Source: an uncultured Pelagibacteraceae bacterium | Lineage (GTDB): Bacteria > Pseudomonadota > Alphaproteobacteria > Pelagibacterales > AG-422-B15 | DNA: 64,000 nt | NCBI GenBank assembly: GCA_902544065.1 | Contig: CACCAS010000002.1 | Coordinates: 132,669-196,668 of the forward strand | Reading direction: 5' to 3' | Part shown: in pieces, positions 1 through 64,000 of the stretch | Position numbering within the stretch: the stretch's first letter is position 1 | How the letters are laid out: each line of letters opens with the position of its first letter | The notes under the pieces: generated by a model | What the model was told of the DNA's origin: nothing | What the model saw: only the letters and a program-made list of their open reading frames with translations | Databases searched by the model: none | Program-made: the position numbers and the translations under genes

Positions 1-784
1 AAATTTTACCAAACTTATGATGAAATGCCTCATCACTCATTGTAAATTTCAAAAGAGTTTTTAGTAGGGGATCATTTGTATCTTGGTGAGCCATTCCAAA
101 TGCTCCCATAGCAAGACCTTCAATCATCATTTGCATTCCAACAATTTTTTTATACACAACATCAGATGATACAATTTGTTCTAAAATTCTTCCAAGAGTT
201 GGACCAACCGGATATGGAGAACCCCATCTTGCTTTTATATAATTAGTAAAACCAGTAACGTGTCTAGCCTCCTCTCGAGTTTGGTTTGCCGCGTATTCCT
301 GTGCACCTGGATCCTTTAACACATGACAAAGGCTTGCGCTTAGAGATAAAGCACCTTGCTCACCATGCAGAATTTGAGAAAGTACCCATCTAAAGCTCTC
401 ATTATTTAATTTAATTTTTTGCTTTTCTGTCAAGCTATCAGCAATTGCTGGAACTCTAAGTTCCATACAAAAGACACGAGGATCGACTATGTATTCATTT
501 TCTAAATCAAAGGGCTCGTCAAAATCGATGTAAGATTTATCATTTGGATCCCAAAAATGTTTATGAGTAGCAGATATCATTTGGTCAAAGCTATCTACCC
601 TTTCAATATACCTGTCTTTCTCAATCATAGGTATGAAGTGATTTGGGTTAGCAGCGTTGTAGGCAGGATCCTTATTCATTGAATTATTCCCATTACGAGA
701 CATTTGCCACATTCTTTTAAGTTTAAATAATTGGTCTTTTGCAAAAATTTTTGCAAAATCAATTTTTTGTTGAAATTCAGCCAT
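1..784 (-). CDS. Ferritin-like di-iron carboxylate protein (partial, runs off window start)
   Basis: Not in ORF track; hand translation from ATG 784: MAEFQQKIDFAK...FWDP...ILHGEQGAL...REEARHV...MIEGLAM...SDEAFHHKFG, i.e. two E...ExxH di-iron motifs. TATAAT lies 7 nt upstream; alternative ATGs at 703/679. Confidence 0.8.
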   Translation of the reverse strand, partial: MAEFQQKIDFAKIFAKDQLFKLKRMWQMSRNGNNSMNKDPAYNAANPNHFIPMIEKDRYIERVDSFDQMISATHKHFWDPNDKSYIDFDEPFDLENEYIVDPRVFCMELRVPAIADSLTEKQKIKLNNESFRWVLSQILHGEQGALSLSASLCHVLKDPGAQEYAANQTREEARHVTGFTNYIKARWGSPYPVGPTLGRILEQIVSSDVVYKKIVGMQMMIEGLAMGAFGMAHQDTNDPLLKTLLKFTMSDEAFHHKFGKI

Positions 785-1028
785 GGCATAAATTATATAC
801 AATTTTTTTATTTAATAAATTAATAAATGAACAAATGCTCATAAAATATCCTTTAATTATTAATTATTTCAATATTTTAAAATTTTAAGTCAATTTTGTC
901 ATAATTTTTAGATATTAAATTTATTTCTTTTAAATGATTATTTTGTAATTAATTTTGTAATTAATTGATGTACAAAATATGTATTTTCTCATATTTTTAC
1001 CCACTACCGATTATTAATATCAACTTAA

Positions 1029-3713
1029 ATGCTTCAAAAAATTGAAAATTGGTTTTTTAAATACCGCCTACCAGTGCTTGCAAGTTTTGTAGCCATTACA
1101 ATAGTAATGGGTTATTTTGCTGTTCAAATAAGAATGGAAGCAGGGTTTCATAAACAACTTCCATCAAGCCACCCATTTGTTAAGACTTATTACGAATATC
1201 AAGATGACCTAAGTGGTACCAACAGCATAACTATTGCTCTTAGAGCTACAGAGGGAGATATTTTTAATCAAGAATATTTAAGCAAATTATTTGAACTCAA
1301 CCAAACGATAAGATATTTACCAGGAGTAAATCAGGGATCAATGCAATCATTATGGACTCCTAATGTAAGAGTTTTGCGTGTAACTGAAGAAGGCTTTGAA
1401 AGTACTGAAGTCATACCTGGAAATTTAACACCTGATAAATTAAGTGAAACTGAGATTAATAAAATCAAAGAAAGAATCTTAACTGGTGGTCATGTAGGGA
1501 GTATGGTTTCAAATGATTTCACTTCTTCATTAATTAAAGTTGAGTTGACAGAGTTTAATAGGTCTACAGGTAAAAAATTAGACTATCTTGAGCTTGGTCA
1601 AGAGATAGAAGTAATAAGAGATGAATACGAAAAAGGCATATACCGAGTTGAGATAACGGGCTTTGCTAAAATGATCTCAGATATTGCTAATGAGGCATAC
1701 AATGTAATATTTTTTTTTGGGCTTGCTTTTTTCCTTACTGTCCTGGCAGTTTATTGGTATTCGAGATCTTGGACATTGACATTTCTTCCTTTAGTTTGCT
1801 CACTTACCTCACTCGTTTGGCAATTTGGGATGTTAAAGATTCTCGGATTTGGTTTAGATCCCTTGGCAATTCTTGTGCCATTTCTAGTTTTTGCAATTGG
1901 TGTTTCTCACGGTATTCAGCAGGTAAATCAAATTACAAAAGAAGTCATAGAAGGTGAGTCAGCTGAGCATGCTGCCAGAGCTTCCTTTTCTAGGCTTCTT
2001 ATTCCAGGCTCTATGGCTTTAGTAACCGATCTTGTAGGTTTTGGAACTTTAATTTTATTGCCTATAGGCATGATACAAGAATTAGGCATTACAGCTTCAA
2101 TAGGAGTTGCATTTAAAATTGTTACAAATTTGGTGATGTTGCCTTTGGCTGCTTCGTATGCAAAATATAATGATAGTTTTGCTGCTAGGGCTCAATCTGC
2201 AATTACTTATAGGCAAAATTTAATGGGATTCTTTGGAAAATTAGCTCGACCTCGAGAAGCAATTATCACACTTTCTGTTAGTTCAGTTTTGTTTATAGGG
2301 GCAGCTTATTTAGCAAGCGATAGACATGTAGGCGATCTTCACGCAGGCGCTCCTGAATTAAGGCCAGAAGCAAGGTTTAATCGTGATATTACTGAGATTA
2401 CAAAAAGATACAATGTTACAACTGATATTCTCGTAGTAATCACTGAGGCTGCAGAATCAAGTGGAATAAATCCATGTCGTTCAAATTACGTAATGGAAGC
2501 TCAAAATAATTTGCACTGGTACCTAGAGAATATACCTGGCGTAACTAAAGTAATCTCTTTATCTAGTGTTGCCCGAAGAGCTCTAAGTGGTTATGCAGAA
2601 GGCAATTTAAAGTGGACATATTTACCTCATAATGAGCCAGCCTTAGCGTTTGCAACGAGTGTAGTAGATCCCTCAACTGGATTAATAAATGAAGCGTGTT
2701 CAATAATGCCAATTTACGTTTTTACAGAAGATCACAAGGCAACAACCATTAGTACATTGATTGAAAAAATTGAAACTTATAATCAAAAATTCAGAAAACT
2801 TGATAATACAATTACATTTAAAACTTTAATAGCTAGGCCTGCGGAAGGAACTGACGTTATACCTCTGGTAGAAATACTTGGTGGAGAAGAAACAAAAATA
2901 GAAGACTTATCTGGAATACAAAACCCAAAAATATTTAATGATGACGAATTTACTGATTTTGGTTATGAGAATGACTTTAATACAAGAAGTTTATTTGTTA
3001 CAAGCTTAGGTAACTACTATAGAGATATAGATTCATTTGATGAAAAAGTAAATTTTAGAGTGAAGGATATAAAACAATCAGACTTAGCAATTAAAAATTT
3101 CTTTAGGGAAAATCCTGATTTTAAAAGTATTATTTTTGAAGTAGATGAAATTAAACATAGATTAGCAAGTGGAACAGTGGGAATTCAGCATGCAACCAAT
3201 GAAGTTATTGAAAAAGGCGAACTTCCTATGATGATTATTGTTTATATTGTTATTGTTATTTTAGTTTTCGTTACCTATCTTGACTGGAGAGCAACAATAT
3301 GTTGCACACTTCCATTATCTTTTGCAACAATGCTCGGTTATGCATTTATGGATCTGGCAGAAATAGGACTTAAAGTTTCAACGCTTCCAGTGATGGTTCT
3401 AGCAGTTGGTGTAGGAGTTGATTACGCTTTCTATATTTATAATAGAACGCAACTTAGACTAAAAGAGGGAATGAATATTACTGAAGCATTTGAACATACA
3501 TTTGCTAATACAGGAGCAGCTGTAGTATTTACAGCAATCACATTGGCAATCGGAGTATCAACTTGGTCATTCTCTGCTTTAAAATTTCAGGCAGACATGG
3601 GATCACTTTTAACATTTATGTTTATTATAAATATGGTTTGCGCTATGACTACTTTGCCTGCCCTTGCTGTCGTACTTGATAAATTATTTCCAAGAAAAGT
3701 TTCTAACTCTTAG
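1029..3713 (+). CDS. MMPL/RND-family transporter permease
   Basis: 894 aa; two repeats of TM + large periplasmic loop + TM bundle; motifs FAIGVSHG and AVGVGVDY. Confidence 0.85.
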   Translation: MLQKIENWFFKYRLPVLASFVAITIVMGYFAVQIRMEAGFHKQLPSSHPFVKTYYEYQDDLSGTNSITIALRATEGDIFNQEYLSKLFELNQTIRYLPGVNQGSMQSLWTPNVRVLRVTEEGFESTEVIPGNLTPDKLSETEINKIKERILTGGHVGSMVSNDFTSSLIKVELTEFNRSTGKKLDYLELGQEIEVIRDEYEKGIYRVEITGFAKMISDIANEAYNVIFFFGLAFFLTVLAVYWYSRSWTLTFLPLVCSLTSLVWQFGMLKILGFGLDPLAILVPFLVFAIGVSHGIQQVNQITKEVIEGESAEHAARASFSRLLIPGSMALVTDLVGFGTLILLPIGMIQELGITASIGVAFKIVTNLVMLPLAASYAKYNDSFAARAQSAITYRQNLMGFFGKLARPREAIITLSVSSVLFIGAAYLASDRHVGDLHAGAPELRPEARFNRDITEITKRYNVTTDILVVITEAAESSGINPCRSNYVMEAQNNLHWYLENIPGVTKVISLSSVARRALSGYAEGNLKWTYLPHNEPALAFATSVVDPSTGLINEACSIMPIYVFTEDHKATTISTLIEKIETYNQKFRKLDNTITFKTLIARPAEGTDVIPLVEILGGEETKIEDLSGIQNPKIFNDDEFTDFGYENDFNTRSLFVTSLGNYYRDIDSFDEKVNFRVKDIKQSDLAIKNFFRENPDFKSIIFEVDEIKHRLASGTVGIQHATNEVIEKGELPMMIIVYIVIVILVFVTYLDWRATICCTLPLSFATMLGYAFMDLAEIGLKVSTLPVMVLAVGVGVDYAFYIYNRTQLRLKEGMNITEAFEHTFANTGAAVVFTAITLAIGVSTWSFSALKFQADMGSLLTFMFIINMVCAMTTLPALAVVLDKLFPRKVSNS

Positions 3714-4629
3714 TAAGTTTCAGAAATACATCTTCCAATTTAGTTTCAACTATCCTGATTTTTTTAATTTTTGACACCGTTGAATTAATTGTACTAATCA
3801 TTGTGTTTAAATCAACTTCACTTGGTTTATAATCAATTTGAATTTGATTATCATAAATTTTTACATCAACATTTAACTTTTTAAGTTCTGTCAAATTGAA
3901 TTTATTGTTATTGTATTCAATAAATACCGTTTCTTTATCCAAAAGAGATTTTATGTTATCTGTTGTATCATTAGCAATCAACTTTCCTTCGTTAATTATT
4001 GCTATATTGCTACATAGCTCTTCTGCCTCGTGCAAATAGTGAGTTGTAATAATAATAGTTTTCCCTTTTTTATTAAGTTTATAAATATTCTCCCATAAAT
4101 TACTCCTAAGTTCAACATCTACACCTGCCGTTGGTTCGTCTAGGATCAATATTTCTGGGTCATGGACCATTGCTTTAGCAATAAGTAAACGTCTTCTCAT
4201 CCCACCAGACAAAGTTCTAGCGTAGGCTTCTGCTTTATCTTCTAACGCTAGCATTTGAAGAATTTCCTTAGTTCTTCTATCTTTCTTTCTAATACCATAT
4301 AGGCCTGCCTGTATCTCCAAAAGTTCATAAGGTGTAAAAAAAGGATCAATATTTAACTCTTGCGGTACAATACCTAAAAGTTTTTTAGCCCCTATTAAAT
4401 TTTTTTCGTAATTGATGTTTAGTACTTCAATTTTACCTGAGGTCTTTTTTACTAAGTCTGCAAGAATATTAATGAAAGTTGATTTACCTGCTCCATTTGG
4501 TCCGATCAAGCCAAATATTGATCCTTTCCTAATATTCAATGAAACATTATCTAATGCAAGTTTTTCATCAGTTCCTGATTTATAAACCTTACTTAAATTA
4601 TCAACTGCAATAGCTATTTCATTAGTCAT
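3703..4629 (-). CDS. ABC transporter ATP-binding protein (YadG/ABC-2 type)
   Basis: Walker A GPNGAGKS, signature LSGGM, Walker B ILILDEPT, H-loop TTHY. Confidence 0.9.
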   Translation of the reverse strand: MTNEIAIAVDNLSKVYKSGTDEKLALDNVSLNIRKGSIFGLIGPNGAGKSTFINILADLVKKTSGKIEVLNINYEKNLIGAKKLLGIVPQELNIDPFFTPYELLEIQAGLYGIRKKDRRTKEILQMLALEDKAEAYARTLSGGMRRRLLIAKAMVHDPEILILDEPTAGVDVELRSNLWENIYKLNKKGKTIIITTHYLHEAEELCSNIAIINEGKLIANDTTDNIKSLLDKETVFIEYNNNKFNLTELKKLNVDVKIYDNQIQIDYKPSEVDLNTMISTINSTVSKIKKIRIVETKLEDVFLKLTKS

Positions 4630-4690
4630 ATAATTTATTAATTAGGAGAATATATAGTTTTTCAAAGTAATTTCTTGTATCATTAAGTAT

Positions 4691-4870
4691 ATGAATTCTC
4701 CAGAAATAGTAAAAAATCAATACGAAAATAGTGAATTAGTATCATCCAAAAAAGTTAGTTGTTCTGGCCCCGATGGTTCACTTGGGCACCCTAAAGTTTA
4801 TCTGGATATGGGTGATAATGAAAGTGTAGTTTGTCCTTACTGCAGCAAGATATTTAAATTGATTAAATGA
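4691..4870 (+). CDS. Small zinc-finger protein (zf-CHCC type), 59 aa
   Basis: Below ORF-track cutoff; translation ...VSCSGPDGSLGHPKVYLDM...VVCPYCSKIF*; stop overlaps polA start (ATGA). Confidence 0.85.
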   Translation: MNSPEIVKNQYENSELVSSKKVSCSGPDGSLGHPKVYLDMGDNESVVCPYCSKIFKLIK

Positions 4871-7668
4871 AACGCAATAATCACCTTTTTTTAGTCGATG
4901 GCTCAGGTTATATCTTTAGGGCATATTATGCATTACCGCCATTATACAGAAAAAGTGATGGCTTACCGACAGGTGCAGTAAACGGTTTTTGTAATATGCT
5001 TTATAAACTAATTGAAGATACCAACAAAAGTATTGGGCCAACTCACCTAGCAGTGATTTTTGATAGTGCACGAAAAACTTTTAGAAATGAAATTTACAAA
5101 GACTATAAGGCCAACAGAGGTGATCCACCAGAAGACTTAATACCACAATTTAAAATTATAAAGGATGCAGTGACAGCTTTTGGCATTCAATCAATAGAGT
5201 CGAAAGGATTTGAAGCAGATGATATTATAGCTACATACGCTGAAGCCGCTGTGAAAAAAAATTGGCAAGTTTCGATTGTATCATCTGACAAAGATTTAAT
5301 GCAATTGGTCACAGAAAAAATCAATCTTGTTGATACAATGAAAAACAAAAATATTGGACCAAAAGAAGTTGAGGAAAAGTTTGGTGTAGGGCCAGATAAG
5401 GTGATTGATGTTCAAGCTCTTGCTGGGGATAGTTCAGATAACGTTCCTGGGGCACCTGGCATAGGTATAAAGACAGCAGCTCAGCTAATAAATGAATTTG
5501 GAAATCTTGAAAAATTGTTAGAAAAGTGTGGAGATATTAAACAAGAAAAAAGAAGAGATAATATTAAAGATAATAAAGAGCAGATAAGAATAAGTAAGGA
5601 GTTAGTAACTTTAAAGAAAGATGTAGGAGATATTCCATTACTTGCAGATTTAAAAAATAATAATTTAGCAATAAAGAAATTAGTGCCATTCCTAGAAGAC
5701 CTTGAATTGAAGAAATTGGCAGATCGTATTAGAAAAAAAAATCCAGAAATAAAATTTGAAACTCTAAATATCGAAGAATCAAAAGTTGAAAAAAAAGAAA
5801 AAGGTAATCTTAACAGTGATAAAGAAATTACAACTAAAAACATAAATACTAAATATGTACTTATAGATAACATAAAAAATCTCGAGGAATTAAAATCAAA
5901 TATCTACGATATTGGTCATTTCGTTTATGATGTAGAAACTGACTCTTTAAATATATTAGAAGCCAATCTTATCGGTATATCAATTTGTTATGGCTTAGAA
6001 ACCTCTTACTATATTCCATTTCAGCATATTGATGAACTTAATCAAATAATAACAAATCAAATTAAAATAGATGAGTTTCTCAAAATCTTTAAGCCAATAA
6101 TGGAGGACTCATCAATTATCAAAATTGGACACAATATAAAATATGATAATGCAATATTAAAAAAATATGGCATCGACGTTATTGGCTATGACGATACGAT
6201 GTTAATGTCATTTATTTCTGATGCAGGGATCAATCGACATGGAATGGATGATCTTGCAAAGATACATTTCAATAAAGAAACAATAAAATATAAAGAAGTC
6301 GTTGGAAGTGGAAAATCTCAGATCACATTTGATAAAGTTGATTTAAAGAATGCATTAAATTATGCGGCCGAGGATGCTGATATTACTTATAAACTTTATT
6401 TATTATTTAAAAAAAGAATCAACCATGAAAAAAATAATTATATTTATTCTAATATTGAGAAGCCCTTAATTGATTGCATTCAAACTATGGAATTAAATGG
6501 TATAAAGGTAGATAAAAAATACTTAAAAAAGCTATCAACAGATTTTTCAAAGAGAATATCAAAATTAGAAAGTAAGATATACAAGGATACTGGTACAGAG
6601 TTTAATATTGCTTCACCAAAGCAGCTGTCAGAGGTATTATTTGATAAACTCAAACTTAAACCACCAAAAAAAACAAGAACAGGAGAAAAATCTACAGGAA
6701 TAGATGTACTTGAAGATCTCGCATACGGGGGTAATAAAGTTGCTGAAACTATTATAGAATGGAGACAGCTATCAAAGCTAAAGAATACTTATACAGAGGC
6801 TTTGCAAACCCATATTATTAAATCTACAGGAAGAATACATACTTCATATGCTATGGCTTCAACCAGCACAGGTAGACTTGCATCCTCTGATCCAAATTTG
6901 CAAAATATTCCAATCAAAACAGAAGAAGGCAGATCAATTCGTAAGGCATTTATCCCAGATAAAGACCAAACAATTTTTTCTGCAGACTATAGTCAAATAG
7001 AATTAAGAGTATTGGCTCACATGGCTGATGTATCTCAACTAAAAGATGCTTTCAACAATAATGAGGATATACATAAATTAACTGCGTCAGAGATTTTTAA
7101 TGTCAAACACAAAGATGTCACTCAAGATTTACGCAGAAAAGCGAAAGCTGTTAATTTTGGAATAATTTATGGGATTTCTGCATTTGGACTAGCAAAACAG
7201 TTATCAATTTCAAACTATGAAGCAAGTGATTTTATTAAAGAATATTTTAAAAAGTTTTCTGGAATAAAAGAATATATGGAAAACACAAAAGAGCTCTGTA
7301 GAAACAATGGTTATGTTGAGACACTATGTGGGCGAAAGTGTTTCTTCCCACGAATAAAAGATAAAAATTTTGCTCTAAGGTCATTTCAAGAAAGAGCAGC
7401 CATAAACGCACCAATTCAAGGGACTGCAGCAGATATAATAAAGTTAGCAATGATAAAGATTAATGATAAAATTAAAGCCAATAATGAATGTAAGATGCTT
7501 CTTCAAGTTCACGATGAGCTAATTTTTGAAATCAAAAATGATAAACTTAAAAAATATAGAAAAATGATTTTATCCGAAATGGAAAACGCGCTAGTGCCAA
7601 AGTTTAATCTCTCTGTACCCCTTTCAGTTGACAGCAATAATGCAGATAATTGGAGTGATGCTCATTAA
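4867..7668 (+). CDS. polA: DNA polymerase I
   Basis: 5'-3' exonuclease LVDGS..FRAYYA; proofreading motifs DVET, HNIKYD, YAAED; polymerase motifs DYSQIELR, KAVNFGIIYG, QVHDEL. Confidence 0.98.
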   Translation: MKRNNHLFLVDGSGYIFRAYYALPPLYRKSDGLPTGAVNGFCNMLYKLIEDTNKSIGPTHLAVIFDSARKTFRNEIYKDYKANRGDPPEDLIPQFKIIKDAVTAFGIQSIESKGFEADDIIATYAEAAVKKNWQVSIVSSDKDLMQLVTEKINLVDTMKNKNIGPKEVEEKFGVGPDKVIDVQALAGDSSDNVPGAPGIGIKTAAQLINEFGNLEKLLEKCGDIKQEKRRDNIKDNKEQIRISKELVTLKKDVGDIPLLADLKNNNLAIKKLVPFLEDLELKKLADRIRKKNPEIKFETLNIEESKVEKKEKGNLNSDKEITTKNINTKYVLIDNIKNLEELKSNIYDIGHFVYDVETDSLNILEANLIGISICYGLETSYYIPFQHIDELNQIITNQIKIDEFLKIFKPIMEDSSIIKIGHNIKYDNAILKKYGIDVIGYDDTMLMSFISDAGINRHGMDDLAKIHFNKETIKYKEVVGSGKSQITFDKVDLKNALNYAAEDADITYKLYLLFKKRINHEKNNYIYSNIEKPLIDCIQTMELNGIKVDKKYLKKLSTDFSKRISKLESKIYKDTGTEFNIASPKQLSEVLFDKLKLKPPKKTRTGEKSTGIDVLEDLAYGGNKVAETIIEWRQLSKLKNTYTEALQTHIIKSTGRIHTSYAMASTSTGRLASSDPNLQNIPIKTEEGRSIRKAFIPDKDQTIFSADYSQIELRVLAHMADVSQLKDAFNNNEDIHKLTASEIFNVKHKDVTQDLRRKAKAVNFGIIYGISAFGLAKQLSISNYEASDFIKEYFKKFSGIKEYMENTKELCRNNGYVETLCGRKCFFPRIKDKNFALRSFQERAAINAPIQGTAADIIKLAMIKINDKIKANNECKMLLQVHDELIFEIKNDKLKKYRKMILSEMENALVPKFNLSVPLSVDSNNADNWSDAH

Positions 7669-8444
7669 TGTCTGAAACTATTATACTTGTTACAGGAGGA
7701 TTTGATCCTATCCATAGCGGACATATTGCTTACTTCAAGGACGCAAAAAAATTAGGAAATAAGCTAATAGTTGGTATTAATTCAGATAATTGGTTGATAA
7801 AAAAAAAAGGTTGTGCATTTCTTCCCATTCAAGAAAGGATAGAAATTGTTTCTAATTTAGCAGTAGTTGATGCTGCCATTGAATTTGAAGATGATGAGTA
7901 TCAATCTGCTTCAAATGCGATTCAAAAAGTTTTAGAAATGTATCCTGGTAATAAAATAATCTTTGCAAATGGGGGTGACAGAAATAAAGCCAATATTCCT
8001 GAGATGGATAAATTCGTGAATAATGAAAATGTAAGTTTTGAGTTTGGAGTCGGCGGAGATTTTAAAAAAAACTCATCTAGTTGGATATTAAAAAATTGGA
8101 AAGGACCAGTAGAATACCGACCATGGGGTTGGTATAGAGTTTTAGACGATAGCGATGACCACAAAGTCAAAGAGATAGAAGTCAATCCTAAGTCAAGATT
8201 AAGTTACCAGTCACACTCTAAAAGATCTGAAGTCTGGACTGTGATCAGTGGTGAGGCTTTAGTTACCGTTGATGATAATATAGCTGAGTTAAAAATCAAC
8301 GAGTCAATATTTATTCCAGTTAATTCTAAGCATCGTTTAGAAAATAAGTCAGATATGAAATTAAATATTATTGAAATTCAAACGGGATCATATTTTGGTG
8401 AAGATGATATAGAAAGATATGAAGATGACTACAATCGATCATAA
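7668..8444 (+). CDS. Cytidylyltransferase-like domain fused to mannose-6-phosphate-isomerase-type cupin
   Basis: N-terminal GGFDPIHSGH (HxGH) and FANGGDR; C-terminal RPWGWY, LSYQSH, EIQTGSYFGEDDIER. Confidence 0.8.
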   Translation: MSETIILVTGGFDPIHSGHIAYFKDAKKLGNKLIVGINSDNWLIKKKGCAFLPIQERIEIVSNLAVVDAAIEFEDDEYQSASNAIQKVLEMYPGNKIIFANGGDRNKANIPEMDKFVNNENVSFEFGVGGDFKKNSSSWILKNWKGPVEYRPWGWYRVLDDSDDHKVKEIEVNPKSRLSYQSHSKRSEVWTVISGEALVTVDDNIAELKINESIFIPVNSKHRLENKSDMKLNIIEIQTGSYFGEDDIERYEDDYNRS

Positions 8445-8447
8445 TGT

Positions 8448-9716
8448 ATGAGGTTGAACTATCCCTATATTTATTTGGCCTTCTTTTTACTTCTTAATAT
8501 TTTTAACTTTGTAGACAGAAATCTACTTATAGCTTTTGCCCCTCAAATAAAATCTGAGTTTAATCTTACAAATGTGCAATGGGGACTGTTGACTGGTGTT
8601 TACTTCCTTTTTTTCTATTCAGTATTTGGTATATTCATGGGCGTGCTTGGAGATAAATTTAGTAGGATGAAAATTGCTGCCGCAGGAGTATTTTTGTGGA
8701 GTTTAATGACTGCTTTTACTGGTATAGCTAAAAATTTTACACACTTAATCGTTGCTAGAGCTTTAATTGGCGTTGGAGAGTCTGCATTAACCCCCAATGC
8801 AATATCAATGTTATCTGATCTTTTTAAACAAAATAAAAGAGGAACGGCGTCTGCAATTTATTACTTGGGTATACCTTTAGGTGTAGGATTTGGAATGTTG
8901 ATAGCAGCTTTTTTTGGACCAGTTTTTGGATGGCGTGCAGTATTTATTGCCTTAGGATTGGTTGGAATGGGACTTGGAATAGTAACATATTTTCTTTTTG
9001 AACCGAAACGCGGTCAGTTGGATGTATCTTTTGATGAAGACAGTAAATCTGCAAGCATTCGAGATATCATAAGTATGACAAAACATGCTATCTATAGTTC
9101 TAAATGTTTAACATTTGTAATTATTGGTAGTATTTTTCTACATATTCCATTAGGTGCAGGTAACTTTGAGGTTTTATGGGCTGTAAACGAAAGAGGATTC
9201 ACTGCTAGCTCATATAATTCTCTGTTTGGCATTTTTTTTTTATTAGGTGGTACTGTTGGAGCAGTTCTCGGTGGCGTTTTATCTGATCGTTTAAGTCATT
9301 ACTTCAAAGGTGGTGTGATGACCTTTTTGGTAATTTCTTATTTGCTCTTAACACCTTTAACTATAAGCTATAGATTTATTAGTCCTGATACTAATTTTTT
9401 TTATTTCACCTTGTTTTTTGTCTCATTTAATGTCACCTTTTTTTACGGTCCGGTTTTTGCGTCGGTTCAAGAATTAACTCCAGTTAAAGTTAGGTCAACG
9501 ATGGTTGCTGTATTCATATTGGGTGTAAACATTATTGGAATGGGAGTTGGTAGTTTTTTTACTGGCTATCTTGTTGATTACGTATTTAATGATTTCTCAT
9601 CTCCATATACGTTTTCATTAATCTCAGTCGGGCTCACAGGAATTTTAGCAATTATCTGTTATTATATAGCTAGTTTTAGCTATAAAAAGGACATCGACAG
9701 AGTAAACGAATCTTAA
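8448..9716 (+). CDS. MFS transporter (Spinster-like)
   Basis: [14 protein letters not shown] motif [10 protein letters not shown], about 12 hydrophobic segments. Confidence 0.85.
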
Positions 9717-11317
9717 TTGGCAATAGGTCCTGAAGCTCTAATATTCTCTTCTACGTCAGACTCAAACTTAGTAAAATTACTAATAAACATTTGCACTAGT
9801 TTCTTGGCCTGCGCATCATAATTAGATTCACTTTGCCATGTTTTTTTGGGATCTAATATTCGTTCATTTATTCCATGAACTTCAACTGGAACTGAGAAGC
9901 CAAAATTTGGATCTTTTCTCATTTTAGAATTAGCTAGTTCGCCTGAGAGGGCAGCATTAAGTAATGCTCTTGTATTTTTAATTGATATTCTTTTGCCAAC
10001 TCCATAAACACCACCAGACCAACCCGTATTTACAAGCCAACAATCAACCTTATGATCTGATATCTTTTTCTTAAGCAAATTTCCGTACACGATCGGATTT
10101 CTTGGCATAAATGGTGCACCGAAACATGTTGAAAATGTTGCCTGAGGCTCGTTTGAAAGGCCAATTTCAGTGCCTGCAACTTTTGCTGTATAGCCTGATA
10201 GAAAATGATACATCGCCTGATCTGCAGAAAGTTTAGCGATAGGAGGCAATACACCAAATGCATCAGCAGTCAGCATAATTATATTTTTTGGGTGACCTGT
10301 TTTTCCAGATGCGGTAACTCCTGGAATGTAGTCCAAAGGATAGGCTCCTCTCGTATTTTCTGTCAAAGTATTGTCATCTAGATCTAATGTTCCGTCATCT
10401 TTCATGACAGCGTTTTCAATAACTGTGCCTTTCATTTGAGTAGTAGCATAAATTTCTGGCTCCGCTTCTTTAGATAATCTTATAAGTTTTGCGTAGCATC
10501 CGCCTTCAAAATTAAAAAGCCCGTCATCTGACCATCCATGCTCATCATCTCCAAGGAGTGATCTCTTAGGATCTGCACTTAATGTAGTTTTACCAGTACC
10601 AGATAGACCAAAGAAGATTGCAGCGTCACCATTTTTGCCAGTATTAACAGAACAATGCATTGGCATAACATTTTTTTCAGGAAGCAAAAAATTCAAAAGA
10701 GTAAATACAGATTTTTTTGTTTCACCTGCGTACTCAGTACCAGCTATTAAAATTAATTTTTCTGCAAGATTAATAGCTATAACAGTTTCACTATTCGTAC
10801 CATGAATGACTGGATCCATTTTCAAACTTGGAAAGTTCACAATAGTATACTCTGGATTAAAATGCTTAAGTTCATCAGTACTTGGTCTTACAAGCAAATG
10901 TCTAGCAAATAATCCATGCCAGGCGTATTCTGTTATTATTGAAACATTTAATGAATGATTACGATCGGCTCCACCCATTAAGTTATGTAAATATAATGAT
11001 TTATCTTTTGAGAAATCTATAAATGTATTTGCAATTTTTGTATAATATTCTTCTGAGATAGGTACATTTGTTTCACCCCAATGGATTTTTTGATCATTTA
11101 TATTTTCTTTAACAAAAAATTTATCATTAGCTGACCTACCTGTATGTTTACCTGTTTTAACAACTAAAGCTCCATGCGATGATAGTTTGCCTTCGCCAGA
11201 CGTATGTGCAATCTCATATAGTTCTTCAGAATTAAGGTTACTTTTAATTGAAGAAGCGTTTTGTATAATGCTATTTTTTACTGAATTTTGCATACTTCGA
11301 GGATGTGATAAAAACAT
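9713..11317 (-). CDS. pckA: Phosphoenolpyruvate carboxykinase (ATP)
   Basis: [41 protein letters not shown]; start may be ATG 11293. Confidence 0.97.
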
Positions 11318-11438
11318 ATAATAACATGCATGTTAAGTGCTAATATCAAAAAAAATGAAAAAAACTGTTAGTTAAATTATGCAATATTTATGCCATTTTA
11401 TGGACATATAATACTTTAAAATAAAATAAAAATTTAAA

Positions 11439-12137
11439 ATGAAACACCTTATTGCCCTTGTAGATGACGATCGAAATATTTTAATTTCACTCGAAGAGTT
11501 ACTTAAAAAAGAAGAATTTGAAATCCATACTTATAACGACGGCCAATCAGCGTTGATCGGCATGTCTAGGTATCCTCCAGAATTAGCAGTAATTGATATA
11601 AAAATGCCAAAAATGGATGGATACGAATTATTTAAAAAAATAAGAGAAAAAACTGAAATACCTGTGATCTTTCTGACATCTAAAGACCAAGAGGCTGATA
11701 GATTAAAAGGTTTAATGCATGGTGTTGATAGTTATGTTACAAAAAGTGGAAATTTTTCAAAAGAAATCTTAATTGAAACAATTAAAAATACACTCAACAG
11801 AAAAAATATAGAGAATGTAAATTCTGAAAAAAAACAAATTATTATACTGGGAAATCTGAGGCTTGACTGTTTGAGATACGAATGTGAGTGGAAGGAGAAA
11901 TCACTTTTAGAGCCTTTAACTACTACTGAATTTAAAATAATAAAAGAATTGGTTGAAAGACCAGGCATTGTCAAATCAAGAGATAGATTAATGGAGATTG
12001 CTTACAGGGATGAATTGGATGTTGATGATAGAACAATAGACAGTCATATAAAAAGGATTAGAAAAAAATTTAGAAAGATCGATCCTGAATTTAAATCCAT
12101 TAATACTTTATATGGATCAGGATATAAGTGGAAATAA
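11439..12137 (+). CDS. chvI: OmpR-family response regulator ChvI
   Basis: IALVDDDRNIL, DIKMPKMDG, DDRTIDSHIKRIRKKF; divergent from pckA as is typical of alphaproteobacteria. Confidence 0.9.
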   Translation: MKHLIALVDDDRNILISLEELLKKEEFEIHTYNDGQSALIGMSRYPPELAVIDIKMPKMDGYELFKKIREKTEIPVIFLTSKDQEADRLKGLMHGVDSYVTKSGNFSKEILIETIKNTLNRKNIENVNSEKKQIIILGNLRLDCLRYECEWKEKSLLEPLTTTEFKIIKELVERPGIVKSRDRLMEIAYRDELDVDDRTIDSHIKRIRKKFRKIDPEFKSINTLYGSGYKWK

Positions 12138-13683
12138 TACAGTATATAACTTGAACAGCCTATTTAGAAAATTTTTATTATATAATTTTGTTGGGTTACT
12201 AATTTTAATAGTTAGTACAATACTCATAATTATTTTCCTTAACAACTATCAACATAATAAAAGACTTAAACAAATCGATAATCAGTCGTTGATTATTTAT
12301 AACTTCTTAAAAAAATCAAATTTACTCAGGGACATTAAAACAGAACTAAATGCTGAGGCTATTCTCTCCAAGCTAGAAATCAAAAATCTTTCTATTATAA
12401 TCATGGATGAGAACATGAATATCTTGCTAGATACGAAAGGATATGACTTAGAAAACAGTTCTTTTATAAATCAGTCTGCAACAGAAGTAGAGATCATAGA
12501 CAAAAATAGTTCAATGGTTACTTTTAAATCAGATCAAAAAGAAAATTTAGCTAATAGAGATTTTTTAAATCACCCCAAATTCCTGACTAATTTCAAAAAT
12601 TTAGAAAAAGGAATTCAAAAAAACTTTTCGATTGAGTTGAACGATAATAAACTTGAATTGGTCTCAATATTTCCTATTAGTTATGATGACATTTACTACT
12701 ATATTGTTGCGCACGAAGATAATACCAACATTCAAAGTATTAATAATCAAATACAACTAAATGTATTACTAACAGGTTTAGCTATTGGAGGTTGCTTGAT
12801 ATTATTTTCATTTTTTTTAAACTTTATAATTCTCAAACCTATTAGAAACTTGGCAAATGCTGCGGAAAAAGTCCAAATGGACCATAAAACAAAACCTTTA
12901 ATTTCTGGATTAGACAGAAGGGATGATGAAATTGGCCAACTTTCTAAAATCATTAATGAAATGTTGAATAGTTTATATAATAAAATTGATAATGCTGAAA
13001 ATAATTCAGCTGATTTGATGCATGAAATCCGAAATCCCCTTGCTTCAATAAAAATGGCATCCGAGGTTATTACAGATGAAATGAGTGATGGTCAAAAAAA
13101 ATTTCTAAATCTTATTCAGAATGATATTTCAAGAATTGAAAGCATTATTACCGATTATTCAGTAATGATTAAAAATGAGGTAAATCTGTATAAAAATCAG
13201 CAGCAAAAATTTGAAATAAAATCTTTATTGCATGAGATTATTGAAGACACCCGAAAAGTATTGCCGGGTAAAATCCAAGTTAAGTTTTTATATGATCAAG
13301 ATAATCAAAAGGAAATTTTTGTTGATGGTCAGAAGAAGTTTATTTCTCAAGCTATTAAAAATATTATAGACAATGCAATTTCCTTTTCTCCAAAGCTTGG
13401 AATTATAAAAGTTACTTTATCATCAACAAGTAACTACTTGAGCATAGCAATTGTGGACGAGGGACCGGGCATTAAAGAGCCTGATATGAAAAGAATTTTT
13501 GAGCGTTTTTATTCTCTAAGAGAAGAAGATAATAAATCACATTCTGGACTTGGATTGAATATTGCCAAACAGATTGTTGATGCACATGAAGGCTCAATTT
13601 CTGTAGATAATATAATAGAGGAAAATGTTATTAAGGGAGCGAAGTTCATTGTCAACTTGCCCCAGGTAAATATTAATAAATAA
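12112..13683 (+). CDS. chvG: Sensor histidine kinase, ChvG-like
   Basis: Two TM segments, HAMP (RDDEIGQL), H-box HEIRNPL, NAISFSP, DEGPGI, SGLGL; follows chvI; start codon uncertain. Confidence 0.8.
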   Translation: MDQDISGNNTVYNLNSLFRKFLLYNFVGLLILIVSTILIIIFLNNYQHNKRLKQIDNQSLIIYNFLKKSNLLRDIKTELNAEAILSKLEIKNLSIIIMDENMNILLDTKGYDLENSSFINQSATEVEIIDKNSSMVTFKSDQKENLANRDFLNHPKFLTNFKNLEKGIQKNFSIELNDNKLELVSIFPISYDDIYYYIVAHEDNTNIQSINNQIQLNVLLTGLAIGGCLILFSFFLNFIILKPIRNLANAAEKVQMDHKTKPLISGLDRRDDEIGQLSKIINEMLNSLYNKIDNAENNSADLMHEIRNPLASIKMASEVITDEMSDGQKKFLNLIQNDISRIESIITDYSVMIKNEVNLYKNQQQKFEIKSLLHEIIEDTRKVLPGKIQVKFLYDQDNQKEIFVDGQKKFISQAIKNIIDNAISFSPKLGIIKVTLSSTSNYLSIAIVDEGPGIKEPDMKRIFERFYSLREEDNKSHSGLGLNIAKQIVDAHEGSISVDNIIEENVIKGAKFIVNLPQVNINK

Positions 13684-13729
13684 TCATATTGAATATTAAT
13701 CTTTTTAACCCTATATTCTCTATTTGATT

Positions 13730-15022
13730 ATGGCCAATAAAGATTTTAAAGTTGCAGATATAGAACAAGCCGAATTTGGTAGGAAAGAAATATCCTTAGC
13801 TGAGACAGAGATGCCAGGCCTTATGGCGCTAAGAGAAGAGTACAAAGGTCAGAAACCTCTAGATGGTGCAAGAATTGTCGGCTGTCTTCACATGACTATC
13901 CAAACCGCAGTCTTAATTGAAACTTTGGTAGAATTGGGGGCAGATGTAAGATGGTCATCCTGTAATATTTTTTCAACACAAGATCATGCTGCTGCTGCAA
14001 TAGCTAAAGCAGGCATTCCAGTTTTTGCTTGGAAAGGGGAAACAGAAGAGGAGTATTGGTGGTGTGTGCGACAAACTATTGAGGGAAAAGAAGGGTGGAA
14101 ACCTAATTTAATATTAGATGATGGTGGCGATCTTACAGGTCTTATGCATAGAGAATATAAGGAGCTACTTCATGATGTAAAAGGTTTATCTGAAGAAACT
14201 ACAACTGGGGTATTAGCGCTCAAAAAAATGGAAATTGATGGAACTCTTATGGTGCCGGCAATAAATGTAAATGACTCCGTAACTAAATCCAAGTTTGATA
14301 ATCTCTATGGATGTAGAGAGAGTTTAGTGGATGGAATTAAAAGAGCTACTGATGTGATGATGTCAGGAAAGGTTGCCATCGTCGCAGGGTTTGGAGATGT
14401 TGGAAAAGGAAGTGCAGCTTCTTTGCGTCAAAGTGGGGCAAGAGTAATGGTGACAGAAGCAGATCCTATATGTGCATTGCAAGCAGCAATGGAAGGTTAT
14501 GAGGTTGTTACAATGGATGATATGATAAAAGAAGCAGATATTGTCGTAACTGCTACAGGTAACAAAGATATTGTAACCGCTGATCATATGAGAGAAATGA
14601 AAGATAGAGCAATACTATGTAACATTGGTCACTTCGATAACGAAATTCAAGTTGAGGCGCTTAAAAACTATAAATGGGATGAAATTAAACCTCAGGTTCA
14701 TGAAATTACTCTTCCTAGCGAAAAGAGAATTATTTTACTAGCAGAAGGTAGGTTGGTTAACCTTGGCTGTGCAACTGGTCACCCTAGTTTTGTAATGAGT
14801 GCATCATTTACAAACCAGGTTACTGCTCAAATTGAGCTTTGGAACAATCCTGAAAAATATGAGAAAAAAGTTTACGTATTACCAAAACATCTAGATGAGA
14901 AGGTTGCAAGACTTCATTTGGAAAAAGTAGGTGCGAAACTCACAAAATTGTCTAAAGAACAAGCTGACTATATAAGTGTTACTCCTGAAGGGCCTTATAA
15001 ACCCGAAGCTTATAGATACTAA
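13730..15022 (+). CDS. ahcY: Adenosylhomocysteinase
   Basis: [49 protein letters not shown]; ATG 13730 preferred over TTG 13724. Confidence 0.98.
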
Positions 15023-15049
15023 TTCATATTTTTAAGATATTATTTTCTC

Positions 15050-15493
15050 ATGCTTCTGAAGAATGAAGGTGATACTGAGAAACTCGCCAAAAGACTGGTT
15101 AAATTGTCTAAAAAAGACAATGCAGTTATCTGTTTGAATGGGGATTTAGGTTCAGGAAAAACTACATTTACAAGATATTTTATTAGAAATTTTTTTAAGA
15201 GTTTTGAAATTAGAGAAATTCCAAGTCCAACATTTACTTTATTGCAAGTTTATGAGCATGAAGGCAATATAATAAATCATTATGACTTTTATCGATTAAA
15301 AAATTCTACTGAACTTTTTGAACTTAATTTTGGTGAGGCAGTAACAGATGATGTCTGCTTAATTGAATGGTCAGATAAATTCGAAGAAATATTGCCAAAT
15401 GACCGTATCGAAATTAATTTTCAAATTAAAAGTAAGGTTTCAAGAAGTGTGCAAATCTCTTTAAGAGGCAAATTTAAAAATCAAAAATATTAG
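15050..15493 (+). CDS. tsaE: tRNA threonylcarbamoyladenosine biosynthesis ATPase
   Basis: GDLGSGKTT, SPTFTL, HYDFYRL, IEW. Confidence 0.93.
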   Translation: MLLKNEGDTEKLAKRLVKLSKKDNAVICLNGDLGSGKTTFTRYFIRNFFKSFEIREIPSPTFTLLQVYEHEGNIINHYDFYRLKNSTELFELNFGEAVTDDVCLIEWSDKFEEILPNDRIEINFQIKSKVSRSVQISLRGKFKNQKY

Positions 15494-16474
15494 ATGCATA
15501 ATCGAGATTTAAACCTTCACAGTTTTGTAATCAATTGTGGGTTTAAAGAAGAGGATATTATTTCTATAAAAAATGATGCTTCTTTTAGAAAATATTATCG
15601 TATCAAAAATAAAAATTTAATTGTTATGGATGCACCTCCTGAGAAAGGGGAGTCGGTTGAACAATTTAAAACTGTAGCTGACATAATTTATGATTTTAAT
15701 CTAAGTGCACCACAAATAATTTCGTTAGATACTAAACATGGATTTATGTTACTAGAAGATTTTGGGCAAACATCATTTTCAAAAATTCTTAACAAAGATA
15801 ATGAGAGTGAACTATACAAAAAAGCTATTGAAGTATTAATAGAAATAAATCGACTATCAAAAAGTAAAGAAAAACGACTTAGCAAATTAAAAAGCTATTC
15901 AAAAGATTTACTAGTAAATGAGTCATTGTTATTTATAGATTGGTACTTAGAAAAAAGAGAAGGTGAGTTGATTAGTATCAATCAAAAAAAAGAGTTCATT
16001 CAAATTTTGAGTGATAATTATAATAATATAAAACCACAATCATCGACTTTGGTGTTAAGAGACTACCACGTAGATAATTTATTTTATTTAAGCAATCAAA
16101 AATCATTAAAGCAGGTCGGTTTAATTGATTTCCAAGATGCGGTAATTGGATCACCCATATATGATTTAGTTTCCTTACTTGAGGATGTAAGAAGGCCGCT
16201 CGCTACAAATTTGCAAAATGAATTATTAGAATTTTATATAAAAGGTGTAAACATTAATGTTCAGAATTTTGAGCAAGAAATAAAGTTCTTTTCAATTCAG
16301 AGAAATTTAAAAATATTAGGAATTTTTTGCAGACTTGCTATAAGAGACAAAAAAGATAGTTATCTGAAGTATTTGCCAAATACAGTAAAACTTCTAAGAA
16401 AAAATTTACAAGATCCATTTTTTATTAATCTTGTAAATTGGCTAAAGCAATTTAAAAGTCATGAACTAATATGA
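15494..16474 (+). CDS. amgK: Aminoglycoside-phosphotransferase-family kinase (AmgK-like, peptidoglycan recycling)
   Basis: DASFRKYYR, MDAPP, LEDFG, RDYHVDNL, IDFQDA, YDLVSLLED; lies between tsaE and a nucleotidyltransferase. Confidence 0.82.
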   Translation: MHNRDLNLHSFVINCGFKEEDIISIKNDASFRKYYRIKNKNLIVMDAPPEKGESVEQFKTVADIIYDFNLSAPQIISLDTKHGFMLLEDFGQTSFSKILNKDNESELYKKAIEVLIEINRLSKSKEKRLSKLKSYSKDLLVNESLLFIDWYLEKREGELISINQKKEFIQILSDNYNNIKPQSSTLVLRDYHVDNLFYLSNQKSLKQVGLIDFQDAVIGSPIYDLVSLLEDVRRPLATNLQNELLEFYIKGVNINVQNFEQEIKFFSIQRNLKILGIFCRLAIRDKKDSYLKYLPNTVKLLRKNLQDPFFINLVNWLKQFKSHELI

Positions 16475-17166
16475 TTGATACTGCAATAATTTTAGCCGCA
16501 GGTCTTGGAAAAAGAATGAGAGATTTTGATCCTGTAATTCCTAAACCATTAATTAAGGTCAACAACAAGCCATTTATTCAATATGCAATCGATTTACTAA
16601 ATGAAATTAGAGCCAAAGAAATTATTATAAATGTTCACTATAAGTCAGATGAGATATTGAAATTTATAAAAAGCTTAAGCCAAAATAATATCATCGTCTC
16701 AGACGAGTCAGATTTACTTTTAGATACTGGAGGAGGCATTAAGAAAATATTTGATAAATATAATATTAATAAATCTCTGGTTTTAAATAGTGATGTTTTA
16801 TGGGGTGACACAGACAAAAAATTAATTGTAGATATGATAAATAATTATCCAGAAAAGGCCGAAGCATTTCTTGGTTTGGTACCCAAACGAAACCTGAAAT
16901 CGTTTAAAGGTAAGGGCGATTTTTGTAAATTAAAGAATAATGATTTAATAAGATATGATGAAAGTTCTGAGCCATATGTTTATATTGGCGCTCAAATTAT
17001 ATGTCAGAATGCATTTACTGGTATAGAAAAAGAGGTATTTTCAGTCAATGAAGCTTGGAACATATGTATTAGAAAAAAAACCCTTAAGGGATACCAATTT
17101 AATACAAATGCACTACATTTAGGAACAGCTAAATCTTTGAAAGAATATTTAAATGATGATAAATGA
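16471..17166 (+). CDS. murU: Nucleotidyltransferase (MurU-like)
   Basis: AIILAAGLGKRM, PKPL, NVHY, LLDTGGG; adjacent to amgK-like gene. Confidence 0.78.
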   Translation: MIDTAIILAAGLGKRMRDFDPVIPKPLIKVNNKPFIQYAIDLLNEIRAKEIIINVHYKSDEILKFIKSLSQNNIIVSDESDLLLDTGGGIKKIFDKYNINKSLVLNSDVLWGDTDKKLIVDMINNYPEKAEAFLGLVPKRNLKSFKGKGDFCKLKNNDLIRYDESSEPYVYIGAQIICQNAFTGIEKEVFSVNEAWNICIRKKTLKGYQFNTNALHLGTAKSLKEYLNDDK

Positions 17167-17758
17167 ATTATTTAAAACAACTATCTTAACAATTTTATTT
17201 TTTAATGTATTTAGTCTTAGTTTTGCTGAAGATGATCAAAATCTTGCAAGTTTCATCATAAGAAATTATGAAACTGCATCTCTGCCAACAGTTGGAAATA
17301 GTGAAGCAGATTATACAATTATAGAGTTTTTTGATTATAGATGTGGTTACTGTTCAAAGCAGGCTAATGATTTTCAAAAGCTATTGAATAACACAGATAA
17401 TGTTAAAATAATTTATATGGAATGGCCAATATTTGGAGATATATCTGATACAGCTGCTAAGATTGCCCTAATTGTTTGGCAAAGACATCCTAATTTGTAT
17501 TTTCAAATCCATAATCAATTTATGCAGCTTGGTTCAAAAATGAAAAAAGTAAGTCTAGTCGACATACTTAATAAAGTTGATCTAAATGGTGAAGAAATAT
17601 TTCAAGAGGCTGTCAGTCAAAAATCAAATGACATCATAGAAGCAAATATGAAATTAGCAAAGAGTCTGGGGCTTCGAGGGACACCTGCTTCGATTGTAAA
17701 TGATTCTATTTATCCTGGTTATCTTCAATATAAGACGTTAGAAACATTAATTAATTAA
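17153..17758 (+). CDS. DsbA/Com1-like thioredoxin-fold periplasmic protein
   Basis: Signal peptide, EFFDYRCGYC (CxxC), GTP cis-proline motif. Confidence 0.85.
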   Translation: MMINELFKTTILTILFFNVFSLSFAEDDQNLASFIIRNYETASLPTVGNSEADYTIIEFFDYRCGYCSKQANDFQKLLNNTDNVKIIYMEWPIFGDISDTAAKIALIVWQRHPNLYFQIHNQFMQLGSKMKKVSLVDILNKVDLNGEEIFQEAVSQKSNDIIEANMKLAKSLGLRGTPASIVNDSIYPGYLQYKTLETLIN

Positions 17759-17786
17759 TTATCAGATATATTGTTTTAAGAACACA

Positions 17787-17815
17787 CTTGAAAATATCCG
17801 TGAATATACTTATTC
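17787..17815 (+). promoter_or_regulatory. Candidate RpoH-type promoter of hspQ
   Basis: CTTGAA-N16-CTTATTC just upstream of hspQ, resembling the alphaproteobacterial sigma32 consensus. Confidence 0.4.
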
Positions 17816-17824
17816 TTTTCTTTA

Positions 17825-18151
17825 ATGATCAATAAAGCAAAATTTCAAATCGGCTCCATTGTAAAGCACAAGTATTTTGATTTTCGTGGTGTCATTTTTG
17901 ATGTCGATCCAGAATTTAATAATACTGAAGAATGGTATCAGTCAATACCTATGCAAGTTCGTCCAAGAAAAGATCAGCCTTTTTATCATTTACTCGCTGA
18001 AGCTCCAAGTCAACCATCTTACGTTGCATATGTTTCTCAACAAAATTTATTAGTTGATGAATCAGATGATCCTGTAACACATCCTTTATTAGATGAGATG
18101 TTTGAAGGTATCAAAAATGGAAAATATATTTCCAAAGCGAAGCATAACTAA
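17825..18151 (+). CDS. hspQ: Heat shock protein HspQ (YccV-like)
   Basis: AKFQIG..V.H, FRGVIFDVDPEF, PRKDQPFYHLLAE, AYVSQQNL. Confidence 0.92.
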   Translation: MINKAKFQIGSIVKHKYFDFRGVIFDVDPEFNNTEEWYQSIPMQVRPRKDQPFYHLLAEAPSQPSYVAYVSQQNLLVDESDDPVTHPLLDEMFEGIKNGKYISKAKHN

Positions 18152-18163
18152 AAGTATATCTAT

Positions 18164-18706
18164 ATGCGTGGGTCTTTAAAACAAGTATTTGAACTCGGCC
18201 CTTTGGTTGTCTTTTTTTACTTCTTTATTAAAACAGGTCAAATTCAAGAAGCTATTCTTCCTCTAATGATTGCTGCAGGCATTGCAATTGCTGGATCGTA
18301 CATTATTGAAAGAAAAGTATCTCCAATGTTATTATTCAGTACTATTTTGATTTTTGTTTTTGGAGGATTGACAATTTACTTTAATGATCCGTTCTTTATT
18401 AAGTTTAAAGTAACACTTGTGAATTTAATCTTTTCTTTGGCCTTATTTATAGGATTATATTTCAAAAAACCCTTATTAAAAAATCTTATGGGCTCAGCAA
18501 TAAATTTAACCGATTATGGTTGGATTAATTTGAGCAGAAGATGGGCGTACTTCTTTCTATTTTTAGCAGCTGCAAATGAAGTGGTTTATAGGAATTTTTC
18601 TGACGCTGTATGGGTAAATTTTAAGCTTTTTGGGATCATGGGACTTACTTTTATGTTTATATTTTCTCAAGTTTTTTTTATTCAAAAAAATATAGCTGAT
18701 AATTAG
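18164..18706 (+). CDS. yciB: Inner membrane protein YciB/IspZ
   Basis: ELGPLVVFF, FGGLTIYFND..FIKFK.T, WVNFKLFG. Confidence 0.9.
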   Translation: MRGSLKQVFELGPLVVFFYFFIKTGQIQEAILPLMIAAGIAIAGSYIIERKVSPMLLFSTILIFVFGGLTIYFNDPFFIKFKVTLVNLIFSLALFIGLYFKKPLLKNLMGSAINLTDYGWINLSRRWAYFFLFLAAANEVVYRNFSDAVWVNFKLFGIMGLTFMFIFSQVFFIQKNIADN

Positions 18707-19533
18707 TAGGGCTCATCGCCAAGTATTGCTACTCTATCCATAATTCTTTCATGGCCCATCCCCCTACCAGGAAAAAAATCAGCTATTGCATAATGAATTA
18801 CACTACGATTATCCCAAATTGCTACTGCATTTTCTGTCCACGAAAATCGACATGTAAAATCTAGAGTACTCTGATGTTCAAAAAGTTTGTTCAAAGTATA
18901 TGAACTTTCTTCTTTCGGCATATCTACAATTGTTTTTGTATACATCCAATTGACATATAAAATTTTCTTTCCAGTATCAGGATGTGTACGAACAATTGGA
19001 TGTTCATTGTAATATTCTTTAGGGTTATTTCCGTTACTTTCGAAATGTTTGAAATTTTCAATGAAAGAGTCTGCGCCTAGTGAATAATGTCTTGCCGACT
19101 TGTTTACAATTTTCTCTTTTATTGAGTCATGCAGTGTTTCCCAAGCCAACTCCATATTAGAAAATACTGTATCGCCACCTACAGGTGGTATTTTTATTGA
19201 CTTTAATATTACAGCTTTTGTTGGTCGAATATTAAAACTTACATCACTGTGCCATCCTTCCCCCCATTGATTCTTTTCATCGGCACCTTTAATCAGTCTC
19301 GTTATTTCAGGATAACCATCTCTTCCCTTAACATATGCGTGCTCCTCAATAGGACCAAAAAATTTTGCTAACCTTATTTGTTCCTCAGGTGTGATATTTT
19401 GATCTCTAAAAAAAATTACTTTATGTTCAAGTAATAATTCATTCACAGTGTTAAATATTTCTTTATTGATATCTTTTAACGATATACCAGAAATTTCTGC
19501 TCCTAACGCTCCTGAAAGAAGTTTAACATCCAT
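18703..19533 (-). CDS. TauD/TfdA-family Fe(II)/2-oxoglutarate dioxygenase
   Basis: GALGAEISG, WHSD (HxD), GGDT, HPIVRTHP.TG, WDNRSVIH. Confidence 0.9.
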   Translation of the reverse strand: MDVKLLSGALGAEISGISLKDINKEIFNTVNELLLEHKVIFFRDQNITPEEQIRLAKFFGPIEEHAYVKGRDGYPEITRLIKGADEKNQWGEGWHSDVSFNIRPTKAVILKSIKIPPVGGDTVFSNMELAWETLHDSIKEKIVNKSARHYSLGADSFIENFKHFESNGNNPKEYYNEHPIVRTHPDTGKKILYVNWMYTKTIVDMPKEESSYTLNKLFEHQSTLDFTCRFSWTENAVAIWDNRSVIHYAIADFFPGRGMGHERIMDRVAILGDEPY

Positions 19534-19563
19534 TCTAAAATGTACTTTTTTTAGAAAAAATTG

Positions 19564-20442
19564 TCATTGTTTATGTTTCTCAGCCTCAAGGAATTGATCA
19601 ATCAGTCTCCAGAGTACAAAAGAAAAGACAATTAACCCACCAAGAAGTTCAATATAAGGAGGCGTTTCGCCCACACCGATCCACGCCCAAAGTGGAGCCA
19701 GGACTGGTTCAAGAAGTACATAAAGTGCGGCTCTATGTGGGGGTATATATCTTGATCCAATTGTAATTAATAAAAATCCTAACCCTACTTGAAATGCACC
19801 CATAAAAAGAACTGTAAACAAGTCTTTTATACTAATTGAATAATCTGGAATGATAGCTAGACCGACAAATAATACAAAGAGACCTGAAAGAAAGACAGAA
19901 GGAACGTAATCGACGTCAGGCTTGCTATTAACCATTGTTAATTGAATAGCAAAACAAATTGGAACAAATAAAATAATTATATTTCCAAAATTATTAGTAG
20001 ATCCTAATCCCTGAGAGAACATTATAGTAATTCCAAACATTGATCCTGCAATTGCGATGGTAGTTTTAGTACTAATTATTTTTTTTAAAAAAAAATAACT
20101 TGCGAAGGCTGCAAATAAAGGACCCGTACTCATGATAAATACAGCGTTAGCAACGGTAGTATTGCTCATCCCAAAAACAAAAAAAATATTACTTAAACCT
20201 AGAACAAGCATTAGTATTATTCCTCTGCTTCCAATATTGATAAATGCTTTTAGGGACTGAGATTTATACTTAAATAAAATATAGATGAGTGCCACAAGTG
20301 AGAACGTGATTGATCGATAGGATGTTATCTGCATCGTTGATGCTTCATCAACAAGCCTTATTAGAAGCCCTCCAAAACTAAGAAAGAAACCTGCGGCCAA
20401 CAAGCATAAAGTTCCAAAAATTTCATTGTTGTATTTGATCAT
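19564..20442 (-). CDS. DMT/EamA-family transporter
   Basis: About 10 TM segments in two repeats; LLEPVLAPLWAW..GE.P. Confidence 0.85.
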   Translation of the reverse strand: MIKYNNEIFGTLCLLAAGFFLSFGGLLIRLVDEASTMQITSYRSITFSLVALIYILFKYKSQSLKAFINIGSRGIILMLVLGLSNIFFVFGMSNTTVANAVFIMSTGPLFAAFASYFFLKKIISTKTTIAIAGSMFGITIMFSQGLGSTNNFGNIIILFVPICFAIQLTMVNSKPDVDYVPSVFLSGLFVLFVGLAIIPDYSISIKDLFTVLFMGAFQVGLGFLLITIGSRYIPPHRAALYVLLEPVLAPLWAWIGVGETPPYIELLGGLIVFSFVLWRLIDQFLEAEKHKQ

Positions 20443-20482
20443 ATTTTAGTTCAAGATTAATTGTACCAAACAAATTCATTTA

Positions 20483-22201
20483 ATGATCAGTCATTTAAAA
20501 GTAATTTTATTAAGTTTATTTTTCCTTATCTCATGTAGTGATCAAAATCAGTCTAATGAGACATTAGATTCTAATCAAGGCTTGTCTCAGCAACATAAAT
20601 ATGAGTTTAGAAAAGAATTAATTGAGGTTACAGAGGATATTTATGTTGGTGTAGGCTATGGAATTGCAAACTCTATTATGATTGAGACAGCAAATAACCT
20701 AGTTATTGTTGATACTTTAGGTTCTACGGAAAGTGCCGAAGTACTATACAAAGATTTCAGAAAAATTTCAGAAAAACCTATTATTGCCATTGTTTATACC
20801 CATAACCATCTAGATCATTTAGGTGGCGCAACAGTATTCTTTGAAGACAGCAAAACAGAGATCTACGCTCAGGAGAATATCATTTATAATCTTGATAATA
20901 TAGCAACTACTATAAGACCAATTATATTAGAGAGAACAAATAGACAGTTTGGTATCCCATTGCCTGATGAAGAGATCGTACATCAGGGCATAGGAGGATT
21001 CATGGAAATCAATAGTGATTCAACATTTGGTTTAGTAAGGCCAACGAAACTTTTTAAAGATGAATTAACATTTGAAGTTGATGGCTTAACGTTTATTTTA
21101 GCTCATGTACCCGGCGAAACAGACGATCATCTTTATGTCTGGTTGCCTGACAAAAAGACGGTAATGGTAGGAGATAATTTTTATAGATCGTTTGCAAACC
21201 TTTATGCAATAAGAGGAACAAAATTTAGAAACCCAATGGAATGGGTTCAAAGTCTCGACAAAATTAGGATGCTAAATGCTGAATATTTAATACCAAGTCA
21301 TTCTCGCCCAATTTCTGGAACTGACAATGTTTCACGAGCTTTAACTGATTATAGAGACGGCATACAATTTGTGCATGACCAAACAATAAGATATATTAAC
21401 AAAGGCCTTACACCAGATGAGATAGTAGAAATAGTAAGACTGCCTGAACATTTAGCTAATTCGCCATATTTACAAGAATTCTATGGATCGATTTCATCAT
21501 ATATAAGATCAACATTCAGTGGTTACATAGGATGGTTCAGTGGAAATATTAGTGATCTTCATCCCCTGACAAAAGAACAAAGAGCAATCAAGCTATCTGA
21601 GATGGCACAAAAGCAAACTAAAATTCTCGATGAGGCATTAAATGCTTTTTCTTTGGGTGAGTATCAATGGTCTATGGAACTTGCAGATATGTTATTAGCA
21701 ATAAATAAAGACGATAAAAAAGCGAAAGAAATAAAGTCAAGCGCTGCTGATAAACTATCTAATTATCAATCAGCTTCAAATGATTATTATTTTTATAAAA
21801 CAGTTGCAGCTGAATTAAGAGATGAATTTATAATTAGTGCAGAAAATAATAAAGTAACTCCAGACCAACTGAGAGCAACGCCGATGAAAGCAATTATGAA
21901 GTCACTTCCTGTAAATTTAAATTCTGAGAAAGCTATTGATACAATTCAAACAGTTTCCTTTTCATTTTCTGATAGTAAAGAAATTTTTACAATCAAGATT
22001 AGAAAAGGAGTAGCTGAATTAAGTTTTTTACCCGCCGAGAAGAATGATTTAAAAATAAATAGTGATCAACAAACCCTTAAGGAGACCCTAGCAGGATTAA
22101 GAAATATTGCTTCAATTTCCCTATCCCTTGCAAATGACACTATTCAGGTTGAGGGTGGCAATATTGAATTCTTGAAGTTCCTTGGATTATTTACCGATTA
22201 G
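20483..22201 (+). CDS. Alkyl/aryl sulfatase (SdsA1-like metallo-beta-lactamase fold), predicted lipoprotein
   Basis: Lipobox LISC, THNHLDH, PGETDD, NLYAIRG, C-terminal SCP2-like domain. Confidence 0.85.
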   Translation: MISHLKVILLSLFFLISCSDQNQSNETLDSNQGLSQQHKYEFRKELIEVTEDIYVGVGYGIANSIMIETANNLVIVDTLGSTESAEVLYKDFRKISEKPIIAIVYTHNHLDHLGGATVFFEDSKTEIYAQENIIYNLDNIATTIRPIILERTNRQFGIPLPDEEIVHQGIGGFMEINSDSTFGLVRPTKLFKDELTFEVDGLTFILAHVPGETDDHLYVWLPDKKTVMVGDNFYRSFANLYAIRGTKFRNPMEWVQSLDKIRMLNAEYLIPSHSRPISGTDNVSRALTDYRDGIQFVHDQTIRYINKGLTPDEIVEIVRLPEHLANSPYLQEFYGSISSYIRSTFSGYIGWFSGNISDLHPLTKEQRAIKLSEMAQKQTKILDEALNAFSLGEYQWSMELADMLLAINKDDKKAKEIKSSAADKLSNYQSASNDYYFYKTVAAELRDEFIISAENNKVTPDQLRATPMKAIMKSLPVNLNSEKAIDTIQTVSFSFSDSKEIFTIKIRKGVAELSFLPAEKNDLKINSDQQTLKETLAGLRNIASISLSLANDTIQVEGGNIEFLKFLGLFTD

Positions 22202-22210
22202 TATTTTATA

Positions 22211-22657
22211 ATGGGTCAGAAGCAATCATATATACTTGGCTTACTTGGTCTTACACCATTTATAATAATTTTCTTGATGTATTTTATCTCTCCTCCAAAT
22301 GATGAAATATATGATTTAATCATATTTATTTATATTGCTTATGCTGCAATCATTTCTTCTTTTCTGGGAGGTATACAGTGGGGACTAATAACAGCCTTTG
22401 CGGACAAAATTTATTATGTTTTCACTCCACTTTTAATAACAGTAATTCCAGCGCTAATCTCTTGGGCTGCATTATTGTCTCTAGAAAATTTAAAACTTTC
22501 CCTGGTACTATTACTTATCGGCTATGTTATTTCCTTATTACATGATTACTATCTTTATCAGCAGCTGAAGATTACTCCACTCTGGTTCATTAAAATGAAA
22601 GTAATACTTTCATTAACAGTATTAATGCTGACAATTACACTAATAATTTTTGTATAA
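22211..22657 (+). CDS. DUF3429-like membrane protein
   Basis: GLLGLTPF, YAAIISSFLGGIQWG. Confidence 0.75.
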   Translation: MGQKQSYILGLLGLTPFIIIFLMYFISPPNDEIYDLIIFIYIAYAAIISSFLGGIQWGLITAFADKIYYVFTPLLITVIPALISWAALLSLENLKLSLVLLLIGYVISLLHDYYLYQQLKITPLWFIKMKVILSLTVLMLTITLIIFV

Positions 22658-22658
22658 C

Positions 22659-23882
22659 TTAGACTATTAGTCTTTGAATAAAAAAGTATAAGCCAAAACA
22701 AATCAATAATGCAAATGAAGTATCTTTAAATAAACCAATAATGAAATTCAGGCGAATAAAATTAACCAATTGAAAGATTAATAATACTGCTAATACGAAC
22801 AATATTTGACCAAACTCAACTCCTAAATTAAATCCTAATAAACCTGATAATATATTGCCTGAGTTTATTTCTGTATTTAATAAAAACCCTCCAAAGCCAA
22901 AGCCATGAATGAGCCCAAATACTATAGTTATTAATATTAATAGATTATCACTATTATTTAAATTTTCTTTTAGAAAAAAATATCCTATAGAAAATAGTAA
23001 TAAGCCCATCATGAGAAATCCAGAAAACTGGATATTTATAATAAAGCTTAACATAAATAATAGGGGTAAAAGTAAAATTAGATAGCCGATACTTAATAAC
23101 TTTCCATTATTGTGTTTATAGAAATATTCCAAACCTACAAACATAATAGTAAAGCCAATAAGTGACTCTACTATACTTGCGTTAACTTGAACAATTTCAA
23201 CTAAAGATAAGAATAAGGTAAGACTGTGTCCTAAGGTAAAGCCTGTAATGACTAAGATAAGCCTATTTAAATTTGTTACTATAATGAGAAGTCCTAGGAT
23301 AAAGAGGAGATGATCATACCCTCCTAAGATATGACTAAGTCCAGAGTAAAAAAAATTTTTAAAACTGCCAAAAAAACTTAATTGAGTTTCCTTTTTAGAA
23401 ATATCAACTGATTGATCATTAAAAAAGAGTGTTTTTTCTCTGAATAACTTATTATCTTCATATATTCGTGCTATATGAATATGACTCTGGATGACATTAA
23501 ATAAAGCATTATTAATAATCTTAATATTTTCTTCTGAAGGACAATGGAATGCTAGTTCATACCTTAAATACCCTTCATCTGAACTTAACTCGTTAATATC
23601 ATTGCTAGAATGACATTTTATATCAGCTGAATAAACATGAATGTGATCATTTAAATAAATTTTAAATATTTCTTTTTCATTAAGCTTATTGCTAATTAGC
23701 ATTTTTTCATATTTTTTAAGCTGAAGTATTCTAGTTGCTTCCAATTCTAGTATGGAGAAATTTGAAATAATATCTGATCCCATAATATTCCACTTAGAAA
23801 AGGACTCACTAAAATAATGGGCATATGATTGTGAATTAAATAAAAGAAATATTAAAACTATTGGTAATTTAAAAATTTGCAT
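22659..23882 (-). CDS. HupE/UreJ-family membrane protein with periplasmic N-terminal domain
   Basis: Signal peptide ending YAH, HILGGYDHLLF, GFTLGHSLTL, FGLIHGFGF, GFNLGVEFGQ. Confidence 0.85.
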   Translation of the reverse strand: MQIFKLPIVLIFLLFNSQSYAHYFSESFSKWNIMGSDIISNFSILELEATRILQLKKYEKMLISNKLNEKEIFKIYLNDHIHVYSADIKCHSSNDINELSSDEGYLRYELAFHCPSEENIKIINNALFNVIQSHIHIARIYEDNKLFREKTLFFNDQSVDISKKETQLSFFGSFKNFFYSGLSHILGGYDHLLFILGLLIIVTNLNRLILVITGFTLGHSLTLFLSLVEIVQVNASIVESLIGFTIMFVGLEYFYKHNNGKLLSIGYLILLLPLLFMLSFIINIQFSGFLMMGLLLFSIGYFFLKENLNNSDNLLILITIVFGLIHGFGFGGFLLNTEINSGNILSGLLGFNLGVEFGQILFVLAVLLIFQLVNFIRLNFIIGLFKDTSFALLICFGLYFFIQRLIV

Positions 23883-23887
23883 GAGAT

Positions 23888-24790
23888 TTAAAAGGAATAT
23901 CGAATAATTTCAGAATTATCTTTTAAATATTTTAGATAGTTTTTTAATTTTTCATCATCTAAACTATTATTATAATCAAAAATAATCATCTCTCTAATTT
24001 CATTATAATAGTTTTCATCAACTTCTTGTTTAATTAGATCTACAAGCTTAAAGATAAAATATCCATTATCAAAAAATATTGGTTGAGATACTTCATTAAG
24101 ATTTAGAGAAGCAATTTGATTGCATATAGACTTACCAAAAAGAAGATTACAATCTTTAATATTAATTAACTTACCGGGAACCTCAAAAAAATTATTTTCA
24201 TCATAACTAGATTTAATATCTAAGAAATCTTTTGTATTAAGCTCATCATACAATTTTGACAATTTTGGCTGAAGTGTCTTCAAGTCTGACTCTGTGCCGA
24301 GTAGAACAGACTCTTGATTAAGAGAGTTTATATATATTGATTGAAATTGAATTTTTTGTGTTGGGGTATATTTTCCAATATTTTTATCGTAAAAATCTTT
24401 TAGATCTTCTTCGCTAATCTGATTTTTTTCGACTTGAATGATGAAGTCAATCACCTGTTTTATCATTTCTTTTCTGACGCCAATATCCTTCTTATGCAGA
24501 TCAAGTTCTATTCCTCTTTGCACAAGAAGTTCTTCTTCTATCATTCTTTCTAATAGTAACTCTAAGATTTCAACATCATCTTCTGGTTGAATGTCTGCTC
24601 CTAGGTTTGAGGCATATTTCAAAAATTGATCTTCAGAAATAACAACATCATTTACCAAAGCGACAGCCTTTTTATTTTTAAGCTGAAGAAATTCATTATT
24701 GAATGAAATAGTCTCATAAAAAATAAGAAATAAGCCAATGATTATGGCAATTATAAATATGAGAATATTTTTATTCAAGAACTTGGTCAT
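23888..24790 (-). CDS. SurA-N/parvulin-like periplasmic chaperone (peptidylprolyl isomerase-like)
   Basis: N-terminal anchor, VALVND..I, LERMIEEELLVQRG.EL.L, VSQPI...GYFI. Confidence 0.7.
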   Translation of the reverse strand: MTKFLNKNILIFIIAIIIGLFLIFYETISFNNEFLQLKNKKAVALVNDVVISEDQFLKYASNLGADIQPEDDVEILELLLERMIEEELLVQRGIELDLHKKDIGVRKEMIKQVIDFIIQVEKNQISEEDLKDFYDKNIGKYTPTQKIQFQSIYINSLNQESVLLGTESDLKTLQPKLSKLYDELNTKDFLDIKSSYDENNFFEVPGKLINIKDCNLLFGKSICNQIASLNLNEVSQPIFFDNGYFIFKLVDLIKQEVDENYYNEIREMIIFDYNNSLDDEKLKNYLKYLKDNSEIIRYSF

Positions 24791-24842
24791 TGCATGTAAT
24801 ATTATACTTAATTATAATTAATTATTATCAAATAATTTTCTT

Positions 24843-27248
24843 ATGAGTATTGTAAAAGTTATAAAATATTTTTTCATTCTTTCAATCCTCTTTATAATTA
24901 GTTTACTTGTAGTTTTAGAATTCCATTTATTTAGTGAAGACTTAGATGGAGGTAAAATCACTGGCACAATTAATACCGTCGAGTTTGTAAAAGATAAACA
25001 GACGAGGCAATTAAATGCAATGGAAACTCTTAACGAGTTACCAACTAAACAAATTTTGTTTGGTGATCTACATGTTCATTCAACATTTTCAGCCGATGCA
25101 CACATGATGAGTTTGCCAATCACTGGTGGGCTAGGAGTGCATCCTGTTGCGGATGCTTGTGACTTTGCAAGACATTGTTCAGCATTAGATTTTTGGTCAA
25201 TCAATGATCATGCTGAAGCAACTACGCCAAAAAGATGGATGGAAACAAAAGAAACGATCAGGAAGTGTAACGCTTTAAATGTTGATCCAACTAATCCAGA
25301 TTGTGTTGCTTTTTTGGGATGGGAGTGGACACAAGTAGGGGTTATAAGAGGAAATCATTGGGGCCATCATAATGTCATTTTGAAAGAAGAGTCTGATGAA
25401 GCGGTTCCAACTAGAGCTATTGCATCATTATCTGTAACTCGACAAGCAATGACTTCTAGACCCTTAGTACCAAATGTATTTTTCCCATTTGTGGATTTTG
25501 AAAACTTCAAAAGATATAATGACATAAATCGATACTTCACAGAAACTGGAAAAATCAAAAATTGTGAGCGGGGTGTACTTTCTAAAGATCTACCAATGAA
25601 CTGTCATGAAGAAGCAGTAACTCCATTAGATTTAGTAAATAGGCTTGAGGAATATGATAGTGATTACATGGTTATACCGCACGGGCAGTCTTGGGGACTT
25701 TACACTCCTGCTGGATATACTCTAGATAGGGGCTTAGAGATTTCAAAAAAATACCCAAAAATGTTTGAATTATTAGAAACTTATTCAGGGCACGGTAACG
25801 CTGAGGAGTACCGCTCGTGGAGAGGAGTCAATGTTGTAAGAGACGGTCAGGAAATAATTAGACCATTTACGTTTCCGATGGGTGAAATTGACTTAGAACA
25901 GGGAACATTTACGCTCAAAAATCAAAATGGACAGGATGAGGTCATTGATATCGGAACTCAAACTTGCCCAGAACCATCTCATAACTACATTCCACAATGT
26001 TGGCAAGCAGGTAAAGTAATCTATGAGAGATGTATGGCTGATGGGGAGTCAGATTTAGAATGCAGCGAAAGACGAGAAGCGACAGAACAAGCATCAGTAG
26101 ATAGAGGTAGATCGGGGTACAACGTAGTTCCTAAGTTTACAGAATTTGATCGAAATATATCTGGTCAGTGTTTAGATTGCTTTAGTCCTCCAATGAATCA
26201 TGTGCCGGGGGGTAGTGCTCAGTATGGATTAGCGTTGACAAAAATTAAAGAAGATGGGTCAAAACATAGATTTAGATACGGGTTCATAGGTTCCAGTGAT
26301 AATCATTCTGCTGCACCTGGGAGTGGATATAAAGAACTATTTGGTAACAACATAGATGGAAACGGACCTCCAAGCGAATTCTTAGATAAGGTATTACATA
26401 TGAATCCATATTATTTTCCTAAAAGTACAAGTCCGATTGGTCGAAATTCTGATCCAATTGGTGACTCCTTTGTTTCGCCTTCGAAGCCGCAAGTTTATGA
26501 TATTCCTGATCTAATCGTTGGCTTTAATACTATTGAGTGGGAAAGGCAAAGAGGTTTCTTTACGACTGGTGGACTAGCAGCAGTTCACTCAGAGGGACGA
26601 TCTAAAGAGCAAATCTGGAATGCGTTAAAAAGGAAAGAAACTTATGCAACAAGTGGTACACGCATGTTGCTCTGGTTTAATTTAATTAGTGAAAATGAAA
26701 AAATCTCTATGGGTTCCTCAATTGAAACAGATACTAAACCTGAATTTGAAGTTAAAGCTATGGGCTCATTTGTTCAGAAACCAGGGTGTCCGGAGGATGC
26801 ATATATTGCTTTGGGAGAAGAAAGAGTAGACGAGCTGTGTTTTAATGAATGTTATAATCCTTCAGATGACAGAAAATTTATTCATAGAATTGAAGTAATT
26901 AAAGTGTTACCGCAAGAGTATGTAGATCAACCTATTGAAGGACGAATTCAAGATCCTTGGTATACCCATTACTGTGATCCAAATGAATTAGGTTGTTCTT
27001 TTAAATTTACTGATGAGAATTTTTCAGTAGATCAAAAAGATGTGAGTTATTATGTGAGAGCCATAGAAGTTCCTACTCCACAAATTAATGTTAAAGGTGG
27101 TGTTTGTGAATTTGATGCAGATGGTAATTGCGTAAAGTTTAAGCTTTGCACTCAAGACTGGAGGCATCCAAGAGACATCGAGACTTGTTCTGAAATAGAT
27201 GAACATCGCGCTTGGTCATCGCCGATTTATTTGGATTATTTATCCTAA
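24843..27248 (+). CDS. DUF3604-family (PHP-like) metal-dependent hydrolase, membrane-anchored, Cys-rich
   Basis: FGDLHVHS, DFWSINDHAE, GWEWT, HHNVI, IPHG, GFIGSSDNH, ETYATSG, YYVRAIE, RAWSSPI. Confidence 0.82.
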   Translation: MSIVKVIKYFFILSILFIISLLVVLEFHLFSEDLDGGKITGTINTVEFVKDKQTRQLNAMETLNELPTKQILFGDLHVHSTFSADAHMMSLPITGGLGVHPVADACDFARHCSALDFWSINDHAEATTPKRWMETKETIRKCNALNVDPTNPDCVAFLGWEWTQVGVIRGNHWGHHNVILKEESDEAVPTRAIASLSVTRQAMTSRPLVPNVFFPFVDFENFKRYNDINRYFTETGKIKNCERGVLSKDLPMNCHEEAVTPLDLVNRLEEYDSDYMVIPHGQSWGLYTPAGYTLDRGLEISKKYPKMFELLETYSGHGNAEEYRSWRGVNVVRDGQEIIRPFTFPMGEIDLEQGTFTLKNQNGQDEVIDIGTQTCPEPSHNYIPQCWQAGKVIYERCMADGESDLECSERREATEQASVDRGRSGYNVVPKFTEFDRNISGQCLDCFSPPMNHVPGGSAQYGLALTKIKEDGSKHRFRYGFIGSSDNHSAAPGSGYKELFGNNIDGNGPPSEFLDKVLHMNPYYFPKSTSPIGRNSDPIGDSFVSPSKPQVYDIPDLIVGFNTIEWERQRGFFTTGGLAAVHSEGRSKEQIWNALKRKETYATSGTRMLLWFNLISENEKISMGSSIETDTKPEFEVKAMGSFVQKPGCPEDAYIALGEERVDELCFNECYNPSDDRKFIHRIEVIKVLPQEYVDQPIEGRIQDPWYTHYCDPNELGCSFKFTDENFSVDQKDVSYYVRAIEVPTPQINVKGGVCEFDADGNCVKFKLCTQDWRHPRDIETCSEIDEHRAWSSPIYLDYLS

Positions 27249-27259
27249 AGTTTTTATAA

Positions 27260-27424
27260 ATGAAATATCTGGTCCCAACCCTTGTATCTTTAGTAGTAGG
27301 CAGTCTTTTTAGTTGGGCTTATTTAACAGCTTATGGATTCGGCTTCTCCTATATTATCTACCTTAGCATGATGATTGCGATGGTCTTCCTGGCCATAGAT
27401 GCTTGGAGAAATATTAATAAATAA
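27260..27424 (+). CDS. Small membrane protein, 54 aa, two hydrophobic helices
   Basis: Below ORF-track cutoff: MKYLVPTLVSLVVGSLFSWAYLTAYGFGFSYIIYLSMMIAMVFLAIDAWRNINK*; starts 11 nt after the DUF3604 stop. Confidence 0.6.
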   Translation: MKYLVPTLVSLVVGSLFSWAYLTAYGFGFSYIIYLSMMIAMVFLAIDAWRNINK

Positions 27425-27558
27425 TATAATTAAAACAATTACTTAGATATTTAGTTTAAAGATCTTCACACTTTGTCAATTTGGCAAGCATCAGTAATTG
27501 TGAAAGCCTCTAATTGATAAAAAATGTCCTTATAAAATTAAATATAGGGAGAAAATAC

Positions 27559-28827
27559 ATGTTAAAAAAAGTACTACTTTATACAGTATTGTTTTCATCA
27601 CTATTATCTGCCAATGCATTTGCAGCTGTCGATGACGAAACAGCTTATGCATTGAACACATTATTATTTCTTATAAGCGGATTCTTGGTGATGTGGATGG
27701 CTGCTGGATTCTGTATGTTAGAATCTGGTCTGGTTACATCTAAAAGTGTTTCGACAATTGCTGCAAAAAATATAGGTTTGTATTCTATAGCTGGAATCAT
27801 GTTCTGGTTGGTAGGTTATAACCTTGCATACGGTATTCCAGAAGGTGGATATATTGGATCATTTACTTCATGGAGCGATGGTTCAGCCGTAGCGACTGGT
27901 TACTCAGACGGTTCGGATTGGTTTTTTCAAATGGTCTTTTGTGCAACAACTGCATCAATTGTTTCAGGAACTTTGGCTGAAAGAATAAAAATTTGGCCTT
28001 TCTTTTTGTTCGTAGCAATTCTTACAGGATTTATTTATCCAATCGAAATGGGTTGGCAGTGGGGTGGCGGATGGCTATCTTCAGCTGGCTTCTCAGATTT
28101 TGCTGGTTCAACGCTTGTTCATGCAGCAGGTGGTGCAGCAGCATTAGCCGGTGCAATTGTTCTAGGTCCAAGACTTGGAAGATTCGACAACGGAAAGTTA
28201 GTTCCGTTTGCAAATTCTTCAATACCACTAGCAACACTTGGTGTATTCATCTTGTGGTTGGGTTGGTTCGGTTTTAACGGTGGTTCACAGTTAGCTTTAG
28301 GCTCTTTTGATGATGCAACCGCTGTCGCAACAATTTACATCAATACAAATCTAGCTGCTTGTTCTGGTGTATTAGTTTGTGCTGCAATAACAAGACTGGC
28401 TAGAGGCAAAACAGACGTCGTAATGATGTTAAATGGTGCTTTAGGTGGTTTGGTCGCAATTACAGCTGAACCATTAATGCCAACTCCATTGATGGCAATA
28501 ATCATCGGTGGTATCGGCGGAGCACTAGTGTTCGCAGGAACCGAACTCTTAGTGTCATTAAAAATTGATGACGTTGTGGGAGCTATACCAGTACACTTAA
28601 TTGCAGGTGTATGGGGTACTCTTGCTGTACCAATTACAAATCCTGATACTAGCTTTGGAACTCAACTCCTAGGCACAGCATCAATTTGTGTGTTTGTTTT
28701 CGTGGTGTCTATAATTATTTGGGCAGTTATGAAAGCCACAATAGGTATAAGAATAAGTGAAGAAGCAGAAAAAGAAGGAACAGACGTAGCTGAGACAGGT
28801 GTTATAGCCTACTCAATTAGAGACTAA
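27559..28827 (+). CDS. amtB: Ammonium transporter
   Basis: WFFQMVF, GTLAER, DFAGSTLVH, LWLGWFGFNGGS, IDDVVGAIPVH; ATG 27559 with AGGGAG SD preferred over TTG 27514. Confidence 0.96.
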   Translation: MLKKVLLYTVLFSSLLSANAFAAVDDETAYALNTLLFLISGFLVMWMAAGFCMLESGLVTSKSVSTIAAKNIGLYSIAGIMFWLVGYNLAYGIPEGGYIGSFTSWSDGSAVATGYSDGSDWFFQMVFCATTASIVSGTLAERIKIWPFFLFVAILTGFIYPIEMGWQWGGGWLSSAGFSDFAGSTLVHAAGGAAALAGAIVLGPRLGRFDNGKLVPFANSSIPLATLGVFILWLGWFGFNGGSQLALGSFDDATAVATIYINTNLAACSGVLVCAAITRLARGKTDVVMMLNGALGGLVAITAEPLMPTPLMAIIIGGIGGALVFAGTELLVSLKIDDVVGAIPVHLIAGVWGTLAVPITNPDTSFGTQLLGTASICVFVFVVSIIIWAVMKATIGIRISEEAEKEGTDVAETGVIAYSIRD

Positions 28828-28842
28828 GTTTAGTTCTTAATT

Positions 28843-28897
28843 TAAAAACGGGTCCGAGGGTTTCCCCTAGATATTCCTTCCATCGGATCCGTTTTTA
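28843..28897 (+). terminator. Long hairpin after amtB (terminator-like, with unusually large C-rich loop; possible 3' sRNA)
   Basis: TAAAAACGGGTCCGA ... TCGGATCCGTTTTTA, 15-bp stem with one G-U pair, ending in a U-tract. Confidence 0.7.
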
Positions 28898-28948
28898 TTC
28901 AATTTTAAATTTGAATTAAGTTTTTTTTGGTAATACATTGCATCAGTC

Positions 28949-29893
28949 ATGACCGAACAAAACAATCCTTTTCACAAAAAAAAATCTGGAGTCTTCTTCT
29001 TCAAATCATCTAATCCTTATGAATTTTATGATTTGTTGAACGGTGTTGATACGGAACCCAAACAAGACGTATGGGGAACTTTGATTTTTCCTGAAAATGC
29101 TAAATTGCCATGCCCAGTAATTGTTCCAATTCATGGAAGTGCAGGACTGAGAGAAGGTCATCACACACACATGGTTAATTTATTAGATGCAGGCTTTGCT
29201 GTTTTCAGAATTCATCATTTTGAATCTAGGGGAGTAATTTCTATAGTAGAAAATCAAACACAAGTTACTCTGGCTACCATGATAACAGATGCATTTCGTG
29301 CACTTGCACTTTTAAATAAACACCCAGATATTGATAAAAATAAAATTGGCATCATGGGATGGAGTTTAGGTGGTAGCACTGCTCTTTATTCAGCGTGGCA
29401 GCCAATAATAGATACATTAACCTTAGAGGATGAAAAATTTTCTGCTTATTTACCATTATATCCTGGAGCATTACTTAAACCTGAAGATAATCGTTGGTCT
29501 AATGCTCCAATGCATATTCTATTTGGTGAGGACGATGATTATACGCCCCTAAGTTTATGTAAAAAACTAATTGATTATATGAAACCTGCCCGTGATGTTG
29601 AGTTAACAGTTTATCCCAACGCTCATCATTCCTTTGATTCAATTGATCCCGTTGAATTCATTCCATACGCCATCAAGTTAAAAGATATGTTTATTGATTT
29701 AAAGAAAGACGGACGTCAGGTTTATACTGATGAAAACAACAACACTTTTTACCTGGATAATAAAGAAGAACGGTTCCGCTTGATTAAAGAAACACCCAAT
29801 CTCTTAGGCGCTCATGCTGGAGGAAACTGGACGGCACGTAAACAATCACATCACGATGTGGTCGATTTTTTTAGGAAGCAATTTTTTTCATAA
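28949..29893 (+). CDS. Dienelactone-hydrolase-like alpha/beta hydrolase
   Basis: HGSAG, nucleophile GWSLGG, GEDDDYTP, YPNAHHSFD. Confidence 0.8.
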   Translation: MTEQNNPFHKKKSGVFFFKSSNPYEFYDLLNGVDTEPKQDVWGTLIFPENAKLPCPVIVPIHGSAGLREGHHTHMVNLLDAGFAVFRIHHFESRGVISIVENQTQVTLATMITDAFRALALLNKHPDIDKNKIGIMGWSLGGSTALYSAWQPIIDTLTLEDEKFSAYLPLYPGALLKPEDNRWSNAPMHILFGEDDDYTPLSLCKKLIDYMKPARDVELTVYPNAHHSFDSIDPVEFIPYAIKLKDMFIDLKKDGRQVYTDENNNTFYLDNKEERFRLIKETPNLLGAHAGGNWTARKQSHHDVVDFFRKQFFS

Positions 29894-29909
29894 ATCTTTT
29901 TAAGTAGTG

Positions 29910-29955
29910 TTGACTCTTATATTGAGTAATGCAATAATAAGAACAAAACAAGAAC
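29910..29955 (+). promoter_or_regulatory. sigma70 promoter and alphaproteobacterial LexA (SOS) box of umuDC
   Basis: TTGACT(29910)-N17-AATAAT(29933), followed by GAAC-AAAACAA-GAAC (29941-29955), an exact GAAC-N7-GAAC. Confidence 0.85.
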
Positions 29956-29972
29956 ATAATTAGACGTATTTC

Positions 29973-30362
29973 ATGCTTTTAACATTTTATAAAGAGGCCG
30001 TAGAGTGCGGTTTTCCTTCTCCAGCAAGGGATTTTACTGAAGGGACAATTGATTTGAATGAAGAACTTATTCCTCATCCAAATGCAACTTTTATTGTTCG
30101 TGCGCGAGGAGACTCAATGGTGGGTTCGGGGATTTATCCTGGAGATTTACTGATTGTTGACCGAAGCATTAAGCCTCGAAATGAGTCAATTATTATCGCT
30201 GTCCTGGACGGAGAGTTAAGTGTAAAGATTCTCAGATTTAAGAACAAGCAAGTCAATTTATCATCTTCTAATAAGAACTATAAAGATGTCTTAGTCTCTC
30301 AAGAAATGGATTTTACCATATGGGGAGTATGTACGAACGTTATTCACAATTTAAGTCCATAA
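29973..30362 (+). CDS. umuD: DNA polymerase V subunit UmuD
   Basis: CGFPSPA cleavage site, catalytic Ser in GDSM, Lys in SVK, WGV. Confidence 0.92.
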   Translation: MLLTFYKEAVECGFPSPARDFTEGTIDLNEELIPHPNATFIVRARGDSMVGSGIYPGDLLIVDRSIKPRNESIIIAVLDGELSVKILRFKNKQVNLSSSNKNYKDVLVSQEMDFTIWGVCTNVIHNLSP

Positions 30363-30374
30363 AATAGATAAAGT

Positions 30375-31637
30375 ATGAATAATAAAGTTTTCGCATTAAT
30401 TGATTGCAACGCATTTTATGTTTCTTGTGAGAGGGTTTTTAATCCCAAGCTTAACAATAGACCAGTTGTAGCATTATCCAATAATGATGGGTGTATTATA
30501 TCTCGTTCAAAAGAAGCAAAAGCACTTGGTATCAAAATGGGTGTACCACTCTTCAAAGTCAAAGATATTGTAGAAAAGGAAAATGTATTTGTTTTCTCCT
30601 CTAATTATACATTGTACGCCGATATGTCGCGCCGTGTAATGAATATCATTTCATATTCATCTCCTCACACAGAGATTTATTCAATTGATGAAGCGTTTGT
30701 AGAGTTAAGTAGTCTATCTATTGATTACGAAGAATATGCACATCAGTTGAGAAAGACTATTTTACAGCATACAGGTATCCCAGTTAGCATAGGCATAGCG
30801 TCAACAAAAACTCTATCAAAAGTTGCGAACCATAAGGCAAAAAAAAATGAGTCTTTAAATGGTGTTTGCTCTCTAGTAGGCCATGAAAATATTGACCAAG
30901 TATTAGAGTCAACTGAAGTAGGTGATATTTGGGGCGTAGGTCGACGTTTATCGAAGAAACTTATTAATCACGGCATATACAATGCGAAGTTATTAAAGAA
31001 CTGTAGTGACTCATGGATACGTAAAGCAATGAGTGTCAATGGCTTAAAAACAATTACAGAACTGAGAGGAATTTCTTGCATGTCTATTGAAGAAAACTCA
31101 ATTACAAGAAAGAGCTGTTGTACTACCAGATCATTTGGAAAGTTGCTAACCAATTTAGAAGATGTTGAACAAGCTGTCACTACCTTCGCGCGGAGGGCAA
31201 CAGAAAGAATTCGTTCTGAAAGCCTTGCCGCATCTTGTATTTCTGTTTTTTTAAGGACCAATCCTTTTGATAAGAAAAGTCCTTATTACTCAAATGGTGC
31301 GTCTAGAACACTGCCTTACCCAACACATGATAGCATCACTATTATTGAGACTGCTTTGACTCTCACGAAGAAAATTTTCAAAAATAAATACCAGTATAAA
31401 AAAGCGGGCGTACTACTTAGTGGCTTGTGTGATAAGTCTGAAATTCAGGAGACTTTATTTGAAAAAAACTACAATCAAAATTCAAATCTTATGTCAACAA
31501 TAGATTCAATTAATTATCGATATGGACGTGATACCATTCAAATGGCATCAGAGTGTAGACTTGGAAGCTGGAAACAAAAAAGAAAAAATTGTACACAAAA
31601 TTATACAACTCAAATTGATAGACTTCTATTAGTTTAG
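30375..31637 (+). CDS. umuC: DNA polymerase V subunit UmuC (Y family)
   Basis: ALIDCNAFYVSCERVF, SNNDGC, SSNYTLYADMS, YSIDEAF, YKKAGV. Confidence 0.95.
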   Translation: MNNKVFALIDCNAFYVSCERVFNPKLNNRPVVALSNNDGCIISRSKEAKALGIKMGVPLFKVKDIVEKENVFVFSSNYTLYADMSRRVMNIISYSSPHTEIYSIDEAFVELSSLSIDYEEYAHQLRKTILQHTGIPVSIGIASTKTLSKVANHKAKKNESLNGVCSLVGHENIDQVLESTEVGDIWGVGRRLSKKLINHGIYNAKLLKNCSDSWIRKAMSVNGLKTITELRGISCMSIEENSITRKSCCTTRSFGKLLTNLEDVEQAVTTFARRATERIRSESLAASCISVFLRTNPFDKKSPYYSNGASRTLPYPTHDSITIIETALTLTKKIFKNKYQYKKAGVLLSGLCDKSEIQETLFEKNYNQNSNLMSTIDSINYRYGRDTIQMASECRLGSWKQKRKNCTQNYTTQIDRLLLV

Positions 31638-32570
31638 TTTTTTGGATAGAAAATCTGAAAATAAATCTATCAGTTTATTTACAATTACACCACCGCCGCC
31701 ATGGCCACCAGTAAAGACAAAAGTATCTGCATCAGGAATTAACTTTAATACTTCATTAACAGTTTTAGGATCAATTTCATCATCATCACTTGCATATGCT
31801 ATATGGATAGGAATATTTGACTCTGAAAATATTTTATAGTCTGGAAGAAAATCTTTATTGGCTATATTACGAATGGAAGAGAGCAGAGAATATTCTGTGC
31901 CTGGCAAAGACAATTGTGTAATATATCGGTTAATAAATTCTTCTTGCCCTTCGTTTTCATGAGCCCATTGTTCAGCTCTATTTTTTGCAAATGGAATACC
32001 AAAAGTTCTAAGAAATAAATTTCCTACAACAGGAACTTTTATTAAACCAAGCACCTTACTGTCGCTGTGAACAAGAGGAACTTGGAGACCTATCGCTAAA
32101 ATTCTTTCAAAGTAATTATTAGAAAAATTGATTGCAATTGGAGCCCCCATCGAAGATCCATATAAAATTGCATCTCTTATATCGAGAAAATCAAGAAGCT
32201 CCCTGAGTTGTTCGGTATAGAGCTGCATATTATAGTTTGTTATAGGCCTGTCTGAATACCCTCTTCCGTATTGATCATAACAGATTACCCTATATCCCTT
32301 AGCGCTTAACCCACTGCAAAAACCAATGAAACCTTCAGAAGGTAAAGTTGCTCCATGAATAACTATTATTGCCGGATCATCTTTTTTGCCAAAATCCTTA
32401 TATGCAGTTAGGCCATGAGACAATTTAGCAAATTCGTACTCTGAGCCTTGACGATATTCATCTAAATTACCCTTCTCGAAGCTGGAGAATAGATAAATTA
32501 AAAGTATTAGGATTAAAAATGCGAGAATAATTAAAACAGTATTGGAGAATATACCTGAGAAAATAGTCAT
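31629..32570 (-). CDS. Membrane-anchored alpha/beta hydrolase
   Basis: N-terminal TM, IHG, YDQYGRGYSD, GSSMG nucleophile elbow, C-terminal GGH. Confidence 0.82.
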   Translation of the reverse strand: MTIFSGIFSNTVLIILAFLILILLIYLFSSFEKGNLDEYRQGSEYEFAKLSHGLTAYKDFGKKDDPAIIVIHGATLPSEGFIGFCSGLSAKGYRVICYDQYGRGYSDRPITNYNMQLYTEQLRELLDFLDIRDAILYGSSMGAPIAINFSNNYFERILAIGLQVPLVHSDSKVLGLIKVPVVGNLFLRTFGIPFAKNRAEQWAHENEGQEEFINRYITQLSLPGTEYSLLSSIRNIANKDFLPDYKIFSESNIPIHIAYASDDDEIDPKTVNEVLKLIPDADTFVFTGGHGGGGVIVNKLIDLFSDFLSKKLN

Positions 32571-32664
32571 TTTTTAAGACTATAGTCATTTAAAAAATAA
32601 AATCAAAGTTGAACGATGACTACTCATTTGCTAGCATAAACCCTATTAAATTGGGAGAAATATA

Positions 32665-33879
32665 ATGAAAAAAATAATATTCAGTTTCTTAGGGGTAATC
32701 TTAGCCTTAGGAATATTTTATGGTTGTGACAGACAGTCAGAACAGGCTTCAACAGACGAAATAAAAATAGGAGTAATTCTCGGTTTTACAGGACCTATTG
32801 AATCCTTAACTCCGACTATGGCTAGTTCAGCAGAACTTGCAATGAAAGAAGTAAGTGACTCAGGACTTCTACTGGGTGGAGCAAGTGTCAGTTCAGTGCG
32901 CGCTGACTCTACTTGTGTAGACGCAGGTGCAGCTACTTCTGCAGCTGAAAGATTGGTTACTTCAGATAATGTTGCAGCAATAATGGGTGCGGATTGTTCA
33001 GGTGTGACTACGGCAATTGCAAATAATGTTGCAGTACCAAATGGGGTTACGATAATTTCTCCGTCAGCAACTTCACCAGCTTTAACAGACATAGATGATA
33101 AGGGTTATTTCTTTAGAACAGCTCCTTCAGACGCAAGACAAGGACAAGTTTTAGCACAGGTTGTTATGGATAGAGGAATAAGTGAATTAGCGGTTACTTA
33201 TACTAATAATGACTATGGAAAAGGTTTATCAGATAGTTTTGTAAATGCATATAAAGCTATGGGAGGATCTGTAACAGCTGAGGTTCCTCATGAAGATGGA
33301 AAGGGAGATTACTCTGCTGAAGTTTCAACTCTTTCTGCATCAGGTGCAAAAGAGGTTGCTGTCTTAGGCTACGTCGACCAAGGTGGTAGAGGTATTATTC
33401 AAAGCTCAATGGAGACAGGTGCTTTCTCAAGATTTATCCTTGCAGATGGAATGATTGGAGACAGTCTCATAGAGAATGTTGATGGTGACCTCACAGGCAC
33501 ATTTGGTACATTGCCGGGTTCAGAGTCTGAAGGTGCAAATATGTTTAAAGCAATGGCATCTTTAAATGGAATCCCAGGAGATGGACCTTTCGAACCTGAG
33601 TCCTATGATGCAGCTGCATTAATCATGCTAGCAATACAGGCTGGAAATTCTGCAGATAGATCATCAATTGCGCAGAATGTAATGGGAGTAGCCAACGCTC
33701 CAGGAACTGAAATTTTTCCTGGTGAATTAGGTAAAGCTCTTGAAATTCTTAAGGATGGCGGTGAAGTCAATTATCAAGGCGCAACAAATGTTGAGTTTTC
33801 TGATGTTGGAGAGGCCTCTGGATCTTATAAAGAGTTAGAAATAGGAAATGGAGAATTCAATACCATTCAAGTTCGATAA
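32665..33879 (+). CDS. Branched-chain amino acid (Liv/HAAT)-type ABC substrate-binding protein, predicted lipoprotein
   Basis: Lipobox FYGC, IGVILGFTGP, SPSATSP, FFRTAPSD, NDYGKG, YDA; GGGAG SD. Confidence 0.88.
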   Translation: MKKIIFSFLGVILALGIFYGCDRQSEQASTDEIKIGVILGFTGPIESLTPTMASSAELAMKEVSDSGLLLGGASVSSVRADSTCVDAGAATSAAERLVTSDNVAAIMGADCSGVTTAIANNVAVPNGVTIISPSATSPALTDIDDKGYFFRTAPSDARQGQVLAQVVMDRGISELAVTYTNNDYGKGLSDSFVNAYKAMGGSVTAEVPHEDGKGDYSAEVSTLSASGAKEVAVLGYVDQGGRGIIQSSMETGAFSRFILADGMIGDSLIENVDGDLTGTFGTLPGSESEGANMFKAMASLNGIPGDGPFEPESYDAAALIMLAIQAGNSADRSSIAQNVMGVANAPGTEIFPGELGKALEILKDGGEVNYQGATNVEFSDVGEASGSYKELEIGNGEFNTIQVR

Positions 33880-33898
33880 TTTCTTACCATTTTAATTT

Positions 33899-33930
33899 AA
33901 TAGGGGCCTTCTTTGGCCCCTATTTTTTTT
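33899..33930 (+). terminator. Intrinsic terminator after the substrate-binding protein gene
   Basis: AATAGGGGCC-TTCTTT-GGCCCCTATT followed by a T-run; overlaps the stop of the convergent permease. Confidence 0.85.
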
Positions 33931-35290
33931 GTATTCTTTCAGGAATGACACCTCTTGGCATAAACCTAAGTGCGAGTAAAAGTAAAAGACCCATGATAAA
34001 TAAACGAAGATGAGCTGCGCTTCCTAGTAGGTGCATTCTTATTGGATTGTCATATTCGAAGCCGCTTGCTAGAAGATTCATAAATCCAATTGATAAAGGT
34101 TCTGCCTCAATCCAAATAAACCAAACAAAAAATCCACCAAATATTGATCCCAAATTATTCCCTGACCCCCCAACTATAACCATGAGCCAGATAATAAATG
34201 TAAATCTTAAAGGCCTATAAGATCCTGGAGTAAATTGACCGTCAAGTGTTGTAAGCATCGCTCCTGCAATTCCAATTATGGCTGAACCAATCATGAATAT
34301 TTGTAAATGTTGTGCAAAAATATTTTTACCCATTGCGCTTGCAGCTTCTTCATTGTCTCGGATCGCTCTTAACATTCTTCCCCATGGAGAGTTAAGCGCA
34401 AGATGACTTAGATAAAAAATTAATAAGAGAACTGATAAGAATAGACCTGCATAACATAATTTTACAAATACTCCCGAACTAACAATAATTAAATCATTGA
34501 GCAGATCTTGCCTTGATGAAACAGTTTGTAAACTATCCAGAGTTCCATAATTTATTCTTTCTACAAGATTGATGAACCATTCTGATTGTTGAAGCTCTAT
34601 TTCATAAGGAACAGGTCGATCGAGTCCAGAAACATTCTTAACACCTCTTGATAGCCAATCTTCATGTTTAACAATTGCTATCACAATTTCAGATATACCT
34701 AATGTGGCTATTGCAAGATAGTCTGATCTAAGTCTTAAAGTTAGTCTTCCAATTACCCATGCAACTAATCCTGCTACAAATGCAGCAATGACCCATGAAA
34801 AAACAATTGGTAGACCTAATCCTCCTAAAAAACCTGTCCTAGCAGGATTTATTGACTCAATAATATCAATAGATGGTCCATAGAAATTGTTTATTCCAAG
34901 AATGGCAACAATTATAATCAGAATAATTGATGTATTTCTAAATTGGGGGCTAGATATATTTCTGTAAGCGAACAAAATCAAAGTGATACTTACAATTAGA
35001 ACAATTGCACTGATCAAAATACCTATGCCGGCTTTATCCCATGCTTCATAAACTGGATCATAAGAAACTAGTACTGCGGTAAGTCCTCCTAAAGCAGTAA
35101 AACCCATTACTCCAGCATTAAAAAGTCCTCCATATCCCCACTGCAAATTTACTCCAATAGCCATTATTGAAGAAATGAGACATAAATTGATTATACTCAG
35201 TGATACAGACCACGATTGAGTAAAGCCAACTAAAGCCAGCAGTATCCCCATAAAAGTAAATGCAAGAGGTGCTCTTAAATTATCTGTCAT
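33920..35290 (-). CDS. livM: Liv-type ABC permease (LivM-like)
   Basis: NLQWGYGGLFN.G, LRLRSDYLAIATLG, SPWGRMLRAIRDNE, IVGGSGN. Confidence 0.85.
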   Translation of the reverse strand: MTDNLRAPLAFTFMGILLALVGFTQSWSVSLSIINLCLISSIMAIGVNLQWGYGGLFNAGVMGFTALGGLTAVLVSYDPVYEAWDKAGIGILISAIVLIVSITLILFAYRNISSPQFRNTSIILIIIVAILGINNFYGPSIDIIESINPARTGFLGGLGLPIVFSWVIAAFVAGLVAWVIGRLTLRLRSDYLAIATLGISEIVIAIVKHEDWLSRGVKNVSGLDRPVPYEIELQQSEWFINLVERINYGTLDSLQTVSSRQDLLNDLIIVSSGVFVKLCYAGLFLSVLLLIFYLSHLALNSPWGRMLRAIRDNEEAASAMGKNIFAQHLQIFMIGSAIIGIAGAMLTTLDGQFTPGSYRPLRFTFIIWLMVIVGGSGNNLGSIFGGFFVWFIWIEAEPLSIGFMNLLASGFEYDNPIRMHLLGSAAHLRLFIMGLLLLLALRFMPRGVIPERIQKK

Positions 35291-36306
35291 ATAATTTTAC
35301 CTCTTACAATTCCTGTTGGACGAACAATCAATACAATCACTAAGATAATGAATGATATTGCAAATTTGTAATCTGTGGAGAGTACCTGCATTAAACCTGA
35401 CGGTTCTAAACTTTCTGGTAATAAGTAAATGAAGAACTTTTTATATGCATAGGTTAATGTAATTTCAGAAAAAGCTATGACATATCCACCAATAACAGCA
35501 CCAATAGGAGATCCTATACCACCAACAATTGCCGCAGCAAACATTGGTAGTAATAAATTAAAATATGTAAATGGCTTGAAGCTTTTATCGAGTCCATAAA
35601 GAACACCTGCAGTTGTAATAAGTGCTGATGCAATAACCCAAGTAATTAAAACTACTCTTTCAGGATTTATTCCAGATAATAATGCGAGGTCCTCGTTATT
35701 TGAATAGGCTCGCATTGATTTCCCCATTTTGGTTCGCTGAAGGAAATAAAATAAACTCACCATCGCGATGATAGCTACTATAAAGGTAATTAGCTGAGTG
35801 GATTTAATTGTAAGTCCTTCAGATAGTCCAAAGTAATCTTTGAAATCAAGAGCATGGATAATGAATTTTTCTCCATCAAAAAATTTTCTATCATTCGGAC
35901 CAATTACAAATCTTACAATCGCCTGTAAAATAAACATAACTCCCACTGATACTATCATTAGAACAATTGGTGGACTTTTTTTCTTTCTATAGAAGCTATA
36001 AACAGATCTATCTATTAAGAGACAAAAGAGTGCGGTTATTATAATTGCAAATGGTAGCGCTATTAGTGCAGTTGGTAAGAAGCCACCTGTTATTCCTAAA
36101 CTCTGTAAATACCACGTGAATAATATTGTTGTCATTGTTCCAAACGACATCCAGTCAGCTTGAGCAAAATTGGAAAATCTTAATACGCCATATATTATTG
36201 TTAAGCTGAGAGTAGCTAAGGCAAGTTGGCTACCATAAGATAGAGCGGGGATAAGGACAAAATTTGATATAAGGACCAATGCATTTATTAATTCAAAATT
36301 ATCCAT
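35287..36306 (-). CDS. livH: Liv-type ABC permease (LivH-like)
   Basis: IIYGVLRFSNFA, TKMGKSMRA, LSGINP, FAAAIVGGIG. Confidence 0.85.
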   Translation of the reverse strand: MDNFELINALVLISNFVLIPALSYGSQLALATLSLTIIYGVLRFSNFAQADWMSFGTMTTILFTWYLQSLGITGGFLPTALIALPFAIIITALFCLLIDRSVYSFYRKKKSPPIVLMIVSVGVMFILQAIVRFVIGPNDRKFFDGEKFIIHALDFKDYFGLSEGLTIKSTQLITFIVAIIAMVSLFYFLQRTKMGKSMRAYSNNEDLALLSGINPERVVLITWVIASALITTAGVLYGLDKSFKPFTYFNLLLPMFAAAIVGGIGSPIGAVIGGYVIAFSEITLTYAYKKFFIYLLPESLEPSGLMQVLSTDYKFAISFIILVIVLIVRPTGIVRGKII

Positions 36307-36307
36307 A

Positions 36308-37015
36308 TCAACCTCCTAAAAAACTCTTTCTTACTTCAGGATCAGTTAATAATTCATTCCCTTTACCATAAAATCTATTTTCGCCATTTACCAGAACATG
36401 ACCAAAATCTGCTATTTTTAGTGCTTGCTTAGCATTTTGCTCAACAATGACTACCGCGACACCCGTTTCTTTTATTTGGATAATACGATCAAAAATTTCA
36501 TCCATTACAATTGGAGACACGCCTGCTGTCGGCTCATCTAGCATCAATACTTTAGGTTGAGTCATTAATGCCCGACTAACAGCAACTTGTTGCCTTTGAC
36601 CACCAGAAAGTTCTCCTGCAAGTTGACTACGTTTTTCTTTCATTGCTGGAAATAATTCGTATATCTCATCAATTGTCTTTTGTATGTTTCCATCTCTTAA
36701 AAATCCGCCCATCTCTAAATTTTCTTCTACAGTCAGTTCACTAAAGATATTCATCGATTGGGGAACAAAAGCAATTCCTGCTGCAACTCTTTTTTGAGGT
36801 GAGAGATTTGAAATATCGTTTCCATCAAGGATTATATCCCCTCTCTTGAGATCTATCATGCCTAACATTGCTTTCATGGCAGTAGATTTGCCAGCACCAT
36901 TTGGTCCCACAATAACGACTATTTCTTTTTCGTTGACTTCTATATTACAACTGTGGAGTATGTCCTCACCTCCATATCCACCGGTCATGTTAGTGCAACT
37001 TAAAAATTTGCTCAC
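36308..37015 (-). CDS. livF: Liv-type ABC ATPase (LivF-like)
   Basis: GPNGAGKST, LTVEENL, AGELSGGQRQ, MLDEPT. Confidence 0.88.
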   Translation of the reverse strand: MSKFLSCTNMTGGYGGEDILHSCNIEVNEKEIVVIVGPNGAGKSTAMKAMLGMIDLKRGDIILDGNDISNLSPQKRVAAGIAFVPQSMNIFSELTVEENLEMGGFLRDGNIQKTIDEIYELFPAMKEKRSQLAGELSGGQRQQVAVSRALMTQPKVLMLDEPTAGVSPIVMDEIFDRIIQIKETGVAVVIVEQNAKQALKIADFGHVLVNGENRFYGKGNELLTDPEVRKSFLGG

Positions 37016-37776
37016 TCTATTCGTCCTCGACCAAGATAGGCTTCTATAACTTTTTCATTTTTTTTGATATCATCTATTCCTCCTTCAACGAGAACAGATC
37101 CTTCCGTCATAACGATCACTTTATCACAAAGTTTAGACAAAAAGTTCATGTCATGTTCAATCATAAAAAAAGTATAATTTTTTTCACGATTTAATTTTTT
37201 TATTATATCTATTATATCATTTAAGAGAGTTCTATTTACACCCGCACCAACTTCATCGAGTAGTACAATTTTAGCATCGACCATCATTGTTCGACCTAAT
37301 TCTAATAATTTTTTTTGTCCGCCTGATAAATTACCTGCCAGTTCATAAGCTAAATGATCAAGTTTTAGAAAGTTTATTACCTCAAGAGCTTTTTCTTTTA
37401 TTTCTTTTTCTTCATTTTCAATTTTTTTTCTCTGAAACCATGTATTTAAAATTTTTTCACCTGTCTGCATTGCAGGAACCACCATCAAATTTTCAAGTAC
37501 AGTCATATTTGAAAATTCATGCGCCAATTGAAAGGTTCTTAATACACCTCTTTCAAATAGTTCGTGAGAAGGAAGGGATGTAATATCATGTTCTTCCAAC
37601 ATGACTTTACCCAGGGTTGGTTTGATATTGCCAGCTATGATGTTGAATAATGTTGTTTTTCCTGCGCCATTAGGTCCTATGAGACCAGTAATTTTTCCAG
37701 TCTCAATCTGCATAGTGGCTTTGTTAACAGCTTTGATACCCCCAAAATTTACTGAAACATCTTTTATATTTAACAT
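37012..37776 (-). CDS. livG: Liv-type ABC ATPase (LivG-like)
   Basis: FGGIKAV, GPNGAGKTT, RTFQ, IEHDM, VIEAYLG; ATG 37776 preferred over TTG 37815. Confidence 0.88.
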   Translation of the reverse strand: MLNIKDVSVNFGGIKAVNKATMQIETGKITGLIGPNGAGKTTLFNIIAGNIKPTLGKVMLEEHDITSLPSHELFERGVLRTFQLAHEFSNMTVLENLMVVPAMQTGEKILNTWFQRKKIENEEKEIKEKALEVINFLKLDHLAYELAGNLSGGQKKLLELGRTMMVDAKIVLLDEVGAGVNRTLLNDIIDIIKKLNREKNYTFFMIEHDMNFLSKLCDKVIVMTEGSVLVEGGIDDIKKNEKVIEAYLGRGRIE

Positions 37777-37780
37777 CTTT

Positions 37781-38680
37781 TTATCTGTTAGAAATATGAT
37801 TGAGATACAAAGCAAATAATATCATAGAGAGGGAAACTAGTACATTTACTCTTATGATTTCTCCCAGAAATATAACTCCAGAAAAATAAGCTATTAAAGG
37901 TACTAAAAAATTAATTAGTGACAAAAAGACGGGTCCTCTTGTTTCAATGACTTTAAAAAAAAGTAAACTGGCTATCGCTGTAGCAAATATACCTTGTATT
38001 AATAGTGATACGACTGTTGGTGAACTATAACTTTCTAGCCAGAAAGGCTGATAGAAAATTGAAAAGGGCAACATCAATAATGTTGCCGCTATTGTCACCC
38101 CAGTTGCAAGTGAAATAAAATTTATTTTTGGAACGAGTTTAGATATAACAGCATTTAATGCATAAGAACATGCACCAATTAATGCTGCAATTTGACTATA
38201 AAATTCAATTTTATTATCACCTCCAAGCTGATTCAAATTTTCAAAACCAAAAAGTATAAGTAGGCCAAGAAAAGCTGTAATAAAACTAATCAATTTAAGA
38301 AAATTAATTTTTTCATCTCTCAAAATAATTGCCGATAGCGCTAAGGTTATTAGTGGCATAGGAGACATGAGAACACCTGCTATTCCTGCATCAATATTAA
38401 TTTCCGCCGTTGAAATTAAAAAAAATGGTATTGCATTACCTAATGCTCCAATAACAAAATAAAAAAAAAGATAATTAATTCTTAATTGAAGCCTATTTCC
38501 TGTAAATCTCATATAGAAATAAAGTATTATTGATGCCAAAATTAATCTTAGGAAAACATTATTAACGGGGCTTATTTCTAAGACTGCAATTTTAATAAAC
38601 AGGAAGTTTACTCCCCAGATAAATGCTAATAAAAAAATGAATATATAGCTGATGACAATAGTTTGATTTAGTTGTTTCAT
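37781..38680 (-). CDS. DMT/EamA-family transporter
   Basis: IWGVNFLFIK, GNAIPF, about 10 TM segments, FLGE. Confidence 0.85.
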   Translation of the reverse strand: MKQLNQTIVISYIFIFLLAFIWGVNFLFIKIAVLEISPVNNVFLRLILASIILYFYMRFTGNRLQLRINYLFFYFVIGALGNAIPFFLISTAEINIDAGIAGVLMSPMPLITLALSAIILRDEKINFLKLISFITAFLGLLILFGFENLNQLGGDNKIEFYSQIAALIGACSYALNAVISKLVPKINFISLATGVTIAATLLMLPFSIFYQPFWLESYSSPTVVSLLIQGIFATAIASLLFFKVIETRGPVFLSLINFLVPLIAYFSGVIFLGEIIRVNVLVSLSMILFALYLNHISNR

Positions 38681-38733
38681 TTGATGTTCGAGAAAGGTAT
38701 TATTTAAAACTTTTAAAGTAAATGAGTAAATAA

Positions 38734-39336
38734 ATGAGAGTATTCATACTAATACTAATTAGTTTTTTTATATTATTCAGCTGTGCAAGTAAGCCTCCTG
38801 CAAAACAAGAGAATATTTGCTCTATCTTTGAACAAAAATCCTCATGGTATCGATTGGCAAATAAATCATATGAAAAATGGGGTGCACCTATTCATGTTCA
38901 AATGTCAATTTTAAGACAAGAATCTGCATTTCAAAATAGAGTTAAGCCGGAGAGAACCAAGATTTTAGGTGTTATACCTTGGAAAAGAAAGTCTAGTGCA
39001 TTTGGTTACACTCAAGCAATTGATGCAACCTGGGATTGGTATAGAACAGAAAATAAGAAACCTTTAGCATCACGAGTTAATTTTGCAGATGCCATAGACT
39101 TTACTGGTTGGTATATAAATAAGTCTAATAAAATTAATGGGATAAGCAAAAGTGATGCCTATAGCCAATATTTGGCATACCATGAAGGACACGGTGGGTA
39201 CAAAAAAAAATCCTATAAAAATCAAAACTGGTTGATTGATGTTGCCAATAAAGTCAAACTTCGATCTGACAAGTATAGAAGTCAGCTCAACGAGTGCGAA
39301 CACAAATTTAAGAAAAAGTTTCTTGGAATTTTTTAA
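38734..39336 (+). CDS. Transglycosylase SLT-like lipoprotein
   Basis: Lipobox LFSC, RQESAF catalytic Glu motif, SSAFGYTQA, YLAYHEG. Confidence 0.78.
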   Translation: MRVFILILISFFILFSCASKPPAKQENICSIFEQKSSWYRLANKSYEKWGAPIHVQMSILRQESAFQNRVKPERTKILGVIPWKRKSSAFGYTQAIDATWDWYRTENKKPLASRVNFADAIDFTGWYINKSNKINGISKSDAYSQYLAYHEGHGGYKKKSYKNQNWLIDVANKVKLRSDKYRSQLNECEHKFKKKFLGIF

Positions 39337-40334
39337 TGAGTAAAAATAAAAATTTAATTGCGGTCACTATGGGGGACCCGTCAGGTATTAGTACAGAAAT
39401 AACTATCAAAGCTTGGATAAAAAAAAATAAAAACCTAAGATTTTTTTTAATTCATGACCCAGCGTATGTAAGTAAAATTATAAGAAAAATGAAAGCAGGT
39501 TTAAAAGTTCAAATAATTGATAATCCTGCAGAGGCTTTAAGTATAAATAAAAAATATTTACCGATTATTCCCATTAAGATTGATGCAAAGACCCAGCTCG
39601 GTAAAAGAAATTACAGTAATGCTGGTACAATATTACAGTCAATTGATATGGCCATAGATTTTGCAAAACAAAAAGTAATCTCTGGAATTGTTACAAACCC
39701 AATCAATAAAGAAGTAATTGCCAGAAAACTTAGGAGATTTAAAGGGCATACAGAATACCTTGCAAAAAAAGATAAAAAATCAAATGAAATGATGTTTTTG
39801 CTAAATAAGCAAATGAAAGTTACTCCAATTACAACACATGTTGCGTTAAAAGATGTTGCAAAAAAAATAAATAAAAAAAATATTACTAAATCGATCCTCA
39901 ATGTTAACCAAACATTAAAAAAAGACTTTGGAGTTCGTCAACCCAAAATTGCCGTTAGCGGTCTTAACCCTCATTCGGGTGATGGGGGTATTTTAGGAAA
40001 AGAAGAGATCATAAAAATAATTCCTGCAATAAATGCATGTAAGAAAAAAGGTATAAATGTTTCTGGGCCTTATCCCGCGGACTCATTGTTTAGAGATTCA
40101 AATATTAAGAAATTTGATTCATTCATCTGCATGTATCATGATCAGGCTTTAATTCCGATAAAGGTTATTGATTTTCATAACACCATTAATTATACAGCTG
40201 GACTGTCCTTTGTAAGAACCAGTCCTGACCATGGAACTGGATTGGATATAGCAAAAAAGTTTGTCGCTTCATGTGATAGTTTATTGGCAGCCATTGGAAT
40301 GGCAACAGCAATAGCCAAAAATAGAGGGTTATGA
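39336..40334 (+). CDS. pdxA: 4-hydroxythreonine-4-phosphate dehydrogenase
   Basis: TMGDPSGI, GHTEYLA, GLNPH, MYHDQ, RTSPDHGT. Confidence 0.92.
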   Translation: MSKNKNLIAVTMGDPSGISTEITIKAWIKKNKNLRFFLIHDPAYVSKIIRKMKAGLKVQIIDNPAEALSINKKYLPIIPIKIDAKTQLGKRNYSNAGTILQSIDMAIDFAKQKVISGIVTNPINKEVIARKLRRFKGHTEYLAKKDKKSNEMMFLLNKQMKVTPITTHVALKDVAKKINKKNITKSILNVNQTLKKDFGVRQPKIAVSGLNPHSGDGGILGKEEIIKIIPAINACKKKGINVSGPYPADSLFRDSNIKKFDSFICMYHDQALIPIKVIDFHNTINYTAGLSFVRTSPDHGTGLDIAKKFVASCDSLLAAIGMATAIAKNRGL

Positions 40335-40957
40335 CTCTCTCACTTTACCCAGCCTTTTTTATATTTGCATTAATAATGGTTACTACACCCGGACCTGCCA
40401 ATCTATTATTGATGAGTTCTGGTGCTCAACATGGACTGCTCAAATCATTACCATTTGTTGCCGGTGTTACTGTTGGAAAACTTTTTTTAACAATTGGACT
40501 TGGTATAGGTTTTTTAACCTTATTAAATTCAAACCCATTTGTAATAAATGTAATAAAAATAGTTGGGACGGGTTACATTTGCTGGCTATCTTATAAAATA
40601 ATGTTTCTAAATTTAAAGCCAAATTCTAACATAGACTCAGAAAGTAAAGTACCCAGTTTTTTTAATGGCATCTTAGTGCACCCTCTTAATCCCAAAGGTT
40701 GGGCCATGGTGATCGCTGCCTATACTCAATTCACCTCTTTTGGAAGTACAAGCTCAACTTCAAACTGGACACTTGAAGTTTTAATTATAGCCTCAACATT
40801 TTTTTTAATACAATCAGTTTCTCACTCAATATGGTGCTGGGCGGGAAGTCTAATTTTTAATTTTCTAAGTCAAAAAAATTTTTTGCGTCAATCTATAGTT
40901 TTTATTTTAGCAATACTCACAGTCGGCACTGTTATTTATAGCAATTTTTTCATTTAA
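40331..40957 (+). CDS. LysE-family translocator
   Basis: TPGPAN, LNPKGW, hydrophobic profile. Confidence 0.88.
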   Translation: MTLSLYPAFFIFALIMVTTPGPANLLLMSSGAQHGLLKSLPFVAGVTVGKLFLTIGLGIGFLTLLNSNPFVINVIKIVGTGYICWLSYKIMFLNLKPNSNIDSESKVPSFFNGILVHPLNPKGWAMVIAAYTQFTSFGSTSSTSNWTLEVLIIASTFFLIQSVSHSIWCWAGSLIFNFLSQKNFLRQSIVFILAILTVGTVIYSNFFI

Positions 40958-41714
40958 TTTTCTTTAAACTATTTTTTTCAACAGATTCACTAAAGCTTGC
41001 AAATAACTTTTTTGAAAAATCGTCAGTGGTCGCAGTATATTCAGGATGCCATTGTACACCAAAAAAATATCCACTATAGCCAGACAAACTTATTGCCTCT
41101 ACTGTTTCGTCCTTAGCAACTCCTTCGGGAACTAATTCATTTGCTAATTCATCAATTCCTTGCGTATGTAGTGAATTCACCTCGATTGTTGGAGTGCCCG
41201 CCAATTTTTCAAATTTTCCATTTTCTTTTAAATAGACTTCATGTTGTTTAGAAAATTGTATATCAGGATCATCAGATTCTGGGCATCGATGATCCATTCT
41301 TCCTGGTACATCATGAATATCTGCAAATAGTGATCCTCCCAAAGCAACATTAACTTCTTGAAAACCCCTACATATTGCAAGCATAGGGATCTCATTTTGA
41401 AATATAAAATCAATCATTGGCAGCACTGTCTTATCTCTTTCAATATCTAATGGTTCAACAATTTTATCTTTATTATAAAACTCTGGATAAACATTTGAGA
41501 GGCTACCAGTTAATAAAACTCCATCAAATTTACGAAGTGTGTCTCTATAATCTACACTTGATCCAAATGCAGGAAGTATTACTGGTATACAACTAGTAGC
41601 TTCAGAAACAGCTTTAATATAATTGGTTCCAGATGCGTGGTAAGTTCGGTGCAACTCCTCTTTCTTAATAACATCTGCAAAAACTGCAATAAGTGGCTTA
41701 TTTTGGGTATCCAT
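40950..41714 (-). CDS. puuD: Gamma-glutamyl-gamma-aminobutyrate hydrolase (peptidase C26)
   Basis: DGVLLTGS.SNV, AICRGFQE, VNSLHTQG, VQWHPE. Confidence 0.85.
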   Translation of the reverse strand: MDTQNKPLIAVFADVIKKEELHRTYHASGTNYIKAVSEATSCIPVILPAFGSSVDYRDTLRKFDGVLLTGSLSNVYPEFYNKDKIVEPLDIERDKTVLPMIDFIFQNEIPMLAICRGFQEVNVALGGSLFADIHDVPGRMDHRCPESDDPDIQFSKQHEVYLKENGKFEKLAGTPTIEVNSLHTQGIDELANELVPEGVAKDETVEAISLSGYSGYFFGVQWHPEYTATTDDFSKKLFASFSESVEKNSLKKIK

Positions 41715-41763
41715 AAAAGAAATTAGTTTACTAGTATTACCATAATATCATATAACAATTTTA

Positions 41764-42969
41764 ATGGTTATTAATATTCAAAATAAAAAAACTGAAATAA
41801 AATCTCTTTCTGCTTGGGATGATGTTCTTAATTTAGATGATCAGCTTTCAGCTGAAGAAAAAATATTGCAATCAACTGTGCGAGCATACTGTAAAGAAAA
41901 ACTGCTTCCAAGAATAATTGATGATAATAGAAATGAGAATTTTAGCAGAGAAATCTTTACTGAAATGGGAGAACTAGGTCTTCTCGGCTCGTACTTAGAT
42001 GGTTATGGATGTGCGGGGAGTAATTATGTCTCCTATGGACTAATTACTCGTGAGATAGAAAAAATCGACAGTGCGTATCGATCTATCATGTCAGTGCAAA
42101 CTAGTTTGGTAATGTACCCTATACATAAATTTGGAAGCGATGAACAAAAAGAACATTATCTACCGAAACTAGCAAAAGGAGAATTGATAGGTAGTTTTGG
42201 ATTAACCGAACCAGATGCTGGGAGTGATCCAGGCGCCATGAAAACTAAAGCGGTAAAAGTAAAAGGTGGATATGAACTGAATGGAACAAAAACATGGATC
42301 AGTAATGCGCCATATGCTGATGTAATAATTATTTGGGCTAAGGATGAAGAAAATGTAATTAGAGGTTTCATTGTTGATAGGGAGTCAAAAGGTCTCTCTA
42401 CTCCGAAGATAGAAGGAAAATTATCGCTAAGGGCATCGGCAACAGGACAAGTAATTATGGAAAATGTATTTTGCCCTGAAGATAAAATTTTAGCTAAAAC
42501 AACAGGTTTAAGCGGACCTTTTCAATGTTTAAATAGTGCTCGTTATGGAATTTCATGGGGCGCAATTGGAGCAGCTGAATTTTGTCTGGCAACCGCAAGA
42601 CAATATGCTCTAGATAGAAAAATGTTTGGGAAGCCGATTGCGGGGACACAGTTAGTTCAATCTAAATTAGTAGATATGCAAACGGAAATTGCGTTAGGGT
42701 TGGAGGCCGCATTAAGAGTCGGACGCCTTATGGATAAAGGTCAATCTGACAGCAATATGGTAAGCTTAATCAAAAGAAATAATGTTTCTAAAAGTTTGGA
42801 AATATGTCGTAACGCCAGAGATATTTTAGGCGGTAACGGTATTTCAGATGAGTATCATGTTATGAGACATATGGTTAACTTAGAAACTGTAAAAACTTAT
42901 GAAGGAACTCACGATGTTCACACATTGATAATGGGAAGAAATTTAACAGGTATTCAGGCATTTAAATAA
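41764..42969 (+). CDS. gcdH: Glutaryl-CoA dehydrogenase
   Basis: [47 protein letters not shown]. Confidence 0.9.
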
Positions 42970-42973
42970 AATT

Positions 42974-44341
42974 ATGGCATATCTAAACAGAACTACTAAA
43001 CAATGGCAGGAGATTGATACCAAACACCACCTCCATCCCTTTACTGACTATAAGTCACTTGCTGAAGAGGGAAGTATCATTGTAACAAAGGCAGATGGTG
43101 TGCACCTGACTACATCTGATGATAAGCAGCTATTGGATGCTATGTCTGGGCTGTGGTGTGTTAATGTCGGCTATGGCCGAAAAAATCTTGCTGAAGTTGC
43201 CTATAAGCAAATGCAAGAACTTCCATATTATAATTCTTTTTTTAAAACTGCGACACCACCATCAATTGAGCTAGCAAGAGAATTAGCAGAGTTAAGTCCT
43301 CATGATTTAAATCATGCATTCTTTTCATCAAGTGGTTCAGAAGCCAACGATACAGTTGTAAGAATGGTGAGAAGATATTGGGACCTAAAAGGTAAGCCAC
43401 ATAAGAAAACTTTTATAAGCAGAGAGTTTGCTTATCATGGAAGTACAATGACAGGCATGAGCCTTGGTGGGATGACTGCAATGCACGCGCAAGGCGATAT
43501 GATGCCAGGTTTTGAACATGTTTTGCCACCTTATTGGTATAAATACGGAAACGAGATGTCCCATGAAGATTTTGGAATTTTCGCAGCAAATAAAATTGAA
43601 GAAAAGATCAATGAAATAGGTGCTGATAATGTGGCAGCATTTATTGGTGAGCCAATTCAAGGCGCTGGGGGTGTAATCATTCCGCCAGACTCTTACTGGC
43701 CTAGAGTTCAAGAAATATGTAATCAGCATGATATTCTTCTTGTGGTTGATGAAGTTATTTGTGGATTTGGAAGAACAGGTAATTGGTTCGGATCTGACAC
43801 GTACAATATCAAACCCGATATCATCACAATGGCCAAAGGCATAACTTCAGGCTACATACCACTATCAGGCATCATGATTGGAGACCGTGTTAGTGATACA
43901 ATTATCAATGAAGGTGGGGAGTTTTATCATGGTTATACATATTCTGGTCATCCAGTAGCGTGCGCTGTAAGTCTTGAAAATCTTAAGGTTATTAAGGAAG
44001 AAAATCTTATTGAGCAATCACGACAAGTATCAATATATCTAGAGCAACAAATGCGCGAGATTGAAAAACATCCGTTAGTTGGAGAAGTCAGGATGAAAAG
44101 TTTTATAGGAGCTGTTGAATTAGTTAAAGATAAAGAAAAGATGGAAATGTTTGAAGATACGGGTGTTGTTGGAACAATATGTAGAGATTACTGTATAGAA
44201 AATGGCTTAGTAATGAGAGCTGTCAGAGATGGTATGATTTTCTGTCCACCTCTAATCTTTAATAACTCTCATGTGGATGAATTATGTGTCAAACTAAAAA
44301 AATCTTTAGATCAAACACATAATCATATTTCTAAATCGTAA
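42974..44341 (+). CDS. Class III PLP aminotransferase (SpuC/putrescine-pyruvate type)
   Basis: [57 protein letters not shown]. Confidence 0.88.
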
Positions 44342-44769
44342 CTATAGAACTCATTATCCCTGATATATCCGAGTGACTCATATAAAGATTGGCCAGGTAT
44401 ATTAGCTTTATTTGTAGAAAGTTCTATTGAGCCAAATTTATTCTCAGTTGCATAATTTTTAGCAGCATCCATTAAAGACTTAGCTATACCTTTTCTTCTA
44501 AATTCTTCTCTTACGAATAAGTCGTATAGAACAATTTTTTTTCTCACATTCACTGAGTCAAAAGTTGGATATAATTGTGTGAAGCCTGCACAAGTACCCC
44601 CTTCTTCCTGAAAAAAGATGATTGACTCATTATTCTCAAGCCTCTGCTTAATATATTTTTGTGCAATTTCAACATTTGACTCCTGGTTATAAAAGACTCG
44701 ATACAAATTAAAAACTTCTCCAATCATATCAGAGTATTCTATGGTTGCTCTTTTAATATTTTCTGTCAT
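44323..44769 (-). CDS. GNAT N-acetyltransferase
   Basis: GFTQLYP, LYDLFV, RRKGIA, N...QSLYESLGY. Confidence 0.85.
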
Positions 44770-44771
44770 TT

Positions 44772-45929
44772 CTAGTTTCTTATAGTTCTATAAATTGAAA
44801 TCATTAAGAAAATAAAAGTAAAAAATACAATTGTATATATAAAACCAAAAGGACCAAAAATATCCATAACTCTTCCTCCAATCATTGGACCAATTAATGA
44901 ACCACACTCAAAAACCATAACTAATATTGCCGTTGCTCCTGCAACCTGTGAAGCGGTATATCTTTCCCCTAACATTGTAAGTGATATTGAGAATATACCA
45001 CTAGCTGCTCCTCCCCAAACAAAGCAACTTAATGCCACTAAATAGAAGTTTCCTAAGAAAACACCTATAATTATTGGACAAACAAAAGTACAGAAGACAG
45101 CAATATTCATGAGTAGTCTTTTATTCATTCTATCAAGTAAAATACCAATTAATGGCTGACATATGACACCACCAACCAAGGTAATAGTGACAAACTGAAG
45201 AGCAATGTCTTGTGAAAACTGGTTCTTAATCATAAAGATTGGAAAAAATGATACGAACATAACATCGTCCAAGCCACAGAGTATTGCTGCTCCAAAAATA
45301 GTCGGTGCAGCTATAATCGTTGCTAAAATTGGAAGAGATTTTTTCTCAGGCAATTCTTGATCTGCTATATCAAGTGTTATGAGTGGAATAATTGCTATAA
45401 ATGACATTGCCGCAATCACAATAAATGGAAGCCATCCCTCGATACCTGTTAAAGATATAACAAGAGGGCCTATTGCAAGCCCAATAATAAATACCGTATT
45501 GTATATTGTGACTATTTTACCGCGATTTGAATCATTAGCCATCGACAACATCCAAGTATCAAAAGCATTCCATGCAAGTGCACCAGCAAATCCAATAAGG
45601 AAGCGTATAATGAACCACGCAGTTAAACTTTCAAATATAGGAAAGGTAAAATATAAAATAATTGTAACTATTTGAGCAATGATAATTGATCTAGATAACC
45701 CAATTGCATGAATAATGATTGGTGTAATTCTAACAAATAGAATTACCGCCAATGGTTGAGCGACAACATTTAATCCAATTTGTGTATTACTGAAACCTCT
45801 TGACTCAAGTATTAATGATAGTAAGGGAATAAGGGTTCCAAGTTTTATGCCAATAATAAGAGCACATAAAAATAAAACAATATAGGTTTTATAATTACTT
45901 CCAAGTATAGATTGAAAAGTTGAGATCAC
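44772..45929 (-). CDS. MFS transporter (YcaD/YfkF-like)
   Basis: About 12 TM segments, RFLIG, RGK, QPLIGILLDR. Confidence 0.82.
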   Translation of the reverse strand: MISTFQSILGSNYKTYIVLFLCALIIGIKLGTLIPLLSLILESRGFSNTQIGLNVVAQPLAVILFVRITPIIIHAIGLSRSIIIAQIVTIILYFTFPIFESLTAWFIIRFLIGFAGALAWNAFDTWMLSMANDSNRGKIVTIYNTVFIIGLAIGPLVISLTGIEGWLPFIVIAAMSFIAIIPLITLDIADQELPEKKSLPILATIIAAPTIFGAAILCGLDDVMFVSFFPIFMIKNQFSQDIALQFVTITLVGGVICQPLIGILLDRMNKRLLMNIAVFCTFVCPIIIGVFLGNFYLVALSCFVWGGAASGIFSISLTMLGERYTASQVAGATAILVMVFECGSLIGPMIGGRVMDIFGPFGFIYTIVFFTFIFLMISIYRTIRN

Positions 45930-46585
45930 AAAAACCGTTTTTCATCTATATAAATATTTCTAAAGTATTTTTTTACTAGTCCTTTACAAAATACATGCGA
46001 GTACATTTTAGGATCAAATAAAATTCTTTGCCATAATCCGTCTACCATTGATAGATAAGTCTCACTTATTTCTCTTGGTGTAAGAAAAGTCTGATCAGTT
46101 AAAAAATTTACTTCTTTAATTAACTTTTCCATCTGAGATGAATATATTTCATCTTGCTTTTGACAGATTGTTAAATAAGAAGGACGAAATTTTACTTCAC
46201 TATAAAACGATACCCAGACTGCAATTTTATTTCTATTTGCAATTTTACTACTAAAATCATTTTCAATTATTTTAATTACTCTTCCAACTGGATCTAAGTT
46301 ATTATCTTCGAATATTCGTTGCCAAGAATTTTTATATTCATCTGATAGAAATTTTAGTGAACTAAGCAAAAGATTTTCTTTAGATTTAAATCTAAAATTT
46401 GCATAACCTTGTGATACCATTGCTTTCTTAGCTACTTGTGCAATCGTCGTGTCTGCGAGACCTCTTTTAGCTATAGTTTCAATTGTTGCGTCAATCAGTT
46501 TTTGATGATTGATTGAAAATTCCTGTTCTTTAAGTTGAGGTTCACTAATTTTTTTGGGATTTATATTCATAAAAGAACCATACAC
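45926..46585 (-). CDS. TetR-family repressor, BetI-like
   Basis: LIDATIETIAKRGLADTTIAQVAKKA HTH, FKSKENLL, W..F, DGLW; start may be 46570. Confidence 0.85.
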   Translation of the reverse strand: MYGSFMNINPKKISEPQLKEQEFSINHQKLIDATIETIAKRGLADTTIAQVAKKAMVSQGYANFRFKSKENLLLSSLKFLSDEYKNSWQRIFEDNNLDPVGRVIKIIENDFSSKIANRNKIAVWVSFYSEVKFRPSYLTICQKQDEIYSSQMEKLIKEVNFLTDQTFLTPREISETYLSMVDGLWQRILFDPKMYSHVFCKGLVKKYFRNIYIDEKRFL

Positions 46586-46612
46586 AAAGTTTAATCATAA
46601 TGGTAGTTTTGT

Positions 46613-46630
46613 ATTGAATAATCATTCAAT
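46613..46630. promoter_or_regulatory. Palindromic operator ATTGAA-N6-TTCAAT (BetI-like) overlapping a -35 box
   Basis: ATTGAATAATCATTCAAT between the repressor and the divergent operon; TTGAAT-N16-TATCAT promoter. Confidence 0.72.
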
Positions 46631-46665
46631 ATGGCTATCATGTAAATTCAATATTCGTTCATTTT

Positions 46666-48294
46666 ATGCCAAAAAATACTCATGATGTAATTGTTATAGG
46701 AGCCGGCCATAACGGCTTAACAGCAGCTAGTTATATGGCTAAAGCTGGTCTCGATGTTGTCGTTTTAGAAAAAAATGATTGGATAGGTGGTGCTGCGGTG
46801 AGCCGAGAGCTTTACCCTGGATGGAAATATTCAAATTGTTCCTATGTTTGTAGTTTATTAAGACCTGAGATCATGCGTGACTTGGAGCTTTATAAATATG
46901 GACTTCAAATTATTCCTTATGAAGGCAGTGCAACGATGATGAAAAATGGAGACTATTATACTCATTATCATGATCATGATATGACCATCAACTCTATTAG
47001 ACGTCATTCTCATAAAGATGCAGAAGCTTACGAAAGATATAGCCGTGATGTCCTCAGGCAATGTAAAATTATTAAGCCTCTTCTCAAAATGACGCCTCCT
47101 GACTTAACATCGTTCAAACCAAAAGATTTATTTGGCGCACTGGAGTTTGCAAAGCATTTTGCTGCAAAAGATGAATTAGGTGGGCTAGGAGAAAAAGAAA
47201 TTTATGACACAATTCGTTTTTATACTATGAGCATCAGAGATTACTTAGAAGAATATTTTGAAAGTGAAATTACCAAAGCTCACCTTGCTGGTAGCGCAAT
47301 TATTGGAACTGCTCTAGGCCCATGTTCACCAGGATCAGCTTATGTACTGTTGCACCACTACATGGGTGAGGTTGATGGATCAGTTGGTTCATGGGGATAT
47401 GCACGAGGTGGAATGGGATCTATTACTCAGGCAATGATGGGCTGTCTAAAAGATCATGGAGGAGAAGTAAAACCAAGTAGCGAAGTAATAAATGTTATTA
47501 CAAAAAATGGAAAAGCAATCGGTGTTGCTACACAAAATGGAGATGAATACTATGCTAAGAAAATAGTTTCCAACCTTGATGTCAAAAGAACTTTTTTAAA
47601 GATTACTGAAGAGAAGGACCTTCCAGATGATTTTGTGCGAAGTGTTAAAAATTTTAAGATAAGGGGTTCATCTGGTAAATTAAATATTGCATTAGATGGC
47701 TTGCCAGACTTTCCTTGTATTCCTGAAGGTGATCCAGGTGGTGGCGGAGACATGCACTTCACAGAAACCATAGAAGAGATGGAAGGAGCTTACGATGATT
47801 GGAAAAGGGGAGAATGGTCACGTAATCCATATGTTGATATGTGCATTCCATCCAAAAGTGACCCTACAATGGCTGAGCCAGGTAAACATTATATGTCTGT
47901 ATTTATTCAGTACGTACCATTTAACCTTGCAAATGGTGGTTGGAATGAAGAGAGAAAGCAAGAATTTGGAAGACACATAGTTGATTGTATTGCTGAGTTT
48001 TCGCCTAACTTTAAAGACCTAATTAATCATTATGAGGTACGAACACCACTAGAATTAGAAAACGAGGTTGGTTTGACAGAGGGTAATATTTTTCAAGGAG
48101 AGTTGACCATGGACCAATTAATGTTCAATAGGCCAGTTCCTGGATATGCGCAGTATCGGACTCCATTAAAAAATATGTATATATGTAGCTCTTCAACACA
48201 TCCAGGTGGAGGTGTAATGGGTGCACCAGGAGCTAACGCAGCTCGTGAAGTTCTATTAGACATGAACGTTCCACAAAAAGGAAATTATTATTAA
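46666..48294 (+). CDS. Phytoene-dehydrogenase-like FAD oxidoreductase (COG1233/PYROXD2-like), subunit 1
   Basis: IGAGHNGL, GGAAVS, GSAYVLLHH, GGMG, GNIFQGE, THPGGGVMGAPG.NAA. Confidence 0.85.
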   Translation: MPKNTHDVIVIGAGHNGLTAASYMAKAGLDVVVLEKNDWIGGAAVSRELYPGWKYSNCSYVCSLLRPEIMRDLELYKYGLQIIPYEGSATMMKNGDYYTHYHDHDMTINSIRRHSHKDAEAYERYSRDVLRQCKIIKPLLKMTPPDLTSFKPKDLFGALEFAKHFAAKDELGGLGEKEIYDTIRFYTMSIRDYLEEYFESEITKAHLAGSAIIGTALGPCSPGSAYVLLHHYMGEVDGSVGSWGYARGGMGSITQAMMGCLKDHGGEVKPSSEVINVITKNGKAIGVATQNGDEYYAKKIVSNLDVKRTFLKITEEKDLPDDFVRSVKNFKIRGSSGKLNIALDGLPDFPCIPEGDPGGGGDMHFTETIEEMEGAYDDWKRGEWSRNPYVDMCIPSKSDPTMAEPGKHYMSVFIQYVPFNLANGGWNEERKQEFGRHIVDCIAEFSPNFKDLINHYEVRTPLELENEVGLTEGNIFQGELTMDQLMFNRPVPGYAQYRTPLKNMYICSSSTHPGGGVMGAPGANAAREVLLDMNVPQKGNYY

Positions 48295-49811
48295 TGTCTG
48301 GCAATTCGAGTTTTGATGCCATCATAATTGGTGGAGGTCATAATGGATTGGTATGCGCAAACGTCCTCGCTAGAAAAAATAAAAGAGTATTAATCTGTGA
48401 AGCCCGAAAAGAATGTGGTGGCATGGTCAATAATGATATTACCAACTATGTTCCTCCAGTAACATCTGCTGTTTCAAGCTCGATTGGTGGAATGCAAATA
48501 AACTACATACCAAAGACTTCAATCGCTTTATCTGAAACTGGACAGCACATTCGACTAGTAGGCAATCAACACATTGATCATAAATCTATCTCAAGATTTT
48601 CTTCCCATGATGCTGACCGGTTTAATGATTTTCATGAAAAAATGTCAAAATTCTCAAAAACTTTAGGTTCTTTCATGATGGCATCACCTCCGCGAATAAT
48701 GAACAATAGTTTTTCTGACTATTTTAAACTCTTTAAGCTTGGATTAAATGTCAGGTTATTGGGAAAGAAAAATTTTAATGAGTTTGCTAGAATGATTGGC
48801 CTAAATATAGCTGATGAACTTGAAGACAATTTTGAAAATACACTACTTCAAGGATTGATTGCGCATGACTCAGTAATAGGGTCTAATTTAGGCCCGCGTT
48901 CACCAGGCTCTCTCATAAACTTATTGTATAGAATGGCTATTCATAACAATTCTTTATTTGGCGGTATATTTCAAATAGACGGTGGCAATGATCAATTCAC
49001 TAAACATTTAATTGAAAAATGTAAAAGTAATAATGTAGAAATAAAAACTTCAGCTTCTGTTAAAAATTGTATTATTGAAAATGACTGCGCTGTAGGCGTT
49101 GAGCTAAACAATGGTGAAAAAATGTATGCTAAGAAAATTATTTCAAATGCTGATCCACGTTCAACATACTTTTCACTGCTCGGTTCTCAAAACCTTGATA
49201 CTGACGTAAAGAGGAAAATAAAACATCATCGCTCCAAAGGAAGAGTTGCCAAACTTATTTTAGAGTTAGATAAGCTCCCTAGTTTTAACAATTGTGATGA
49301 CATTGATTTAGACAGCAGAATGGTTATTGCACCATCTATTGATTACATTGAAGAAACATTTAACCCTAGTAAGTTTGATAAGCTCTCATTAGAGCCAACA
49401 CTTGAGATATGTGTCAAAAAAGACTCTGATCAAGATCCAAAGTTAGATATTCAAGTGCAATATGCACCATATAAAACTCATCAAGGGTGGGAAAATATAA
49501 AAGAAAGTTACGTTGAGTCTATTATCAAAATAATTAGCAAATATGCTCCTAATATTAATGAATGCATTGAGCGTAAGAAATTACTAACTCCTGACGATAT
49601 TGAATCAGAATATAATGTATCAGGAGGGCACTGGCATCATGGTGAGATCCAAATTGATCAGCTTTTTATGATGCGCCCAATTCCAGGAGCCTCACAGTAT
49701 AAAACACATTTGGATGGTCTTTTTATGTGCGGTGCAGGAACACACCCAGGTGGCGGTTTAATTGGCATTTCAGGCAAAAACGCAGCTAAAGCAGTTTTGG
49801 ATGATTTTTAA
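48294..49811 (+). CDS. Phytoene-dehydrogenase-like FAD oxidoreductase, subunit 2
   Basis: IGGGHNGL, GP.SPGS, GGHWHHGE, GAGTHPGGG..G..G.NAA; start overlaps previous stop. Confidence 0.83.
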   Translation: MSGNSSFDAIIIGGGHNGLVCANVLARKNKRVLICEARKECGGMVNNDITNYVPPVTSAVSSSIGGMQINYIPKTSIALSETGQHIRLVGNQHIDHKSISRFSSHDADRFNDFHEKMSKFSKTLGSFMMASPPRIMNNSFSDYFKLFKLGLNVRLLGKKNFNEFARMIGLNIADELEDNFENTLLQGLIAHDSVIGSNLGPRSPGSLINLLYRMAIHNNSLFGGIFQIDGGNDQFTKHLIEKCKSNNVEIKTSASVKNCIIENDCAVGVELNNGEKMYAKKIISNADPRSTYFSLLGSQNLDTDVKRKIKHHRSKGRVAKLILELDKLPSFNNCDDIDLDSRMVIAPSIDYIEETFNPSKFDKLSLEPTLEICVKKDSDQDPKLDIQVQYAPYKTHQGWENIKESYVESIIKIISKYAPNINECIERKKLLTPDDIESEYNVSGGHWHHGEIQIDQLFMMRPIPGASQYKTHLDGLFMCGAGTHPGGGLIGISGKNAAKAVLDDF

Positions 49812-51011
49812 ATGACACAAGATCTTAGATATTCAGCCCTAAAGAAAACACCTTTTCATTCAAGAACCAGTTTAGCTTCGCGAACGAACAAATATTATAA
49901 CTGGAATGGATATACTGTGCCTACAGAATATTCAACTACTGAGCTTGAATATACAGCTGCAAGAAATGGAACATCAGTTATGGATTTAACCCCTATGGGC
50001 AAATATGAAATTACGGGAGGTCATGCGCATCAATTTGTTGATTACTTAGTTACTAGAGATTTATCCGAAATGAAGGACAATACAGTAGCTTATATCATCT
50101 GGTGTAATGAAGATGGAAAGGTGATTGACGATGGTACTATTTTCAAATTTTCTTCAACAAAATTTATGCTTTGCTGTGCTGTTAAAATATATAACTGGCT
50201 TAATGATTCAGCTTATGGTTTTGATGTTACAATTAGCGATGTGACAGATACAATTGCTGCATTAGCAATTCAAGGGCCAACATCCTGCTCAACTTTAAAA
50301 ACATTTGGAGCAACAGATCTTGAAACATTAAAACCTTTTGAAATGAGAGAATATAAGATTGATGGTTTCGATATTTTAATATCACGTACAGGATTTACAG
50401 GTGATTTGGGTTATGAATTGTGGACTGACCCAAAAAATGCAGAACTGACGTGGGATAATATTGAAATTGCTGGCAAGGAATTAAAGTTGAGACCTTTCGG
50501 AATGAATGCTCTCGAGATGACAAGAATTGAAGCTGGGTTTATTCAAACCAATACAGACTTTATGGCTGCTGAAGATTCATTGAGACCAACCAGAATGAGA
50601 TCACCTTATGAAATTGGAATGGGATGGCTTGTACACTTAAATAAAAACTCATATTTTGTTGGGAAGAAAGCTCTTAAAAAAGAAAAAGAAGAAAGCACTA
50701 CTGAGAGATGCTTAGTAGGCCTTGATATAGATGGAGATAAGCCAGCGCATGGTTCTGTGATCTATAATAGCAAAAAAGAAGACATTGGCATTGTAACTGC
50801 AGCTCTATGGTCTCCGATTATGAAAAAAAATATTGCACTGGCTTCACTTAAGAGACCTTATGGAATACAAATAAAAGAAAATATATTTGCAGAAATTTAT
50901 CACCCTGAAGAACTTGAGTACCGTAAGATATGGGCAAGATGCAAGGTAGTTAAAAGGCAATTTTTTAACCCTGAAAGAAGAAATAAAGTTCCTGCAGATC
51001 TATATGAATAG
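49812..51011 (+). CDS. GcvT-family aminomethyltransferase (folate-binding)
   Basis: TPFH, G.VIDDG, LAIQGP, ISRTGFTGDLGYEL, RIEAG. Confidence 0.88.
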   Translation: MTQDLRYSALKKTPFHSRTSLASRTNKYYNWNGYTVPTEYSTTELEYTAARNGTSVMDLTPMGKYEITGGHAHQFVDYLVTRDLSEMKDNTVAYIIWCNEDGKVIDDGTIFKFSSTKFMLCCAVKIYNWLNDSAYGFDVTISDVTDTIAALAIQGPTSCSTLKTFGATDLETLKPFEMREYKIDGFDILISRTGFTGDLGYELWTDPKNAELTWDNIEIAGKELKLRPFGMNALEMTRIEAGFIQTNTDFMAAEDSLRPTRMRSPYEIGMGWLVHLNKNSYFVGKKALKKEKEESTTERCLVGLDIDGDKPAHGSVIYNSKKEDIGIVTAALWSPIMKKNIALASLKRPYGIQIKENIFAEIYHPEELEYRKIWARCKVVKRQFFNPERRNKVPADLYE

Positions 51012-51043
51012 CTAAAAAATAACTATTTTACAGTAATTCAATT

Positions 51044-51073
51044 ATTGAACAGCTGTTCAATTTAAGCTATAAT
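51044..51073 (+). promoter_or_regulatory. Perfect 18-bp palindromic operator overlapping a sigma70 promoter
   Basis: ATTGAACAGCTGTTCAAT (51044-51061); TTGAAC-N17-TATAAT, with ATG 5 nt after the -10 box. Confidence 0.78.
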
Positions 51074-51078
51074 GATTC

Positions 51079-52482
51079 ATGCCTAAATCCACATCACAAT
51101 CAGCCAAAAACGATTTAAAGAATACTCTAGACGATAGAATTCTTCACCCATGGCAATACTTAGAATACAGAGGTGAAGATGATCGAACATTTATTGATAA
51201 GTCTGAGGGAATTTACCTTTATGACAAAACAGGAAAAAAACTAATTGATGGACCTGGAGGCATGTGGAATGTCAATGTTGGTCATAGTGTTAAAGAAATT
51301 GCGGATGCAGTTTATAATCAAATTACTAAAATGCCTTATGCAAGTCCGTTTACTGAATCAACAGAAATAGCTCACGACTATGCATCAAGACTTGTTCAAT
51401 ACGCACCTGGTGATTTAAAGAGGATTTTTTTTACCTCTGGGGGATCGTCTGCTGTGGACTCAGCATTACGATTTGTAATGTTCTATAATAATATTCTAGG
51501 CCGAAAAGAAAAAAAACAAATCATATCAAGAAACGATGCTTACCATGGCAGTACATTTTTAGGAGCTTCTTGTTCAGGCAAGGAAAGAGATAAAAATAAT
51601 TTTGATTTTGCAAGTAATATTGTTCATCATATTTCATCTCCTAATCCTTTTCGTAAACCTGATGATCTTACTGACGAAGAATTCTGTGATCTAAAAGTTC
51701 AAGAATTAGAAAACAAAATAATTGAAATTGGCGCTGACAAGGTAGCTGCTTTCATTGCTGAACCTATCTTAGCTTCAGGTGGCGTGATTGTCCCACCAAA
51801 AGGTTATCATAAGAAGACACATGAAATTTGTAAAAAACATGATGTGTTGTATATTTCTGACGAAATCGTCACTGGCTTTGGAAGACTTGGTCACATTTTT
51901 GCTTCAGAAAATCATTTTGATTTTACACCAGATATTATTCTTTTGGCTAAGGGGATTACATCTGGATATGTGCCTTGTGGAGCAGTTGTTATATCAGAGC
52001 GATTGATGTCCAAATTAGATAATAAAGAGAAAGTAATTTTTTCAAACGGTTTTACAGATTCAGGGCATCCTGTTAGTATGGCCGCCGCAACTGCAACTTT
52101 AGACTACATTGAAAAAACAAACTTACTTGATCACGTAAAAGATGTTGGCCCTTATTTTCAAGCAAAATTGAGAGAGCTTACTGATTTGCCAATTGTTGGT
52201 GAAGTTAGAGGTGAAGGTCTAATGGCTGCAGTAGAATGTGTAGGCAATAAAGATAAAAAAGATCCACTGAATTTGTCCTATGAGATTGGCTCTAGGATTA
52301 ATGAACATTGCCAGCAACTTGGTTTAATTGTACGACCATTATTTAGTACATGCGTCATGTCACCGTCATTAATTATCACGAAGGAACAAATTGATGACCT
52401 TGTTTCTATTTTGCGTAAAGGCATAGAGTTAGCAACTGATGATATCAAAAAAGAAGGTCTCTGGTCAGCAACTTCAAATTAA
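51079..52482 (+). CDS. Class III PLP aminotransferase
   Basis: LHPW, DGPGGMW, YHGST, AEPILASGG, DEIVTGFGR, LAKG, SGHP. Confidence 0.88.
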   Translation: MPKSTSQSAKNDLKNTLDDRILHPWQYLEYRGEDDRTFIDKSEGIYLYDKTGKKLIDGPGGMWNVNVGHSVKEIADAVYNQITKMPYASPFTESTEIAHDYASRLVQYAPGDLKRIFFTSGGSSAVDSALRFVMFYNNILGRKEKKQIISRNDAYHGSTFLGASCSGKERDKNNFDFASNIVHHISSPNPFRKPDDLTDEEFCDLKVQELENKIIEIGADKVAAFIAEPILASGGVIVPPKGYHKKTHEICKKHDVLYISDEIVTGFGRLGHIFASENHFDFTPDIILLAKGITSGYVPCGAVVISERLMSKLDNKEKVIFSNGFTDSGHPVSMAAATATLDYIEKTNLLDHVKDVGPYFQAKLRELTDLPIVGEVRGEGLMAAVECVGNKDKKDPLNLSYEIGSRINEHCQQLGLIVRPLFSTCVMSPSLIITKEQIDDLVSILRKGIELATDDIKKEGLWSATSN

Positions 52483-53720
52483 TGACCTTTTTTAATCAAC
52501 TTAAAGAAAGATATGAAGAAGGAAAGACTCTTCCGCAAGAGTTTTATACAGACGAAGAAATATTCTCTGATGAAATGATAAAAATTTATTTCAAACAGTG
52601 GCTGATGGTTGATCATGTTAGCCGTATTCCAAACCCTGGAGATTATTTTTTATTTAACGCAGAAAAAGAGTCAATAATTCTAATACGTGGAAGGGATAGT
52701 CAAGTTAGAGCTTTTTACAATGTTTGTTCTCATCGTGGTTCAAGAATATGTTTGGAAGAAGAAGGAACAAAAAAACTGTTAGTTTGTCCATATCACGCTT
52801 GGAGTTTCTCTGCAGAGGGAGAATTAAAGTCAGCACGCTATATGCCAGATGATTTTAAAATGGAAGATTGGGGTTTAAAGCCTTGTCATATGAATATCTA
52901 TCAAGGCTTGATATTCATAAATCTTTCAATGGATGAACCAATGGATTTCAATGAGTTTATTGCTCCATTGACTGAGCTTGTAAATTTTCATAATCCTGAA
53001 AAGGCAAAGATTGCTGCTAGACGAAAATATCCTACGAAAGCTAATTTCAAACTTGTCCTAGAAAATTTTCAAGAATGCTATCACTGTGGTCCAGCACATC
53101 CAGAGCTATGCTCAGTACATGAAAAAGACTGGGTATTCACAATGGGTGCCGGTCTTGGAACAGCCCCGGAAAAAGAAACACTAGAATATTTAAAAAAGAT
53201 TCAACCATGGATTGAGGATTGCAAAACAAAAGGAATCCCCACAAAAACATATTTAGAAACTGAAGAAGGATTAAGTAAGGGATTAAATCGATACGTAGAC
53301 CGTACACCCATTGGAAATGGAAATTTATCACAAACTAAAGATGGCAAACCAGCCTCTAAACTAATGGGTCAGTTTAAAGAATTTGATGGTGGCTTATCCC
53401 AAGTTAGTTTTAATCCTTTTAGCTGTTGTTACTTTACAAATGATTTTGGAGTTATGTTTATATTTAAACCATTATCAATTTTGCAGTCTGAAGTCGAATT
53501 GATTTGGTTAGTCAATGAGGAAGCTGAAGAAGGCAAAGATTTTAATGAAGAAAACCTTACTCACATATGGGACGTAACCACTGCACATGACACAACTATT
53601 ATTGAAAATAATCAAAATGGTTTGTTGTCTCATTCATTTAGTCCTGGAGTACTCTCACAGAACGAGTCTGCCGTCACGTATTTTTATGATTGGTATTTTA
53701 CCAATATGAGACTACCATGA
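52482..53720 (+). CDS. Rieske non-heme iron oxygenase alpha subunit (GbcA/CntA/Stc2-like)
   Basis: Rieske ligands NVCSHRG and CPYHAW; catalytic ENFQECYHC...H; C-terminal D....NQ.G. Confidence 0.9.
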   Translation: MTFFNQLKERYEEGKTLPQEFYTDEEIFSDEMIKIYFKQWLMVDHVSRIPNPGDYFLFNAEKESIILIRGRDSQVRAFYNVCSHRGSRICLEEEGTKKLLVCPYHAWSFSAEGELKSARYMPDDFKMEDWGLKPCHMNIYQGLIFINLSMDEPMDFNEFIAPLTELVNFHNPEKAKIAARRKYPTKANFKLVLENFQECYHCGPAHPELCSVHEKDWVFTMGAGLGTAPEKETLEYLKKIQPWIEDCKTKGIPTKTYLETEEGLSKGLNRYVDRTPIGNGNLSQTKDGKPASKLMGQFKEFDGGLSQVSFNPFSCCYFTNDFGVMFIFKPLSILQSEVELIWLVNEEAEEGKDFNEENLTHIWDVTTAHDTTIIENNQNGLLSHSFSPGVLSQNESAVTYFYDWYFTNMRLP

Positions 53721-53737
53721 TGTAGGACAAATTTCTT

Positions 53738-55093
53738 ATGAAGCAGCTGTACAACAAGGATATTTACGACGTTAATAAACCAGTAGAAAGCTATTGGGAA
53801 GAGGTCAGCAGCATTGACCAAAATAAGTATCCAGAATTAGTTGGAGATCAATCATGTGATGTATGTGTTATTGGAGGTGGCTTTACAGGCATTAGTACGG
53901 CTTATCATATTGCAAAAAATTATGGTGGAGATGTAAGAGTGTTAGAATCTGGGCACTATGGTTTTGCAAGTAGTGCAAGGAATGCAGGTTTTTGCTGTTT
54001 ACCAGCTACAAAGTTATCAACCACACAATTAATAAAAAAGTTTGGTATGGAAGAGACAAAGAAATTTTTTTCATCTCAAATTGAAGGTGTTGATCTTCTT
54101 GCAGCTATCATATCAGAAAATAATATTGATTGTGAAAAAGTAGGTGATGGCAACCTTGATGTAGCTCACCATCCAGGCAGCAGTGAAGAATTAAAAGAAT
54201 GGGGAAATGAACTGAAAGAGTATTTTGGTATTAATACAAAATGGATACCTAAAGAAGAATTTGATGAAGTTGGACATCAATCAACTGAACAATTTGGAGC
54301 AGTTTTTACAGAGGCTGGATTTGCAATGAATCCTATGGCGTTTATGCGAGGCTTTGCATCAGCAACTGTAGATGCAGGTGCAAAATTACATAGTTTTTCA
54401 AGAGTAAAAAAATGGGAGAGAAATGGATCACATAAGCTAATAACAGATAGTGGATCAATTACTGCAAATAAAGTTGTTGTAGCGACTAATGGCTACACAG
54501 ATGAGTCACTTCATCCAAGTTTTGCAAATCGAATGATGCCAGTCCTATCAAATATTATTGTTACCAGAGAAATGAGTGATGATGAATTTAAGTTACAAAA
54601 CTACAAAACTTTAAATCCTATATGTAATTCTAGAGAAATTTTATATTATTATAGAAGGATGCCTTCTAACAGAATGTTGTTTGGCACAAGAGGTGATACT
54701 TATGGTGATGATGCAAGTGCACTAAAAATGAGAGAATTTATGACTCAAAAATTTAGAGGCGTTTTTCCTAATTGGAATAATATTGATATTGATCACTACT
54801 GGAGAGGTACAGTTGTAATGACTAGAGACTTTGTACCTGCATTTGGCGCATTGGATGACGACAAGTCAGTGTTATTTTCATATGGCTATCAAGCAAATGG
54901 TAACAATACTACAGTTTATTGTGGAAAGAAGTTGGCTGAGATGATCTATGAATCCAATAGCGGAGAAACTAATATTTCAAAAGTCTATCAAGGACTCTCT
55001 CCAAAAATACCACTAGGATTTTTAAGATTATGGTATTTAAGACTATATCTATGGTATTCAAATTTTACGGATAAAAGTAAAAAAGAAATATAA
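53738..55093 (+). CDS. FAD-dependent oxidoreductase (PuuB/DadA-like)
   Basis: SYW, IGGGFTG, AS.RNAGF, ATNGY. Confidence 0.85.
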   Translation: MKQLYNKDIYDVNKPVESYWEEVSSIDQNKYPELVGDQSCDVCVIGGGFTGISTAYHIAKNYGGDVRVLESGHYGFASSARNAGFCCLPATKLSTTQLIKKFGMEETKKFFSSQIEGVDLLAAIISENNIDCEKVGDGNLDVAHHPGSSEELKEWGNELKEYFGINTKWIPKEEFDEVGHQSTEQFGAVFTEAGFAMNPMAFMRGFASATVDAGAKLHSFSRVKKWERNGSHKLITDSGSITANKVVVATNGYTDESLHPSFANRMMPVLSNIIVTREMSDDEFKLQNYKTLNPICNSREILYYYRRMPSNRMLFGTRGDTYGDDASALKMREFMTQKFRGVFPNWNNIDIDHYWRGTVVMTRDFVPAFGALDDDKSVLFSYGYQANGNNTTVYCGKKLAEMIYESNSGETNISKVYQGLSPKIPLGFLRLWYLRLYLWYSNFTDKSKKEI

Positions 55094-55094
55094 A

Positions 55095-55123
55095 TTGCAT
55101 CTATTATTTATATAAATTAAAAT
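55095..55123 (+). promoter_or_regulatory. sigma70 promoter of the Pot-type permease genes (probably leaderless)
   Basis: TTGCAT-N17-TAAAAT, ATG 6 nt downstream. Confidence 0.5.
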
Positions 55124-55129
55124 TTTCTA

Positions 55130-56014
55130 ATGTTACAAGTTTGGAAGTCTTTTTATGCAAGGAGTGATCCTGCAAAAGCTTATTCACTTCTTTCTCCTGC
55201 ATTGATCCTGGTTACTTTAGCTATGCTTATACCGTTAGGTCTAATGTTAAGTTTTAGTTTTTTTACTCAAACCAGTTTTACAGAGATTGACTACTCTTTT
55301 ACAATCACAAGGTACATTGATTTTTTTCAAAGTAATTTGCTTGTTTCACTACTTATAAAATCTGTGAAGATTTCGTTTATTGTAACTTTCGTAACTCTTC
55401 TTACCGCATATCCTGTCTGTTATTACATAGCTTTTTATGTAAAAAAAAATAAAATGTTATGGCTTGTTTTACTCACTTTACCTTTCTGGACATCCTATCT
55501 TTTGAGAGTTTTTTCTTGGAAAATTATACTTGGAACTAAAGGAGTCATTAATTCCTCTTTAATTAATGCGGGACTGCTTAGTGAACCTCTCACTTTTCTA
55601 ATGTACTCTGAGACCGCAGTTATCATAACGCTTACCCATGCATGGGCAGCATTTGCTTTACTGCCTTTGTATGTTTCATTGGATAAAATAGATTTTTCTC
55701 TAATTGAAGCTGCCAGAGACTTAGGATTGTCTAGGTTAGAAACTTTTTGGAAAATTACTCTTCCATTATCCCTTCCTGGAATAATTGGCGCCATACTAAT
55801 TATCTTTATTCCAACTGTTGGAGATTATGTAACCCCTGCTCTACTTGGGGGAACTGATGGAAGAATGCTATCAAATATGATCCAAGCTTACTTTGGAAAA
55901 GTAAACAACCTTCCGCTTGGTGCCGCCTCTGCGACCATCATGCTTATTACTGTAGCAATAGTGACAATGATTGTTTCATATACAACAAAAAAACTTACTC
56001 AAAGGATTTCATAA
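55130..56014 (+). CDS. potB: PotB-like ABC permease
   Basis: LPFWTSYLLR..SW, EAARDLG, LPLSLPG, GDYVTP.LLGG. Confidence 0.85.
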   Translation: MLQVWKSFYARSDPAKAYSLLSPALILVTLAMLIPLGLMLSFSFFTQTSFTEIDYSFTITRYIDFFQSNLLVSLLIKSVKISFIVTFVTLLTAYPVCYYIAFYVKKNKMLWLVLLTLPFWTSYLLRVFSWKIILGTKGVINSSLINAGLLSEPLTFLMYSETAVIITLTHAWAAFALLPLYVSLDKIDFSLIEAARDLGLSRLETFWKITLPLSLPGIIGAILIIFIPTVGDYVTPALLGGTDGRMLSNMIQAYFGKVNNLPLGAASATIMLITVAIVTMIVSYTTKKLTQRIS

Positions 56015-56830
56015 GTGGAACAAAAGAACAATACATTGTTAATCTATACATTATTGTATTTTGCATTTTTATATATTCCTGTTTTATTCTTGCCCATTTT
56101 CAGTTTTAACGACGCAAATTACATGTCATTTCCACTTTCAGGATTTACAACAGAGCATTATGAAGAAATGTGGGAAAAAACAAACTTACATAAAGCTCTT
56201 TGGGCTAGTATCAAAGTAGGTATAGTTGCAAGTGTCGTCAGTACAACAATTGCACTTTTTGCAGCCAAAGCATTCGCACGTTATAAATTCAGAGGGCAAA
56301 ATATTTCTTATGGGGCCATTATGATTCCTTTTTTAATCCCTGAAATTATTTTAGCGGTTGCAATACTTGTTATTTGGTTGAGCCTCGGTTTTAAATTGGG
56401 ACTTGTGCCGGTAACTTTAGGACATATTCTTTTTTGTACTCCATTTGCAATGCTTATTTTAATCGCTCGTATAGAAGGATTTGATTTCTCACTTGAGGAA
56501 GCCTCAAGAGACCTTGGGGAAAACGCTTGGGGGACATTTTACCGAGTATCTCTTCCATTATACTTACCAGGCATAATAGCTTCACTTTTATTGAGTTTTA
56601 TAATTTCATTTGATGAATTTGTTCTGGCATTCTTCTTAACTGGAAGCGATGCTACATTGCCAATGTACATGTGGGCTCAAATGAGATTTATTCAAAAACT
56701 ACCTCATGTATTGGCTTTAGGAGCAGTTATAATTGTATTTACTACTTTTATAGTTTTGTTAGCATTCTGGTTGAGAAACCTTGGTCAAGGAAAAGACAAA
56801 GCTGAATTTGGAATAAAAATACATGAATGA
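56015..56830 (+). CDS. potC: PotC-like ABC permease
   Basis: FLYIP...FSFN, LEEASRDLG, SFDEF, TLP; GTG start. Confidence 0.85.
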   Translation: MEQKNNTLLIYTLLYFAFLYIPVLFLPIFSFNDANYMSFPLSGFTTEHYEEMWEKTNLHKALWASIKVGIVASVVSTTIALFAAKAFARYKFRGQNISYGAIMIPFLIPEIILAVAILVIWLSLGFKLGLVPVTLGHILFCTPFAMLILIARIEGFDFSLEEASRDLGENAWGTFYRVSLPLYLPGIIASLLLSFIISFDEFVLAFFLTGSDATLPMYMWAQMRFIQKLPHVLALGAVIIVFTTFIVLLAFWLRNLGQGKDKAEFGIKIHE

Positions 56831-57905
56831 TTCATTTATACAGATAAACGAGATTTCCAAGCACTTTGGACAAGTAAAGGCAGTAGATAATGTATCCTTT
56901 GAAATCAAAGAGGGAGAGTTTTTCTCTCTACTTGGCCCGTCTGGTTGTGGTAAAACAACCTTATTGAGATTATTAGCCGGCTTTGAGTATCCAACTAGTG
57001 GAAATCTATTACTTGATGGCAGTGATATTACCGCATTACCTCCTGATAAAAGACCTACAAATATGGTTTTTCAGAACTACGCAATTTTTCCACACATAAA
57101 CGTTGAGAAAAATGTTCAGTTTGGTCTTAGAAAACTTGGCTTAACAAACGATGAAATTATCAAAAGAGTCAAGGATGTTTTGTCGTTGGTTAAATTAGAA
57201 GGATATGAAGAACGCTATAGTAGCCAACTATCTGGAGGTCAAAGACAAAGAGTGGCATTAGCAAGGGCTTTAGTAAGACAACCCAAAGTATTATTGTTGG
57301 ATGAACCACTTGGTGCATTAGATAAAAAGTTACGTGACGAAATGCAACTCGAACTGAGAACTCTTCAAAAGGAGATTGGAATAACTTTTGTGTTTGTAAC
57401 GCATGACCAGCAAGAGGCTATTAGTATGTCTGACCGAGTTGCAGTAATGAGTGAAGGGAAAATTCAGCAGATGTCATCTCCAAACGAATTATATAAAAAT
57501 CCTCAAAATATATTTGTTAGTGACTTTATTGGTGAAACTAATTTTTTAAAAGCTAAGACAGATTCTAAAGATGGAGAATATATTATTGTTAACATTGAAG
57601 ATCTTGGTTCATTTAAAATAAAAAATAATCTCAATATAAGTGAAAATGCCTCAGATGTTATTTGCAGTGTTCGTCCAGAGACAATGATGATTGACAAAGA
57701 AAAATCAGACTGGGATATTTGCTTAGAAGGTAAAATCAAGCAAACATCATATCTAGGTGAAATGACAAAATTTTACGTTGAAACTAAAGAAATTGAAAAA
57801 ATTATAACCGTATCATCACAATATTTTGATAATCAGTCTTTTCAAGATGGTAAATGCTTTATCAGCATAAATTTAAACGATATTTCCTTACTCAATAAAA
57901 AATAG
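56823..57905 (+). CDS. potA: PotA-like ABC ATPase
   Basis: GPSGCGKTT, FQNYAIFPH, LSGGQRQR, LDEPLGALD, C-terminal TOBE-like region. Confidence 0.9.
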   Translation: MNDSFIQINEISKHFGQVKAVDNVSFEIKEGEFFSLLGPSGCGKTTLLRLLAGFEYPTSGNLLLDGSDITALPPDKRPTNMVFQNYAIFPHINVEKNVQFGLRKLGLTNDEIIKRVKDVLSLVKLEGYEERYSSQLSGGQRQRVALARALVRQPKVLLLDEPLGALDKKLRDEMQLELRTLQKEIGITFVFVTHDQQEAISMSDRVAVMSEGKIQQMSSPNELYKNPQNIFVSDFIGETNFLKAKTDSKDGEYIIVNIEDLGSFKIKNNLNISENASDVICSVRPETMMIDKEKSDWDICLEGKIKQTSYLGEMTKFYVETKEIEKIITVSSQYFDNQSFQDGKCFISINLNDISLLNKK

Positions 57906-57934
57906 CCTGTTCTCTTTTGAGAACAGGCTATTTT
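57899..57934. terminator. Bidirectional intrinsic terminator
   Basis: Perfect 16-bp inverted repeat AAAATAGCCTGTTCTC-TTTT-GAGAACAGGCTATTTT between convergent genes. Confidence 0.9.
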
Positions 57935-57956
57935 AAATTAGTCTATTAGCAGTGAA

Positions 57957-59036
57957 TTAACCGCCAGCCACCATTTCAGCCCACTGAGCTTCCATGTAGT
58001 CGGTAACCTCGTCAGTTGGCATCACTGAGAACATTCCATTATTTAAATGTTCTATAGGATTTGAAGCAACACCACGCTCAGCTAATTCATCAGCTGTAAG
58101 AGTGCTAAAGCCAGCTTTATTACTGTGTCCATAACCCCACTCACTTAATAAGTAAGCAGACGTTTCAGCACTAGTAGCACCGTTAATCATTGCGTATGCT
58201 TTATCAAGATCTGCACCTTTAACAATTGCAAGACCACACGCCCAAGTCATTGTGCCATTAGCAGGTTGCATCATTTTTGCTCCTGCACTCCATGCTATTT
58301 CGTTCCATCCTAGTGCTACGTCAATTTCTTCGTTTCCTAGGGCCTCTATCATTGAAGATGTATCTCCGAAGAATGCACGAATTTGACCATTATCTCTCAT
58401 TTCACGAAACTTATCGATACCTTGGTCAATAGCAGCTTTTGTTAACTGATCTTGCTCTCTGATGTCAATTCCAAGATGGTGCATCATTAAAAACAGTGAA
58501 TCTGCAGCTGAGTCTAAGATACCAACTTTACCTTTTACTCTTGGGTCTTCCATTAGCGCAAAGCTCTCGTTAGAGGCATCCATCCAATCAACTCTGTCTG
58601 CCATGTAAAACAATGTAGTATCTCCCCAGTCCACTGGTGCGAAATAATGCTTGCCATCAACAATGCCACTTGGCAGGTCTCTAACCTCAGGGAACATCTC
58701 ATCCCAGTTTTCAATCCTTGATGGATCAAGTGGTTCTAATACGCCTGCTCTCACCCATCTTTTTATTTCACCTTGACATGGCCATGCTAAGTCAACTTCA
58801 AAACCTGCTTTTAGTTTTTGCAATCCTTCTTCAGCATCACCAAAGATTGAGTATTCAGGGGAACCATGCTCTTCAGCGTATGTTCCAAATAGGCCATCAT
58901 CATCATAGCCACCCCACAAGAAGACTGATCCAGGTCCTGGCTTAGACTGTGCAACTTCTTCTTCTTGTTGAGAACATGCAGCAATAAGAGCTATTAAAGC
59001 TGCTCCCAATAGAACTGTAAATATTGATTTTTTCAT
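57957..59036 (-). CDS. PotD/PotF-like ABC substrate-binding protein, predicted lipoprotein
   Basis: Lipobox IAAC, WGGY, KLKAG, P.DWG, W.CGLAI, AYAMIN; AAGGA SD. Confidence 0.82.
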   Translation of the reverse strand: MKKSIFTVLLGAALIALIAACSQQEEEVAQSKPGPGSVFLWGGYDDDGLFGTYAEEHGSPEYSIFGDAEEGLQKLKAGFEVDLAWPCQGEIKRWVRAGVLEPLDPSRIENWDEMFPEVRDLPSGIVDGKHYFAPVDWGDTTLFYMADRVDWMDASNESFALMEDPRVKGKVGILDSAADSLFLMMHHLGIDIREQDQLTKAAIDQGIDKFREMRDNGQIRAFFGDTSSMIEALGNEEIDVALGWNEIAWSAGAKMMQPANGTMTWACGLAIVKGADLDKAYAMINGATSAETSAYLLSEWGYGHSNKAGFSTLTADELAERGVASNPIEHLNNGMFSVMPTDEVTDYMEAQWAEMVAGG

Positions 59037-59102
59037 TATTAATCATCCTTTTTATTTGTTTAGAAGAAAAATTGTACACCTATAAGGTCGTTGGTCAATA
59101 TA

Positions 59103-60599
59103 TTAAAGGTGAATCAAGGGGCGATTTTTGTTTGAATTAAGCCATGGATCTAACATTTCGTAGTTGTACCCACCCTGGAATACCAATTCATCGCAGTAAG
59201 ATCGCGAAATAATTTGGATTCCTGTTGGAATATTGTTAGAGCTTAATCCTGAAGGGACTGTTAGGACTGGTAATTTCCCCAACATATTAAATGGATGTGA
59301 CATAACCCAAGAAAAATCATTACACTTCTGCTCTTTATTATTGATAACGATATTTTCATTAACAATATCAATATCAGCCTTAATTGAAGGTAAAGAGTTT
59401 GTAGGACATATAAATAAATCGTAACTGTCTAATATTGGTCCAATTTCTGAATACATTCGGCCTGTGATTTCTGAGCTTTCAATAACATCGTATCCAACAT
59501 AAGCCCCTATTTTATCATGATAGTACTTCTCATTATTTTGTATCGCTCTGATATGTAATTCAGGGACTTCAGCAAACATTTTTGCATAATCAGTTAATAG
59601 TCTTTTTTCATCGTTTGAAAATTTTGCAATGAGGCCATAAAATGAATTAGCGTAATGACTAAAGCAAACCGAATTTACTTCATCTCGACTCCAATTTAAT
59701 TTTACTTCTGTAATTGATGCGCCAAGAGCCTCAAATTTTTTTAAGGCCTCTAATGTATTTTTTTCAACTTCTTCATCAACCTCAAAAAATCCAAGATCAA
59801 GTGAATAAGCAATTTTCCAGTTCTTAATATTCTCAAACTTAATAGGAATAATTTTTTTAGGTCTTAGTGAGGCAATATCATTTTTATTTGGACCACTCAT
59901 AACATTTTGCATAAGGGCACAATCACTAACAGTTCTCGCAAGGGGACCAACAACACAATACGGATCATGATTAAAAGGATAACCCATTGGATTTCTTCCA
60001 TATGGAGGTTTGTAACCAACGACTCCGCAGGCCCCAGCAGGGATACGAATTGATCCACCTATATCACTACCAGTTGCAAGTGATGCACAACCCGATGCTA
60101 GTGCGGCAGCACTCCCTCCACTTGAACCTCCCGGTGTCATATCTAAGTTCCAGGGATTTCTTGTGACGCCATTCACTTTGGAATGGCAGAATGATGTCAG
60201 TGAAAACTCTGGGTTAGTTGTGCGCGCATGAATTATTGCACCAGAGTTTACAAGGGACTCTACATCTACGTCAGTTCTTTCTGCTATTACGTCTTTATAG
60301 ATTAAGCTTCCATTCTTATTAGGTTGTCCCTTTATATTAACTTCATCTTTAATTGCTAAAGGTAAACCTTCCAAAGGCAAAGTAGATTTATCTTCTGTAT
60401 ATTTTAATTCTGAATGTTTTGCTTCTTTCAATGCTTCTTCGAAGCGGAAAAAATTAAAAGCATTAATTTTTGGGTTTACATTTTCAATTCTTTTTATTGT
60501 CTCATTTAATAGCTCAACTGGAGACAAAGATTTATTTTTAAATTTTTCTAGGGCTTCAGAAGCTGATAAATAACAAATATCGAGGTCTAAACTGTTCAT
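59103..60599 (-). CDS. Amidase-signature family amidase
   Basis: GLPLAIKD, TRNPW, GGSSGGS, GSDIGGSIRIPA. Confidence 0.9.
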   Translation of the reverse strand: MNSLDLDICYLSASEALEKFKNKSLSPVELLNETIKRIENVNPKINAFNFFRFEEALKEAKHSELKYTEDKSTLPLEGLPLAIKDEVNIKGQPNKNGSLIYKDVIAERTDVDVESLVNSGAIIHARTTNPEFSLTSFCHSKVNGVTRNPWNLDMTPGGSSGGSAAALASGCASLATGSDIGGSIRIPAGACGVVGYKPPYGRNPMGYPFNHDPYCVVGPLARTVSDCALMQNVMSGPNKNDIASLRPKKIIPIKFENIKNWKIAYSLDLGFFEVDEEVEKNTLEALKKFEALGASITEVKLNWSRDEVNSVCFSHYANSFYGLIAKFSNDEKRLLTDYAKMFAEVPELHIRAIQNNEKYYHDKIGAYVGYDVIESSEITGRMYSEIGPILDSYDLFICPTNSLPSIKADIDIVNENIVINNKEQKCNDFSWVMSHPFNMLGKLPVLTVPSGLSSNNIPTGIQIISRSYCDELVFQGGYNYEMLDPWLNSNKNRPLIHL

Positions 60600-60651
60600 A
60601 AGATTATTTTATTTTAATTTATTAATTAATAAAATATATTGAATTCACACC

Positions 60652-61746
60652 ATGATTGATCAAAACATTAGAGACATTATTAAAAATCAAGACCCTAATA
60701 CAGGAATGGATCAGCTTTTTTTCACCAACAAAGCATTGTTTGATCTAAGTTATGAGGCTGTTTTCAAGAAACAGTGGGTATTTCTTACTCATCTATCTTG
60801 TTTTAATGAAAACAATACATTCATTTATCAAATTAACGGAGGGTTTGTTGAAATAAAAAAGTCTAAAAATAATAATTTAGCTATCTCATCATCTTTACCT
60901 GATTTCAAATGTCATTTAAAAGTGTATGAAAGCTTAATTTTTGTCAACTTTTCTGATGTACCATATTCATTTGAAGAATTCATAAAACCACTAGAACCAT
61001 ATATTAAAATTCATGGCCTTAATGATGGTAAGATCGCATTTCAAAAAGACTTTATATTTAATGCTTCTCATCTTGCAACCATTCACAACTTCAAAGAATG
61101 CGCGCATTGTTGGGGAGGTGAGTTTACTCACAAAGATTATTTAAGTGTTCATGGGGAGGCGTATTGTAATTCTTATGGAGCTGGAGTTGGCTCAGGAATT
61201 GAATCTCCTGAATTCAATCAACGAATAAAAGATTGGACATTTGAAAGTCAAAATAAAGGTTTGTTTGTTGGCGAGTACAGTGAAGATACCAATAAATATT
61301 TTAGAATTGCAGAGCGCACTCCTTTACCTGAAGGCATTATGTCTGAGACAATGGATGGTAGCTATTCATGCTCTTCACTGATGGGGGACTTTAAAACCAT
61401 AGGACCGGATCATGGTTATACCGCTATTGGTTTTAGCCCATTCAATAGCTTTGTTGCCAATAATGAATTTGTAATTCTTTTTTTATTTACTCCTGTTAGT
61501 CAAAATAAAACAATCGTTACTCAATATTGGGTTACTCACAAAGATGCTGAAGTTGACATTGATAAAATGATTTTTCTTTGGGACCAAACATCAACAGAAG
61601 ATTCTCAATTGTGTGAAATGAATCAAAAGGGCATTGAAAGTAGAGCTTATCAGCCTGGAAAGTATGGTGAACTAGAGACAAGCTTGGTTCAGTATCAAAA
61701 GTTCTATCTAAGTCATTTACAAAATCACGTTAATGGACTGACTTAA
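60652..61746 (+). CDS. Rieske-oxygenase catalytic (SRPBCC) domain protein lacking the [2Fe-2S] motif
   Basis: Aligns by eye along its length with 52482..53720; keeps NFKECAHC...H and ED...CE.NQ.G but has no CxH/CxxH. Confidence 0.75.
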   Translation: MIDQNIRDIIKNQDPNTGMDQLFFTNKALFDLSYEAVFKKQWVFLTHLSCFNENNTFIYQINGGFVEIKKSKNNNLAISSSLPDFKCHLKVYESLIFVNFSDVPYSFEEFIKPLEPYIKIHGLNDGKIAFQKDFIFNASHLATIHNFKECAHCWGGEFTHKDYLSVHGEAYCNSYGAGVGSGIESPEFNQRIKDWTFESQNKGLFVGEYSEDTNKYFRIAERTPLPEGIMSETMDGSYSCSSLMGDFKTIGPDHGYTAIGFSPFNSFVANNEFVILFLFTPVSQNKTIVTQYWVTHKDAEVDIDKMIFLWDQTSTEDSQLCEMNQKGIESRAYQPGKYGELETSLVQYQKFYLSHLQNHVNGLT

Positions 61747-61760
61747 GTCAGGGATATAAA

Positions 61761-63131
61761 ATGGAAGTTGCTACACAAGCTGAATTTGATGAAATATTAA
61801 GTCAGTACAATAATATTCAATATGTCGATGCAATCTTCACAGATTTATGTGGTTATGTAAGAGGAAAACGTTTCCCGGTCCTTGAAGCAAATAAAATATT
61901 CTCAGATGGAGTCCTACTGCCTTTTAGTGCTTTCTATTTGGACGTACTAGGGGGAGTTACAAATACTTTAAATTTAGGTTGGACAGACGGTGATCCTGAC
62001 GGTGTTCTGGTACCTGTTAAAGGCAGTATTAAACCAGTTCCGTGGGATGAACGTTTCTTACAAGTTCTTATCACAATGAGAAAAGAGCAGGAAAATTGGG
62101 GAGTGATACAAGACCCATCAGAGGTTGACCCTAGAAATATTCTTAAAAAAGTTATGAAGAATTTTAAGAACACCGGATTGAAACCTGTTGTTGCTTTTGA
62201 ATTAGAATTTTATCTCTTGGACAAAAATAGGGATAAGTTTGGAAAACCAATACCCGCTGAAGGGGCTAATAAAACACATGTATACGGTATGCCAGATCTT
62301 GATCTCTTCGGTAAGTTATTTGACGACATTAATAAGAATTGCGAAATGCAAAATATACCAGCGACTACGGCTTCAAGTGAATTTGCCGCGGGACAGTATG
62401 AGATTAATCTAAAGCACACAGGAGATCTTCTAAAAGCCGCAGACGATGCAGCTTTATTAAGACGAATTATTAAAGAGACAAGTGAACGACATGGCTATGA
62501 AGCAACATTTATGGCAAAACCTTTTTTAGATCAAACGGGCAATGGAATGCACCTTCATCTCTCTGTTTATGACGAGAATGAAAAAAATATATTTACAACT
62601 CCCAATCGTTATGGAAATAAAAAATTAAAAAGTGCTATAGCTGGTTTTCAGTCAATGTTTTATGATAGTTTCCCAATTTTTATTCCAAATCGCAATGGTT
62701 ACAGAAGAATAGAAACAAGAAATTTTGTTCCTGTTAATACAAGCTGGTCGTGGAATCGAAGAGATGTTTCATTAAGAATACCAGCTGGATCAAATGACGC
62801 AAAAAGAATTGAACATCGTGTGGCTTCATCAGATGCCAATCCTTACTTAGTCCTAGCATGCTTGTTAGCAGGGCTGCATAACGGTTTAACTAATGAACTA
62901 ACTCCATCAAATCAAGTTGACTTTGATAATAATGAAGGAGCGGATAAAGAAGCCGATATTGATATGCCAAAAAATATGGATCAAGCGTTGCGTCGGTTTC
63001 AATCTTCTAAACTGTTAAAAAAATATCTTGGAAAAGAATATCTTGATCTCTACACTGCTGCAAAACAAGGAGAAATTGATCATGTCGAGTCAAGTTTTGT
63101 TCCTCGAGAGGAATATGATCTTTATTTATAA
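61761..63131 (+). CDS. Glutamine-synthetase-family gamma-glutamyl-amine ligase (PuuA-like)
   Basis: RGKR, FELEFYL, E...GQYEINL.H, TFMAKP, GNGMHLH, RIEHRV..DANPYL. Confidence 0.88.
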   Translation: MEVATQAEFDEILSQYNNIQYVDAIFTDLCGYVRGKRFPVLEANKIFSDGVLLPFSAFYLDVLGGVTNTLNLGWTDGDPDGVLVPVKGSIKPVPWDERFLQVLITMRKEQENWGVIQDPSEVDPRNILKKVMKNFKNTGLKPVVAFELEFYLLDKNRDKFGKPIPAEGANKTHVYGMPDLDLFGKLFDDINKNCEMQNIPATTASSEFAAGQYEINLKHTGDLLKAADDAALLRRIIKETSERHGYEATFMAKPFLDQTGNGMHLHLSVYDENEKNIFTTPNRYGNKKLKSAIAGFQSMFYDSFPIFIPNRNGYRRIETRNFVPVNTSWSWNRRDVSLRIPAGSNDAKRIEHRVASSDANPYLVLACLLAGLHNGLTNELTPSNQVDFDNNEGADKEADIDMPKNMDQALRRFQSSKLLKKYLGKEYLDLYTAAKQGEIDHVESSFVPREEYDLYL

Positions 63132-63133
63132 TC

Positions 63134-63847
63134 ATGACTGAATTACTTTTTAACAATGACGCTTACCTCACTCAGTCAGAAGCAGTTGTTACAAATGTTG
63201 ATCAAAACTCTATCCAATTAAATCGAACTATTTTCTATGCTGAGTCAGGTGGTCAGCCAGGCGATAAAGGAGAGATCATCTTAGGTGATCAAATTTATAA
63301 AGTTACTGACACTCAGAAAGGTAATTCTCCAAATGAAATTATTCATTTAGTCGATGGTGATATTGATCAGAGCATTGTTGGTAAAGAATGTGAGATCAAA
63401 ATTGATTGGGAATTGAGACAGAGTCATATGAGAATGCATACCTCATGTCATATTCTGTGTAGTTTGATTGATGCTTTAATTACAGGTGCTTCAGTTAGTG
63501 CACAAAAAAGTAGAGTTGATTTTGATGTTGACCCGAGTTTACTTGACAAAGAGATAATGAACCAACAGATTGAAGAAATTATTAAAACTAATTTTCCTGT
63601 ATTCACAAAACAAATTTCTGGAGATGAATTTAGAGATAATCCTCATTTAGCAAAAGGTGCTGCTGTTAGCCCTCCCATAATTGATAACAAAGTACAAATT
63701 GTTCAAATTGGTGAAGATAAAATTTTAGATATACAGGCGTGTGGAGGCACTCATGTGAAATCAACGGGTGAGATTGAAGGATTAGAGATTGGAAAAATTG
63801 AAAATAAAGGTAAAAGAAACCGAAGAGTGAACATAAGGTTTAAATAA
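63134..63847 (+). CDS. alaX: AlaX alanyl-tRNA editing protein
   Basis: T.FYAESGGQPGD.G, MRMHTSCH (HxxxH), ACGGTHV (CxxxH). Confidence 0.9.
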   Translation: MTELLFNNDAYLTQSEAVVTNVDQNSIQLNRTIFYAESGGQPGDKGEIILGDQIYKVTDTQKGNSPNEIIHLVDGDIDQSIVGKECEIKIDWELRQSHMRMHTSCHILCSLIDALITGASVSAQKSRVDFDVDPSLLDKEIMNQQIEEIIKTNFPVFTKQISGDEFRDNPHLAKGAAVSPPIIDNKVQIVQIGEDKILDIQACGGTHVKSTGEIEGLEIGKIENKGKRNRRVNIRFK

Positions 63848-64000
63848 TGACGAGTATTCTCATTAGAAGTGATAAAAATTCAGTTGCTACATTAAGTTTG
63901 AATGACCTTCCAGCAAATAGTCTAAGTATGCCTATGATGGAAGAAATTCAAAATCAACTAACAACTATTGATCATGATGACTCTATTCGAGTTATAATTA
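63847..64000 (+). CDS. Enoyl-CoA hydratase/isomerase family protein (partial)
   Basis: MTSILIRSDKNSVATLSLNDLPANSLSMPMMEEI...DDSIRVII, a typical crotonase N-terminus; runs off the window end. Confidence 0.7.
   Translation, partial: MTSILIRSDKNSVATLSLNDLPANSLSMPMMEEIQNQLTTIDHDDSIRVII

Follow-up and report, generated by a model that had tools for sequence, protein, structure and literature searches.

Gene content and layout of the island

The window analysed here is the whole stretch of 64,000 nucleotides, and the island described below occupies its positions 40950 to 63131 (Table 1). It lies in a host genome of 1.26 Mb between housekeeping genes, those for PdxA and a LysE-type exporter on the left and that for AlaX on the right. 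Genes were compared with NCBIfam and Pfam profiles and, where given, their curated cut-offs, and the nearest structures were found by a sequence search of the PDB. Each gene class that the first-pass annotation had listed for the region was recovered as an intact open reading frame where it had been placed.

Table 1. Features of the island (coordinates in the window) and the profile or structure matches behind each name.
Feature	Coordinates	Strand	Evidence
PuuD-like gamma-glutamyl-amide hydrolase, peptidase C26	40950..41714	-	PF07722 Peptidase_C26 194.6 bits; PRK11366 126 bits (cut-off 266)
GcdH, glutaryl-CoA dehydrogenase	41764..42969	+	human GCDH 1sir/1siq 538 bits, residues 18-400
AT1, class III omega-aminotransferase	42974..44341	+	PRK07480 733 bits (cut-off 510)
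GNAT N-acetyltransferase	44323..44769	-	weak GNAT-family matches only
MFS transporter	44772..45929	-	PRK03633 86.6 bits, below cut-off
TetR-family repressor	45926..46585	-	TIGR03384 95.4 bits (cut-off 201); PRK00767 94.8 bits (cut-off 118)
Palindromic operator candidate	46612..46631	.	TATTGAAT-N4-ATTCAATA, TetR/FADa intergenic region
FADa, CrtI/PYROXD2-like flavoprotein	46666..48294	+	Pfam Amino_oxidase 52.8 bits
FADb, FADa paralogue	48294..49811	+	Pfam Amino_oxidase; 30% identical to FADa
GcvT-like folate-binding protein	49812..51011	+	PF01571 (GCV_T) 195 bits; PF08669
AT2, omega-aminotransferase	51079..52482	+	PRK07036 653 bits (cut-off 618)
Rieske1, Stc2/GbcA-type Rieske non-haem-iron oxygenase	52482..53720	+	GbcA model 303 bits (cut-off 670)
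DAO-family FAD amine oxidoreductase, PuuB-/pipecolate-oxidase-like	53738..55093	+	PF01266 178 bits; AmaA 157 bits (cut-off 600)
PotB, PotC, PotA ABC importer components	55130..57905	+	PotA TIGR01187 377 bits (cut-off 355.6); PotB/PotC below cut-off
SBP, divergent PotF/PotD-family substrate-binding protein	57957..59036	-	SBP_bac_8 65.8 bits; PotF 45-58 bits
Amidase-signature amidase	59103..60599	-	PF01425 287 bits; PRK06169 300 bits (cut-off 506)
Rieske2x, oxygenase catalytic-domain paralogue	60652..61746	+	PF00848 sole match
GS-like, candidate gamma-glutamyl-amine ligase	61761..63131	+	PF00120 300 bits; GGputSyn 187 bits (cut-off 650)

The core is a TetR-controlled operon of FADa, FADb, the GcvT-like gene, AT2, Rieske1, the DAO oxidase and PotBCA; from FADa through PotA the genes share one strand with intergenic gaps of -8 to 67 nt. 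The island contains four separate transcription units, each with its own divergent intergenic region, and the outer sub-operons are PuuD/GcdH-AT1, SBP-amidase and Rieske2x-GS. Contigs from RNA libraries (at least 92% alike; four runs from three studies) cover 30, 29, 29 and 24 of the 30 bins between 43400 and 63300, with an SBP contig depth of 24-1410 across the four runs, although such libraries may contain DNA. They bridge the GcvT/AT2, Rieske1/DAO, GNAT/MFS and MFS/TetR junctions, but a contig spanning two genes does not prove a single transcript.

The likeness to PuuA, PuuB and PuuD suggested by the first-pass annotation lies in each case below the curated cut-offs. No aldehyde dehydrogenase (PuuC) was found within 40950-63131; five full-length ones and one family-III CoA-transferase are encoded elsewhere in the host genome, which also has an ETF for GcdH. 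AT1 and AT2 are 35% identical, the DAO oxidase has glycine oxidase as its closest PDB sequence (54 bits), and the SBP has no paralogue elsewhere in the host genome at the search settings used. Two Rieske oxygenases had been claimed, and one of them stands. Rieske1 bears CSH...CPYH and ECYHCGPAH motifs and matches 3n0q, 3vca and 4qup in the PDB at 241-245 bits. Rieske2x is a catalytic domain only: the CxH...CxxH stretch falls in a 32-residue gap relative to Rieske1, so that it cannot carry a Rieske cluster. Of 36 genomes in genus g1, 31 have it as an intact frame (67-100% identity), and it was found in 0 of 24 genomes of the sister family Pelagibacteraceae. A search with PF00175 found no FNR-type Rieske reductase in the host genome, which is 93.8% complete, and Fer2 matches there number only two.

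The flavoprotein pair and the GcvT-like protein

The start of FADb overlaps the stop of FADa by 1 nt, and the GcvT-like gene begins directly after the FADb stop. FADa is the best-conserved subunit of this trio, with a mean column identity of 77% (20 sequences); that of FADb is 55%, its GxGxxG glycines being invariant. The closest PDB sequence to FADa is CrtI (4dgk, 66 bits), and its predicted structure (pLDDT 75, pTM 0.80) matched the fold of CrtD (4rep) best, followed by NicA2, MAO and putrescine oxidase. Because the fold is nearest to carotenoid desaturases (4rep, 4dgk) rather than to proven amine oxidases, C-N oxidation by FADa stays a prediction. The GcvT-like protein matched the T-protein 1woo at 188 bits, Tdm at 165 bits and DMGDH and SoxA at 87-90 bits.

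A model of the complex supports binding of FADa to the GcvT-like protein, with a score of 0.65 (0.65, 0.72 and 0.42 in the individual runs) against 0.00 for the best of three controls; among the runs, contact agreement was at least 66% and partner pLDDT at least 85. Of 80 solved complexes 58 came up to that mark, as did 2 of 110 mismatched pairs, counts that are rough because own alignments were used. To our knowledge, no structure has been solved of a CrtI-type flavoprotein bound to a T-protein. Structures of DAO-type enzymes that carry a GcvT-like domain do exist, so a memory effect in the model is conceivable. This model, and a Stc2/GbcA-type Rieske gene near the trio in locus L078, strengthen the first-pass annotation's view that the flavoprotein pair and GcvT act in demethylation. 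No paper describing a flavoprotein-GcvT trio was found in the literature, and the trio is most likely a previously undescribed three-protein enzyme with a predicted demethylating activity. The function that we propose is like that of sarcosine oxidase or dimethylglycine dehydrogenase, but the trio is built on a CrtI/PYROXD2-type flavoprotein.

The Atlas clusters nearest to FADa are automatically named phytoene desaturase family or 'Pyridine nucleotide-disulfide oxidoreductase domain-containing protein', and the putative kinship of FADa with human PYROXD2 rests on these names. According to three articles (PMC9730628, PMC7878905, PMC13352909), N6-methyllysine and N6,N6-dimethyllysine have a replicated metabolite QTL at the human PYROXD2 locus, and this link to methyl-lysines is a lead for the chemistry of the trio.

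Distribution and regulation

Among genomes at least 80% complete, FADa is present in 24/26 of the window's SAR11 family (f1) and in 0/224 of the sister family (f2), GcdH in 23/26 and 0/94, and the GS-like gene in 24/26 and 0/94. Co-occurrence of the subclusters, whose absence would have spoken against the first-pass reading, was found, with one phyletic pattern shared by the three genes (23-24 of 26 against none of 94-224). A rearrangement in genome G024 has placed GcdH on the opposite side of the island, still adjacent to it. Within this one SAR11 family the island behaves as a single unit.

For the comparison of loci, 80 were kept of 501 confirmed (39 SAR11-type, 24 HIMB59-like and 17 distant). 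The 39 SAR11-type loci have the same gene order, with a PuuD-like gene in 30. The GcvT-like gene accompanies the flavoprotein pair in 36/39 SAR11-type, 22/24 HIMB59-like and 12/17 distant loci, the misses including contig ends; 12 of the 14 distant loci with gene calls have it, and the other two stop at a contig edge. Since the order recurs in the 39 SAR11-type loci and the core in two other locus groups, these genes have not come to lie together by chance.

The trio is also found in HIMB59-like alphaproteobacteria, Gammaproteobacteria and Hyphomicrobiales, usually in the company of TetR, Pot-type transporters and transaminases. HIMB59-like loci bring together TetR, the flavoprotein pair, GcvT, AT2, MFS, GNAT, Pot with SBP and the GS-like gene in a different order. 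Out of 24 such loci, TetR and FADb are each kept in 23, GcvT and PotB in 22, SBP in 21, AT2, GS-like, GNAT and MFS (28-32% identity) in 20 and the amidase in 8, and the SBP of the window is 84-91% identical to that of nine. Other genes downstream in the HIMB59-like version encode two different acyl-CoA dehydrogenases, an ADP-forming acyl-CoA ligase and a CaiD-like hydratase, so the carbon skeleton may differ between lineages. GNAT stays with the trio in 4/17 distant loci. In an unrelated MAG (L078) the trio has as neighbours a PotF-like SBP (303 bits), a PRK07036 transaminase (727 bits), an OYE/Fe-S flavoenzyme and a GbcA-like Rieske gene; an aldehyde dehydrogenase (L093) and an APC amino-acid permease (L084) are neighbours elsewhere. 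PuuD, GcdH, AT1, Rieske1 and DAO were found adjoining the trio in 0/24 HIMB59-like and 0/17 distant loci and the f1 genomes are kin, so that what ties these genes to the core comes from a single family. A GcdH homologue is present in 5/5 other trio-bearing genomes tested, on contigs with no established link to the trio.

The TetR gene is divergent from FADa in 37/39 SAR11-type, 23/24 HIMB59-like and 10/17 distant loci. The BetI-likeness given by the first-pass annotation holds only below cut-off, the protein scoring about 95 bits against BetI cut-offs of 201 and 118, and the argument for quaternary-amine sensing drawn from it rests on a sub-threshold match. The operator candidate is a perfect inverted repeat of 8+8 nt. 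It is the sole copy in the window at up to one mismatch; with a mean chance expectation of 1.46 a single match is within chance, and conservation is the evidence for it. The core TTGAA...TC.TTCAA is invariant in 9/9 aligned loci (five SAR11-type and four HIMB59-like, from two orders), with variable flanks. As the operator was found once in the window, the SBP-amidase, Rieske2x-GS and PuuD/GcdH-AT1 units may be under separate control.

Proposed route and competing explanations

We lean slightly towards the island being one lineage-specific catabolic unit whose candidate substrate class is a positively charged N-methylated amine or amino acid, or a few related ones. The functional steps are all read from family membership, mostly with matches below curated cut-offs. 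The compound would be imported by the divergent PotF-type SBP with PotBCA and, if its nitrogen is quaternary, the Stc2/GbcA-type Rieske oxygenase would take off the first methyl as formaldehyde. A complex of FADa, FADb and the GcvT-like protein would oxidise the remaining N-methyls and pass the iminium carbon to tetrahydrofolate as 5,10-methylene-THF. The freed primary amine or amines would be removed by the omega-transaminases AT2 and AT1 or, alternatively, through gamma-glutamylation by the GS-like ligase followed by the DAO oxidase and the PuuD-like hydrolase or the amidase, with aldehyde dehydrogenases supplied from elsewhere in the genome. In the window's family the skeleton would end as glutaryl-CoA, to be oxidised by GcdH with ETF, and such an endpoint suggests a C5/C6 skeleton like that of lysine, pipecolate, cadaverine or 5-aminovalerate. 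GNAT and MFS may deal with a toxic or acetylated intermediate, and binding of the compound or an intermediate to TetR would release the divergent promoter. The earlier reading of uptake, demethylation and conversion to glutarate is thus partly supported: the subclusters co-occur and the case for demethylation is stronger, and for the single route to glutarate there is linkage within one family of related genomes only.

Glycine betaine catabolism by non-orthologous enzymes would make Rieske1 the monooxygenase and let the trio replace the dimethylglycine and sarcosine dehydrogenases missing from the genome. The top NCBIfam matches of Rieske1 (GbcA, 303 bits) and of the regulator (BetI) agree with it, but both scores are far under cut-off and no GbcB-type reductase was found in the host genome. 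Replacement would also fit a host in which only two genes have a GCV_T domain, the trio's and a DmdA-like one, and in which neither GcvP (by PF02347) nor a frame of DAO+GcvT fusion size was found. However, in 4/5 of the further trio-bearing genomes tested, GCV_T matches number 12-16, and among them are frames of about 810-1010 aa, the size of DMGDH/SARDH/SoxA, so the trio is no replacement there. As glycine betaine breakdown needs neither Pot-type transporters nor omega-transaminases, the recurrent neighbours of the trio, and leaves GcdH, PuuD, the amidase and the GS-like gene with no role, we regard it as very improbable. Catabolism of plain polyamines appears improbable too. Here FADa/FADb would be an oxidase or dehydrogenase cleaving spermidine, norspermidine or acetylated polyamines in a route like back-conversion (GNAT, flavin amine oxidase, amidase), which transaminases and Puu-like enzymes would finish, and the GcvT-like protein would be accessory or unrelated. 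A Pot-type transporter, GNAT, flavoproteins of the amine-oxidase superfamily, an amidase, two omega-transaminases and Puu-like genes are indeed all present, and the fold matches of FADa include putrescine oxidase and monoamine oxidases. Published work reports high expression of polyamine-type ABC transporters in SAR11 and AEGEAN169 (PMC11366302) and use of several polyamines by SAR11 (PMC8437039). Against this, the cleavage of unmethylated polyamines leaves a folate protein with nothing to do, while the GcvT-like gene lies directly 3' of FADb, stays with the pair in all three locus groups and encodes a modelled partner of FADa. The SBP is only remotely PotF/PotD-like, and two further Pot-type systems lie elsewhere in the host genome with their own transaminase, aldehyde dehydrogenase and GS-type gene, so plain polyamines may already be served.

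Unlikely as well, though a serious contender, is a mosaic of independent amine modules lying side by side in a streamlined genome without a single substrate: a demethylation operon with its transporter, a Puu/Pau-like set for plain diamines, and GcdH with a transaminase for lysine or cadaverine carbon. Travel of the trio without PuuD, GcdH, AT1, Rieske1 and DAO outside the window's family, retention of the amidase in just 8/24 HIMB59-like loci, the single operator, the four transcription units, each behind a divergent intergenic region of its own, and the GcdH homologues of the other trio-bearing genomes, with no shown linkage to the trio, all favour such a mosaic. On the other hand, all parts of the island share one presence/absence pattern across the order, GcdH still adjoins the island after the G024 rearrangement, and housekeeping genes flank the island on both sides in a genome of just 1.26 Mb. 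In a second order, 20-22 of 24 loci keep the GS-like gene and SBP/PotABC together with the trio, and the other Pot-type systems with their accompanying enzymes may already cover the plain polyamines. On the reading of one catabolic unit, the 22-kb island most likely serves this family of SAR11, a bacterium abundant in the ocean, to import, demethylate and burn a methylated nitrogen compound.

Gene content of the island

The island occupies about 1.7% of a 1.26-Mb genome (G000, 93.8% complete), on its contig C2, and the near-identical loci found in public genomes are titled as SAR11-type Pelagibacterales. It is flanked on the left by a PdxA gene and a LysE-type exporter and on the right by an AlaX-type editing protein, and the ORF list gives 21 intact genes in four transcription units between these flanks. 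The largest block is an 11.2-kb plus-strand run of nine genes with gaps of -8 to 67 nt. The G+C of the window is low (0.27-0.39), and no compositional sign of a recent foreign insert was found. The Liv/Urt-type transporter immediately to the left is syntenic in SAR11-type loci, and nothing indicates that it is part of the island.

Features of the island and adjoining elements (window positions; genes in map order, cut-offs in brackets)
Feature	Unit	Strand	Position	Family score
Liv/Urt-type ABC transporter (SBP, two permeases, two ATPases)			32665-37815
Island			40950-63131
PuuD-like	1	-		PRK11366 126.4 bits (266); Pfam C26 194.6 bits
GcdH	1	+
AT1, omega-aminotransferase	1	+	42974-44341	PRK07480 733 bits
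GNAT	2	-
MFS	2	-
TetR	2	-		TIGR03384 95.4 bits (201.3); PRK00767 94.8 bits (118)
FADa	2	+	46666-48294
FADb	2	+	48294-49811
GcvT-like	2	+	49812-51011	PF01571 195 bits over 8-254 of 255; PF08669
Palindrome TTGAACAGCTGTTCAA			51045-51060
AT2, omega-aminotransferase	2	+	51079-52482	PRK07036 653 bits
Rieske1	2	+	52482-53720	GbcA 302.8 bits (670); PF00355; PF00848
DAO	2	+	53738-55093	AmaA 157 bits (under cut-off)
SBP/PotABC cassette			55130-59036
PotB	2	+
PotC	2	+
PotA	2	+		TIGR01187 377 bits (355.6)
SBP	3	-	57957-59036
Amidase	3	-
Rieske2x	4	+	60652-61746
GS-like	4	+	61761-63131	GGputSyn 186.6 bits (650)

Families were assigned by NCBIfam, Pfam and PDB sequence searches, and each gene class that the first-pass annotation had named in this region was borne out. 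Its finer family likenesses stood only in part: a strong or curated threshold was passed by GcdH, AT1, AT2 and PotA alone, and the PuuA-, PuuD-, GbcA-, AmaA/PuuB-, BetI- and PotF-type matches all lay under their cut-offs. The repressor described as BetI-like scores under both BetI cut-offs and is a TetR-family protein with a conserved operator.

Along its full length GcdH strongly resembles characterised decarboxylating glutaryl-CoA dehydrogenases and stands apart from other acyl-CoA dehydrogenases. Over residues 15-400 it matched human GCDH (1sir, 1siq) at 538 bits and bacterial GCDH structures at 509-523 bits in the PDB sequence search, against 248 bits for the next non-GCDH family. ETF is present as electron acceptor, encoded by two adjacent PF01012 genes on contig C5. 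The strong GcdH orthologue, the class-III transaminases and the genomic ETF recall the route from lysine or cadaverine through 5-aminovalerate or 2-aminoadipate to glutaryl-CoA, as does the DAO enzyme, whose highest-scoring NCBIfam model is L-pipecolate oxidase AmaA; however, the region has no gene for DavB, DavA, lysine decarboxylase or a glutarate CoA-transferase, and a single CoA-transferase of family III is encoded elsewhere in the genome.

With the Puu pathway of E. coli and the Pau pathway of Pseudomonas the island shares the grouping of a GS-like ligase, a DAO-family oxidase, a C26 hydrolase, an omega-transaminase and a Pot-type importer in one region. It differs in that its matches are all under the equivalog cut-offs, the GS-like protein scoring alike with GlnA and type III GS models, and in that its genes are interleaved with demethylation-type genes and joined by an amidase-signature enzyme. 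PuuC is also missing from the region: no match to the aldehyde dehydrogenase family PF00171 was found there, and matches lie on contigs C1, C3, C5 and C16, with five full-length aldehyde dehydrogenases encoded outside the region.

The importer is of the PotABCD/PotFGHI type, the best matches of its permeases being PotB and PotC. The best PDB matches of the SBP were PotF, PotD and SpuD/E-type proteins at 31-61 bits, from which ligand specificity is not readable, and for the SBP, GS-like, DAO and amidase proteins the PDB sequence searches gave generic family matches only, without any hint of specificity. Between the SAR11-type genome G000 and 9 HIMB59-like loci the SBP/PotABC cassette shares 82-91% identity, against only 72-75% for FADa; the remaining 12 HIMB59-like loci (among loci L054-L076) have a 49-53% version of the SBP, and two SAR11-type loci (L044 and L047) a PotBCA version at 64-69%. 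On these identities, it looks as if transporter alleles have been exchanged between orders. Two further Pot-type ABC systems are encoded in G000, at C1:33500-47000 (L146) and C8:1-12000 (L147); one has as neighbours an aldehyde dehydrogenase and a GS of type III, whose TIGR03105 score of 601 bits exceeds the cut-off, while in the other a PotD-like SBP lies close to an omega-transaminase of AptA type and the sulfoacetaldehyde acetyltransferase Xsc.

Rieske1 carries the Rieske and mononuclear-iron motifs (CSHRG...CPYHAW and ECYHCGPAH) that it shares with the Rieske quaternary-amine demethylases and oxygenases Stc2 (stachydrine demethylase), GbcA/BmoA (glycine betaine monooxygenase) and CntA (carnitine oxygenase). 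It scored 241-245 bits against PDB 3n0q, 3vca (which we take to be Stc2) and 4qup ('Monoxygenase; demethylase') and 148 bits against CntA, and among 300 sampled alphaproteobacterial genomes its closest relative reaches 43% identity. The known enzymes have reductases, whereas the island combines a Rieske1 under the GbcA cut-off with a cluster-less paralogue 7 kb away, and the genome yielded no FNR-type reductase. The search for such a GbcB/CntB-type reductase, in which an FNR domain is joined to a plant-type ferredoxin domain, gave 0 PF00175 matches in the 93.8%-complete genome, with 11 of 14 reference genomes positive as a control; a reductase of another type may be present. Two matches to the ferredoxin-type PF00111 were found in the genome, both outside the window. 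Besides Rieske1, one more Rieske-bearing oxygenase is encoded in this PF00175-free genome, at C1:62701-63315.

The second gene that had been annotated as a Rieske oxygenase (Rieske2x) matches the catalytic domain only. The CxH/CxxH ligands are absent, the pairwise alignment with Rieske1 has a 32-residue gap there, and in this sense Rieske2x falls outside the Stc2/GbcA/CntA type. The protein is an oxygenase alpha-subunit paralogue that retains the His...His and Asp-containing catalytic-domain pattern, and its gene lies directly upstream of the GS-like gene. Since 31 of the 36 genomes of the window's genus retain an intact ORF, at 67-100% identity, it is kept by selection. Rieske2x might form mixed oligomers with Rieske1.

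The flavoprotein pair and its GcvT-like partner

The full-length matches of FADa and FADb were to Amino_oxidase and CrtI/CrtD; matches to DAO were limited to residues 7-47, the N-terminal dinucleotide-binding stretch, and the FAD domain is thus not DAO-type. By sequence and predicted fold (pLDDT 75, pTM 0.80), FADa is closest to the carotenoid desaturases CrtD and CrtI, followed by nicotine oxidoreductase, monoamine oxidases and putrescine oxidase. Mean column identity in 20 sequences from three groups of loci was 77% for FADa and 55% for the less conserved FADb, and the dinucleotide-binding glycines are kept in both. The GcvT-like protein has a GcvT-fold domain, presumably folate-binding, and matched T-proteins, the TMAO demethylase folate domain, and the folate domains of SoxA and DMGDH (87-90 bits). 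A FADa-FADb fusion (P0101, 904 aa) was considered and rejected as a frameshift or gene-call artefact, an N-terminally cut FADa running into FADb after a stretch unlike either. In the single-cell assembly of one HIMB59-like organism, one 788-aa ORF at L055:13092-15458 spans both the GcvT-like gene and the next acyl-CoA dehydrogenase, by fusion or sequencing error.

The model of a FADa-GcvT complex reached a score of 0.65 (best control 0.00), with at least 66% contact agreement between runs and a partner pLDDT of at least 85. Of 80 solved complexes 58 attain this mark, as do 2 of 110 mismatched pairs, counts that are rough because own alignments were used. As a prediction, the modelling supports the binding of FADa to the GcvT-like protein. 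The modelled interface residues were no more often invariant than the whole proteins.

The combination of a flavoprotein with a GcvT-fold folate domain, modelled here as a complex, resembles heterotetrameric sarcosine oxidase (SoxABGD), dimethylglycine dehydrogenase/oxidase and sarcosine dehydrogenase, and by this likeness the folate domain would take up the N-methyl carbon in the form of methylene-THF. The flavoprotein of the trio is of the CrtI/PYROXD2 type of the amine-oxidase superfamily and not DAO-type, and the central enzyme therefore fails a defining feature of the SoxABGD/DMGDH families. Unlike those enzymes, the trio has two paralogous flavoprotein subunits and its folate protein is a separate polypeptide; its substrate is apparently an imported polyamine-like or basic amine and not sarcosine. 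The database names among 120 listed homologues were generic only. In a literature search of open-access papers and bioRxiv, supplements excluded, no paper was found that describes the flavoprotein-pair/GcvT module or the island, and the central enzyme matches no described enzyme found in the open-access literature.

PYROXD2 belongs to the CrtI-type oxidoreductase family, and human PYROXD2 is an orphan mitochondrial flavoprotein for which we know of no reported GcvT partner. The Atlas clusters nearest FADa are automatically named phytoene desaturase family or after PYROXD2. Three papers (PMC9730628, PMC7878905, PMC13352909) give the human PYROXD2 locus as a replicated QTL for N6-methyllysine, N6,N6-dimethyllysine and N2-acetyl-N6,N6-dimethyllysine. 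This methyllysine link fits an N-methyl-amine substrate; the likeness to FADa consists of automatic cluster names, and a genetic association gives no reaction. The QTL is used here as a lead for N-methyl-amine chemistry, not as a test.

Distribution, regulation and expression

Phyletic counts were made within the order on genomes at least 80% complete. FADa is present in 24 of 26 genomes of the window's family, in three genera, and in 0 of 224 of the sister family Pelagibacteraceae; the corresponding counts are 23/26 and 0/94 for GcdH and 24/26 and 0/94 for the GS-like gene. These three genes from different parts of the island thus have a common presence/absence pattern, and they share contigs, with conserved spacing; in one relative (G024) GcdH is on the far side of the GS-like gene, still adjacent. 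Because the genomes of the family are kin, the shared pattern alone is no proof of one pathway.

The core is also held together, in a different order, at 24 HIMB59/MarineAlpha5-like loci with FADa 71-75% identical (TetR 23, FADb 23, GcvT 22, AT2 20, MFS 20, GNAT 20, PotB 22, SBP 21 and GS-like 20 of the 24). PuuD, GcdH, AT1, Rieske1 and DAO were found at none of them, misses that include contig ends, and the loci carry instead two other acyl-CoA dehydrogenases, an ADP-forming acyl-CoA ligase and a CaiD-like hydratase. Their gene content gives independent support for the island as a unit. The pathway for an N-methylated amine proposed in the first-pass annotation is upheld in part: the co-occurring core and the modelled FADa-GcvT complex speak for it, and the absence of those five genes from the HIMB59-like loci speaks against it. 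At 17 distant loci (Gammaproteobacteria, Hyphomicrobiales and Rhodospirillaceae MAGs; FADa 62-66% identical) GcvT follows the pair wherever the contig continues, being present in 12 of the 14 that were gene-called, while the other two stop at a contig edge. Recurrent neighbours there are TetR, PotF-like SBP/PotABC, class-III transaminases, GNAT, aldehyde dehydrogenase, an OYE/Fe-S flavoenzyme, a GbcA-like Rieske protein and an APC amino-acid permease. The trio is widespread, one scan of species-representative genomes having confirmed 501 loci, again under generic database names only.

The intergenic region between TetR and FADa contains a perfect 8+8 palindrome, TATTGAAT-N4-ATTCAATA, whose core is the same in all 9 aligned loci of both lineages amid unconserved surrounding sequence. 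With up to 1 mismatch this operator candidate occurs once in the window; when up to 3 are allowed, the window yields 118 matches where chance predicts 142, and no claim is made for other promoters. As the palindrome is conserved in a shared divergent intergenic region, the GNAT-MFS-TetR and FADa-to-PotA units plausibly form one regulon. The 67-nt gap between GcvT and AT2 holds a perfect 16-nt palindrome of its own, which has 2 mismatches to the TetR operator half-sites; such matches are no commoner than chance.

Contigs at least 92% alike from RNA libraries (four marine libraries, three studies) cover 24-30 of the 30 bins of window positions 43400-63300 and span several gene junctions. In the same four runs, contig depth was 24-1410 in the two SBP bins (57957-59335) and 0-83 elsewhere in the island. 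Depth was nil or very low in some bins of single runs (45392-46719 in runs X2 and X5; 48712-50703 in X5), which is no evidence of absent transcription. Contig depth is unfit for ranking genes, RNA libraries may contain DNA, contigs of other organisms are summed, and part of the HIMB59-like lineage has an SBP at 84-91% identity; the cover, including the depth at the SBP, is therefore taken only as consistent with transcription. One study (PMC11366302) describes polyamine-type transporters as highly expressed in SAR11 and AEGEAN169, with which the SBP depth is consistent.

Readings of the island and their significance

An ordinary glycine betaine route is invited by the genome itself, in which only two GCV_T-domain genes, no GcvP (PF02347) and no DMGDH- or SARDH-sized frames were found at 93.8% completeness. 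The second GCV_T gene is DmdA-like (C3:235144-235815; 236 bits, under the cut-off of 410). Judged by gene content, G000 apparently has neither a glycine cleavage system nor the classical enzymes of betaine demethylation. However, four of five other trio-bearing genomes have 12-16 GCV_T matches, DMGDH/SoxA-sized frames included, and the usual neighbours of the trio are unlike those of betaine breakdown. A plain polyamine route, which the Pot-type importer and Puu-like genes would suit, leaves the obligatory folate protein unexplained, and the two further Pot-type systems in the genome come with their own transaminase, aldehyde dehydrogenase and type III GS. The main rival is a mosaic of independent modules, to which we give about a quarter of our belief.

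By analogy, the island works like three known systems combined: a Rieske demethylase of quaternary amines, a flavoprotein demethylase linked to folate and a terminal Puu/transaminase/GcdH section. The most attractive candidate substrate is a lysine-family N-methyl compound, such as N6-mono-, di- or trimethyllysine or the cyclic or shortened relatives N-methylpipecolate, pipecolate betaine and 5-aminovalerate betaine. Read jointly, the island would be a complete, undescribed SAR11 clade-II-type route that mineralises free N-methylated lysine-family compounds from eukaryotic plankton, a proposal that in its entirety we regard as unlikely. In this route the Rieske oxygenase would remove the first methyl of the quaternary nitrogen, a new three-subunit PYROXD2-type flavoprotein/GcvT enzyme would pass the remaining methyls to tetrahydrofolate, and the C5/C6 skeleton would then go through glutaryl-CoA.

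The window contributes the full SAR11 context of the trio with GcdH and Puu-like genes, a family-level presence/absence pattern, a shared operator candidate, a cluster-less Rieske paralogue and a missing reductase. The trio is a new architecture for folate-linked N-demethylation, its activity being predicted, and determining its reaction would hint at the role of human PYROXD2, which is genetically tied to methyl-lysine levels. If true, the joint reading would give the PYROXD2 family, the human orphan enzyme included, its first biochemical reaction. SAR11 are among the most abundant bacteria of the ocean, and the metabolic separation of their subclades is poorly known. The distribution of the island (23-24 of 26 genomes of one family, against 0 of 94-224 Pelagibacteraceae genomes searched), together with the high contig depth at the SBP, suggests that one particular compound among the dissolved organic nitrogen is a niche axis, and the proposed route, if true, would provide a nutrient niche that sets this SAR11 family apart from the Pelagibacteraceae.

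Follow-up and report, generated by a model that had tools for sequence, protein, structure and literature searches.

The window, a stretch of 64,000 nucleotides, comes from an uncultured SAR11 bacterium (Pelagibacteraceae) whose genome (1.26 Mb, 33% G+C, 18 contigs) is 93.8% complete. It encodes two Rieske-oxygenase alpha subunits (Table 1). ROfull is a complete protein; ROshort is an alpha subunit of the Stc2/GbcA type that is without the ligands of the Rieske cluster. The genes around them follow the same order in nine of the ten loci that we fetched: an amine-oxidase-like flavoprotein, a GcvT-like aminomethyltransferase, a class-III aminotransferase, ROfull and a DAO-family flavoprotein are followed by a PotBCA-type ABC transporter, a binding protein and the amidase (both on the minus strand), ROshort, the GS-like ligase and the AlaX-like protein. 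Upstream of the cluster are a BetI/TetR-type regulator, a peptidase C26 (gamma-glutamyl hydrolase type), a further aminotransferase and an acyl-CoA dehydrogenase. The NCBIfam matches of the GS-like ligase are to gamma-glutamylputrescine synthetase and GlnA, all of them below cut-off. The region looks like one for gamma-glutamyl, polyamine-like amine catabolism, and ROshort marks this uncharacterised cluster, which is widely conserved in SAR11.

Table 1. Features of the ROshort locus, with positions counted from the first letter of the window
Feature	Position	Strand	Description	Basis
ROshort	60652..61746	+	364 aa	ORF, Pfam PF00848, AF2 model, PDB folds, dN/dS
Residues 1-87 of ROshort	60652..60912	+	predicted retained beta-scaffold of the former Rieske domain	alignment to complete relatives; strands 43-99, pLDDT 86-96
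Deletion junction	60895..60906 (approx.)	+	residues 82-85; about 49 residues removed in frame, with CxH...CxxH	alignments, translation
SHLA	61066..61077	+	residues 139-142, in place of family-wide NWKL	divergence table
ECAHCWGGEFTH	61096..61131	+	bridging Glu149; iron ligands His152 and His160; 3-residue insertion (Hx7H)	translation, alignments
Asp317	61600..61602	+	carboxylate of the 2-His-1-carboxylate triad	translation; invariant in all alignments
ROfull	52482..53720	+	complete paralog, 412 aa; candidate electron-relay partner	PF00355 + PF00848
GS-like ligase	61761..63131	+	14 nt downstream of ROshort	PF00120; syntenic in 10/10 loci
Amidase	59103..60599	-	divergent from ROshort	PF01425; syntenic in 9/10 loci, absent in G006
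AlaX-like (tRNA_SAD) protein	63134..63847	+	downstream of the GS-like gene	PF07973 + PF01411; 8/10 loci
Remainder of the amine-catabolism-like cluster	49812..59036	.	GcvT-like protein, class-III aminotransferase, ROfull, DAO-family flavoprotein, PotBCA-type ABC transporter, binding protein	Pfam, NCBIfam, gene order

ROshort and the GS-like ligase probably belong to one operon, and the two genes are bridged by RNA-library contigs (X4 record 14 and X1 record 7). ROshort and ROfull are in separate transcription units. They share a contig, at a distance of 7.7-8.6 kb, in 34 of the 45 genomes that carry the short form; in three of these genomes they are on different contigs, and for eight no ROfull match is listed, several of these cases being apparently at contig ends. 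A scan for promoters and terminators gave 18 promoter-like sites against 24.4 expected, and 0 terminators.

An earlier note on this DNA had described ROshort as a paralog of ROfull that matches it on both sides of the cluster region, with some 50 residues carrying CSH and CPYH removed in frame near 60877-60910. The description holds. BLASTP aligns the two proteins at 27% identity (E 3e-46) and leaves a long gap across the cluster region, which is flanked by the matches FKKQWVF..TH / FKQWLM..DH before and CHLKVYESLIFVN / CHMNIYQGLIFIN after. In multiple alignments the gap in ROshort is 49 columns long, and both CxH and CxxH are missing; positions 60877-60910 translate to LAISSSLPDFKC, which contains the junction. 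The distal motifs GAG.G, RTP and LMG.FK are present, as the note had said. Pfam recognises PF00848 alone in ROshort (47.6 bits, cut-off 24.9) and PF00355 together with PF00848 in ROfull; for the Rieske motif CxH...CxxH (PF00355) there is no Pfam match in ROshort. The invariant residues of ROfull comprise those of the cluster (C82, H84, C102, H105) and those of the iron site (E198, H201, H206, D370). At 27% identity the paralogy of ROshort and ROfull is old, and the nearest Rieske-bearing relatives of ROshort (P0024-P0028 and P0033; 36-37% identity by BLASTP and 40-41% in the multiple alignment, 410-411 aa) are in another clade and do not include ROfull.

The AF2 model of ROshort (pLDDT 90.4, pTM 0.90) suggests that the N-terminal 87 residues keep the strands of the former Rieske domain and that only the cluster-binding excursion was lost. 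Its weakest block comprises residues 151-160 (pLDDT 69), which form the loop of the iron-binding histidines. The best PDB folds are 3n0q and the stachydrine demethylase Stc2 (3vca/4qur; TMq 0.83-0.85), then the carnitine oxygenase CntA at about 0.6, and a PDB profile search also places Stc2 (3vca, 4qup/4quq/4qur) and 3n0q best (E 1e-67 to 1e-63). The best NCBIfam model is GbcA (NF058607), which like Stc2 stands for quaternary-amine N-demethylases, with 139.1 bits for ROshort and 302.8 for ROfull, both below the cut-off of 670. ROshort has the iron motif E-C-x-H-C and the stretch NQxG..S..Y.PG in common with Stc2, 3n0q and GbcA; however, Stc2, 3n0q and GbcA carry CxH/CxxH, Hx4H and NWKL, whereas ROshort is without the cluster and has Hx7H and SHLA.

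The short form is found well beyond this genome. Of the 32 matches found among 5.8 billion proteins, 23 are of the short form (14 full-length and nine fragments); the 14 full-length orthologs are 364-366 aa long, share 60-98% identity and contain PF00848 only, with PF00355 in none of them. In metagenomes the short form is represented by clusters with hundreds of member sequences. Among 301 genomes of the order, and counting matches with at least 67% identity and no internal stops (the host genome, G000, included), it occurs in 45 of the 60 genomes of SAR11 family f1 and in 0 of the 241 of family f2. The median dN/dS is 0.056 (range 0.016-0.142; 30 loci, with 155 of 435 pairs usable). In ten genomes the constraint on ROshort (0.066) equals that on its neighbour genes (ROfull 0.049, GS-like ligase 0.085, amidase 0.129). 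Contigs from the RNA libraries of four marine studies cover the gene, and two of them, from two studies, cross the junction without gaps (X1 record 4, 60724-61100; X7 record 21, 60570-60928); as contigs they speak to presence in RNA libraries, not to level, strand or transcript, and the parts that they leave uncovered are uninformative.

These data bear on the proposal, raised by the earlier note as a way in which its reading might fail, that the gene is in decay, that its deletion is confined to single strains or that it is an artefact of assembly. Two observations could hint at decay: dN/dS is about four times higher in the N-terminal scaffold (0.120) than in the catalytic part (0.029, with a value of about 0 for the His loop), and 15 of the 60 f1 genomes have no short-form match. 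However, four of the match-less genomes (G104, G018, G032 and G112) have contigs that stop before the position, 45 genomes carry a gene free of internal stops, and dN/dS is low overall and stays at 0.120 even in the scaffold, which is not relaxed selection. An artefact is refuted by the independent RNA-library contigs that span the junction and by the many genomes and the metagenome clusters of hundreds of members that contain the gene. We therefore reject all three variants of this explanation, whose probability we consider to be close to nil. As certainly as sequence analysis allows, ROshort is a functional protein in which the iron site is preserved and the Rieske cluster is absent.

The earlier note had also called the iron-site motifs intact. 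This is correct for the motifs as such, since ECAHCWGGEFTH and ED (61597-61602) are present, but the second shell of the iron site cannot be called intact because ROshort has Hx7H spacing and reads SHLA in place of NWKL. In Rieske oxygenases a bridging Glu links the iron to the Rieske histidine of the neighbouring subunit, and the roles of this Glu and of the facial triad are established for the residues to which those of ROshort align. The ECAHCWGGEFTH region aligns to RECYHCSS---NH of Stc2 (3vca), so that E149, the carboxylate three residues before the first His, corresponds to the Glu of RECYHC. In a divergence table of 42 short sequences, three sequences of a second short family (the G006 type, described below) and 35 complete sequences, E149, H152, H160 and D317 are invariant throughout, and C150 and C153 likewise do not vary, whether in the two short families or in the complete forms. 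Positions conserved in the short and the complete families alike number only 36 of 364, and the four iron-site residues are among them.

The surroundings of these residues have changed. The two histidines are spaced as Hx7H in ROshort (a GGEF-type insertion) and as Hx7-8H throughout its family, compared to the canonical Hx4H, and second-shell residues conserved in complete forms have been replaced (NWKL by SHLA, P161K, D272E and W351F). The GbcA/Stc2 motifs NWKL...E-C-Y-H-C-x3-H-P-E are not found; ROshort reads SHLA...ECAHCWGGEFTHKD. In the alignment, the conserved cysteines C172, C240 and C321 are specific to the short family. Given the second-shell replacements, the changed His spacing and the low confidence of the His loop in the model, the chemistry may have changed. 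In the tree the 364-aa family is on a long stem branch (0.9). In the sequences compared, this stem branch, the remodelled site and the constancy that followed have the pattern of a change of function followed by strict conservation.

In Rieske oxygenases electrons pass from the cluster of one subunit to the iron of the adjoining subunit. A strongly conserved ROshort without its cluster loops thus poses directly the question of how its iron is reduced, and it does so in SAR11, which are among the most abundant bacteria of the ocean, and in a genome that has neither a spare Rieske protein nor the usual reductase. The host genome, at 93.8% completeness, contains only three Rieske domains. One is that of ROfull, which keeps both centres; another is in a distant oxygenase of 380 aa on contig C1; and the third is in a protein of 169 aa that has an N-terminal anchor and is encoded immediately before cytochrome b; we assign it to the bc1 complex from its sequence and this neighbour. 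Besides ROfull, the genome has no other cytoplasmic Rieske donor of the family of ROshort. The FNR-type reductase domain PF00175 has 0 matches in this genome, an absence that at its level of completeness is no proof. No candidate for a plant-type ferredoxin was seen, PF00111 matching only in open frames of 153 and 841 aa.

The earlier note had compared ROshort to the caffeine demethylase subunit NdmC. NdmC of the NdmCDE N7-demethylase of Pseudomonas putida CBB5 is a cluster-less oxygenase subunit that receives its electrons from a Rieske centre on another polypeptide, the Rieske domain having moved onto the reductase (PMC4408171). ROshort resembles NdmC, compared by this description, in being a non-heme-iron oxygenase subunit that carries no Rieske cluster itself. 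The comparison is apt for the missing cluster, but it does not extend to architecture and partners. ROshort has lost only the cluster loops of about 49 residues, with the scaffold of the domain staying in place, and it belongs to the Stc2/GbcA branch. Its host genome has no extra Rieske domain and no PF00175, and therefore neither an NdmD-like reductase with a Rieske domain nor, more generally, a solution of the NdmCDE type is found. Assembly of NdmCDE requires the GST-like NdmE; among the cluster genes scanned with Pfam and NCBIfam there is no NdmE-like GST.

In Micromonas chlorophyllide a oxygenase (CAO), work by Kunugi et al. in 2013 reportedly found one chain with the cluster and another with the iron site. 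The M. pusilla enzyme is described, in the passage that we cite, as a Rieske oxygenase "found in two polypeptide chains" (PMC9615114). It is from a eukaryotic alga and another branch of the family, whereas ROshort is bacterial and of the Stc2/GbcA branch. A partner chain of the CAO type, with the cluster but without the iron site, was not found; ROfull has both centres, and therefore the loss in ROshort is one-sided rather than reciprocal. In full-text literature searches NdmC was the sole oxygenase subunit described as cluster-less; the two-chain CAO also came up, while other matches were unrelated work on bc1 and PMC8383307 had no bearing on the subject. ROshort is unlike both NdmC and the Micromonas CAO in combining an internal excision that keeps the scaffold, the absence of a relocated Rieske domain, a putative partner with both centres, and recurrent loss.

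The recurrence of the loss is illustrated by genome G006, where a different cluster-less protein, of 359 aa, takes the place of ROshort, flanked by the binding protein and the GS-like gene and beside the same paralog. This protein keeps ECYHCGPAHPEYC and NWKL, and with them all canonical motifs of its electron-dependent relatives. The tree joins it to the complete protein P0033 (99/96), even without the deletion columns, and the boundaries of its gap differ from those of the 364-aa type. The hypothesis of one deletion common to all SAR11 short forms was rejected, as the tree in which they are forced together has an AU-test p of 0.004; the group tested was chosen after the first tree had been seen. 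P0182, P0183 and P0184 (359-362 aa; 67-100% identity; member sequences in the tens) make up a G006-type family, which lies within a group of hundreds of complete relatives of 410-417 aa. Among 201 genomes of the same order we find no P0033-type complete relatives besides ROfull and the short forms.

A profile-free exhaustive search of 1.84 billion representatives gave three more end-to-end matches of similar length without PF00355 (P0058, P0086 and P0106). P0058, from a Planctomycetales MAG, is sister to a complete protein (99/96). Within 10 kb of its gene there is no complete oxygenase, the neighbours being a methyltransferase and unknown proteins; elsewhere that genome encodes one other oxygenase and several small Rieske proteins. 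According to these trees and alignments, the cluster was lost independently at least three times (in the 364-aa type, the G006 type and P0058), a count that leaves out P0086 and P0106.

Prediction of a heterotrimer had been suggested in the earlier note. In three runs a two-chain model of ROshort with ROfull reaches an ipSAE of 0.82, while the best of three controls scores 0.00; the mark used in this test is reached by 58 of 80 solved complexes and by 2 of 110 mismatched pairs. The partner has a pLDDT of at least 89, and the contacts agree to 100% between runs. In the model, ROfull residues 79-88 and 101-106 (the CxH and CxxH loops) are placed on ROshort residues 151-152, 154-158 and 320-341; the modelled contact is the canonical head-to-tail one, with the inserted His loop of ROshort at its centre. 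Because alpha3 trimers of this family have been solved, a pass is to be expected for any two of its members, and it may reflect likeness to the solved trimers, not binding. The suggestion of a heterotrimer thus obtained a passing two-chain model that might only mirror known structures.

The 28 interface residues of ROshort have a mean entropy of 0.445, compared to 0.609 overall and 0.466 in the catalytic domain (permutation p 0.10). Eight of these 28 positions are invariant, versus 117 of the 336 elsewhere, and seven match the consensus of complete forms, versus 152 of the 336 others. Judged by these alignments, the predicted docking face is constrained but remodelled, with no extra conservation above that of the rest of the protein. 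The geometry of a mixed trimer, if there is one, would leave one iron site without an adjoining cluster for each short subunit, which counts against such an assembly.

Which function do these observations favour? We regard it as probable that ROshort still activates O2 and is supplied with electrons in trans, and as plausible that a mixed trimer with ROfull provides them. Our preferred reading, at a probability somewhat short of even, is specifically that of an iron oxygenase that receives its electrons in trans, with ROfull, 8 kb away, as the likeliest source. This is close to the earlier note's proposal of a catalytic-only subunit that forms a hetero-oligomer with the complete paralog. The sequential demethylation that the note attached to this oligomer stays a conjecture. 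The invariant triad and Glu, the linkage in 34 of 45 genomes, the lack of another cytoplasmic Rieske donor and the complex model agree with that proposal, but none of them shows binding. The second, independent cluster-less lineage at the same position beside the same paralog also counts for a relay in trans. Several observations count the other way: no PF00175 reductase is found that could serve even the complete oxygenases, both the second shell and the predicted docking face are remodelled, and, as regards ROfull as the donor, the two genes are in different transcription units and P0058 has no oxygenase close by.

An alternative explanation is that ROshort is a stand-alone, homo-oligomeric iron enzyme with an open iron face and no Rieske relay. 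Either a small non-Rieske donor would reduce the iron directly, or the substrate itself would give the electrons, as in an oxidase or dioxygenase without external reductant. The remodelling of the second shell and the His-loop insertion on the long stem branch, which were then frozen, would fit such an enzyme, as would the dissimilarity of the former docking face to complete forms (seven of 28 consensus matches) and the occurrence of P0058 with no oxygenase within 10 kb. The usual reductase domain is also absent from the genome, and therefore unusual electron routes must exist anyway. However, Glu149, the bridge to the Rieske histidine of a neighbour, is invariant, no candidate for a plant-type ferredoxin was seen in the host genome, and the G006-type short family retains all canonical motifs of electron-dependent relatives. 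We consider a stand-alone enzyme rather unlikely. ROshort could also have been repurposed for a non-redox role, be it as a metal-dependent hydrolase or lyase, as an SRPBCC-fold protein that binds a ligand or acts as a chaperone, or as a non-catalytic subunit, structural or regulatory, of the ROfull trimer. The NCBI pipeline gives its members no name beyond "SRPBCC family protein", the NWKL motif and the usual His spacing are gone, the conserved C172, C240 and C321 are specific to the short family, and the neighbours of the gene are an amidase and a ligase, not a reductase. Against a non-redox role, E149, H152, H160 and D317 are invariant over the 42 + 3 short sequences and common to the complete forms; the shared conserved positions number just 36 of 364, yet they include all four redox-site residues, and dN/dS in the His loop is about 0. 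This makes repurposing improbable in our view.

If ROshort is fed in trans, it would represent a neofunctionalised catalytic subunit of the Stc2/GbcA branch that has lost nothing but its own [2Fe-2S]-binding loops. It would bind Fe(II), activate O2 and oxidise an amine by N-dealkylation or hydroxylation. Its electrons would arrive in trans, the likeliest donor being the Rieske centre of ROfull, 8 kb upstream, whose cluster would be placed beside the iron of ROshort in a mixed head-to-tail trimer. Such trimers, if they form, would be a natural case of paralogous alpha subunits that share the work, and might be an adaptation that saves iron. One may go further and regard the loss of the cluster, with at least three independent events and two of them at one SAR11 locus, as a recurrent, selected state that gives rise to mixed trimers, in which the complete paralog plays the part of a ferredoxin for a catalytic paralog that has no cluster and whose chemistry has been re-tuned. 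Such an arrangement would spare iron and genome and allow two oxidations from one electron entry in iron-poor oceans and cells without a canonical reductase; we offer it as a speculative and rather doubtful extension.

The neighbouring GS-like ligase may gamma-glutamylate the amine before ROshort acts on it. In the aniline and 1-naphthylamine dioxygenase systems (AtdA1-A5, NpaA1-A5), a GS-like ligase first turns the amine into its gamma-glutamyl form, which a Rieske oxygenase then oxidises, and an amidotransferase-like amide hydrolase is co-encoded (PMC11335346). The AtdA and NpaA oxygenases are complete, consist of two subunits, act on aromatic compounds and have their own reductase, whereas ROshort is cluster-less. 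The ROshort locus appears to follow the same neighbourhood logic, a likeness of context only, and by this analogy the context of AtdA and NpaA provides a lead to the substrate class of ROshort.

The cluster-less oxygenase ROshort, a 364-aa protein of the Stc2/GbcA type that lacks the Rieske cluster, is not the only protein of its kind. In G006, another SAR11 genome, its syntenic position is occupied by a 359-aa oxygenase that also lacks the cluster, and this protein represents a second cluster-less form that was derived independently. The amidase is absent from the G006 locus. There the glutamine-synthetase-like gene is followed by an open reading frame of 261 aa, whose product, read by eye, is putatively enoyl-CoA-hydratase-like. 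P0058 is a cluster-less relative from a Planctomycetales MAG. Its gene adjoins that of a 446-aa methyltransferase, and no oxygenase lies within 10 kb of it; several open frames of its genome, 112-131 aa long, encode small, stand-alone Rieske proteins.

Coordinates and features of the oxygenases, the flavoproteins and the region upstream of the amine cluster
Feature	Location	Strand	Remarks
Third oxygenase of G000, 380 aa	L004:1396-2538	+	complete Rieske motif; ECLHCPNLH
Cluster-less oxygenase of G006, 359 aa	L044:4487-5566	-	canonical ECYHCGPAH; NWKL
P0058, cluster-less Stc2-like protein, 365 aa	L063:10001-11098	+	iron motifs canonical
Two amine-oxidase/NAD_binding_8-type flavoproteins, 542 and 505 aa	window 46666-49811	+	
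Region upstream of the cluster	window 40950-46585		peptidase C26 (gamma-glutamyl hydrolase type), acyl-CoA dehydrogenase, second class-III aminotransferase, GNAT, MFS transporter, BetI-type TetR regulator

The genome that carries ROshort (G000) encodes two complete Rieske oxygenases, the paralog ROfull on contig C2, of which the window covers positions 132669-196668, and the 380-aa protein on contig C1, the latter being far diverged from the other two oxygenases of the genome (branch length of about 4 in the tree). An open reading frame of 235 aa adjoins the C1 gene on the opposite strand. In G000, which is 93.8% complete, we found no match to the FNR-type reductase domain PF00175, and the ferredoxin-type domain PF00111 is matched only in two open frames, 153 and 841 aa long. 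The operon that includes the GcvT-like, aminotransferase and ROfull genes starts with the two flavoprotein genes, which are adjacent and overlap at their ends; a place for their products in the electron path is possible. The gene content upstream of the cluster is consistent with a larger gamma-glutamyl amine catabolic island.

One RNA-library contig from a marine study (X4 record 16) carries one extra nucleotide after position 62989 in the glutamine-synthetase-like gene and lacks one at 62993. The pair may stem from a population variant in which the second change restores the frame, or from an error in the contig.
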